Assembly: GCA_964016885.1 (NCBI GenBank) | Contig: OZ024744.1 | Coordinates: 132,866,001-132,930,000 of the forward strand | DNA from: Eledone cirrhosa | Taxonomy: Eukaryota | DNA length: 64,000 nucleotides | Direction: 5' to 3' | Shown here: piece after piece, positions 1 to 64,000 of the stretch | Layout of the letters: the number at the start of each line of letters is the position of its first letter | Numbering within the stretch: position 1 is the first letter of the stretch | The notes under the pieces: generated by a model | Told to the model about the DNA's origin: nothing | Databases searched by the model: none | The model's input: only the letters and a program-made list of their open reading frames with translations | Position numbers and translations under genes: made by a program

Positions 1-544
1 CCCCAACTTAACTTAACCCCAACTTAACTTAACCCCAACTTAACTTAACCCCAACTTAAATTAACCCCAACTTAACTTAAACTCAACTTAACTAACCAAC
101 TTAACTTAACCCCAACTTAACTTGACCCCAACTTAACTTAACCCCAACTTAACTTAAACCCAACTTAACTTAACCCCAACTTAACTTAACCCCAACTTAA
201 CTTAACCCCAACTTAACCCCAAATTAAATTAACCTCAACTTAACTTAACCCCAACTTAACTTAGCCCCAACTTAACTTAGCCCCAACTTAACTTAGCCCC
301 AACTTAACTTAACCCCAACTTAACTTAACCGCACCTTAACTTAACCTCAACTTAACTTAACTGCAACTTAACTTAACCCCAACTTAACTTAACCCCAACT
401 TAACTCAAAACCAACTTAACTCAACCCCAACTTAACTCAACCCCAATTTAACTCAACCCCAACTTAACTCAACCCCAACTTAACTTAACCCCAACTTAAC
501 TGAACCCTAACTTAACTTAACCCCAACTTAACTTAACCCCAACT

Positions 545-2830
545 TAATTTAACCCCAACTTAACTTAACCTCAACTTAACTTAACCCCAACTTAACTTAA
601 CCCCATCTTAACTTAACCCCAACTTAACTTAACCCCAACTTAACTTAACCCCAACTTAAATTAACCCCAACTTAACTTAACCCCAACTTAACTTAACCCC
701 GACTTAACTTAACCCCAACTTAACTTAACCCCAACTTAACTTAACCCCAACTTAACCCCAACTTAACTTGACCCCAACTTAACTTAACCCCAACTTAACT
801 CAACCCCAACTTAACTTAACCCCAACTTAACTCAGCCCCAACTTAACTCAGCCCCAACTTAACTTAGCCCCAACTTAACTTAACACCAACTTAACTTAAC
901 CCCACCTTAACTTAACCCCAACTTAACTTAAGCCCAACTTAACTTATCCCCAACTTAACTGAACCCCAACTTAACTTAACCCCAACTTAATATAACCCCA
1001 ACTTAACTTAACCCCAACTTAAATCAACCCCAACTTAAATTAACCCCAACTTAACTTAACCCCAACTTAAGTTAACCCCAACTTAATTAACCCCAACTTG
1101 AATTAACCCCATCTTAACTTAACACCAACTTAACGTAACCCCAACTTAATTTAACCCCAACTTAAATTAACCCCAACTTAACTTGCCCCCAACTTAACTT
1201 ACCCCCAACGTAACCTAACCCCAACTTAATTTAACCCCAACTTAATTTAACCCCAACTTAACTTAACCCCAAATTAACTCAACCCCAACTTAACTCAACC
1301 CCAACTTAACTTAACCCCAACTTAACTTAACCCCAACTTAACTTAACCACAAATTAACTTAGCCCCAACTTAAATTAACCCCAACTTAACTCAACCACAA
1401 CTTAACTTAACCCCGACCTAACTTAACCCCAACTTAACTTAACCCCAACTTAACTTAACCCCAACTTCACTCAACCTCAACTTAACTCAACCCCAACTTA
1501 ACCCCAACTTAACTTAACCCCAACTTAAATTAACCACAAAGTTAACTTAACCCCAATTTAAATTAACCCCAACTTAACTTAACCCCAACTTAACATAACC
1601 ACCACTTAATTAACCCCAACTTAACTCAACCCCAACTTAACTTAACCCCAACTTAACTTAACCCCAACTTAACTTAAACCCAACTTAACTTAACCCCAAC
1701 TTAAATTATCCCCAACTTAACTTATCCCCAACTTAACTTAACCCCAACTTAACTTAACCCCAACTTAACTTAACCCCAACTTAATTTAACCCCAACTTAA
1801 CTTAACCTCAACTTAACTTAACCCCAACTTAACTTAACCCCATCTTAACTTAACCCCAACTTAACTTAACCCCAACTTAACTTAACCCCAACTTAAATTA
1901 ACCCCAACTTAACTTAACCCCAACTTAACTTAACCCCGACTTAACTTAACCCCAACTTAACTTAACCCCAACTTAACTTAACCCGAACTTAACCCCAACT
2001 TAACTTGACCCCAACTTAACTTAACCCCAACTTAACTCAACCCCAACTTAACTTAACCCCAACTTAACTCAGCCCCAACTTAACTCAGCCCCAACTTAAC
2101 TTAGCCCCAACTTAACTTAACACCAACTTAACTTAACCCCACCTTAACTTAACCCCAACTTAACTTAACCCCAACTTAACTTATCCCCAACTTAACTGAA
2201 CCCCAACTTAACTTAACCCCAACTTAATATAACCCCAACTTAAATTAACCCCAACTTAACTTAACCCCAACTTAACTTAACCCCAACTTAATTAACCCCA
2301 ACTTAAATTAACCCCAACTTAACTTAACACCAACTTAACGTAACCCCAACTTAATTTAACCCCAACTTAAATTAACCCCAACTTAACTTGCCCCCAACTT
2401 AACTTACCCCCAACGTAACTTAACCCCAACTTAATTTAACCCCAACTTAATTTAACCCCAACTTAACTTAACCCCAAATTAACTCAACCCCAACTTAACT
2501 CAACCCCAACTTAACTTAACCCCAACTTAACTTAACCCCAACTTAACTTAACCACAAATTAACTTAGCCCCAACTTAAATTAACCCCAACTTAACTCAAC
2601 CACAACTTAACTTAACCCCGACCTAACTTAACCCCAACTTAACTTAACCCCAACTTAACTTAACCCCAACTTCACTCAACCCCAACTTAACTCAACCCCA
2701 ACTTAACCCCAACTTAACTTAACCCCAACTTAAATTAACCACAAAGTTAACTTAACCCCAATTTAAATTAACCCCAACTTAACTTAACCCCAACTTAACA
2801 TAACCACCACTTAATTAACCCCAACTTAAC
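545..2830 (+). repeat. Higher-order tandem duplication, period about 1.2 kb (boundaries approximate)
   Basis: The ordered variant string TTGCCCCC, CCCCGACCTAAC, CACAAAGTT, CATAACCACCAC recurs. The G of CACAAAG lies at 1541 and 2746. Confidence 0.8.
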
Positions 2831-2997
2831 TCAACCCCAACTTAACTTAACCCTAACTTAACTTAACCCCAACTTAACCGCAACTTAACTTAACCCCAAC
2901 TTAACTTACCCCCAACTTAACTTACCCCCCAACTTAACTGAACCCCAACTTAAGTTAAGCCTAACTTAACTTAACGCCAACTTAACTTAACCCCGAC

Positions 2998-3173
2998 TTA
3001 GGGCTTAAGTTAAGTTGGGGCTAAGTTAAGTTGGGGTTAAGTCAAGTTGGAAGTTGTGGTTGAGTGAAGTTGGGGTTAAGTTAAGTTGGGGTTGAGTGAA
3101 GTTGGGGTTAAGTTAAGTTGGGGTTGAGTTACGTTGGGGTTGAGTGAAGTTGGGGTTAAGTTAAGTTGGGGTT
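2998..3173 (-). repeat. Inverted satellite cassette copy 1 (176 bp)
   Basis: Strand switch at CCCCGAC|TTAGGGCTTAAGTTAAG, returning at GGGGTT|AACCCC. Carries the GAGTTACG allele. Confidence 0.97.
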
Positions 3174-3200
3174 AACCCCAACTTAACTTAACCCCAACTT
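3147..3200. other. Perfect 54-bp spacerless palindrome at the right junction of cassette 1 (equivalent at the other cassettes)
   Basis: AAGTTGGGGTTAAGTTAAGTTGGGGTT|AACCCCAACTTAACTTAACCCCAACTT: 27-bp arms centred on TT|AA (3173/3174). Confidence 0.93.
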
Positions 3201-6200
3201 AACTTAACCCCAACTTAACTTAACCCCAACATAACTTAACCCCAACTTAAATTAACCCCAACTTAACTTAAACTCAACTTAACTAACCAACTTAACTTAA
3301 CCCCAACTTAACTTAACCCCAACTTAACTTAACCCCAACTTAACTTAACCCCAACTTAACTTAACCCCAACTTAAATTAACCCCAACTTAACTTAACCCC
3401 AACTTAACTTAACCCCGACTTAACTTAACCCCAACTTAACTTAACCCCAACTTAACTTAGCCCCAACTTAACTTAGCCCCAACTTAACTTAGCCCCAACT
3501 TAACTTAACCCCAACTTAACATAACCGCACCTTAACTTAACCTCAACTTAACTTAACTGCAACTTAACTTAACCCCAACTTAACTTAACCCCAACTTAAC
3601 TCAACACCAACTTAACTCAACCCCAACTTAACTCAACCCCAATTTAACTCAACCCCAACTTAACTCAACCCCAACTTAACTTAACCCCAACTTAACTGAA
3701 CCCTAACTTAACTTAACCCCGACTTAAATTAAGCCCAACTTAACTTAACCCCAACTTAACTCAGCCCCAACTTAACTTAGCCCTAACTTAACTTAACCCC
3801 AACTTAACTTAACCCCAACTTAATTAACCCCAACTTAAATTAACCCCAACTTAACTTAACACCAACTTAACATAACCCCATCTTAAATAAACCCCAACTT
3901 AAATTAACCCCAACTTAACTTAACCCCAACTTAACTTAACCCCAACTTAACTCAGCCCCAACTTAACTTAGCCCCAACTTAACTTAACCCCAACTTAACT
4001 TAACCCCAACTTAACTTAACCCCAACTTAACTTATCCCCAACTTAACTTAACCCCAACTTAACTTAAACCCAACTTAACTTAACCCCAACTTAAACTATC
4101 CCCAACTTAACTTATCCCCAACTTAACTTAACCCCAACTTAACTTAACCCCAACTTAACTTAACCCCAACTTAATTTAACCCCAACTTAACTTAACCTCA
4201 ACTTAACTTAACCCCAACTTAACTTAACCCAAACTTAACTTAACCCCAACTTAAATTAGCCCCAACTTAACTTAACCCCAACTTAAATTAACCCCAACTT
4301 AACTTAACCCCAACTTAACTTAACCCCGACTTAAATTAACCCCAACTTAACTTAACCCCAACTTAACTTAACCCCAACTTAACCACAAATTAACTTAACC
4401 CCAACTTAACTTAACCCCAACTTAACTTAACCCCAACTTAACTTAACCCCAACTTAACTTAACCCCAACTTAACTTAAACCTAACTTAACTTAACCCCAA
4501 CTTAACCCCAACTTAACTTGACCCCAACTTAACTTAACCCCAACTTAACTCAACCCCAACTTAACTTAACCCCAACTTCACTCAGCCCCAACTTAACTCA
4601 GCCCCAACTTAACTTAGCCCCAACTTAACTTAACACCAACTTAACTTAACCCCAACTTAACTTAACCCCAACTTAACTTAACCCCAACTTAACTCAACCC
4701 CAACTTAACTCAGCCCCAACTTAACTCAGCCCCAACTTAACTTAGCCCCAACTTAACTTAACACCAACTTAACTTAACCCCAACTTAACTTAACCCCAAC
4801 TTAACTTAACCCCAACTTAACTTATCCCCAACTTAACTGAACCCCAACTTAACTTAACCCCAACTTAATATAACCCCAACTTAACTTAACCCCAACTTAA
4901 CTCAACCCCAACTTAAATTAACCCCAACTTAACTTAACCCCAACTTAACTTAACCCCAACTTAATTAACCCCAACTTAAATTAACCCCAACTTAACTTAA
5001 CACCAACTTAACGTAACCCCAACTTAACTTAACCCCAACTTAACTTAAACCTAACTTACCTTAACCCCAACTTAACCCCAACTTAACTTGACCCCAACTT
5101 AACTTAACCCCAACTTAACTCAACCCCAACTTAACTTAACCCCAACTTAACTCAGCCCCAACTTAACTCAGCCCCAACTTAACTTAGCCCCAACTTAACT
5201 TAACACCAACTTAACTTAACCCCAACTTAACTTAACCCCAACTTAACTTAACCCCAACTTAACTTATCCCCAACTTAACTGAACCCCAACTTAACTGAAC
5301 CCCAACTTAAATTAACCCCAACTTAACTTAACCCCAACTTAACTTAACCCCAACTTAACTCAACACCAACTTAACTCAACCCCAACTTAACTCAACCCCA
5401 ATTTAACTCAACCCCAACTTAACTCAACCCCAACTTAACTTAACCCCAACTTAACTGAACCCTAACTTAACTTAACCCCGACTTAACTTAACCCCGACTT
5501 AACTTAACCCCAACTTAACTTAACCCCAACTTAACTTAACCCCAACTTAACTTAACCCCAACTTAATTTAACCCCATCTTAACCCCAACTTAACTTAACC
5601 CCAACTTAACTGAACCCCAACTTAAATAAACCCCAACTTAACTTAACCCCAAGTTAACTTAACCCCAACTTAACTTAACCCCAACTTAACTCAGCCCCAA
5701 CTTAACTTAGCCCCAACTTAACTTAACCCCAACTTAACTTAACCCCAACTTAACTTAACCCCAACTTAACTTAACCCCAACTTAACTTAACCCCAACTTA
5801 ACTTAAACCCAACTTAACTTAACCCCAACTTAAATTATCCCCAACTTAACTTATCCCCAACTTAACTTAACCCCAACTTAACTTAACCCCAACTTAACTT
5901 AACCCCAACTTAACTTAACCTCAACTTAACTTAACCCCAACTTAACTTAACCCCATCTTAACTTAACCCCAACTTAACTTAACCCCAACTTAACTTAACC
6001 CCAACTTAAATTAACCCCAACTTAACTTAACCCCAACTTAACTTAACCCCGACTTAACTTAACCCCAACTTAACTTAACCCCAACTTAACTTAACCCCAA
6101 CTTAACCCCAACTTAACTTGACCCCAACTTAACTTAACCCCAACTTAACTCAACCCCAACTTAACTTAACCCCAACTTAACTCAGCCCCAACTTAACTCA

Positions 6201-7045
6201 GCCCCAACTTAACTTATCCCCAACTTAACTGAACCCCAACTTAACTTAACCCCAACTTAATATAACCCCAACTTAACTTAACCCCAACTTAACTCAACCC
6301 CAACTTAAATTAACCCCAACTTAACTTAACCCCAACTTAACTTAACCCCAACTTAATTAACCCCAACTTAAATTAACCCCAACTTAACTTAACACCAACT
6401 TAACGTAACCCCAACTTAATTTAACCCCAACTTAAATTAACCCCAACTTAACTTGCCCCCAACTTAACTTACCCCCAACGTAACTTAACCCCAACTTAAT
6501 TTAACCCCAACTTAACTTAACCCCAAATTAACTCAACCCCAACTTAACTCAACCCCAACTTAACTTAACCCCAACTTAACTTAACCCCAACTTAACTTAA
6601 CCACAAATTAACTTAGCCCCAACTTAAATTAACCCCAACTTAACTCAACCACAACTTAACTTAACCCCGACCTAACTTAACCCCAACTTAACTTAACCCC
6701 AACTTAACTTAACCCCAACTTCACTCAGCCCCAACTTAACTCAACCCCAACTTAACCCCAACTTAACTTAACCCCAACTTAAATTAACCACAAAGTTAAC
6801 TTAACCCCAATTTAAATTAACCCCAACTTAACTTAACCCCAACTTAACATAACCACCACTTAATTAACCCCAACTTAACTCAACCCCAACTTAACTTAAC
6901 CCTAACTTAACTTAACCCCAACTTAACCGCAACTTAACTTAACCCCAACTTAACTTACCCCCAACTTAACTTACCCCCAACTTAACTGAACCCCAACTTA
7001 AGTTAAGCCTAACTTAACTTAACGCCAACTTAACTTAACCCCGAC

Positions 7046-7221
7046 TTAGGGCTTAAGTTAAGTTGGGGCTAAGTTAAGTTGGGGTTAAGTCAAGTTGGAA
7101 GTTGTGGTTGAGTGAAGTTGGGGTTAAGTTAAGTTGGGGTTGAGTGAAGTTGGGGTTAAGTTAAGTTGGGGTTGAGTTAAGTTGGGGTTGAGTGAAGTTG
7201 GGGTTAAGTTAAGTTGGGGTT
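7046..7221 (-). repeat. Inverted satellite cassette copy 2 (176 bp)
   Basis: Same junctions as copy 1. Carries the GAGTTAAG allele. Confidence 0.97.
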
Positions 7222-10200
7222 AACCCCAACTTAACTTAACCCCAACTTAACTTAACCCCAACTTAACTTAACCCCAACTTAACTTAACCCCAACATAACT
7301 TAACCCCAACTTAAATTAACCCCAACTTAACTTAAACTCAACTTAACTAACCAACTTAACTTAACCCCAACTTAACTTAACCCCAACTTAACTTAACCCC
7401 AACTTAACTTAACCCCAACTTAACTTAACCCCAACTTAAATTAACCCCAACTTAACTTAACCCCAACTTAACTTAACCCCGACTTAACTTAACCCCAACT
7501 TAACTTAACCCCAACTTAACTTAGCCCCAACTTAACTTAGCCCCAACTTAACTTAGCCCCAACTTAACTTAACCCCAACTTAACATAACCGCACCTTAAC
7601 TTAACCTCAACTTAACATAACTGCAACTTAACTTAACCCCAACTTAACTTAACCCCAACTTAACTCAACACCAACTTAACTCAACCCCAACTTAACTCAA
7701 CCCCAATTTAACTCAACCCCAAGTTAACTCAACCCCAACTTAACTTAACCCCAACTTAACTGAACCCTAACTTAACTTAACCCCGACTTAAATTAAGCCC
7801 AACTTAACTTAACCCCAACTTAACTCAGCCCCAACTTAACTTAGCCCTAACTTAACTTAACCCCAACTTAACTTAACCCCAACTTAATTAACCCCAACTT
7901 AAATTAACCCCAACTTAACTTAATACCAACTTAACGTAACCCCATCTTAAATAAACCCCAACTTAAATTAACCCCAACTTAACTTAAACCCAACTTAACT
8001 TAACCCCAACTTAACTCAGCCCCAACTTAACTTAGCCCCAACTTAACTTAACCCCAACTTAACTTAACCCCAACTTAACTTAACCCCAACCTAACTTATC
8101 CCCAACTTAACTTAACCCCAACTTAACTTAAACCCAACTTAACTTAACCCCAACTTAAACTATCCCCAACTTAACTTATCCCCAACTTAACTTAACCCCA
8201 ACTTAACTTAACCCCAACTTAACTTAACCCCAACTTAATTTAACCCCAACTTAACTTAACCTCAACTTAACTTAACCCCAACTTAACTTAACCCCAACTT
8301 AACTTAACCCCAACTTAAATTAGCCCCAACTTAACTTAACCCCAACTTAAATTAACCCCAACTTAACTTAACCCCAACTTAACTTAACCCCGACTTAAAT
8401 TAACCCCAACTTAACTTAACCCCAACTTAACTTAACCCCAACTTAACTTAACCACAAATTAACTTAACCCCAACTTAACTTAACCCCAACTTAACTTAAC
8501 CCCAACTTAACTTAACCCCAACTTAACTTAAACCTAACTTAACTTAACCCCAACTTAACCCCAACTTAACTTGACCCCAACTTAACTTAACCCCAACTTA
8601 ACTCAACCCCAACTTAACTTAACCCCAACTTCACTCAGCCCCAACTTAACTCAGCCCCAACTTAACTTAGCCCCAACTTAACTTAACACCAACTTAACTT
8701 AACCCCAACTTAACCCCAACTTAACTTAACCCCAACTTAACTCAGCCCCAACTTAACTTAACCCCAACTTAACTCAGCCCCAACTTAACTCAGCCCCAAC
8801 TTAACTTAGCCCCAACTTAACTTAACACCAACTTAACTTAACCCCAACTTAACTTAACCCCAACTTAACTTAACCCCAACTTAACTTATCCCCAACTTAA
8901 CTGAACCCCAACTTAACTTAACCCCAACTTAATATAACCCCAACTTAACTTAACCCCAACTTAACTCAACCCCAACTTAAATTAACCCCAACTTAACTTA
9001 ACCCCAACTTAACTTAACCCCAACTTAATTAACCCCAACTTAAATTAACCCCAACTTAACTTAACACCAACTTAACGTAACCCCAACTTAACTTAACCCC
9101 AACTTAACTTAAACCTAACTTAACTTAACCCCAACTTAACCCCAACTTAACTTGACCCCAACTTAACTTAACCCCAACTTAACTCAACCCCAACTTAACT
9201 TAACCCCAACTTAACTCAGCCCCAACTTAACTCAGCCCCAACTTAACTTAGCCCCAACTTAACTTAACACCAACTTAACTTAACCCCAACTTAACTTAAC
9301 CCCAACTTAACTTAACCCCAACTTAACTTATCCCCAACTTAACTGAACCCCAACTTAACTGAACCCCAACTTAAATTAACCCCAACTTAACTTAACCCCA
9401 ACTTAACTTAACCCCAACTTAACTCAACACCAACTTAACTCAACCCCAACTTAACTCAACCCCAATTTAACTCAACCCCAACTTAACTCAACCCCAACTT
9501 AACTTAACCCCAAATTAACTGAACCCTAACTTAACTTAACCCCGACTTAACTTAACCCCGACTTAACTTAACCCCAACTTAACTTAACCCCAACTTAACT
9601 TAACCCCAACTTAACTTAACCCCAACTTAATTTAACCCCATCTTAACCCCAACTTAACTTAACCCCAACTTAACTGAACCCCAACTTAAATTAACCCCAA
9701 CTTAAATAAACCCCAACTTAACTTAACCCCAACTTAACTTAACCCCAACTTAACTTAACCCCAACTTAACTCAGCCCCAACTTAACTTAGCCCCAACTTA
9801 ACTTAACCCCAACTTAACTTAACCCCAACTTAACTTAACCCCAACTTAACTTAACCCCAACTTAACTTAACCCCAATTTAACTTAAACCCAACTTAACTT
9901 AACCCCAACTTAAATTATCCCCAACTTAACTTATCCCCAACTTAACTTAACCCCAACTTAACTTAACCCCAACTTAACTTAACCCCAACTTAATTTAACC
10001 CCAACTTAACTTAACCTCAACTTAACTTAACCCCAACTTAACTTAACCCCATCTTAACTTAACCCCAACTTAACTTAACCCCAACTTAACTTAACCCCAA
10101 CTTAAATTAACCCCAACTTAACTTAACCCCAACTTAACTTAACCCCGACTTAACTTAACCCCAACTTAACTTAACCCCAACTTAACTTAACCCCAACTTA

Positions 10201-11397
10201 ACCCCAACTTAACTTGACCCCAACTTAACTTAACCCCAACTTAACTTAAACTTAACTTAACTTAACCCCAACTTAACCCCAACTTAACTTGACCCCAACT
10301 TAACTTAACCCCAACTTAACTCAACCCCAACTTAACTTAACCCCAACTTAACTCAGCCCCAACTTAACTCAGCCCCAACTTAACTTAGCCCCAACTTAAC
10401 TTAACACCAACTTAACTTAACCCCAACTTAACTTAACCCCAACTTAACTTAACCCCAACTTAACTTATCCCCAACTTAACTGAACCCCAACTTAACTCAA
10501 CCCCAACTTAAATTAACCCCAACTTAACTTAACCCCAACTTAACTTAACCCCAACTTAATTAACCCCAACTTAAATTAACCCCAACTTAACTTAACACCA
10601 ACTTAACGTAACCCCAACTTAATTTAACCCCAACTTAAATTAACCCCAACTTAACTTGCCCCCAACTTAACTTACCCCCAACTTAACTTAACCCCAACTT
10701 AATTTAACCCCAACTTAATTTAACCCCAACTTAACTTAAACCCAACTTAACTTAACCCCAACTTAACTTAACCCCAAATTAACTCAACCCCAACTTAACT
10801 CAACCCCAACTTAACTTAACCACAAATTAAATTAGCCCCAACTTAAATTAACCCCAACTTAACTCAACCACAACTTAACTTAACCCCGACTTAACTTAAC
10901 CCCACCTTAACTTAACCTCAACTTAACTTAACTGCAACTTAACTTAACCCCAACTTAACTTAACCCCAACTTAACTCAACACCAACTTAACTCAACCCCA
11001 ACTTAACTCAACGCCAATTTAACTCAACCCCAACTTAACTCAACCCCAACTTAACTTAACCCCGACTTAAATTAACCCCGACTTAACTTAACCCCAACTT
11101 AACTCAACCCCAACTTAACTTAACCCCAACTTAAATTAACCACAAAGTTAACTTAACCCCAATTTAAATTAACCCCAACTTAACTTAACCCCAACTTAAC
11201 ATAACCACCACTTAATTAACCCCAACTTAACTCAACCCCAACTTAACTTAACCCTAACTTAACTTAACCCCAACTTAACCGCAACTTAACTTAACCCCAA
11301 CTTAACTTACCCCCAACTTAACTTACCCCCAACTTAACTGAACCCCAACTTAAGTTAAGCCTAACTTAACTTAACGCCAACTTAACTTAACCCCGAC

Positions 11398-11573
11398 TTA
11401 GGGCTTAAGTTAAGTTGGGGCTAAGTTAAGTTGGGGTTAAGTCAAGTTGGAAGTTGTGGTTGAGTGAAGTTGGGGTTAAGTTAAGTTGGGGTTGAGTGAA
11501 GTTGGGGTTAAGTTAAGTTGGGGTTGAGTTAAGTTGGGGTTGAGTGAAGTTGGGGTTAAGTTAAGTTGGGGTT
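11398..11573 (-). repeat. Inverted satellite cassette copy 3 (176 bp)
   Basis: Same junctions. GAGTTAAG allele, appears identical to copy 2. Confidence 0.97.
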
Positions 11574-14500
11574 AACCCCAACTTAACTTAACCCCAACTT
11601 AACTTAACCCCAACTTAACTTAACCCCAACTTAACTTAACCCCAACATAACTTAACCCCAACTTAAATTAACCCCAACTTAACTTAAACTCAACTTAACT
11701 AACCAACTTAACTTAACCCCAACTTAACTTAACCCCAACTTAACTTAACCCCAACTTAACTTAACCCCAACTTAACTTAACCCCAACTTAAATTAACCCC
11801 AACTTAACTTAACCCCAACTTAACTTTACCCCGACTTAACTTAACCCCAACTTAACTTAACCCCAACTTAACTTAGCCCCAACTTAACTTAGCCCCAACT
11901 TAAGTTAGCCCCAACTTAACTTAACCCCAACTTAACATAACCGCACCTTAACTTAACCTCAACTTAACATAACTGCAACTTAACTTAACCCCAACTTAAC
12001 TTAACCCCAACTTAACTCAACACCAACTTAACTCAACCCCAACTTAACTCAACCCCAATTTAACTCAACCCCAAGTTAACTCAACCCCAACTTAACTTAA
12101 CCCCAACTTAACTGAACCCTAACTTAACTTAACCCCGACTTAAATTAAGCCCAACTTAACTTAACCCCAACTTAACTCAGCCCCAACTTAACTTAGCCCT
12201 AACTTAACTTAACCCCAACTTAACTTAACCCCAACTTAATTAACCCCAACTTAAATTAACCCCAACTTAACTTAATACCAACTTAACGTAACCCCATCTT
12301 AAATAAACCCCAACTTAAATTAACCCCAACTTAACTTAAACCCAACTTAACTTAACCCCAACTTAACTCAGCCCCAACTTAACTTAGCCCCAACTTAACT
12401 TAACCCCAACTTAACTTAACCCCAACTTAACTTAACCCCAACCTAACTTATCCCCAACTTAACTTAACCCCAACTTAACTTAAACCCAACTTAACTTAAC
12501 CCCAACTTAAACTATCCCCAACTTAACTTATCCCCAACTTAACTTAACCCCAACTTAACTTAACCCCAACTTAACTTAACCCCAACTTAATTTAACCCCA
12601 ACTTAACTTAACCTCAACTTAACTTAACCCCAACTTAACTTAACCCCAACTTAACTTAACCCCAACTTAAATTAGCCCCAACTTAACTTAACCCCAACTT
12701 AAATTAACCCCAACTTAACTTAACCCCAACTTAACTTAACCCCGACTTAAATTAACCCCAACTTAACTTAACCCCAACTTAACTTAACCCCAACTTAACT
12801 TAACCACAAATTAACTTAACCCCAACTTAACTTAACCCCAACTTAACTTAACCCCAACTTAACTTAACCCCAACTTAACTTAAACCTAACTTAACTTAAC
12901 CCCAACTTAACCCCAACTTAACTTGACCCCAACTTAACTTAACCCCAACTTAACTCAACCCCAACTTAACTTAACCCCAACTTCACTCAGCCCCAACTTA
13001 ACTCAGCCCCAACTTAACTTAGCCCCAACTTAACTTAACACCAACTTAACTTAACCCCAACTTAACCCCAACTTAACTTAACCCCAACTTAACTCAACCC
13101 CAACTTAACTTAACCCCAACTTAACTCAGCCCCAACTTAACTCAGCCCCAACTTAACTTAGCCCCAACTTAACTTAACACCAACTTAACTTAACCCCAAC
13201 TTAACTTATCCCCAACTTAACTGAACCCCAACTTAACTTAACCCCAACTTAATATAACCCCAACTTAACTTAACCCCAACTTAACTCAACCCCAACTTAA
13301 ATTAACCCCAACTTAACTTAACCCCAACTTAACTTAACCCCAACTTAATTAACCCCAACTTAAATTAACCCCAACTTAACTTAACACCAACTTAACGTAA
13401 CCCCAACTTAACTTAACCCCAACTTAACTTAAACCTAACTTAACTTAACCCCAACTTAACCCCAACTTAACTTGACCCCAACTTAACTTAACCCCAACTT
13501 AACTCAACCCCAACTTAACTTAACCCCAACTTAACTCAGCCCCAACTTAACTCAGCCCCAACTTAACTTAGCCCCAACTTAACTTAACACCAACTTAACT
13601 TAACCCCAACTTAACTTAACCCCAACTTAACTTAACCCCAACTTAACTTATCCCCAACTTAACTGAACCCCAACTTAACTGAACCCCAACTTAAATTAAC
13701 CCCAACTTAACTTAACCCCAACTTAACTTAACCCCAACTTAACTCAACACCAACTTAACTCAACCCCAACTTAACTCAACCCCAATTTAACTCAACCCCA
13801 ACTTAACTCAACCCCAACTTAACTTAACCCCAACTTAACTGAACCCTAACTTAACTTAACCCCGACTTAACTTAACCCCGACTTAACTTAACCCCAACTT
13901 AACTTAACCCCAACTTAACTTAACCCCAACTTAACTTAACCCCAACTTAATTTAACCCCATCTTAACCCCAACTTAACTTAACCCCAACTTAACTGAACC
14001 CCAACTTAAATTAACCCCAACTTAAATAAACCCCAACTTAACTTAACCCCAACTTAACTTAACCCCAACTTAACTTAACCCCAACTTAACTCAGCCCCAA
14101 CTTAACTTAGCCCCAACTTAACTTAACCCCAACTTAACTTAACCCCAACTTAACTTAACCCCAACTTAACTTAACCCCAACTTAACTTAACCCCAATTTA
14201 ACTTAAACCCAACTTAACTTAACCCCAACTTAAATTATCCCCAACTTAACTTATCCCCAACTTAACTTAACCCCAACTTAACTTAACCCCAACTTAACTT
14301 AACCCCAACTTAATTTAACCCCAACTTAACTTAACCTCAACTTAACTTAACCCCAACTTAACTTAACCCCATCTTAACTTAACCCCAACTTAACTTAACC
14401 CCAACTTAACTTAACCCCAACTTAAATTAACCCCAACTTAACTTAACCCCAACTTAACTTAACCCCGACTTAACTTAACCCCAACTTAACTTAACCCCAA

Positions 14501-17500
14501 CTTAACTTAACCCCAACTTAACCCCAACTTAACTTGACCCCAACTTAACTTAACCCCAACTTAACTTAAACTTAACTTAACTTAACCCCAACTTAACCCC
14601 AACTTAACTTGACCCCAACTTAACTTAACCCCAACTTAACTCAACCCCAACTTAACTTAACCCCAACTTAACTCAGCCCCAACTTAACTCAGCCCCAACT
14701 TAACTTAGCCCCAACTTAACTTAACACCAACTTAACTTAACCCCAACTTAACTTAACCCCAACTTAACTTAACCCCAACTTAACTTATCCCCAACTTAAC
14801 TGAACCCCAACTTAACTCAACCCCAACTTAAATTAACCCCAACTTAACTTAACCCCAACTTAACTTAACCCCAACTTAATTAACCCCAACTTAAATTAAC
14901 CCCAACTTAACTTAACACCAACTTAACGTAACCCCAACTTAATTTAACCCCAACTTAAATTAACCCCAACTTAACTTGCCCCCAACTTAACTTACCCCCA
15001 ACTTAACTTAACCCCAACTTAATTTAACCCCAACTTAATTTAACCCCAACTTAACTTAAACCCAACTTAACTTAACCCCAACTTAACTTAACCCCAAATT
15101 AACTCAACCCCAACTTAACTCAACCCCAACTTAACTTAACCACAAATTAAATTAGCCCCAACTTAAATTAACCCCAACTTAACTCAACCACAACTTAACT
15201 TAACCCCGACTTAACTTAACCCCACCTTAACTTAACCTCAACTTAACTTAACTGCAACTTAACTTAACCCCAACTTAACTTAACCCCAACTTAACTCAAC
15301 ACCAACTTAACTCAACCCCAACTTAACTCAACGCCAATTTAACTCAACCCCAACTTAACTCAACCCCAACTTAACTTAACCCCGACTTAAATTAACCCCG
15401 ACTTAACTTAACCCCAACTTAACTCAACCCCAACTTAACTTAACCCCAACTTAACTTAACCCCAACTTAACTTAACCCCAACTTAAATTAAACCCAACTT
15501 AACTTAAACTCAACTTAACTAACCAACTTAACTTAACCCCAACTTAACTTGACCCCAACTTAACTTAACCCCAACTTAACTTAAACCCAACTTAACTTAA
15601 CCCCAACTTAACTTAACCCCAACTTAACTTAACCCCAACTTAACCCCAAATTAAATTAACCTCAACTTAACTTAACCCCAACTTAACTTAGCCCCAACTT
15701 AACTTAGCCCCAACTTAACTTAGCCCCAACTTAACTTAACCCCAACTTAACTTAACCGCACCTTAACTTAACCTCAACTTAACTTAACTGCAACTTAACT
15801 TAACCCCAACTTAACTTAACCCCAACTTAACTCAAAACCAACTTAACTCAACCCCAACTTAACTCAACCCCAATTTAACTCAACCCCAACTTAACTCAAC
15901 CCCAACTTAACTTAACCCCAACTTAACTGAACCCTAACTTAACTTAACCCCGACTTAACTTAACCCCGACTTAACTTAACCCCAACTTAACTTAACCCCA
16001 ACTTAACTTAACCCCAACTTAACTTAACCCCAACTTAATTTAACCCCATCTTAACCCCAACTTATCTTAACCCCAACTTAACTGAACCCCAACTTAATTT
16101 AACCCCAACTTAAATAAACCCCAACTTAACTTAACCCCAACTTAACTTAACCCCAACTTAACTTAACCCCAACTTAACTCAGCCCCAACTTAACTTAGCC
16201 CCAACTTAACTTAACCACAACTTAACTTAACCCCAACTTAACTTAACCCCAACTTAACTTAACACAAACTTAACGTAACCCCAACTTAATTTAACCCCAA
16301 CTTAACTTAACCTCAACTTAACTTAACCCCAACTTAACTTAACCCCATCTTAACTTAACCCCAACTTAACTTAACCCCAACTTAACTTAACCCCAACTTA
16401 AATTAACCCCAACTTAACTTAACCCCAACTTAACTTAAACCCGACTTAACTTAACCCCAACTTAACTTAATCCCAACTTAACTTAACCCCAACTTAACTT
16501 AACCACAAATTAACTTAACCCCAACTTAACTTAACCCCAACTTAACTTAACCCCAACTTAACTTAACCCCAACTTAACTTAACCCCAACTTAACTTAAAC
16601 CTAACTTAACTTAACCCCAACTTAACCCCAACTTAACTTGACCCCAACTTAACTTAACCCCAACTTAACTCAACCCCAACTTAACTTAACCCCAACTTAA
16701 CTCAGCCCCAACTTAACTCAGCCCCAACTTAACTTAGCCACAACTTAACTTAACACCAACTTAACTTAACCCCAACTTAACTTAACCCCAACTTAACTTA
16801 ACCCCAACTTAACTTATCCCCAACTTAACTGAACCCCAACTTAACTTAACCCCAACTCAATATAACCCCAACTTAACTTAACCCCAACTTAACTCAACCC
16901 CAACTTAAATTAACCCCAACTTAACTTATCCCCAACTTAACTTAACCCCAACTTAATTAACCCCAACTTAAATTAACCCCAACTTAACTTAACACCAACT
17001 TAACGTAACCCCAACTTAAATAAACCCCAACTTAAATTAACCCCAACTTAACTTAACCCCAACTTAACTTAACCCCAACTTAACTCAGCCCCAACTTAAC
17101 TTAGCCCCAACTTAACTTAACCCCAACTTAACTTAACCCCAACTTAACTTAACCCCAACTTAACTTAAACCTAACTTAACTTAACCCCAACTTAACCCCA
17201 ACTTAACTTGACCCCAACTTAACTTAACCTCAACTTAACTTAACCCCAACTTAACTTAACCCCATCTTAACTTAACCCCAACTTAACTTAACCCCAACTT
17301 AACTTAACCCCAACTTAAATTAACCCCAACTTAACTTAACCCCAACTTAACTTAACCCCGACTTAACTTAACCCCAACTTAACTTAACCCCAACTTAACT
17401 TAACCCCAACTTAACTTAACCACAAATTAACTTAACCCCAACTTAACTTAACCCCAACTTAACTTAACCCCAACTTAACTTAACCCCAACTTAACTTAAC

Positions 17501-19746
17501 CCCAACTTAACTTAAACCTAACCTAACTTAACCCCAACTTAACCCCAATTTAACTTGACCCCAACTTAACTTAACCCCAACTTAACTCAACCCCAACTTA
17601 ACTTAACCCCAACTTAACTCAGCCCCAACTTAACTCAGCCCCAACTTAACTTAGCCACAACTTAACTTAACACCAACTTAACTTAACCCCAACTTAACTT
17701 AACCCCAACTTAACTTAACCCCAACTTAACTTATCCCCAACTTAACTGAACCCCAACTTAACTTAACCCCAACTTAATATAACCCCAACTTAACTTAACC
17801 CCAACTTAACTCAACCCCAACTTAAATTAACCCCAACTTAACTTATCCCCAACTTAACTTAACCCCAACTTAATTAACCCCAACTTAAATTAACCCCAAC
17901 TTAACTTAACACCAACTTAACGTAACCCCAATTTAACTTAACCCCAACTTAACTTAAACCTAACTTAACTTAACCCCAACTTAACCCCAACTTAACTTGA
18001 CCCCAACTTAACTTATCCCCAACTTAACTGAACCCCAACTTAACTGAACCCTAACTTAACTTAACCCCGACTTAACTTAACCCCGACTTAACTTAACCCC
18101 AACTTAACTTAACCCCAACTTAACTTAACCCCAACTTAACTTAACCCCAACTTAATTTAACCCCATCTTAACCCCAACTTAACTTAACCCCAACTTAACT
18201 GAACCCCAACTTAACTTAACCCCAACTTAAATAAACCCCAACTTAACTTAACCCCAACTTAACTTAACCCCAACTTAACTTAACCCCAACTTAACTCAGC
18301 CCCAACTTAACTTAGCCCCAACTTAACTTAACCCCAACTTAACTTAACCCCAACTTAACTTAACCCCAACTTAACTTAACCCCAACTTAACTTAACCCCA
18401 ACTTAACTTAAACCCAACTTAACTTAACCCCAACTTAAATTATCCCCAACTTAACTTATCCCCAACTTAACTTAACCCCAACTTAACTTAACCCCAACTT
18501 AATTTAACCCCAACTTAACTTAACCTCAACTTAACTTAACCCCAACTTAACTTAACCCCATCTTAACTTAACCCCAACTTAACTTAACCCCAACTTAACT
18601 TAACCCCAACTTAAATTAACCCCAACTTAACTTAACCCCAACTTAACTTAACCCCGACTTAACTTAACCCCAACTTAACTTAACCCCAACTTAACTTAAC
18701 CCCAACTTAACCCCAACTTAACTTGACCCCAACTTAACTTAACCCCAACTTAACTCAACCCCAACTTAACTTAACCCCAACTTAACTCAGCCCCAACTTA
18801 ACTCAGCCCCAACTTAACTTAGCCCCAACTTAACTTAGCACCAACTTAACTTAACCCCACCTTAACTTAACCCCAACTTAACTTAACCCCAACTTAACTT
18901 ATCCCCAACTTAACTGAACCCCAACTTAACTTAACCCCAACTTAATATAACCCCAACTTAACTTAACCCCAACTTAACTCAACCCCAACTTAAATTAACC
19001 CCAACTTAACTTAACCCCAACTTAACTTAACCCCAACTTAATTAACCCCAACTTAAATTAACCCCAACTTAACTTAACACCAACTTAACGTAACCCCAAC
19101 TTAATTTAACCCCAACTTAAATTAACCCCAACTTAACTTGCCCCCAACTTAACTTACCCCCAACGTAACTTAACCCCAACTTAATTTAACCCCAACTTAA
19201 TTTAACCCCAACTTAACTTAACCCCAAATTAACTCAACCCCAACTTAACTCAACCCCAACTTAACTTAACCCCAACTTAACTTAACCCCAACTTAACTTA
19301 ACCACAAATTAACTTAGCCCCAACTTAAATTAACCCCAACTTAACTCAACCACAACTTAACTTAACCCCGACCTAACTTAACCCCAACTTAACTTAACCC
19401 CAACTTAACTTAACCCCAACTTCACTCAACCCCAACTTAACTCAGCCCCAACTTAACCCCAACTTAACTTAACCCCTACTTAAATTAACCACAAAGTTAA
19501 CTTAACCCCAATTTAAATTAACCCCAACTTAACTTAACCCCAACTTAACATAACCACCACTTAATTAACCCCAACTTAACTCAACCCCAACTTAACTTAA
19601 CCCTAACTTAACTTAACCCCAACTTAACCGCAACTTAACTTAACCCCAACTTAACTTACCCCCAACTTAACTTACCCCCAACTTAACTGAACCCCAACTT
19701 AAGTTAAGCCTAACTTAACTTAACGCCAACTTAACTTAACCCCGAC

Positions 19747-19922
19747 TTAGGGCTTAAGTTAAGTTGGGGCTAAGTTAAGTTGGGGTTAAGTCAAGTTGGA
19801 AGTTGTGGTTGAGTGAAGTTGGGGTTAAGTTAAGTTGGGGTTGAGTGAAGTTGGGGTTAAGTTAAGTTGGGGTTGAGTTACGTTGGGGTTGAGTGAAGTT
19901 GGGGTTAAGTTAAGTTGGGGTT
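19747..19922 (-). repeat. Inverted satellite cassette copy 4 (176 bp)
   Basis: Same junctions. GAGTTACG allele. Confidence 0.97.
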
Positions 19923-22900
19923 AACCCCAACTTAACTTAACCCCAACTTAACTTAACCCCAACTTAACTTAACCCCAACTTAACTTAACCCCAACATAAC
20001 TTAACCCCAACTTAAATTAACCCCAACTTAACTTAAACTCAACTTAACTAACCAACTTAACTTAACCCCAACTTAACTTAACCCCAACTTAACTTAACCC
20101 CAACTTAACTTAACCCCAACTTAAATTAACCCCAACTTAACTTAACCCCAACTTAACTTAACCCCGACTTAACTTAACCCCAACTTAACTTAACCCCAAC
20201 TTAACTTAGCCCCAACTTAACTTAGCCCCAATTTAACTTAGCCCCAACTTAACTTAACCCCAACTTAACATAACCGCACCTTAACTTAACCTCAACTTAA
20301 CTTAACTGCAACTTAACTTAACCCCAACTTAACTTAACCCCAACTTAACTCAACACCAACTTAACTCAACCCCAACTTAACTCAACCCCAATTTAACTCA
20401 ACCCCAACTTAACTCAACCCCAACTTAACTTAACCCCAACTTAACTGAACCCTAACTTAACTTAACCCCGACTTAAATTAAGCCCAACTTAACTTAACCC
20501 CAACTTAACTCAGCCCCAACTTAACTTAGCCCTAACTTAACTTAACCCCAACTTAACTTAACCCCAACTTAATTAACCCCAACTTAAATTAACCCCAACT
20601 TACCTTAACACCAACTTAACATAACCCCATCTTAAATAAACCCCAACTTAAATTAACCCCAACTTAACTTAACCCCAACTTAACTTAACCCCAACTTAAC
20701 TCAGCCCCAACTTAACTTAGCCCCAACTTAACTTAACCCCAACTTAACTTAACCCCAACTTAACTTAACCCCAACTTAACTTATCCCCAACTTAACTTAA
20801 CCCCAACTTAACTTAAACCCAACTTAACTTAACCCCAACTTAAACTATCCCCAACTTAACTTATCCCCAACTTAACTTAACCCCAACTTAACTTAACCCC
20901 AACTTAACTTAACCCCAACTTAATTTAATCCAACTTAACTTAACCTCAACTTAACTTAACCCCAACTTAACTTAACCCCAACTTAACTTAACCCCAACTT
21001 AAATTAGCCCCAACTTAACTTAACCCCAACTTAAATTAACCCCAACTTAACTTTACCCCAACTTAACTTAACCCCGACTTAAATTAACCCCAACTTAACT
21101 TAACCCCAACTTAACTTAACCCCAACTTAACTTAACCACAAATTAACTTAACCCCAACTTAACTTAACCCCAACTTAACTTAACCCCAACTTAACTTAAC
21201 CCCAACTTAACTTAACCCCAACTTAACTTAAACCTAACTTAACTTAACCCCAACTTAACCCCAACTTAACTTGACCCCAACTTAACTTAACCCCAACTTA
21301 ACTCAACCCCAACTTAACTTAACCCCAACTTCACTCAGCCCCAACTTAACTCAGCCCCAACTTAACTTAGCCCCAACTTAACTTAACACCAACTTAACTT
21401 AACCCCAACTTAACTTAACCCCAACTTAACTTAACCCCAACTTAACTCAACCCCAACTTAACTTAACCCCAACTTAACTCAGCCCCAACTTAACTCAGCC
21501 CCAACTTAACTTAGCCCCAACTTAACTTAACACCAACTTAACTTAACCCCAACTTAACTTAACCCCAACTTAACTTATCCCCAACTTAAATGAACCCCAA
21601 CTTAACTTAACCCCAACTTAATATAACCCCAACTTAACTTAACCCCAACTTAACTCAACCCCAACTTAAATTAACCCCAACTTAACTTAACCCCAACTTA
21701 ACTTAACCCCAACTTAATTAACCCCAACTTAAATTAACCCCAACTTAACTTAACACCAACTTAACGTAACCCCAACTTAACTTAACCCCAACTTAACTTA
21801 AACCTAACTTAACTTAACCCCAACTTAACCCCAACTTAACTTGACCCCAACTTAACTTAACCCCAACTTAACTCAACCCCAACTTAACTTAACCCCAACT
21901 TAACTCAGCCCCAACTTAACTCAGCCCCAACTTAACTTAGCCCCAACTTAACTTAACACCAACTTAACTTAACCCCAACTTAACTTAACCCCAACTTAAC
22001 TTAACCCCAACTTAACTTATCCCCAACTTAACTGAACCCCAACTTAACTGAACCCCAACTTAAATTAACCCCAACTTAACTTAACCCCAACTTAACTTAA
22101 CCCCAACTTAACTTAACCCCAACTTAACTTAACCCCAACTTAACTTAACCCCAACTTAACTTAAACCCAACTTAACTTAACCCCAACTTAAATTATCCCC
22201 AACTTAACTTATCCCCAACTTAACTTAACCCCAACTTAACTTAACCCCAACTTAACTTAACCCCAACTTAATTTAACCCCAACTTAACTTAACCTCAACT
22301 TAACTTAACCCCAACTTAACTTAACCCCATCTTAACTTAACCCCAACTTAACTTAACCCCAACTTAACTTAACCCCAACTTAAATTAACCCCAACTTAAC
22401 TTAACCCCAACTTAACTTAACCCCGACTTAACTTAACCCCAACTTAACTTAACCCCAACTTAACTTAACCCCAACTTAACCCCAACTTAACTTGACCCCA
22501 ACTTAACTTAACCCCAACTTAACTCAACCCCAACTTAACTTAACCCCAACTTAACTCAGCCCCAACTTAACTTAGCCCCAACTTAACTTAACACCAACTT
22601 AACTTAACCCCACCTTAACTTAACCCCAACTTAACTTAACCCCAACTTAACTTATCCCCAACTTAACTGAACCCCAACTTAACTTAACCCCAACTTAATA
22701 TAACCCCAACTTAACTTAACCCCAACTTAACTCAACCCCAACTTAAATTAACCCCAACTTAACTTAACCCCAACTTAACTTAACCCCAACTTAATTAACC
22801 CCAACTTAAATTAACCCCAACTTAACTTAACACCAACTTAACGTAACCCCAACTTAATTTAACCCCAACTTAAATTAACCCCAACTTAACTTGCCCCCAA

Positions 22901-23499
22901 CTTAACTTACCCCCAACGTAACTTAACCCCAACTTAATTTAACCCCAACTTAATTTAACCCCAACTTAACTTAACCCCAAATTAACTCAACCCCAACTTA
23001 ACTCAACCCCAACTTAACTTAACCCCAACTTAACTTAACCCCAACTTAACTTAACCACAAATTAACTTAGCCCCAACTTAAATTAACCCCAACTTAACTC
23101 AACCACAACTTAACTTAACCCCGACCTAACTTAACCCCAACTTAACTTAACCCCAACTTAACTTAACCCCAACTTCACTCAACCCCAACTTAACTCAACC
23201 CCAACTTAACCCCAACTTAACTTAACCCCAACTTAAATTAACCACAAAGTTAACTTAACCCCAATTTAAATTAACCCCAACTTAACTTAACCCCAACTTA
23301 ACATAACCACCACTTAATTAACCCCAACTTAACTCAACCCCAACTTAACTTAACCCTAACTTAACTTAACCCCAACTTAACCGCAACTTAACTTAACCCC
23401 AACTTAACTTACCCCCAACTTAACTTACCCCCAACTTAACTGAACCCCAACTTAAGTTAAGCCTAACTTAACTTAACGCCAACTTAACTTAACCCCGAC

Positions 23500-23675
23500 T
23501 TAGGGCTTAAGTTAAGTTGGGGCTAAGTTAAGTTGGGGTTAAGTCAAGTTGGAAGTTGTGGTTGAGTGAAGTTGGGGTTAAGTTAAGTTGGGGTTGAGTG
23601 AAGTTGGGGTTAAGTTAAGTTGGGGTTGAGTTAAGTTGGGGTTGAGTGAAGTTGGGGTTAAGTTAAGATGGGGTT
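23500..23675 (-). repeat. Inverted satellite cassette copy 5 (176 bp)
   Basis: Same junctions. GAGTTAAG allele, with a private AAGATGGGG change near the right junction. Confidence 0.97.
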
Positions 23676-26600
23676 AACCCCAACTTAACTTAACCCCAAC
23701 TTAACTTAACCCCAACTTAACTAAACCCCAACTTAACTTAACCCCAACATAACTTAACCCCAACTTAAATTAACCCCAACTTAACTTAAACTCAACTTAA
23801 CTAACCAACTTAACTTAACCCCAACTTAACTTAACCCCAACTTAACTTAACCCCAACTTAACTTAACCCCAACTTAACTTAACCCCAACTTAAATTAACC
23901 CCAACTTAACTTAACCCCAACTTAACTTAACCCCGACTTAACTTAACCCCAACTTAACTTAACCCCAACTTAACTTAGCCCCAACTTAACTTAGCCCCAA
24001 CTTAACTTAGCCCCAACTTAACTTAACCCCAACTTAACATAACCGCACCTTAACTTAACCTCAACTTAACATAACTGCAACTTAACTTAACCCCAACTTA
24101 ACTTAACCCCAACTTAACTCAACACCAACTTAACTCAACCCCAACTTAACTCAACCCCAATTTAACTCAACCCCAAGTTAACTCAACCCCAACTTAACTT
24201 AACCCCAACTTAACTGAACCCTAACTTAACTTAACCCCGATTAAATTAAGCCCAACTTAACTTAACCCCAACTTAACTCAGCCCCAACTTAACTTAGCCC
24301 TAACTTAACTTAACCCCAACTTAACTTAACCCCAACTTAATTAACCCCAACTTAAATTAACCCCAACTTAACTTAATACCAACTTAACGTAACCCCATCT
24401 TAAATAAACCCCAACTTAAATTAACCCCAACTTAAATTAACCCCAACTTAACTTAACCCCAACTTAACTCAGCCCCAACTTAACTTAGCCCCAACTTAAC
24501 TTAACCCCAACTTAACTTAACCCCAACTTAACTTAACCCCAACTTAACTTATCCCCAACTTAACTTAACCCCAACTTAACTTAAACCCAACTTAACTTAA
24601 CCCCAACTTAAACTATCCCCAACTTAACTTATCCCCAACTTAACTTAACCCCAACTTAACTTAACCCCAACTTAACTTAACCCCAACTTAATTTAACCCC
24701 AACTTAACTTAACCTCAACTTAACTTAACCCCAACTTAACTTAACCCCAACTTAACTTAACCCCGACTTAAATTAACCCCAACTTAACTTAACCCCAACT
24801 TAACTTAACCCCAACTTAACTTAACCCCAACTTAACTTAACCACAAATTAACTTAACCCCAACTTAACTTAACCCCAACTTAACTTAACCCCAACTTAAC
24901 TTAACCCCAACTTAACTTAACCCCAACTTAACTTAAACCTAACTTAACTTAACCCCAACTTAACCCCAACTTAACTTGACCCCAACTTAACTTAACCCCA
25001 ACTTAACTCAACCCCAACTTAACTTAACCCCAACTTCACTCAGCCCCAACTTAACTCAGCCCCAACTTAACTTAGCCCCAACTTAACTTAACACCAACTT
25101 AACTTAACCCCAACTTAACCCCAACTTAACTTAACCCCAACTTAACTCAACCCCAACTTAACTTAACCCCAACTTAACTCAGCCCCAACTCAACTCAGCC
25201 CCAACTTAACTTAGCCCCAACTTAACTTAACACCAACTTAACTTAACCCCAACTTAACTTAACCCCAACTTAACTTAACCCCAACTTAACTTATCCCCAA
25301 CTTAACTGAACCCCAACTTAACTTAACCCCAACTTAATATAACCCCAACTTAACTTAACCCCAACTTAACTCAACCCCAACTTAAATTAACCCCAACTTA
25401 ACTTAACCCCAACTTAACTTAACCCCAACTTAATTAACCCCAACTTAAATTAACCCCAACTTAACTTAACACCAACTTAACGTAACCCCAACTTAACTTA
25501 ACCCCAACTTAACTTAAACCTAACTTAACTTAACCCCAACTTAACCCCAACTTAACTTGACCCCAACTTAACTTAACCCCAACTTAACTCAACCCCAACT
25601 TAACTTAACCCCAACTTAACTCAGCCCCAACTTAACTCAGCCCCAACTTAACTTAGCCCCAACTTAACTTAACACCAACTTAACTTAACCCCAACTTAAC
25701 TTAACCCCAACTTAACTTAACCCCAACTTAACTCATCCCCAACTTAACTGAACCCCAACTTAACTGAACCCCAACTTAAATTAACCCCAACTTAACTTAA
25801 CCCCAACTTAACTTAACCCCAACTTAACTTAACCCCAACTTAACTCAACCCCAACTTAACTTAACCCCAACTTAACTCAGCCCCAACTTAACTCAGCCCC
25901 AACTTAACTTAGCCCCAACTTAACTTAACACCAACTTAACTTAACCCCAACTTAACTTAACCCCAACTTAACTTAACCCCAACTTAACTTATCCCCAACT
26001 TAACTGAACCCCAACTTAACTTAACCCCAACTTAATATAACCCCAACTTAACTTAACCCCAACTTAACTCAACCCCAACTTAAATTAACCCCAACTTAAC
26101 TTAACCCCAACTTAACTTAACCCCAACTTAATTAACCCCAACTTAAATTAACCCCAACTTAACTTAACACCAACTTAACGTAACCCCAACTTAACTTAAC
26201 CCCAACTTAACTTAAACCTAACTTAACTTAACCCCAACTTAACCCCAACTTAACTTGACCCCAACTTAACTTAACCCCAACTTAACTCAACCCCAACTTA
26301 ACTTAACCCCAACTTAACTCAGCCCCAACTTAACTCAGCCCCAACTTAACTTAGCCCCAACTTAACTTAACACCAACTTAACTTAACCCCAACTTAACTT
26401 AACCCCAACTTAACTTAACCCCAACTTAACTTATCCCCAACTTAACTGAACCCCAACTTAACTGAACCCCAACTTAAATTAACCCCAACTTAACTTAACC
26501 CCAACTTAACTTAACCCCAACTTAACTCAACACCAACTTAACTCAACCCCAACTTAACTCAACCCCAATTTAACTCAACCCCAACTTAACTCAACCCCAA

Positions 26601-29600
26601 CTTAACTTAACCCCAACTTAACTGAACCCTAACTTAACTTAACCCCGACTTAACATAACCCCGACTTAACTTAACCCCAACTTAACTTAACCCCAACTTA
26701 ACTTAACCCCAACTTAACTTAACCCCAACTTAATTTAACCCCATCTTAACCCCAACTTAACTTAACCCCAACTTAACTGAACCCCAACTTAAATTAACCC
26801 CAACTTAAATAAACCCCAACTTAACTTAACCCCAACTTAACTTAACCCCAACTTAACTTAACCCCAACTTAACTCAGCCCCAACTTAACTTAGCCCCAAC
26901 TTAACTTAACCCCAACTTAACTTAACCCCAACTTAACTTAACCCCAACTTAACTTAACCCCAACTTAACTTAACCCCAATTTAACTTAAACCCAACTTAA
27001 CTTAACCCCAACTTAAATTATCCCCAACTTAACTTATCCCCAACTTAACTTAACCCCAACTTAACTTAACCCCAACTTAACTTAACCCCAACTTAATTTA
27101 ACCCCAACTTAACTTAACCTCAACTTAACTTAACCCCAACTTAACTTAACCCCATCTTAACTTAACCCCAACTTAACTTAACCCCAACTTAACTTAACCC
27201 CAACTTAAATTAACCCCAACTTAACTTAACCCCAACTTAACTTAACCCCGACTTAACTTAACCCCAACTTAACTTAACCCCAACTTAACTTAACCCCAAC
27301 TTAACCCCAACTTAACTTGACCCCAACTTAACTTAACCCCAACTTAACTCAACCCCAACTTAACTTAACCCCAACTTAACTCAGCCCCAACTTAACTCAG
27401 CCCCAACTTAACTTAGCCCCAACTTAACTCAACCCCAACTTAACTTAACCCCAACTTAACTTAACCCCAACTTAATTTAACCCCAACTTAACTTAACCTC
27501 AACTTAACTTAACCCCAACTTAACTTAACCCCAACTTAACTTAACCCCAACTTAAATTAGCCCCAACTTAACTTAACCCCAACTTAAATTAACCCCAACT
27601 TAACTTAACCCCAACTTAACTTAACCCCGACTTAAATTAACCCCAACTTAACTTAACCCCAACTTAACTTAACCCCAACTTAACTTAACCACAAATTAAC
27701 TTAACCCCAACTTAACTTAACCCCAACTTAACTTAACCCCAACTTAACTTAACCCCAACTTAACTTAACCCCAACTTAACTTAAACCTAACTTAACTTAA
27801 CCCCAACTTAACCCCAACTTAACTTGACCCCAACTTAACTTAACCCCAACTTAACTCAACCCCAACTTAACTTAACCCCAACTTCACTCAGCCCCAACTT
27901 AACTCAGCCCCAACTTAACTTAGCCCCAACTTAACTTAACACCAACTTAACTTAACCCCAACTTAACCCCAACTTAACTTAACCCCAACTTAACTCAACT
28001 CCGACTTAACTTAACCCCAACTTAACTCAGCCCCAACTTAACTCAGCCCCAACTTAACTTAGCCCCAACTTAACTTAACACCAACTTAACTTAACCCCAA
28101 CTTAACTTAACCCCAACTTAACTTAACCCCAACTTAACTTATCCCCAACTTAACTGAACCCCAACTTAACTTAACCCCAACTTAATATAACCCCAACTTA
28201 ACTTAACCCCAACTTAACTCAACCCCAACTTAAATTAACCCCAACTTAACTTAACCCCAACTTAACTTAACCCCAACTTAATTAACCCCAACTTAAATTA
28301 ACCCCAACTTAACTTAACACCAACTTAACGTAACCCCAACTTAACTTAACCACAACTTAACTTAAACCTAACTTAACTTAACCCCAACTTAACCCCAACT
28401 TAACTTGACCCCAACTTAACTTAACCCCAACTTAACTCAACCCCAACTTAACTTAACCCCAACTTAACTCAGCCCCAACTTAACTCAGCCCCAACTTAAC
28501 TTAGCCCCAACTTAACTTAACACCAACTTAACTTAACCCCAACTTAACTTAACCCCAACTTAACTTAACCCCAACTTAACTTATCCCCAACTTAACTGAA
28601 CCCCAACTTAACTGAACCCCAACTTAAATTAACCCCAACTTAACTTAACCCCAACTTAACTTAACCCCAACTTAACTCAACACCAACTTAACTCAACCCC
28701 AACTTAACTCAACCCCAATTTAACTCAACCCCAACTTAACTCAACCCCAACTTAACTTAACCCCAACTTAACTGAACCCTAACTTAACTTAACCCCGACT
28801 TAACTTAACCCCGACTTAACTTAACCCCAACTTAACTTAACCCCAACTTAACTTAACCCCAACTTAACTTAACCCCAACTTAATTTAACCCCATCTTAAC
28901 CCCAACTTAACTTAACCCCAACTTAACTGAACCCCAACTTAAATTAACCCCAACTTAAATAAACCCCAACTTAACTTAACCCCAACTTAACTTAACCCCA
29001 ACTTAACTTAACCCCAACTTAACTCAGCCCCAACTTAACTTAGCCCCAACTTAACTTAACCCCAACTTAACTTAACCCCAACTTAACTTAACCCCAACTT
29101 AACTTAACCCCAACTTAACCCCAACTTAACTTGACCCAACTTAACTTAACCCCAACTTAACTCAACCCCAACTTAACTTAACCCCAACTTAACTCAGCCC
29201 CAACTTAACTCAGCCCCAACTTAACTTAGCCCCAACTTAACTTAACACCAACTTAACTTAACCCCACCTTAACTTAACCCCAACTTAACTTAACCCCAAC
29301 TTAACTTATCCCCAACTTAACTGAACCCCAACTTAACTTAACCCCAACTTAATATAACCCCAACTTAACTTAACCCCAACTTAACTCAACCCCAACTTAA
29401 ATTAACCCCAACTTAACTTAACCCCAACTTAACTTAACCCCAACTTAATTAACCCCAACTTAAATTAACCCCAACTTAACTTAACACCAACTTAACGTAA
29501 CCCCAACTTAATTTAACCCCAACTTAAATTAACCCCAACTTAACTTGCCCCCAACTTAACTTACCCCCAACGTAACTTAACCCCAACTTAATTTAACCCC

Positions 29601-30105
29601 AACTTAATTTAACCCCAACTTAACTTAACCCCAAATTAACTCAACCCCAACTTAACTCAACCCCAACTTAACTTAACCCCAACTTAGCTTAACCCCAACT
29701 TAACTTAACCACAAATTAACTTAGCCCCAACTTAAATTAACCCCAACTTAACTCAACCACAACTTAACTTAACCCCGACCTAACTTAACCCCAACTTAAC
29801 TTAACCCCAACTTAACTTAACCCCAACTTCACTCAACCTCAACTTAACTCAACCCCAACTTAACCCCAACTTAACTTAACCCCAACTTAAATTAACCACA
29901 AAGTTAACTTAACCCCAATTTAAATTAACCCCAACTTAACTTAACCCCAACTTAACATAACCACCACTTAATTAACCCCAACTTAACTCAACCCCAACTT
30001 AACTTAACCCTAACTTAACTTAACCCCAACTTAACCGCAACTTAACTTAACCCCAACTTAACTTACCCCCAACTTAACTTACCCCCAACTTAACTTAACC
30101 CCGAC

Positions 30106-30281
30106 TTAGGGCTTAAGTTAAGTTAGGGCTAAGTTAAGTTGGGGTTAAGTCAAGTTGGAAGTTGTGGTTGAGTGAAGTTGGGGTTAAGTTAAGTTGGGGT
30201 TGAGTGAAGTTGGGGTTAAGTTAAGTTGGGGTTGAGTTACGTTGGGGTTGAGTGAAGTTGGGGTTAAGTTAAGTTGGGGTT
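30106..30281 (-). repeat. Inverted satellite cassette copy 6 (176 bp)
   Basis: Same junctions. GAGTTACG allele, a private second TTAGGG at about 30123, and three upstream flank monomers missing. Confidence 0.97.
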
Positions 30282-33200
30282 AACCCCAACTTAACTTAAC
30301 CCCAACTTAACTTAACCCCAACTTAACTTAACCCCAACTTAACTTAACCCCAACATAACTTAACCCCAACTTAAATTAACCCCAACTTAACTTAAACTCA
30401 ACTTAACTAACCAACTTAACTTAACCCCAACTTAACTTAACCCCAACTTAACTTAACCCCAACTTAACTTAACCCCAACTTAACTTAACCCCAACTTAAA
30501 TTAACCCCAACTTAACTTAACCCCAACTTAACTTAACCCCGACTTAACTTAACCCCAACTTAACTTAACCCCAACTTAACTTAGCCCCAACTTAACTTAG
30601 CCCCAACTTAACTTAGCCCCAACTTAACTTAACCCCAACTTAACATAACCGCACCTTAACTTAACCTCAACTTAACTTAACTGCAACTCAACTTAACCCC
30701 AACTTAACTTAACCCCAACTTAACTCAACACCAACTTAACTCAACCCCAACTTAACTCAACCCCAATTTAACTCAACCCCAACTTAACTCAACCCGAACT
30801 TAACTTAACCCCAACTTAACTGAACCCTAACTTAACTTAACCCCGACTTAAATTAAGCCCAACTTAACTTAACCCCAACTTAACTCAGCCCCAACTTAAC
30901 TTAGCCCCAACTTAACTTAACCCCAACTTAACTTAACCCCAACTTAATTAACCCCAACTTAAATTAACCCCAACTTAACTTAACACCAACTTAACGTAAC
31001 CCCATCTTAAATAAACCCCAACTTAAATTAACCCCAACTTAACTTAATCCCAACTTAACTTAACCCCAACTTAACTCAGCCCCAACTTAACTTAGCCCCA
31101 ACTTAACTTAACCCCAACTTAACTTAACCCCAACTTAACTTAACCCATAACTTAACTTATCCCAAACTTAACTTAACCCCAACTTAACTTAAACCCAACT
31201 TAACTTAACCCCAACTTAAATTATCCCCAACTTAACTTATCCCCAACTTAACTTAACCCCAACTTAACTTAACCCCAACTTAACTTAACCCCAACTTAAT
31301 TTAACCCCAACTTAACTTAACCTCAACTTAACTTAACCCCAACTTACCTTAACCCCAACTTAACTTAACCCCAACTTAAATTAGCCCCAACTTAACTTAA
31401 CCCCAACTTAAATTAACCCCAACTTAACTTAACCCCAACTTAACTTAACCCCGACTTAACTTAACCCCAACTTAACTTAACCCCAACTTAACTTAACCAC
31501 AAATTAACTTAACCCCAACTTAACTTAACCCCAACTTAACTTAACCCGAACTTAACTTAACCCCAACTTAACTTAACCCCAACTTAACTTAAACCTAACT
31601 TAACTTAACCCCAACTTAACCCCAACTTAACTTGACCCCAACTTAACTTAACCCCAACTTAACTCAACCCCAACTTAACTTAACCCCAACTTCACTCAGC
31701 CCCAACTTAACTCAGCCCCAACTTAACTTAGCCCCAACTTAACTTAACACCAACTTAACTTAACCCCAACTTAACTTAACCCCAACTTAACTTAACCCCA
31801 ACTTAACTTATCCCCAACTTAACTTAACCCCAACTTAACTTAACCCCAACTTAATTTAACCCCATCTTAACCCCAACTTAACTTAACCCCAACTTAACTG
31901 AACACCAACTTAACTTAACCCCAACTTAAATAAACCCCAACTTAACTTAACCCCAACTTAACTTAACCCCAACTTAACTTAACCCCAACTTAACTCAGCC
32001 CCAACTTAACTTAGCCCCAACTTAACTTAACCCCAACTTAACGTAACCCCAACTTAACTTAACCCCAACTTAACTTAACCCCAACTTAACTTAACCCCAA
32101 CTTAACTTAAACCCAACTTAACTTAACCCCAACTTAAATTATCCCCAACTTAACTTATCCCCAACTTAACTTAACCCCAGTTAACTTAACCCCAACTTAA
32201 CTTAACCCCAACTTAATTTAACCCAAACTTAACTTAACCTCAACTTAACTTAACCCCAACTTAACTTAACCCCATCTTAACTTAACCCCAACTTAACTTA
32301 ACCCCAACTTAACTTAACCCCAACTTAAATTAACCCCAACTTAACTTAACCCCAACTTAACTTAACCCCGACTTAACTTAACCCCAACTTAACTTAACCC
32401 CAACTTAACTTAACCCCAACTTAACTTAACCACAAATTAACTTAACCCCAACTTAACTTAACCCCAACTTAACTTAACCCCAACTTAACCCCAACTTAAA
32501 TTAACCCCAACTTAACTTAACCCCAACTTAACTTAACCCCAACTTAATTAACCCCAACTTAAATTAACCCCAACTTAACTTAACACCAACTTAACGTAAC
32601 CCCAACTTAACTTAACCCCAACTTAACTTAAACCTAACTTAACTTAACCCCAACTTAACCCCAACTTAACTTGACCCCAACTTAACTTAACCCCAACTTA
32701 ACTCAACCCCAACTTAACTTAACCCCAACTTAACTCAGCCCCAACTTAACTCAGCCCCAACTTAACTTAGCCCCAACTTAACTTAACACCAACTTAACTT
32801 AACCCCAACTTAACTTAACCCCAACTTAACTTAACCCCAACTTAACTTATCCCCAACTTAACTGAACCCCAACTTAACTGAACCCCAACTTAAATTAACC
32901 CCAACTTAACTTAACCCCAACTTAACTTAACCCCAACTTAACTCAACACCAACTTAACTCAACCCCAACTTAACTCAACCCCAATTTAACTCAACCCCAA
33001 CTTAACTCAACCCCAACTTAACTTAACCCCAACTTAACTGAACCCTAACTTAACTTAACCCCGACTTAACATAACCCCGACTTAACTTAACCCCAACTTA
33101 ACTTAACCCCAACTTAACTTAACCCCAACTTAACTTAACCCCAACTTAATTTAACCCCATCTTAACCCCAACTTAACTTAACCCCAACTTAACTGAACCC

Positions 33201-36200
33201 CAACTTAAATTAACCCCAACTTAAATAAACCCCAACTTAACTTAACCCCAACTTAACTTAACCCCAACTTAACTTAACCCCAACTTAACTCAGCCCCAAC
33301 TTAACTTAGCCCCAACTTAACTTAACCCCAACTTAACTTAACCCCAACTTAACTTAACCCCAACTTAACTTAACCCCAACTTAACTTAACCCCAATTTAA
33401 CTTAAACCCAACTTAACTTAACCCCAACTTAAATTATCCCCAACTTAACTTATCCCCAACTTAACTTAACCCCAACTTAACTTAACCCCAACTTAACTTA
33501 ACCCCAACTTAATTTAACCCCAACTTAACTTAACCTCAACTTAACTTAACCCCAACTTAACTTAACCCCATCTTAACTTAACCCCAACTTAACTTAACCC
33601 CAACTTAACTTAACCCAACTTAAATTAACCCCAACTTAACTTAACCCCAACTTAACTTAACCCGGACTTAACTTAACCCCAACTTAACTTAACCCCAACT
33701 TAACTTAACCCCAACTTAACCCCAACTTAACTTGACCCCAACTTAACTTAACCCCAACTTAACTCAACCCCAACTTAACTTAACCCCAACTTAACTCAGC
33801 CCCAACTTAACTCAGCCCCAACTTAACTTAGCCCCAACTTAACTCAACCCCAACTTAACTTAACCCCAACTTAACTTAACCCCAACTTAATTTAACCCCA
33901 ACTTAACTTAACCTCAACTTAACTTAACCCCAACTTAACTTAACCCCAACTTAACTTAACCCCAACTTAAATTAGCCCCAACTTAACTTAACCCCAACTT
34001 AAATTAACCCCAACTTAACTTAACCCCAACTTAAATTAACCCCGACTTAAATTAACCCCAACTTAACTTAACCCCAACTTAACTTAACCCCAACTTAACT
34101 TAACCACAAATTAACTTAACCCCAACTTAACTTAACCCCAACTTAACTTAACCCCAACTTAACTTAAACCTAACTTAACTTAACCCCAACTTAACCCCAA
34201 CTTAACTTGACCCCAACTTAACTTAACCCCAACTTAACTCAACCCCAACTTAACTTAACCCCAACTTCACTCAGCCCCAACTTAACTCAGCCCCAACTTA
34301 ACTTAGCCCCAACTTAACTTAACACCAACTTAACTTAACCCCAACTTAACCCCAACTTAACTTAACCCCAACTTAACTCAACCCCAACTTAACTTAACCC
34401 CAACTTAACTCAGCCCCAACTTAACTCAGCCCCAACTTAACTTAGCCCCAACTTAACTTAACACCAACTTAACTTAACCCCAACTTAACTTAACCCCAAC
34501 TTAACTTAACCCCAACTTAACTTATCCCCAACTTAACTGAACCCCAACTTAACTTAACCCCAACTTAATATAACCCCAACTTAACTTAACCCCAACTTAA
34601 CTCAACCCCAACTTAAATTAACCCCAACTTAACTTAACCCCAACTTAACTTAACCCCAACTTAATTAACCCCAACTTAAATTAACCCCAACTTAACTTAA
34701 CCCCAACTTAACTTAAACCTAACTTAACTTAACCCCAACTTAACCCCAACTTAACTTGACCCCAACTTAACTTAACCCCAACTTAACTCAACCCCAACTT
34801 AACTTAACCCCAACTTAACTCAGCCCCAACTTAACTCAGCCCCAACTTAACTTAGCCCCAACTTAACTTAACACCAACTTAACTTAACCCCAACTTAACT
34901 TAACCCCAACTTAACTTAACCCCAACTTAACTTATCCCCAACTTAACTGAACCCCAACTTAACTGAACCCCAACTTAAATTAACCCCAACTTAACTTAAG
35001 CCCAACTTAACTTAACCCCAACTTAACTCAACACCAACTTAACTCAACCCCAACTTAACTCAACCCCAATTTAACTCAACCCCAACTTAACTCAACCCCA
35101 ACTTAACTTAACCCCAACTTAACTGAACCCTAACTTAACTTAACCCCGACTTAACTTAACCCCGACTTAACTTAACCCCAACTTAACTTAACCCCAACTT
35201 AACTTAACCCCAACTTAACTTAACCCCAACTTAATTTAACCCCATCTTAACCCCAACTTAACTTAACCCCAACTTAACTGAACCCCAACTTAAATTAACC
35301 CCAACTTAAATAAAGCCCAACTTAACTTAACCCCAACTTAACTTAACCCCAACTTAACTTAACCCCAACTTAACTCAGCCCCAACTTAACTTAGCCCCAA
35401 CTTAACTTAACCCCAACTTAACTTAACCCCAACTTAACTTAACCCCAACTTAACTTAACCCCAATTTAACTTAAACCCAACTTAACTTAACCCCAACTTA
35501 AATTATCCCCAAATTAACTTATCCCCAACTTAACTTAACCCCAACTTAACTTAACCCCAACTTAACTTAACCCCAACTTAATTTAACCCCAACTTAACTT
35601 AACCTCAACTTAACTTAACCCCAACTTAACTTAACCCCATCTTAACTTAACCCCAACTTAACTTAACCCCAACTTAACTTAACCCCAACTTAAATTAACC
35701 CCAACTTAACTTAACCCCAACTTAACTTAACCCCGACTTAACTTAACCCCAACTTAACTTAACCTCAACTTAACTTAACCCCAAATTAACCCCAACTTAA
35801 CTTGACCCCAACTTAACTTAACCCCAACTTAACTCAACCCCAACTTAACTTAACCCCAACTTAACTCAGCCCCAACTTAACTCAGCCCCAACTTAACTTA
35901 GCCCCAACTTAACTCAACCCCAACTTAACTCAACCCCAATTTAACTCAACCCCAAGTTAACTCAACCCCAACTTAACTTAATACCAACTTAACGTAACCC
36001 CATCTTAAATAAACCCCAACTTAAATTAACCCCAACTTAACTTAACCCCAACTTAACTAAACCCCAACTTAACTCAGCCCCAACTTAACTTAGCCCCAAC
36101 TTAACTTAACCCCAACTTAACTTAACCCCAACTTAACTTAACCCCAACTTAACTTATCCCCAACTTAACTTAACCCCAACTTAACTTAAACCCAACTTAA

Positions 36201-39200
36201 CTTAACCCCAACTTAAACTATCCCCAACTTAACTTATCCCCAACTTAACTTAACCCCAACTTAACTTAACCCCAACTTAACTTAACCCCAACTTAATTTA
36301 ACCCCAACTTAACTTAACCTCAACTTAACTTAACCCCAACTTAACTTAACCCCAACTTAACTTAACCCCAACTTAAATTAGCCCCAACTTAACTTAACCC
36401 CAACTTAAATTAACCCCAACTTAACTTAACCCCAACTTAACTTAACCCCGACTTAAATTAACCCCAACTTAACTTAACCCCAACTTAACTTAACCCCAAC
36501 TTAACTTAACCCCAACTTAACTTAACCCCAACTTAACTTAACCCCAACTTAACTTAAACCTAACTTAACTTAACCCCAACTTAACCCCAACTTAACTTGA
36601 CCCCAACTTAACTTAACCCCAACTTAACTCAACCCCAACTTAACTTAACCCCAACTTCACTCAGCCCCAACTTAACTCAGCCCCAACTTAACTTAGCCCC
36701 AACTTAACTTAACACCAACTTAACTTAACCCCAACTTAACCCCAACTTAACTTAACCCCAATTTAACTCAACCCCAACTTAACTTAACCCCAACTTAACT
36801 CAGCCCCAACTTAACTCAGCCCCAACTTAACTTAGCCCCAACTTAACTTAACACCAACTTAACTTAACCCCAACTTAACTTAACCCCAACTTAACTTAAC
36901 CCCAACTTAACTTATCCCCAACTTAACTGAACCCCAACTTAACTTAACCCCAACTTAATATAACCCCAACTTAACTTAACCCCAACTTAACTCAACCCCA
37001 ACTTAACTTAACCCCAACTTAACTTAACCCCAACTTAATTAACCCCAACTTAAATTAACCCCAACTTAACTTAACACCAACTTAACGTAACCCCAACTTA
37101 ACTTAACCCCAACTTAACTTAAACCTAACTTAACTTAACCCCAACTTAACCCCAACTTAACTTGACCCCAACTTAACTTAACCCCAACTTAACTCAACCC
37201 CAACTTAACTTAACCCCAACTTAACTCAGCCCCAACTTAACTCAGCCCCAACTTAACTTAGCCCCAACTTAACTTAACCCCAACTTAACTTAACCCCAAC
37301 TTAACTTAACCCCAACTTAACTTATCCCCAACTTAACTGAACCCCAACTTAACTGAACCCCAACTTAAATTAACCCCAACTTAACTTAACCCCAACTTAA
37401 CTTAACCCCAACTTAACTCAACACCAACTTAACTCAACCCCAACTTAACTCAACCCCAATTTAACTCAACCCCAACTTAACTCAACCCCAACTTAACTTA
37501 ACCCCAACTTAACTGAACCCTAACTTAACTTAACCCCGACTTAACTTAACCCCGACTTAACTTAACCCCAACTTAACTTAACCCCAACTTAACTTAACCC
37601 CATCTTAATTTAACCCCATCTTAACCCCAACTTAACTTAACCCCAACTTAACTGAACCCCAACTTAAATTAACCCCAACTTAAATAAACCCCAACTTAAC
37701 TTAACCCCAACTTAACTTAACCCCAACTTAACTTAACCCCAACTTAACTCAGCCCCAACTTAACTTAGCCCCAACTTAACTTAACCCCAACTTAACTTAA
37801 CCCCAACTTAACTTAACCCCAACTTAACTTAACCCCAACTTAACTTAACCCCAATTTAACTTAAACCCAACTTAACTTAACCCCAACTTAAATTATCCCC
37901 AACTTAACTTATCCCCAACTTAACTTAACCCCAACTTAACTTAACCCCAACTTAACTTAACCCCAACTTAATTTAACCCCAACTTAACTTAACCTCAACT
38001 TAACTTAACCCCAACTTAACTTAACCCCATCTTAACTTAACCCCAACTTAACTTAACCCCAACTTAACTTAACCCCAACTTAAATTAACCCCAACTTAAC
38101 TTAACCCCAACTTAACTTAACCCCGACTTAACTTAACCCCAACTTAACTTAACCCCAACTTAACTTAACCCCAACTTAACCCCAACTTAACTTGACCCCA
38201 ACTTAACTTAACCCCAACTTAACTCAACCCCAACTTAACTTAACCCCAACTTAACTCAGCCCCAACTTAACTCAGCCCCAACTTAACTTAGCCCCAACTT
38301 AACTTAACACCAACTTAACTTAACCCCACCTTAACTTAACCCCAACTTAACTTAACCCCAACTTAACTTATCCCCAACTTAACTGAACCCCAACTTAACT
38401 TAACCCCAACTTAATATAACCCCAACTTAACTTAACCCCAACTTAACTCAACCTCAACTTAAATTAACCCCAACTTAACTTAACCCCAACTTAAGTTAAC
38501 CCCAACTTAATTAACCCCAACTTAAATTAACCCCAACTTAACTTAACACCAACTTAACGTAACCCCAACTTAATTTAACCCCAACTTAAATTAACCCCAA
38601 CTTAACTTGCCCCCAACTTAACTTACCCCCAACGTAACTTAACCCCAACTTAATTTAACCCCAACTTAATTTAACCCCAACTTAACTTAACCCCAAATTA
38701 ACTCAACCCCAACTTAACTCAACCCCAACTTAACTTAACCCCAACTTAACTTAACCCCAACTTAACTTAACCACAAATTAACTTAGCCCCAACTTAAATT
38801 AACCCCAACTTAACTCAACCACAACTTAACTTAACCCCGACCTAACTTAACCCCAACTTAACTTAACCCCAACTTAACTTAACCCCAACTTAAATTAACC
38901 ACAAAGTTAACTTAACCCCAATTTAAATTAACCCCAACTTAACTTAACCCCAACTTAACATAACCACCACTTAATTAACCCCAACTTAACTCAACCACAA
39001 CTTAACTTAACCCCAACTTAACTTAAACCTAACTTAACTTAACCCCAACTTAACCCCAACTTAACTTGACCCCAACTTAACTTAACCTCAACTTAACTTA
39101 ACCCCAACTTAACCTAACCCCATCTTAATTTAACCCCAACTTAACTTAACCCCAACTTAACTTAACCCCAACTTAAATTAACCCCAACTTAACTTAACCC

Positions 39201-39989
39201 CAACTTAACTTAACCCCGACTTAACTTAACCCCAACTTAACTTAACCCCAACTTAACTTAACCCCAACTTAACTTAACCACAAATTAACTTAACCCCAAC
39301 TTAACTTAACCCCAACTTAACTTAACCCCAACTTAACTTAACCCCAACTTAACTTAACCCCAACTTAACTTAACCCCAACTTAACTGAAACCTAACCTAA
39401 CTTAACCCCAACTTAACCCCAATTTAACTTGACCCCAACTTAACTTAACCCCAACTTAACTCAACCCCAACTTAACTTAACCCCAACTTAACTCAGCCCC
39501 AACTTAACTCAGCCCCAACTTAACTCAGCCACAACTTAACTTAACACCAACTTAACTTAACCCCAACTTAACTTAACCCCAACTTAACTTAACCCCAACT
39601 TAACTTATCCCCAACTTAACTGAACCCCAACTTAACTTAACCCCAACTTAATATAACCCCAACTTAACTTAACCCCAACTTAACTCAACCCCAACTTAAA
39701 TTAACCCCAACTTAACTTATCCCCAACTTAACTTAACCCCAACTTAATTAACCCCAACTTAAATTAACCCCAACTTAACTTAACACCAACTTAACGTAAC
39801 CCCAATTTAACTTAACCCCAACTTAACTTAAACCTAACTTAACTTAACCCCAACTTAACCCCAACTTAACTTGACCCCAACTTAACTTAACCCCAACGTA
39901 ACTCAACCCCAACTTAACTTAACCCCAACTTAACTCAGCCCCAACTTAACTCAGCCCCAACTTAACTTAGCCCCAACTTAACTTAACAC

Positions 39990-42270
39990 CAACTTAACTT
40001 AAGCCCAACTTAACTTATCCCCAACTTAACTGAACCCCAACTTAACTGAACCCCAACTTAAATTAACCCCAACTTAACTTAACCCCAACTTAACTTAACC
40101 CCAACTTAACTCAACACCAACTTAACTCAACCCCAACTTAACTCAACCCCAATTTAACTCAACCCCAACTTAACTCAACCCCAACTTAACTTAACCCCAA
40201 CTTAACTGAACCCTAACTTAACTTAACCCCGACTTAACTTAACCCCGACTTAACTTAACCCCAACTTAACTTAACCCCAACTTAACTTAACCCCAACTTA
40301 ACTTAACCCCAACTTAATTTAACCCCATCTTAACCCCAACTTAACTTAACCCCAACTTAACTGAACCCCAACTTAACTTAACCCCAACTTAAATAAACCC
40401 CAACTTAACTTAACCCCAACTTAACTTAACCCCAACTTAACTTAACCCCAACTTAACTCAGCCCCAACTTAACTTAGCCCCAACTTAACTTAACCCCAAC
40501 TTAACTTAACCCCAACTTAACTTAACCCCAACTTAACTTAACCCCAACTTAACTTAACCCCAACTTAACTTAAACCCAACTTAACTTAACCCCAACTTAA
40601 ATTATCCCCAACTTAACTTATCCCCAACTTAACTTAACCCCAACTTAACTTAACCCCAACTTAACTTAACCCCAACTTAATTTAACCCCAACTTAACTTA
40701 ACCTCAACTTAACTTAACCCCAACTTAACTTAACCCCATCTTAACTTAACCCCAACTTAAATTAACCCCAACTTAACTTAACCCCAACTTAAATTAACCC
40801 CAACTTAACTTAACCCCAACTTAACTTAACCCCGACTTAACTTAACCCCAACTTAACTTAACCCCAACTTAACTTAACCCCAACTTAACCCCAACTTAAC
40901 TTGACCCCAACTTAACTTAACCCCAACTTAACTCAACCCCAACTTAACTTAACCCCAACTTAACTCAGCCCCAACTTAACTCAGCCCCAACTTAACTTAG
41001 CCCCAACTTAACTTAACACCAACTTAACTTAACCCCACCTTAACTTAACCCCAACTTAACTTAACCCCAACTTAACTTATCCCCAACTTAACTGAACCCC
41101 AACTTAACTTAACCCCAACTTAACTTAACACCAACTTAACTTAACACCAACTTAACTTAAGCCCAACTTAACTTATCCCCAACTTAACTGAACCCCAACT
41201 TAACTGAACCCCAACTTAAATTAACCCCAACTTAACTTAACCCCAACTTAACTTAACCCCAACTTAACTCAACACCAACTTAACTCAACCCCAACTTAAC
41301 TCAACCCCAATTTAACTCAACCCCAACTTAACTCAACCCCAACTTAACTTAACCCCAACTTAACTGAACCCTAACTTAACTTAACCCCGACTTAACTTAA
41401 CCCCGACTTAACTTAACCCCAACTTAACTTAACCCCAACTTAACTTAACCCCAACTTAACTTAACCCCAACTTAATTTAACCCCATCTTAACCCCAACTT
41501 AACTTAACCCCAACTTAACTGAACCCCAACTTAACTTAACCCCAACTTAAATAAACCCCAACTTAACTTAACCCCAACTTAACTTAACCCCAACTTAACT
41601 TAACCCCAACTTAACTCAGCCCCAACTTAACTTAGCCCCAACTTAACTTAACCCCAACTTAACTTAACCCCAACTTAACTTAACCCCAACTTAACTTAAC
41701 CCCAACTTAACTTAACCCCAACTTAACTTAAACCCAACTTAACTTAACCCCAACTTAAATTATCCCCAACTTAACTTATCCCCAACTTAACTTAACCCCA
41801 ACTTAACTTAACCCCAACTTAACTTAACCCCAACTTAATTTAACCCCAACTTAACTTAACCTCAACTTAACTTAACCCCAACTTAACTTAACCCCATCTT
41901 AACTTAACCCCAACTTAAATTAACCCCAACTTAACTTAACCCCAACTTAAATTAACCCCAACTTAACTTAACCCCAACTTAACTTAACCCCGACTTAACT
42001 TAACCCCAACTTAACTTAACCCCAACTTAACTTAACCCCAACTTAACCCCAACTTAACTTGACCCCAACTTAACTTAACCCCAACTTAACTCAACCCCAA
42101 CTTAACTTAACCCCAACTTAACTCAGCCCCAACTTAACTCAGCCCCAACTTAACTTAGCCCCAACTTAACTTAACACCAACTTAACTTAACCCCACCTTA
42201 ACTTAACCCCAACTTAACTTAACCCCAACTTAACTTATCCCCAACTTAACTGAACCCCAACTTAACTTAA
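39990..42270 (+). repeat. Higher-order tandem duplication, period about 1.16 kb (boundaries approximate)
   Basis: AAGCCCAACTTAACTTATCCCC has its G at 40003 and 41161, each followed by the same variant order. Confidence 0.78.
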
Positions 42271-43083
42271 CCCCATCTTAATATAACCTCAACTTAACTT
42301 AACCCCAACTTAACTCAACCCCAACTTAAATTAACCCCAACTTAACTTAACCCCAACTTAACTTAACCCCAACTTAATTAACCCCAACTTAAATTAACCC
42401 CAACTTAACTTAACACCAACTTAACGTAACCCCAACTTAATTTAACCCCAACTTAAATTAACCCCAACTTAACTTGCCCCCAACTTAACTTACCCCCAAC
42501 GTAACTTAACCCCAACTTAATTTAACCCCAACTTAATTTAACCCCAACTTAACTTAACCCCAAATTAACTCAACCCCAACTTAACTCAACCCCAACTTAA
42601 TTTAACCCCAACTTAACTTAACCCCAACTTAACTTAACCACAAATTAACTTAGCCCCAACTTAAATTAACCCCAACTTAACTCAACCACAACTTAACTTA
42701 ACCCCGACCTAACTTAACCCCAACTTAACTTAACCCCAACTTAACTTAACCCCAACTTCACTCAACCCCAACTTAACTCAACCCCAACTTAACCCCAACT
42801 TAACTTAACCCCAACTTAAATTAACCACAAAGTTAACTTAACCCCAATTTAAATTAACCCCAACTTAACTTAACCCCAACTTAACATAACCACCACTTAA
42901 TTAACCCCAACTTAACTCAACCCCAACTTAACTTAACCCTAACTTAACTTAACCCCAACTTAACCGCAACTTAACTTAACCCCAACTTAACTTACCCCCA
43001 ACTTAACTTACCCCCCAACTTAACTGAACCCCAACTTAAGTTAAGCCTAACTTAACTTAACGCCAACTTAACTTAACCCCGAC

Positions 43084-43259
43084 TTAGGGCTTAAGTTAAG
43101 TTGGGGCTAAGTTAAGTTGGGGTTAAGTCAAGTTGGAAGTTGTGGTTGAGTGAAGTTGGGGTTAAGTTAAGTTGGGGTTGAGTGAAGTTGGGGTTAAGTT
43201 AAGTTGGGGTTGAGTTACGTTGGGGTTGAGTGAAGTTGGGGTTAAGTTAAGTTGGGGTT
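43084..43259 (-). repeat. Inverted satellite cassette copy 7 (176 bp)
   Basis: Same junctions. GAGTTACG allele. The upstream C6 tract (TTACCCCCC) is shared with copy 1. Confidence 0.97.
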
Positions 43260-46200
43260 AACCCCAACTTAACTTAACCCCAACTTAACTTAACCCCAAC
43301 TTAACTTAACCCCAACTTAACTTAACCCCAACATAACTTAACCCCAACTTAAATTAACCCCAACTTAACTTAAACTCAACTTAACTAACCAACTTAACTT
43401 AACCCCAACTTAACTTAACCCCAACTTAACTTAACCCCAACTTAAATTAACCCCAACTTAACTTAACCCCAACTTAAATTAACCCCAACTTAACTTAACC
43501 CCAACTTAACTTAACCCCAACTTAACTTAACCCCATCTTAACGTAACCCCAACTTAACTTAACCCCAACTTAACTTAACCCCAACTTAAATTAACCCCAA
43601 CTTAACTTAACCCCAACTTAACTTAACCCCGACTTAACTTAACCCCAACTTAACTTAACCCCAACTTAACTTAACCCCAACTTAACCCCAACTTAACTTG
43701 ACCCCAACTTAACTTAACCCCAACTTAACTCAACCCCAACTTAACTTAACCCCAACTTAACTCAGCCCCAACTTAACTCAGCCCCAACTTAACTTAGCCC
43801 CAACTTAACTTAACACCAACTTAACTTAACCCCACCTTAACTTAACCCCAACTTAACTTAACCCCAACTTAACTTATCCCCAACTTAACTGAACCCCAAC
43901 TTAACTTAACCCCAACTTAATATAACCCCAACTTAACTTAACCCCAACTTAACTCAACCCCAACTTAAATTAACCCCAACTTAACTTAACCCCAACTTAA
44001 GTTAACCCCAACTTAATTAACCCCAACTTAAATTAACCCCAACTTAACTTAACACCAACTTAACGTAACCCCAACTTAATTTAACCCCAACTTAAATTAA
44101 CCCCAACTTAACTTGCCCCCAACTTAACTTACCCCCAACGTAACTTAACCCCAACTTAATTTAACCCCAACTTAATTTAACCCCAACTTAACTTAACCCC
44201 AAATTAACTCAACCCCAACTTAACTCAACCCCAACTTAACTTAACCCCAACTTAACTTAACCCCAACTTAACTTAACCACAAATTAACTTAGCCCCAACT
44301 TAAATTAACCCCAACTTAACTCAACCACAACTTAACTTAACCCCGACCTAACTTAACCCCAACTTAACTTAACCCCAACTTAACTTAACCCCAACTTCAC
44401 TCAACCTCAACTTAACTCAACCCCAACTTAACCCCAACTTAACTTAACCCCAACTTAAATTAACCACAAAGTTAACTTAACCCCAATTTAAATTAACCCC
44501 AACTTAACTTAACCCCAACTTAACATAACCACCACTTAATTAACCCCAACTTAACTTAACCCCAACTTAACCTAACCCCATCTTAACTTAACCCCAACTT
44601 AACTTAACCCCAACTTAACTTAACCCCAACTTAAATTAACCCCAACTTAACTTAACCCCAACTTAACTTAACCCCGACTTAACTTAACCCCAACTTAACT
44701 TAACCCCAACTTAACTTAACCCCAACTTAACTTAACCACAAATTAACTTAACCCCAACTTAACTTAACCCCAACTTAACTTAACCCCAACTTAACTTAAC
44801 CCCAACTTAACTTAACCCCAACTTAACTGAAACCTAACCTAACTTAACCCCAACTTAACCCCAATTTAACTTGACCCCAACTTAACTTAACCCCAACTTA
44901 ACTTAAACCTAACTTAACTTAACCCCAACTTAACCCCAACTTAACTTGACCCCAACTTAACTTAACCCCAACTTAACTCAGCCCCAACTTAACTCAGCCC
45001 CAACTTAACTTAGCCCCAACTTAACTTAACACCAACTTAACTTAACCCCAACTTAACTTAACCCCAACTTAACTTAACCCCAACTTAACTTATCCCCAAC
45101 TTAACTGAACTCCAACTTAACTCAACCCCAACTTAAATTAACCCCAACTTAACTTAACCCCAACTTAATTTAACCCCAACTTAATTAACCCCAACTTAAA
45201 TTAACCCCAACTTAACTTAACACCAACTTAACGTAACCACAACTTAACCTAACCCCATCTTAACTTAACCCCAACTTAACTTAACCCCAACTTAACTTAA
45301 CCCCAACTTAAATTAACCCCAACTTAACTTAACCCCAACTTAACTTAACCCCGACTTAACTTAACCCCAACTTAACTTAACCCCAACTTAACTTAACCCC
45401 AACTTAACTTAACCACAAATTAACTTAACCCCAACTTAACTTAACCCCAACTTAACTTAACCCCAACTTAACTTAACCCCAACTTAACTTAACCCCAACT
45501 TAACTAAACCCCAACTTAACTTAGCCCCAACTTAACTTAGCCCCAACTTAACTTAGCCCCAACTTAACTTAACCCCAACTTAACTTAACCGCACCTTAAC
45601 TTAACCTCAACTTAACTTAACTGCAACTTAACTTAACCCCAACTTAACTTAACCCCAACTTAACTCAAAACCAACTTAACTCAACCCCAACTTAACTCAA
45701 CCCCAATTTAACTCAACCCCAACTTAACTCAACCCCAACTTAACTTAACCCCAACTTAACTGAACCCTAACTTAACTTAACCCAGACTTAACTTAACCCC
45801 GACTTAACTTAACCCCAACTTAACTTAACCCCAACTTAACTTAACCCCAACTTAACTTAACCCCAACTTAATTTAACCCCATCTTAACCCCAACTTATCT
45901 TAACCCCAACTTAACTGAACCCCAACTTAATTTAACCCCAACTTAAATAAACCCCAACTTAACTTAACCCCAACTTAACTTAACCCCAGCTTAACTTAAC
46001 CCCAACTTAACTCAGCCCCAACTTAACTTAGCCCCAACTTAACTTAACCCCAACTTAACTTAACCCCAACTTAACTTAACCCCAACTTAACTTAACCCCA
46101 ACTTAACTTAACCCCAACTTAACTTAAACCCAACTTAACTTAACCCCAACTTAAATTATCCCCAACTTAACTTATCCTCAACTTAACTTAACCCCAACTT

Positions 46201-49200
46201 AACTTAACCCCAACTTAACTTAACCCCAACTTAATTTAACCCCAACTTAACTTAACCTCAACTTAACTTAACCCCAACTTAACTTAACCCCATCTTAACT
46301 TAACCCCAACTTAACTTAACCCCAACTTAACTTAACCCCAACTTAAATTAACCCCAACTTAACTTAACCCCAACTTAACTTAACCCCGACTTAACTTAAC
46401 CCCAACTTAACTTAACCCCAACTTAACTTAACCCCAACTTAACTTAACCACAAATTAACTTAACCCCAACTTAACTTAACCCCAACTTAACTTAACCCCA
46501 ACTTAACTTAACCCCAACTTAACTTAACCCCAACTTAACTTAACCCTAACTTAACTTAACCCCAACTTAACCCCGACTTAACTTGACCCCAACTTAACTT
46601 AACCCCAACTTAACTCAACCCCAACTTAACTTAACCCCAACTTAACTCAGCCCCAACTTAACTCAGCCCCAACTTAACTTAGCCACAACTTAACTTAACA
46701 CCAACTTAACTTAACCCCAACTTAACTTAACCCCAACTTAACTCAATGCCAACTTAAATTAACCCCATCTTAACTTAACCCCAACTTAACTTAACCCCAA
46801 CTTAATTAACCCCAACTTAAATTAACCCCAACTTAACTTAACACCAGCTTAACGTAACCCCAACTTAAATAAACCCCAACTTAAATTAACCCCAACTTAA
46901 CTTAACCCCAACTTAACTTAACCCCAACTTAACTCAGCCCCAACTTAACTTAGCCTCAACTTAACTTAACCCCAACTTAACTTAACCCCAACTTAACTTA
47001 TCCCCAACTTAACTTAACCCCAACTTAACTTAAACCCAACTTAACTTAACCCCAACTTAAATTATCCCCAACTTAACTTATCCCCAACTTAACTTAACCC
47101 CAACTTAACTTAACCCCAACTTAACTTAACCCCAACTTAATTTACCCCCAACTTAACTTAACCCCAACTTAACTTAACCACAAATTAACTTAACCCCAAC
47201 TTAACTTAACCCCAACTTAACTTAACCCCAACTTAACTTAACCCCAACTTAACTTAACCCCAACTTAACTTAAACCTAACTTAACTTAACCCCAACTTAA
47301 CCCCAACTTAACTTGACCCCAACTTAACTTAACCCCAACTTAACTCAACCCCAACTTAAATTAACCCCAACTTAACTCAGCCCCAACTTAACTCAGCCCC
47401 AACTTAACTTAGCCCCAACTTAACTTAACCCCAACTTAACCTATCCCCAACTTAACTGAACCCCAACTTAACTTAACCCCAACTTAATATAACCCCAACT
47501 TAACTTAACCCCAACTTAACTCAACCCCAACTTAAATTAACCCCAACTTAACTTAACCCCAACTTAACTTAACCCCAACTTAATTAACCCCAACTTAAAT
47601 TAACCCCAACTTAACTTAACACCAACTTAACGTAACCCCAACTTAATTTAACCCCAACTTAAATTAACCCCAACTTAACTTGCCCCCAACTTAACTTACC
47701 CCCAACTTAACTTAACCCCAACTTAATTTAACCCCAACTTAATTTAAGCCCAAATTAACTTAAACCCAACTTAAATTAACCCCAACTTAACTTAACCCCA
47801 AATTAACTCAACCCCAACTTAACTCAACCCCAACTTAACTTAACCCCAAATTAACTTAACCACAAATTAACTTAGCCCCAACTTAAATTAACCCCAACTT
47901 AACTCAACCACAACTTAACTTAACCCCGACTTAACTTAACCCCACCTTAACTTAACCTCAACTTAACTTAACTGCAACTTAACTTAACCCCAACTTAACT
48001 TAACCCCAACTTAACTCAACACCAACTTAACTCAACCCCAACTTAACTCAACCCCAATTTAACTCAACCCCAACTTAACTCAACCCCAACTTAACTTAAC
48101 CCCAACTTAACTTAACCCCGACTTAACTTAACCCCGACTTAACTTAACCCCAACTTAACTTAACCCCAACTTAACTTAACCCCAACTTAACTTAACCCCA
48201 ACTTAATTTAACCCCATCTTAACCCCAACTTAACTTAACCCCAACTTAACTGAACCCCAACTTAACTTAACCCCAACTTATATAAACCCCAACTTAACTT
48301 AACCCCAACTTAACTTAACCCCAACTTAACTTAACCCCAACTTAACTCAGCCCCAACTTAACTTAGCCCCAACTTAACTTAACCCCAACTTAACTTAACC
48401 CCAACTTAACTTAACCCCAACTTAATTTAACCCCAACTTAACTTAACCCCAACTTAACTTAAACCCAACTTAACTTAACCCCAACTTAAATTATCCCCAA
48501 CTTAACTTATCCCCAACTTAACTTAACCCCAACTTAACTTAACCCCAACTTAACTCAACACCAACTTAACTCAACCGCAACTTAACTCAACGCCAATTTA
48601 ACTCAACCCCAACTTAACTCAACCCCAACTTAACTTAACCCCAACTTAACTGAACCCTAACTTAACTTAACCCCGACTTAAATTAACCCCGACTTAACTT
48701 AACCCCAACTTAACTTAACCCCAACTTAACTTAACCCCAACTTAACTTAACCCCAACTTAACTTAACCCCAACTTAAATTAACCCCAACTTAACTTAAAC
48801 TCAACTTAACTAACCAACTTAACTTAACCCCAACTTAACTTGACCCCAACTTAACTTAACCCCAACTTAACTTAAACCCAACTTAACTTAACCCCAACTT
48901 AACTTAGCCCCAACTTAACTTAACCCCAACTTAACTTAACCCCAAATTAAATTAACCTCAACTTAACTTAACCCCAACTTAACTTAACCCCGACTTAACT
49001 TAACCCCAACTTAACTTAACCCCAACTTAACTTAGCCCCAACTTAACTTAGCCCCAACTTAACTTAGCCCCAACTTAACTTAACCCCAACTTAACTTAAC
49101 CGCACCTTAACTTAACCTCAACTTAACTTAACTGCAACTTAACTTAACCCCAACTTAACTTAACCCCAACTTAACTCAAAACCAACTTAACTCAACCCCA

Positions 49201-52200
49201 ACTTAACTCAACCCCAATTTAACTCAACCCCAAGTTAACTCAACCCCAACTTAACTTAACCCCAACTTAACTGAACCCTAACTTAACTTAACCCCGACTT
49301 AACTTAACCCCGACTTAACTTAACCCCAACTTAACTTAACCCCAACTTAACTTAACCCCAACTTAACTTAACCCCAACTTAATTTAACCCCATCTTAACC
49401 CCAACTTATCTTAACCCCAACTTAACTGAACCCCAACTTAATTTAACCCCAACTTAAATAAACCCCAACTTAACTTAACCCCAACTTAACTTAACCCCAG
49501 CTTAACTTAACCCCAACTTAACTCAGCCCCAACTTAACTTAGCCCCAACTTAACTTAACCCCAACTTAACTTAACCCCAACTTAACTTAACCCCAACTTA
49601 ACTTAACCCCAACTTAACTTAACCCCAACTTAACTTAAACCCAACTTAACTTAACCCCAACTTAAATTATCCCCAACTTAACTTATCCTCAACTTAACTT
49701 AACCCCAACTTAACTTAACCCCAACTTAACTTAACCCCAACTTAATTTAACCCCAACTTAACTTAACCTCAACTTAACTTAACCCCAACTTAACTTAACC
49801 CCATCTTAACTTAACCCCAACTTAACTTAACCCCAACTTAACTTAACCCCAACTTAAATTAACCCCAACTTAACTTAACCCCAACTTAACTCAGCCCCAA
49901 CTTAACTTAGCCTGAACTTAACTTAACCCCAACTTAACTTAACCCCAACTTAACTTATCCCCAACTTAACTTAACCCCAACTTAACTTAAACCCAACTTA
50001 ACTTAACCCCAACTTAAATTATCCCCAACTTAACTTATCCCCAACTTAACTTAACCCCAACTTAACTTAACCCCAACTTAACTTAACCCCAACTTAATTT
50101 AACCCCAACTTAACTTAACCCCAACTTAACTTAACCACAAATTAACTTAACCCCAACTTAACTTAACCCCAACTTAACTTAACCCCAACTTAACTTAACC
50201 CCAACTTAACTTAACCCCAACTTAACTTAAACCTAACTTAACTTAACCCCAACTTAACCCCAACTTAACTTGACCCCAACTTAACTTAACCCCAACTTAA
50301 CTCAACCCCAACTTAAATTAACCCCAACTTAACTCAGCCCCAACTTAACTCAGCCCCAACTTAACTTAGCCCCAACTTAACTTAACCCCAACTTAACCTA
50401 TCCCCAACTTAACTGAACCCCAACTTAACTTAACCCCAACTTAATATAACCCCAACTTAACTTAACCCCAACTTAACTCAACCCCAACTTAAATTAACCC
50501 CAACTTAACTTAACCCCAACTTAACTTAACCCCAACTTAATTAACCCCAACTTAAATTAACCCCAACTTAACTTAACACCAACTTAACGTAACCCCAACT
50601 TAATTTAACCCCAACTTAAATTAACCCCAACTTAACTTGCCCCCAACTTAACTTACCCCCAACTTAACTTAAACCCAACTTAAATTAACCCCAACTTAAC
50701 TTAACCCCAAATTAACTCAACCCCAACTTAACTCAACCCCAACTTAACTTAACCCCAAATTAACTTAACCACAAATTAACTTAGCCCCAACTTAAATTAA
50801 CCCCAACTTAACTCAACCACAACTTAACTTAACCCCGACTTAACTTAACCCCACCTTAACTTAACCTCAACTTAACTTAACTGCAACTTAACTTAACCCC
50901 AACTTAACTTAACCCCAACTTAACTCAACACCAACTTAACTCAACCCCAACTTAACTCAACCCCAATTTAACTCAACCCCAACTTAACTCAACCCCAACT
51001 TAACTTAACCCCAACTTAACTGAACCCTAACTTAACTTAACCCCGACTTAACTTAACCCCGACTTAACTTAACCCCAACTTAACTTAACCCCAACTTAAC
51101 TTAACCCCAACTTAACTTAACCCCAACTTAATTTAACCCCATCTTAACCCCAACTTAACTTAACCCCAACTTAACTGAACCCCAACTTAACTTAACCCCA
51201 ACTTATATAAACCCCAACTTAACTTAACCCCAACTTAACTTAACCCCAACTTAACTTAACCCCAACTTAACTCAGCCCCAACTTAACTTAGCCCCAACTT
51301 AACTTAACCCCAACTTAACTTAACCCCAACTTAACTTAACCCCAACTTAATTTAACCCCAACTTAACTTAACCCCAACTTAACTTAAACCCAACTTAACT
51401 TAACCCCAACTTAAATTATCCCCAACTTAACTTATCCCCAACTTAACTTAACCCCAACTTAACTTAACCCCAACTTAACTCAACACCAACTTAACTCAAC
51501 CGCAACTTAACTCAACGCCAATTTAACTCAACCCCAACTTAACTCAACCCCAACTTAACTTAACCCCAACTTAACTGAACCCTAACTTAACTTAACCCCG
51601 ACTTAAATTAACCCCGACTTAACTTAACCCCAACTTAACTTAACCCCAACTTAACTTAACCCCAACTTAACTTAACCCCAACTTAACTTAACCCCAACTT
51701 AAATTAACCCCAACTTAACTTAAACTCAACTTAACTAACCAACTTAACTTAACCCCAACTTAACTTGACCCCAACTTAACTTAACCCCAACTTAACTTAA
51801 ACCCAACTTAACTTAACCCCAACTTAACTTAGCCCCAACTTAACTTAACCCCAACTTAACTTAACCCCAAATTAAATTAACCTCAACTTAACTTAACCCC
51901 AACTTAACTTAACCCCGACTTAACTTAACCCCAACTTAACTTAACCCCAACTTAACTTAGCCCCAACTTAAATTAGCCCCAACTTAACTTAGCCCCAACT
52001 TAACTTAACCCCAACTTAACTTAACCGCACCTTAACTTAACCTCAACTTAACTTAACTGCAACTTAACTTAACCCCAACTTAACTTAACCCCAACTTAAC
52101 TCAAAACCAACTTAACTCAACCCCAACTTAACTCAACCCCAATTTAACTCAACCCCAACTTAACTCAACCCCAACTTAACTTAACCCCAACTTAACTGAA

Positions 52201-55200
52201 CCCTAACTTAACTTAACCCCGACTTAACTTAACCCCGACTTAACTTAACCCCAACTTAACTTAACCCCAACTTAACTTAACCCCAACTTAACTTAACCCC
52301 AACTTAATTTAACCCCATCTTAACCCCAACTTATCTTAACCCCAACTTAACTGAACCCCAACTTAATTTAACCCCAACTTAAATAAACCCCAACTTAACT
52401 TAACCCCAACTTAACTTAACCCCAGCTTAACTTAACCCCAACTTAACTCAGCCCCAACTTAACTTAGCCCCAACTTAACTTAACCCCAACTTAACTTAAC
52501 CCCAACTTAACTTAACCCCAACTTAACTTAACCCCAACTTAACTTAAACCCAACTTAACTTAACCCCAACTTAAATTATCCCCAACTTAACTTATCCTCA
52601 ACTTAACTTAACCCCAACTTAACTTAACCCCAACTTAACTTAACCCCAACTTAATTTAACCCCAACTTAACTTAACCTCAACTTAACTTAACCACAACTT
52701 AACTTAACCCCATCTTAACTTAACCCCAACTTAACTTAACCCCAACTTAACTTAACCCCAACTTAAATTAACCCCAACTTAACTTAACCCCAACTTAACT
52801 TAACCCCGACTTAACTTAACCCCAACTTAACTTAACCCCAACTTAACTTAACCCCAACTTAACTTAACCACAAATTAACTTAACCCCAACTTAACTTAAC
52901 CCCAACTTAACTTAACCCCAACTTAACTTAACCCCAACTTAACTTAACCCCAACTTAACTTAACCCTAACTTAACTTAACCCCAACTTAACCCCGACTTA
53001 ACTTGACCCCAACTTAACTTAACCCCAACTTAACTCAACCCCAACTTAACTTAACCCCAACTTAACTCAGCCCCAACTTAACTCAGCCCCAACTTAACTT
53101 AGCCACAACTTAACTTAACACCAACTTAACTTAACCCCAACTTAACTTAACCCCAACTTAACTCAATCCCAACTTAAATTAACCCCATCTTAACTTAACC
53201 CCAACTTAACTTAACCCCAACTTAATTAACCCCAACTTAAATTAACCCCAACTTAACTTAACACCAACTTAACGTAACCCCAACTTAAATAAACCCCAAC
53301 TTAAATTAACCCCAACTTAACTTAACCCCAACTTAACTTAACCCCAACTTAACTCAGCCCCAACTTAACTTAGCCTCAACTTAACTTAACCCCAACTTAA
53401 CTTAACCCCAACTTAACTTATCCCCAACTTAACTTAACCCCAACTTAACTTAAACCCAACTTAACTTAACCCCAACTTAAATTATCCCCAACTTAACTTA
53501 TCCCCAACTTAACGTAACCCCAACTTAACTTAACCCCAACTTAACTTAACCCCAACTTAATTTAACCCCAACTTAACTTAACCCCAACTTAACTTAACCA
53601 CAAATTAACTTAACCCCAACTTAACTTAACCCCAACTTAACTTAAACCCAACTTAACTTAACCCCAACTTAACTTAACCCCAACTTAACTTAAACCTAAC
53701 TTAACTTAACCCCAACTTAACCCCAACTTAACTTGACCCCAACTTAACTTAACCCCAACTTAACTCAACCCCAACTTAAATTAACCCCAACTTAACTCAG
53801 CCCCAACTTAACTCAGCCCCAACTTAACTCAGCCCCAACTTAACTTAGCCCCAACTTAACTTAACCCCAACTTAACCTATCCCCAACTTAACTGAACCCC
53901 AACTTAACTTAACCCCAACTTAATATAACCCCAACTTAACTTAACGCCGACTTAACTCAACCCCAACTTAAATTAACCCCAACTTAACTTAACCCCAACT
54001 TAACTTAACCCCAACTTAATTAACCCCAACTTAAATTAACCCCAACTTAACTTAACACCAACTTAACGTAACCCCAACTTAATTTAACCCCAACTTAACT
54101 TAACCCCAAATTAACTCAACCCCAACTTAACTCAACCCCAACTTAACTTAACCCCAAATTAACTTAACCACAAATTAACTTAGCCCCAACTTAAATTAAC
54201 CCCAACTTAACTCAACCACAACTTAACTTAACCCCGACTTAACTTAACCCCACCTTAACTTAACCTCAACTTAACTTAACTGCAACTTAACTTAACCCCA
54301 ACTTAACTTAACCCCAACTTAACTCAACACCAACTTAACTCAACCCCAACTTAACTCAACCCCAATTTAACTCAACCCCAACTTAACTCAACCCCAACTT
54401 AACTTAACCCCAACTTAACTGAACCCTAACTTAACTTAACCCCGACTTAACTTAACCCCGACTTAACTTAACCCCAACTTAACTTAACCCCAACTTAACT
54501 TAACCCCAACTTAACTTAACCCCAACTTAATTTAACCCCATCTTAACCCCAACTTAACTTAACCCCAACTTAACTGAACCCCAACTTAACTTAACCCCAA
54601 CTTATATAAACCCCAACTTAACTTAACCCCAACTTAACTTAACCCCAACTTAACTTAACCCCAACTTAACTCAGCCCCAACTTAACTTAGCCCCAACTTA
54701 ACTTAACCCCAACTTAACTTAACCCCAACTTAACTTAACCCCAACTTAATTTAACCCCAACTTAACTTAACCCCAACTTAACTTAAACCCAACTTAACTT
54801 AACCCCAACTTAAATTATCCCCAACTTAACTTATCCCCAACTTAACTTAACCCCAACTTAACTTAACCCCAACTTAACTTAACCCCAACTTAATTTAACC
54901 CCAACTTAACTTAACCTCAACTTAACTTAACCCCAACTTAACTTAACCCCATCTTAACTTAACCCCAACTTAACTTAACCCCAACTTAACTTAACCCCAA
55001 CTTAAATTAACCCCAACTTAACTTAACCCCAACTTAACTTAACCCCGACTTAACTTAACCCCAACTTAACTTAACCCCAACTTAACTTAACCCCAACTTA
55101 ACTTAACCACAAATTAACTTAACCCCAACTTAACTTAACCCCAACTTAACTTAACCCCAACGTAACCCCAACTTAACTTGACCCCAACTTAACTTAACCC

Positions 55201-56201
55201 CAACTTAACTCAACCCCAACTTAACTTAATCCCAACTTAACTCAGCCCCAACTTAACTCAGCCCCAACTTAACTTAGCCCCAACTTAACTCAACACCAAC
55301 TTAACTTAACCCCACCTTAACTTAACCCCAACTTAACTTAACCCCAACTTAACTTATCCCCAACTTAACTGAACCCCAACTTAACTTAACCCCAACTTAA
55401 TATAACCCCAAATTAACTTAACCCCAACTTAACTCAACCCCAACTTAAATTAACCCCAACTTAACTTAACCCCAACTTAACTTAACCCCAACTTAATTAA
55501 CCCCAACTTAAATTAACCCCAACTTAACTTAACACCAACTTAACGTAACCCCAACTTAATTTAACCCCAACTTAAATTAACCCCAACTTAACTTGCCCCC
55601 AAATTAACTTACCCCCAACTTAATTTAACCCCAACTTAATTTAACCCCAACTTAACTTAAACCCAACTTAACTTAACCCCAACTTAACTTAACCCCAAAT
55701 TAACTCAACCCCAACTTAACTCAACCCCAACTTAACTTAACCCCAACTTAACTTAACCCCAACTTAACTTAACCACAAATTAACTTAGCCCCAACTTAAA
55801 TTAACCCCAACTTAAATCAACCACAACTTAACTTAACCCCGACTAAACTTAACCCCAACTTAACTTAACCCCAACTTCACTCAACCCCAACTTAACTCAA
55901 CCCCAACTTAACCCCAACTTAACTTAACCCCAACTTAACTTAACCACAAAGTTAACTTAACCCCAATTTAAATTAACCCCAACTTAACTTAACCCCAACT
56001 TAACATAACCACCACTTAATTAACCCCAACTTAACTCAACCCCAACTTAACTTAACCCTAACTTAACTTAACCCCAACTTAACCGCAACTTAACTTAACC
56101 CCACCTTAACTTACCCCCAACTTAACTTACCCCCAACTTAACTGAACCCCAACTTAAGTTAAGCCTAACTTAACTTAACGCCAACTTAACTTAACCCCGA
56201 C

Positions 56202-56377
56202 TTAGGGCTTCAGTTAAGTTGGGGCTAAGTTAAGTTGGGGTTAAGTCAAGTTGGAAGTTGGGGTTGAGTGAAGTTGGGGTTAAGTTAAGTTGGGGTTGAG
56301 TGAAGTTGGGGTTAAGTTAAGTTGGGGTTGAGTTACGTTGGGGTTGAGTGAAGTTGGGGTTAAGTTAAGTTCGGGTT
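56202..56377 (-). repeat. Inverted satellite cassette copy 8 (176 bp)
   Basis: TTAGGGCTTCAG start, GGAAGTTGGGG instead of GGAAGTTGTGG, GAGTTACG allele, private TTCGGG at the right junction. Confidence 0.97.
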
Positions 56378-58922
56378 AACCCCAACTTAACTTAACCCCA
56401 ACTTAACTTAACCCCAACTTAACTTAACCCCAACTTAACTTAACCCCAACATAACTTAACCCCAACTTAAATTAACCCCAACTTAACTTAAACTCAACTT
56501 AACTAACCAACTTAACTTAACCCCAACTTAACTTAACCCCAACTTAACTTAACCCCAACTTAACTTAAACCCAACTTAACTTAACCCCAACTTAACTTAA
56601 CCCCAACTTAACTTAACCCCGACTTAACTTAACCCCAACTTAAATTAACCCCAACTTAACTTAACCCCAACTTAACTTAACCCCGACTTAACTTAACCCC
56701 AACTTAACTTAACCCCAACTTAACTTAGCCCCAACTTAACTTAACCCCAACTTAATTTAACCCCAACTTAATTTAAGCCCAAATTAACTTAAACCCAACT
56801 TAAATTAACCCCAACTTAACTTAACCCCAAATTAACTCAACCCCAACTTAACTCAACCCCAACTTAACTTAACCCCAAATTAACTTAACCACAAATTAAC
56901 TTAGCCCCAACTTAAATTAACCCCAACTTAACTCAACCACAACTTAACTTAACCCCGACTTAACTTAACCCCACCTTAACTTAACCTCAACTTAACTTAA
57001 CTGCAACTTAACTTAACCCCAACTTAACTTAACCCCAACTTAACTCAACACCAACTTAACTCAACCCCAACTTAACTCAACCCCAATTTAACTCAACCCC
57101 AACTTAACTCAACCCCAACTTAACTTAACCCCAACTTAACTGAACCCTAACTTAACTTAACCCCGACTTAACTTAACCCCGACTTAACTTAACCCCAACT
57201 TAACTTAACCCCAACTTAACTTAACCCCAACTTAACTTAACCCCAACTTAATTTAACCCCATCTTAACCCCAACTTAACTTAACCCCAACTTAACTGAAC
57301 CCCAACTTAACTTAACCCCAACTTATATAAACCCCAACTTAACTTAACCCCAACTTAACTTAACCCCAACTTAACTTAACCCCAACTTAACTCAGCCCCA
57401 ACTTAACTTAGCCCCAACTTAACTTAACCCCAACTTAACTTAACCCCAACTTAACTTAACCCCAACTTAATTTAACCCCAACTTAACTTAACCCCAACTT
57501 AACTTAAACCCAACTTAACTTAACCCCAACTTAAATTATCCCCAACTTAACTTATCCCCAACTTAACTTAACCCCAACTTAACTTAACCCCAACTTAACT
57601 TAACCCCAACTTAATTTAACCCCAACTTAACTTAACCTCAACTTAACTTAACCCCAACTTAACTTAACCCCATCTTAACTTAACCCCAACTTAACTTAAC
57701 CCCAACTTAACTTAACCCCAACTTAAATTAACCCCAACTTAACTTAACCCCAACTTAACTTAACCCCGACTTAACTTAACCCCAACTTAACTTAACCCCA
57801 ACTTAACTTAACCCCAACTTAACTTAACCACAAATTAACTTAACCCCAACTTAACTTAACCCCAACTTAACTTAACCCCAACGTAACCCCAACTTAACTT
57901 GACCCCAACTTAACTTAACCCCAACTTAACTCAACCCCAACTTAACTTAATCCCAACTTAACTCAGCCCCAACTTAACTCAGCCCCAACTTAACTTAGCC
58001 CCAACTTAACTCAACACCAACTTAACTTAACCCCACCTTAACTTAACCCCAACTTAACTTAACCCCAACTTAACTTATCCCCAACTTAACTGAACCCCAA
58101 CTTAACTTAACCCCAACTTAATATAACCCCAAATTAACTTAACCCCAACTTAACTCAACCCCAACTTAAAATAACCCCAACTTAACTTAACCCCAACTTA
58201 ACTTAACCCCAACTTAATTAACCCCAACTTAAATTAACCCCAACTTAACTTAACACCAACTTAACGTAACCCCAACTTAATTTAACCCCAACTTAAATTA
58301 ACCCCAACTTAACTTGCCCCCAAATTAACTTACCCCCAACTTAATTTAACCCCAACTTAATTTAACCCCAACTTAACTTAAACCCAACTTAACTTAACCC
58401 CAACTTAACTTAACCCCAAATTAACTCAACCCCAACTTAACTCAACCCCAACTTAACTTAACCCCAACTTAACTTAACCCCAACTTAACTTAACCACAAA
58501 TTAACTTAGCCCCAACTTAAATTAACCCCAACTTAAATCAACCACAACTTAACTTAACCCCGACTAAACTTAACCCCAACTTAACTTAACCCCAACTTCA
58601 CTCAACCCCAACTTAACTCAACCCCAACTTAACCCCAACTTAACTTAACCCCAACTTAACTTAACCACAAAGTTAACTTAACCCCAATTTAAATTAACCC
58701 CAACTTAACTTAACCCCAACTTAACATAACCACCACTTAATTAACCCCAACTGAACTCAACCCCAACTTAACTTAACCCTAACTTAACTTAACCCCAACT
58801 TAACCGCAACTTAACTTAACCCCACCTTAACTTACCCCCAACTTAACTTACCCCCAACTTAACTGAACCCCAACTTAAGTTAAGCTTAACTTAACTTAAC
58901 GCCAACTTAACTTAACCCCGAC

Positions 58923-59098
58923 TTAGGGCTTCAGTTAAGTTGGGGCTAAGTTAAGTTGGGGTTAAGTCAAGTTGGAAGTTGGGGTTGAGTGAAGTTGGGG
59001 TTAAGTTAAGTTGGGGTTGAGTGAAGTTGGGGTTAAGTTAAGTTGGGGTTGAGTTACGTTGGGGTTGAGTGAAGTTGGGGTTAAGTTAAGTTGGGGTT
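58923..59098 (-). repeat. Inverted satellite cassette copy 9 (176 bp)
   Basis: Shares the TTAGGGCTTCAG and GGAAGTTGGGG alleles with copy 8. Confidence 0.97.
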
Positions 59099-62000
59099 AA
59101 CCCCAACTTAACTTAACCCCAACTTAACTTAACCCCAACTTAACTTAACCCCAACTTAACTTAACCCCAACATAACTTAACCCCAACTTAAATTAACCCC
59201 AACTTAACTTAAACTCAACTTAACTAACCAACTTAACTTAACCCCAACTTAACTTAACCCCAACTTAACTTAACCCCAACTTAACTTAACCCCAACTTAA
59301 CTTAACCCCGACTTAACTTAACCCCAACTTAAATTAACCCCAACTTAACTTAACCCCAACTTAACTTAACCCCGACTTAACTTAACCCCAACTTAACTTA
59401 ACCCCAACTTAACTTAGCCCCAACTTAACTTAGCCCCAACTTAACTTAGCCCCAACTTAACTTAACCCCAACTTAACTTAACCGCACCTTAACTTAACCC
59501 CAACTTAACTTAACCCCAACTTAACTCAACACCAACTTAACTCAACCCCAACTTAACTCAACCCCAATTTAACTCAACCCCAACTTAACTCAACCCCAAC
59601 TTAACTTAACCCCAACTTAACTGAACCCTAACTTAACTTAACCCCGACTTAAATTAAGCCCAACTTAACTTAACCCCAACTTAACTCAGCCCCAACTTAA
59701 CTTAGCCCCAACTTAACTTAACCCCAACTTAACTTAACCCCAACTTAACTTAACCCCAACTTAACTTAACCCCAACTTAAATTAACCCCAACTTAACTTA
59801 AACCGAACTTAACTTAACCCCAACTTAAATTATCCCCAACTTAACTTATCCCCAACTTAACTTAACCCCAACTTGACTTAACCCCAACTTAACTTAACCC
59901 CAACTTAATTTAACCCCAACTTAACTTAACCCCAACTTAATTCAACCCCAACTTAAATTAACCCCAACTTAACTTAACCCCAACTTAACTTAACCCCGAC
60001 TTAACTTAACCCCAACTTAACTTAACCCCAACTTAACTTAACCCCAACTTAACTTAACCACAAATTAACTTAACCCCAACTTAACTTAACCCCAACTTAA
60101 CTTAACCCCAACTTAACTTAACCCCAACTTAACTTAACCCCAACTTAACTTAAACCTAACTTAACTTAACCCCAACTTAACCCCAACTTAACTTGACTCC
60201 AACTTAACTTAACCCCAACTTAACTCAACCCCAACTTAACTTAACCCCAACTTAACTCAGCCCCAACTTAACTCAGCCCCAACTTAACTTAGCCCCAACT
60301 TAACTTAACACCAACTTAACTTAACCCCAACTTAACTTAACCCCAACTTAACTTAACCCCAACTTAACTTAACCCCAACTTAACTTAACCCCAACTTAAC
60401 GTACCCTTAACTTAATTTAACCCCAACTTAACTTAACCTCAACTTAACTTAACCCCAACTTAACTTAACCCCAACTTAACTTAACCCCAACTTAACCCCA
60501 ACTTAACTTAACCCCAACTTAATTAACCCCAACTTAAATTAACCCCAACTTAACTTAACACCAACTTAACGTAACCCCAACTTAATTTAACCCCAACTTA
60601 AATTAACCCCAACTTAACTTGCCCCCAACTTAAATTACCCCCAACTTAACTTAACCCCAACTTAATTTAACCCCAACTTAATTTAACCCCAACTTAACTT
60701 AAACCCAACTTAACTTAACCCCAACTTAACTTAACCCCAAATTAACTCAACCCCAACTTAACTCAAACCCAACTTAACTTAACCCCAACTTAACTTAACC
60801 CCAACTTAACTTAACCACAAATTAACTTAGCCCCAACTTAAATTAACCCCAACTTAACTCAACCACAACTTAACTTAACCCCGACTTAACTTAACCCCAC
60901 CTTAACTTAACCTCAACTTAACTTAACTGCAACTTAACTTAACCCCAACTTAACTTAACCCCAACTTAACTCAACACCAACTTAACTCAACCCCAACTTA
61001 ACTCAACGCCAATTTAACTCAACCCCAACTTAACTTAACCCCAACTTAACTTGACCCCAACTTAACTTAACCCCAACTTAACTTAAACCCAACTTAACTT
61101 AACCCCAACTTAACTTAACCCCAACTTAACTTAACCCCAAATTAAATTAACCTCAACTTAACTTAACCCCAACTTAACTTAACCCCGACTTAACTTAACC
61201 CCAACTTAACTTAACCCCAACTTAACTTAGCCCCAACTTAACTTAGCCCCAACTTAACTTAGCCCCAACTTAACTTAACCCCAACTTAACTTAACCGCAC
61301 CTTAACTTAACCCCAACTTAACTTAACCCCAACTTAACTCAAAACCAACTTAACTCAACCCCAACTTAACTCAACCCCAATTTAACTCAACCCCAACTTA
61401 ACTCAACCCCAACTTAACTTAACCCCAACTTAACTGAACCCTAACTTAACTTAACCCCGACTTAACTTAACCCCGACTTAACTTAACCCCAACTTAACTT
61501 AACCCCAACTTAACTTAACCCCAACTTAACTTAACCCCAACTTAATTTAACCCCATCTTAACCCCAACTTATCTTAACCCCAACTTAACTGAACCCCAAC
61601 TTAATTTAACCCCAACTTAAATAAACCCCAACTTAACTTAACCCCAACTTAACTTAACCCCAACTTAACTTAACCCCAACTTAACTCAGCCCCAACTTAA
61701 CTTAGCCCCAACTTAACTTAACCCCAACTTAACTTAACCCCAACTTAATTTAACCCCAACTTAACTTAACCTCAACTTAACTTAACCCCAACTTAACTTA
61801 ACCCCATCTTAACTTAACCCCAACTTAACTTAACCCCAACTTAACTTAACCCCAACTTAAATTAACCCCAACTTAACTTAACCCCAACTTAACTTAACCC
61901 CGACTTAACTTAACCCCAACTTAACTTAACCCCAACTTAACTTAACCCCAACTTAACTTAACCACAAATTAACTTAACCCCAACTTAACTTAACCCCAAC

Positions 62001-64000
62001 TTAACTTAACCCCAACTTAACTTAACCCCAACTTAACTTAAACCTAACTTAACTTAACCCCAACTTAACCCCAACTTAACTTGACCCCAACTTAACTTAA
62101 CCCCAACTTAACTCAACCCCAACTTAACTTAACCCCAACTTAACTCAGCCCCAACTTAACTCAGCCCCAACTTAACTTAGCCACAACTTAACTTAACACC
62201 AACTTAACTTAACCCCAACTTAACTTAACCCCAACTTAACTTAACCCCAACTTAACTTATCCCCAACTTAACTGAACCCCAACTTAACTTAACCCCAACT
62301 TAATATAACCCCAACTTAACTTAACCCCAACTTAACTCAACCGCAACTTAAATTAACCCCATCTTAACTTAACCCCAACTTAACTTAACCCCAACTTAAT
62401 TAACCCCAACTTAAATTAACCCCAACTTAACTTAACACCAACTTAACGTAACCCCAACTTAAATAAACCCGAACTTAAATTAATCCCAACTTAACTTAAC
62501 CCCAACTTAACTTAACCCCAACTTAACTCAGCGCCAACTTAACTTAGCCACAACTTAACTTAACACCAACTTAACTTAACCCCAACTTAACTTAACCCCA
62601 ACTTAACTTAACCCCAACTTAACTTATCCCCAACTTAACTGAACCCCAACTTAACTTAACCCCAACTTAATATAACCCCAACTTAACTTAACCCCAACTT
62701 AACTCAACCCCAACTTAAATTAACCCCATCTTAACTTAACCCCAACTTAACTTAACCCCAACTTAATTAACCCCAACTTAAATTAACCCCAACTTAACTT
62801 AACACCAACTTAACGTAACCCCAACTTAAATAAACCCCAACTTAAATTAACCCCAACTTAACTTAACCCCAACTTAACTTAACCCCGACTTAACTTAACC
62901 CCAACTTAACTTAAGCCCAACTTAACTTAACCCCAACTTAACTTAACCACAAATTAACTTAACCCCAACTTAACTTAACCCCAACTTAACTTAACCCCAA
63001 CTTAACTTAACCCCAACTTAACTTAAACCTAACTTAACTTAACCCCAACTTAACCCCAACTTAACTTGACCCCAACTTAACTTAACCCCAACTTAAATTA
63101 ACCCCAACTTAACTTAACCCCAACTTAACTTAACCCCGACTTAACTTAACCCCAACTTAACTTAACCCCAACTTAACTTAACCCCAACTTAACTTAACCA
63201 CAAATTAACTTAACCCCAACTTAACTTAACCCCAACTTAATTTAACCCCAACTTAACTTAACCCCAACTTAACTTAACCCCAACTTAACTTAAACCTAAC
63301 TTAACTTAACCCCAACTTAACCCCAACTTAACTTGACCCCAACTTAACTTAACCCCAACTTAACTCAGCCCCAACTTAACTCAGCCCCAACTTAAATTAG
63401 CCCCAACTTAACTTAACACCAACTTAACTTAACCCCAACTTAACTTAACTCCAACTTAACTTAACCCCAACTTAACTTATCCCCAACTTAACTGAACCCC
63501 AACTTAACTTAACCCCAACTTAATATAACCCCAACTTAACTTAACCCCAACTTAACTCAACCCCAACTTAAATTAACCCCAACTTAAATTAACCCCAACT
63601 TAACTTAACCCCAACTTAATTAACCCCAACTTAAATTAACCCCAACTTAACTTAACACCAATTTAACGTAACCCCAACTTAAATAAACCCCAACTTAAAT
63701 TAACCCCAACTTAACTTAAGCCCAACTTAACTTAACCCCAACTTAACTCAGCCCCAACTTAACTTAGCTCCAACTTAACTTAACCCCAACTTAACTTAAC
63801 CCCAACTTAACTTAACCCCAACTTAACTTATCCCCAACTTAACTTATCCCCAACTTAACTTAAACCCAACTTAACTTAACCCCAACTTAAATTATCCCCA
63901 ACTTAACTTATCCCCAACTTAACTTATCCCCAACTTAACTTAACCCCAACTTAACTTAACCCCAACTTAACTTAACCCCAACTTAATTTAACCCCAACTT

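What the first reader, a model, noticed from the sequence alone, without database searches (positions are those of the whole stretch)
2998..59098. Nine copies of one 176-bp inversion embedded in an otherwise unidirectional satellite
Seen: strand switches begin at 2998, 7046, 11398, 19747, 23500, 30106, 43084, 56202 and 58923. All are 176 bp with the same two junctions and the same internal TTGGAAGTTG break. Spacings are 4048, 4352, 8349, 3753, 6606, 12978, 13118 and 2721 bp. Inference: one inversion arose once and was amplified with the array. Its length stays constant while the flanks often gain and lose monomers. That could be because an inverted tract cannot misalign with its neighbours, or because it is kept as a functional landmark, such as a structure-forming or protein-loading site.
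Basis: partly seen in the sequence, partly recalled or inferred. Interest (0 to 1): 0.72.

Follow-up and report, generated by a model that had tools for sequence, protein, structure and literature searches.

The report
Old satellite micro-inversion copied as passenger
Nine identical-length back-to-front patches in a 16-letter repeat array are young copies of a patch found hundreds of times along this chromosome; it likely arose once and was likely multiplied as a passenger, its length has changed many times, and one copy likely served as the U-turn that planted a larger inversion nearby.

Summary
Observation confirmed: nine 176-bp inverted tracts at the stated places, 0-5 differences apart. 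They belong to a family of at least 773 junction copies in an ~8.3-Mb array of a 16-bp satellite on C28; 491 of 496 strand switches sampled use the same two junctions. One origin plus amplification is well supported. Fixed length is not: 272 complete tracts fall into 32 lengths, 89-425 bp, and 176 is 201 minus an exact 25-bp deletion whose scar is the 'TTGGAAGTTG break'. Within the scarred lineage the tract is about 3-5 times more length-stable than its flanks (borderline, P about 0.03-0.05). It shows no sequence constraint, no regular spacing and no over-amplification, and 3.2 Mb of the array lack it. It can pair with the main array: a 2.2-kb inverted insertion 6.8 kb upstream copies the window's first cassette and flank. 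Closest known: conserved, amplified inversion sites in Tribolium satellites. The scan reported this family before on other stretches of this array. Raw reads and chromatin untested.

The parts
1..64000 (+). 16-bp satellite array, consensus CCCCAACTTAACTTAA (11-bp and 15-bp variants), organised as a patchwork of re-duplicated 0.3-2 kb blocks; part of an ~8.3-Mb array on G000:C28 (about 127.0-135.3 Mb)
   Evidence: extent; size estimate
2998..3173 (-). Inverted tract, copy 1 (176 bp: ten 16-mers, a 7-bp broken unit and the junction ends); also the likely template of the 2.2-kb inverted insertion upstream of the window
7046..7221 (-). Inverted tract, copy 2
11398..11573 (-). Inverted tract, copy 3 (identical to copy 2)
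19747..19922 (-). Inverted tract, copy 4 (identical to copies 1 and 7)
23500..23675 (-). Inverted tract, copy 5
30106..30281 (-). Inverted tract, copy 6; its left flank lacks 48 bp
43084..43259 (-). Inverted tract, copy 7
56202..56377 (-). Inverted tract, copy 8 (sub-lineage shared with copy 9)
58923..59098 (-). Inverted tract, copy 9
2991..3004 (.). Junction A (CCCCGAC|TTAGGGC), an imperfect fold-back with a 7-base loop; older lineages read CCCCGACTTTGGGC, CTCCGACTTTGGGG and CCCCGAATTTGGGG. The same junction starts all nine copies
3147..3200 (.). Junction B: spacer-less palindrome centred on the monomer's own TTAA, 27-bp perfect arms in the modal haplotype (77 of 103 young copies)
3047..3056 (-). 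TTGGAAGTTG 'break': scar of an out-of-register 25-bp deletion that turned a 201-bp tract into the 176-bp tract
2360..3810 (+). Approximate shared block (about 640 bp each side of the tract) in which the cassette travels; the same variant-monomer string flanks most young copies
945..3145 (+). Best donor (of 82 candidates) for the 2.2-kb inverted insertion at C28:132,857,052-132,859,236, 6.8-8.9 kb before the window: 4 mismatches and one 16-bp indel in 2,185 bp

Best explanation
The nine tracts are near-identical members of a family of at least 773 short inversions in one satellite array; the family likely descends from a single old template-switch inversion and was likely multiplied as a neutral passenger of ordinary block duplications. 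Step 1 (inferred): a replication or repair template switch at the monomer's self-complementary TTAA (junction B) and at a near-palindromic CCCC-AATT/ACTT-GGGG site (junction A) laid down a few hundred bases of satellite back to front. Step 2 (pattern shown, process inferred): the ~1-2 kb block holding it was copied by unequal exchange through successive waves of expansion. Step 3 (shown): the tract changed length repeatedly, giving 32 classes from 89 to 425 bp; the 176-bp form is a 201-bp form minus 25 bp, and it swept with the youngest layers. Step 4 (lower rate borderline, cause inferred): small length changes inside the tract are rarer than in the flanks because, for a local slip, it can pair only with its own ~11 variant-rich, out-of-register monomers. 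Step 5 (two cases shown, mechanism inferred): when the tract does pair with main-array monomers it acts as an inverted repeat and the product is a larger inversion, with one end inside a cassette and the other at a new TTAA-centred junction.
For: Single origin: 250 A-type and 241 B-type of 496 switches in 1.15 Mb; 3 lie at gaps or insertions and 2 are new; a shared flank string precedes junction A in all lineages printed except a few rearranged copies. Passenger: in 560 kb of the young block junction A has 62 copies, among the lowest of 17 markers (58-358), with spacing CV 0.77 inside their range of 0.59-1.14; spacing runs 1.0-31.6 kb; the junction pattern has no hit between 124.69 and 130.25 Mb although 127.0-130.0 Mb is this satellite. 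No constraint: among 45 copies intact on both sides, 12 derived alleles in 174 bp of tract against 13 in 338 bp of flank (P = 0.14, trend towards more in the tract), and 4 in the 24 bp around junction B. Length history; exact 25-bp deletion with no other difference. The one deletion in the youngest lineage removes one copy of the tract's perfect 32-bp internal repeat. Seeding: the 2.2-kb insertion matches window 945-3145 (score 2162 against 1925 for the next of 82), leaves the cassette about 145-150 bp in, and has ~90 bp of recipient sequence repeated on both sides; the ~560-kb block ends 44 bp into a cassette.
Against: The stability of the 176-bp form is real and not fully explained by youth: 151 of 153 complete scarred tracts are 176 bp across 4.7 Mb while their flanks have 6 and 8 length classes. 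The family has survived several successive sweeps and still carries a 54-bp spacer-less palindrome in most young copies, which a purely neutral model does not predict. Junction B is the simplest possible switch in this monomer, so some B junctions could be independent. Event counts are minimum counts from length classes, not from a tree. The ancestral pre-inversion sequence was not found, so step 1 is not shown. The left end of the 560-kb block is a 200-N scaffold gap, so its pairing with the new junction at 131,964,578 is inferred.
Confidence: 0.78

Rival explanations
1. The tract is kept by selection as a structure-forming or protein-loading landmark (a cruciform at the spacer-less junction B) in a centromere-like sub-domain of the array, as proposed for Tribolium inversion sites.
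For: The 401-nt region folds as single-stranded DNA at -148 kcal/mol (z = -20.6), whereas a 60-nt piece of plain array does not fold at all; 27-bp perfect arms in 77 of 103 young copies; in the main array the hits are confined to about 130.2-135.0 Mb and persist through several lineages; same proposal in PMC13081366 and PMC12581902 (passages).
Against: Any inversion in a tandem array makes such a hairpin, so the fold is not evidence of function. Substitutions are not reduced in the tract or at the junctions; length varies five-fold; the B arm has a median of only 14 bp in the oldest lineages; spacing is irregular and copy number ordinary; the pure satellite seems confined to one chromosome.
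Confidence: 0.1
2. The palindrome is a selfish amplifier: it breaks or stalls forks and so drives duplication of the block that carries it.
For: The 116 bp next to junction B are the most rearranged interval tested (8 length classes, 16 of about 150 copies with the landmark lost); both larger inversions involve a cassette.
Against: The cassette is among the rarest markers of the young layer (62 against up to 358); other runs of consensus monomers away from junction B are as unstable (13 classes in the next 253 bp).
Confidence: 0.07
3. The same inversion recurs independently because the monomer offers palindromic TTAA sites.
For: Junction B and both new junctions are centred on TTAA.
Against: Junction A carries private substitutions in nested states (TTTGGGG, TTTGGGC, TTAGGGC) with shared flank and tract markers; only 2 new junctions in 1.15 Mb.
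Confidence: 0.03
4. Assembly or sequencing artefact (fold-back chimeras).
Against: Hundreds of copies with nested substitutions and 32 lengths, on both strands and in contigs separated by gaps; artefacts would not share one junction pair with a lineage structure.
Confidence: 0.02

Closest known systems
Conserved, amplified inversion sites and macro-dyad symmetries of Tribolium satellites (T. madens TmSat1/TmSat2, PMC13081366; T. freemani TfSat01/TfSat03, PMC12581902; passages found by term search were read)
   Same: Satellite monomers change direction at a few stereotyped sites present in hundreds to thousands of near-identical copies; no foreign DNA at the switch; monomer number between fixed points varies; hairpin function proposed but untested.
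   Different: Here the inverted part is a short out-and-back island (89-425 bp) in kilobases of one-way array, not a multi-kb near-symmetric dyad; both junctions go back to one event; it is found on one chromosome only, not on all; a 16-bp monomer in a 3-Gb genome with TTAGGG telomeres. PMC13081366 states that satellite macro-dyads were documented only in Tribolium.
DUP-TRP/INV-DUP rearrangements by template switching at inverted repeats (PMC11293582; abstract and Introduction read)
   Same: First junction hidden in inverted homology, second at microhomology, inverted copy flanked by duplicated recipient sequence: the layout of the 2.2-kb insertion templated by window copy 1.
   Different: The inverted repeat is a 176-bp island against satellite monomers, not kilobase low-copy repeats; no genes are involved.
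Microinversions flanked by inverted repeats (PMC8755829; abstract only)
   Same: Short inversion attributed to template switching or microhomology-mediated repair at short inverted repeats.
   Different: Those are 17-33 nt single-copy events; this one is longer and was amplified to hundreds of copies.
Layered, higher-order expansion of satellite arrays (recalled, e.g. alpha satellite; no paper read on this)
   Same: Variant monomers and rare scars hitchhike on duplicated blocks; young homogeneous layers sit among older diverged ones.
   Different: No fixed higher-order period here; block lengths are irregular.

Membership tests
Tribolium-type macro-dyad satellite organisation | Orientation switches at a few conserved, highly repeated inversion sites | tested here: met
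   491 of 496 switches in two junction classes; 773 exact-pattern hits
Tribolium-type macro-dyad satellite organisation | Inverted subarrays of several kb, tending to symmetry | tested here: not met
   272 complete tracts are 89-425 bp within one-way stretches of 0.6-31 kb
Tribolium-type macro-dyad satellite organisation | Present in the putative (peri)centromeres of all or most chromosomes | tested here: not met
   The junction listing begins at C28, with no hit on C1-C27; 673 later hits are not listed. Trimer count equals about 8.35 Mb, the size of the C28 array; the C2 hits are a composite repeat in the 10 kb read
Tribolium-type macro-dyad satellite organisation | A second, minor satellite intermingled with the major one | tested here: inconclusive
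   An AT-rich repeat replaces the B end of some old tracts at 132.5-132.79 Mb but none occurs in the young block
Functional centromeric satellite | CENP-A/CENH3 occupancy | not testable with these tools
   No chromatin data available
Template-switch inverted insertion (DUP-TRP/INV-DUP-like): the 2.2-kb derivative | One junction within inverted homology, the other at microhomology | tested here: met
   Exit from the cassette 145-150 bp in; other end at a TTAA-centred junction
Template-switch inverted insertion (DUP-TRP/INV-DUP-like): the 2.2-kb derivative | Donor retained nearby and recipient sequence duplicated on both sides | tested here: met
   Donor window 945-3145 intact; about 90 bp repeated either side of the insertion
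Template-switch inverted insertion: the primary short tract | Identifiable donor or pre-inversion allele | tested here: inconclusive
   Old tracts hold marker strings also seen in main-array orientation, but no pre-inversion allele was found
TTAA-specific transposon or MITE | Terminal inverted repeats, own sequence, independent insertion sites | tested here: not met
   The tract is wholly satellite monomers and most copies share the same flanks
Telomeric repeat | Forms the chromosome ends | tested here: not met
   C10 begins with (CCCTAA)n; the array stops about 1.2 Mb before the end of C28
Regular higher-order repeat | Fixed period | tested here: not met
   Spacing of 63 copies 1.0-31.6 kb, CV 0.77

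The most novel reading that the evidence does not exclude
A single micro-inversion has been kept by selection through several complete turnovers of a chromosome-specific satellite because its spacer-less 54-bp palindrome extrudes a cruciform that marks the active centromere core (the ~4.8-Mb cassette-bearing part of the array): an independent, non-beetle case of structure-defined centromeric DNA with a built-in control, the 3.2 Mb of the same satellite that lacks the cassette.
Probability: 0.1. Interest if true: 0.72.

Novelty: new member of a known kind. Interest (0 to 1): 0.36.

Why it matters
It is a clean natural marker for how satellite arrays turn over: one tagged event can be followed through hundreds of copies, several layers and 32 lengths. 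It shows that highly conserved, highly repeated inversion sites, read in Tribolium as signs of structural function, can arise with no detectable sequence constraint, which is a useful null model for that hypothesis. It also gives a base-level example of a small inversion acting as the inverted repeat that seeds a larger one inside a satellite. It does not reveal a new kind of element.

Tried and rejected
Telomere idea (G-rich strand points to the chromosome end over most of the array): rejected, see membership tests. Prediction that the flipped 560-kb block would begin at a junction B (reciprocal exchange): not confirmed; its left end is a scaffold gap. A third apparent split cassette at 131.988 Mb is an old tract cut by a gap and was dropped. 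Thirteen mirror-image hits of the near-palindromic junction CCCCGAATTTGGGG were removed before counting tracts; 11 of 283 junctions had no complete tract under 600 bp (2 true splits, the rest at stretch ends, a gap or AT-rich insertions). Landmark intervals c-T and T-o were ambiguous and not used. Phase preservation: CCCC-to-CCCC across the tract is 185 bp, not a multiple of 16, so 176 = 11 x 16 is a counting coincidence (read). Paper searches; 'macro-dyad' gave 5 papers (4 listed), two on Tribolium read in passages, two other insect papers seen only as listings; the search with 'octopus' gave nothing on this satellite in its listing. No supplements were read; those of the Tribolium papers hold the inversion-site alignments and may bear on the comparison.
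Full report
OBSERVATION. The window is one tandem array of a 16-bp unit, CCCCAACTTAACTTAA, which decomposes into 3,966 units, 3,740 of them 16 bp. Each is 176 bp; the nine form 6 haplotypes with 0-5 differences. Read on the other strand the island is ordinary satellite: variant monomers, one 7-bp broken unit, and an end GCCCTAA. Junction A reads CCCCGAC|TTAGGGC; junction B is a spacer-less palindrome on the monomer's own TTAA, with 27-bp perfect arms in the modal haplotype.

SETTING. The window is G000:C28:132,866,001-132,930,000 in a 3.0-Gb genome. The satellite was found in every stretch sampled from 127.0 to 135.2 Mb and not at 126.5 or 135.35 Mb. The genome holds 29,906 perfect trimers, which at the sampled density equals 8.35 Mb, so nearly all of it is this one array. 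The first hits listed are on C2 at 209.2 Mb, where the 10 kb read is a composite ~520-bp unit; C1 has none. Most of the array has the G-rich strand on top; the window lies in a ~560-kb block turned the other way.

THE FAMILY. The exact junction 20-mer has 107 hits (60 plus, 47 minus; control 0). A degenerate version has 773; the listing starts on C28, with 13 hits at 124.6-124.7 Mb and then none until 130.25 Mb; 673 hits are not listed. In 1.15 Mb of fetched array there are 496 strand switches: 250 of type A, 241 of type B, 3 at gaps or insertions and 2 new. The lineages share the monomer string in front of junction A and marker monomers next to junction B, and junction A shows nested states TTTGGGG, TTTGGGC, TTAGGGC. 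One origin is therefore well supported for A and likely for B, which is a generic sequence.

LENGTH IS NOT FIXED. Of 283 A junctions in 1.33 Mb fetched, 272 have a complete tract; they fall into 32 length classes from 89 to 425 bp, 151 of them 176 bp. Longer classes lie in more diverged parts of the array (131.2-132.8 and 124.6 Mb). The commonest 176-bp haplotype of the TTTGGGC lineage (29 copies) differs from a 201-bp tract only by a 25-bp deletion. The order long-to-short is inferred from divergence and nesting, not shown by an outgroup.

BUT THE YOUNG FORM IS RATHER STABLE. Of 153 complete scarred tracts, 151 are 176 bp, one 160 and one 144. In the youngest (TTAGGG) lineage, with 104 copies scored, the modal length is kept by 101 tracts, 83 of 104 left flanks (193 bp), 72 of 102 right flanks (116 bp), and 44 and 57 of 102 in the next two intervals. 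Copies are related, so I counted length classes as minimum events: 1 in 176 bp against 22 in 758 bp of flank (5.1 expected; Poisson P = 0.037, binomial 0.052), but against the left flank alone P = 0.46. In the wider scarred family (152 copies with flanks) the left and right intervals have 6 and 8 classes against 3 for the tract (P about 0.03 by hand). So there is a 3-5-fold deficit of local indels with borderline support. Stability roughly follows monomer heterogeneity: the longest exact match at a 16-bp shift is 15 bp in the tract, 23 bp in the left flank and 46-59 bp in the two least stable intervals, though also 23 bp in the third, fairly unstable one. The single deletion in the youngest lineage removes one unit of the tract's 32-bp internal repeat. 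This fits a mechanical cause: a short, variant-rich, out-of-register tract that can slip only on itself (inference).

NO SIGN OF SELECTION. Among 45 copies intact on both sides (19 distinct), the tract has 12 derived alleles in 174 bp and the flanks 13 in 338 bp (P = 0.14); the 24 bp around junction B have 4. In 560 kb of the young block junction A has 62 copies, among the lowest of 17 markers (58-358), and its spacing CV (0.77) is within their range (0.59-1.14). Spacing runs from 1.0 to 31.6 kb there, about 1-2 kb at 130.25 Mb, and 3.2 Mb of the array has no hit. The strong fold (-148 kcal/mol, z = -20.6) follows from any inversion in a tandem array. Against this reading stand the persistence of the family through several sweeps and the intact 27-bp arms in 77 of 103 young copies; in the oldest lineages the median arm is 14 bp.

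THE TRACT CAN PAIR WITH THE MAIN ARRAY. Two of 105 young junctions have no junction B. At C28:132,857,052-132,859,236, 6.8-8.9 kb before the window, a 2,185-bp inverted piece matches window 945-3145, the first cassette and its left flank, with 4 mismatches and one 16-bp indel, best of 82 candidates by 2162 against 1925. It leaves the cassette 145-150 bp in and runs on into main-array monomers; its other end is a new TTAA-centred junction; about 90 bp of the recipient site appear on both sides. At 133,355,371 the flipped block ends 44 bp into a cassette that is fused to an older array layer; the only other new junction, at 131,964,578, opens a flipped piece of the same young layer, but two 200-N gaps lie between, so their pairing is inferred. 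This is the layout described for template switching at inverted repeats followed by microhomology repair (PMC11293582, abstract and Introduction). Exchange inside the tract thus happens, but yields inversions rather than small length changes.

WHAT IS KNOWN. Tribolium madens and T. freemani satellites change direction at a few conserved sites in thousands of copies, with varying monomer numbers between fixed points; the authors propose hairpin function, note that preservation could also reflect the way the repeats spread, and say that satellite macro-dyads were documented only in that genus (PMC13081366, PMC12581902; passages). This case works like those inversion sites but fails two defining features: the inverted part is short and asymmetric, and it is on one chromosome. 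Six paper searches listed nothing on this satellite; only titles and abstract starts were seen for papers other than the four fetched. The scan's earlier notes describe the same family on other stretches of this array and reach a similar reading; I had found the family, the length classes and both split cassettes before opening them, and they are not independent evidence. One of them gave the lead to PMC11293582.

VERDICT. Real feature; one origin and passive amplification likely (0.78); constant length true only for a young deletion-derived lineage, with a modest, probably mechanical deficit of indels; landmark function unsupported (0.10) but untested on chromatin. New member of a known kind; interest 0.36.

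Noticed in passing
L051 3543-3742 (C28:132,793,543) and C28:131,987,343: Two 200-N scaffold gaps bound a 0.8-Mb stretch of old, diverged array that sits between two flipped pieces of the young layer; it may be misplaced in the scaffold. After the second gap come an unrelated TTTTAACCTAACCTAA-like repeat and about 1.2 kb of degraded C/A sequence that looks like a poor contig end.
   Followed up: partly
L016, L015, L017, L056 (C28:132.03, 132.50, 132.70, 132.78 Mb): An AT-rich (20% GC) repeat of about 28-30 bp, 0.8-3.1 kb long, interrupts the old array; in several copies it abuts a truncated inverted tract and replaces junction B.
   Followed up: partly
L140 (C2:209,200,001-209,210,000): The same 16-mer forms part of a composite ~520-bp tandem unit (about 280 bp of other sequence plus 8-17 monomers) at the midpoint of the 416-Mb C2; a related non-satellite sequence seems to occur at C28:125.5 Mb. 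Possible source of the C28 satellite, or a fusion or centromere site.
   Followed up: no
L071-L083 (C28:124.60-124.69 Mb); L184, L185, L034: A small outlying island of the old array in flipped orientation; another satellite lies at 124.0-124.3 Mb and, reversed, at 135.6 Mb, which suggests a large inverted duplication around the array.
   Followed up: no
C28:133.146-133.308 Mb, 134.476 Mb, 135.001 Mb: Several 176-bp tracts have one monomer replaced by its neighbour's variant (two changes at once, length kept), which looks like gene conversion within or between cassettes.
   Followed up: no
L062, L063 (C28:133.244-133.263 Mb): Cassettes alternate at about 1.0 and 4 kb: a local ~5-kb unit with two cassettes repeated three times, a nascent regular higher-order repeat.
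   Followed up: no
C28 as a whole: At 136.5 Mb it is listed after the 22-Mb C27, as a named sex chromosome often is in curated assemblies (recalled convention, not tested).
   Followed up: no
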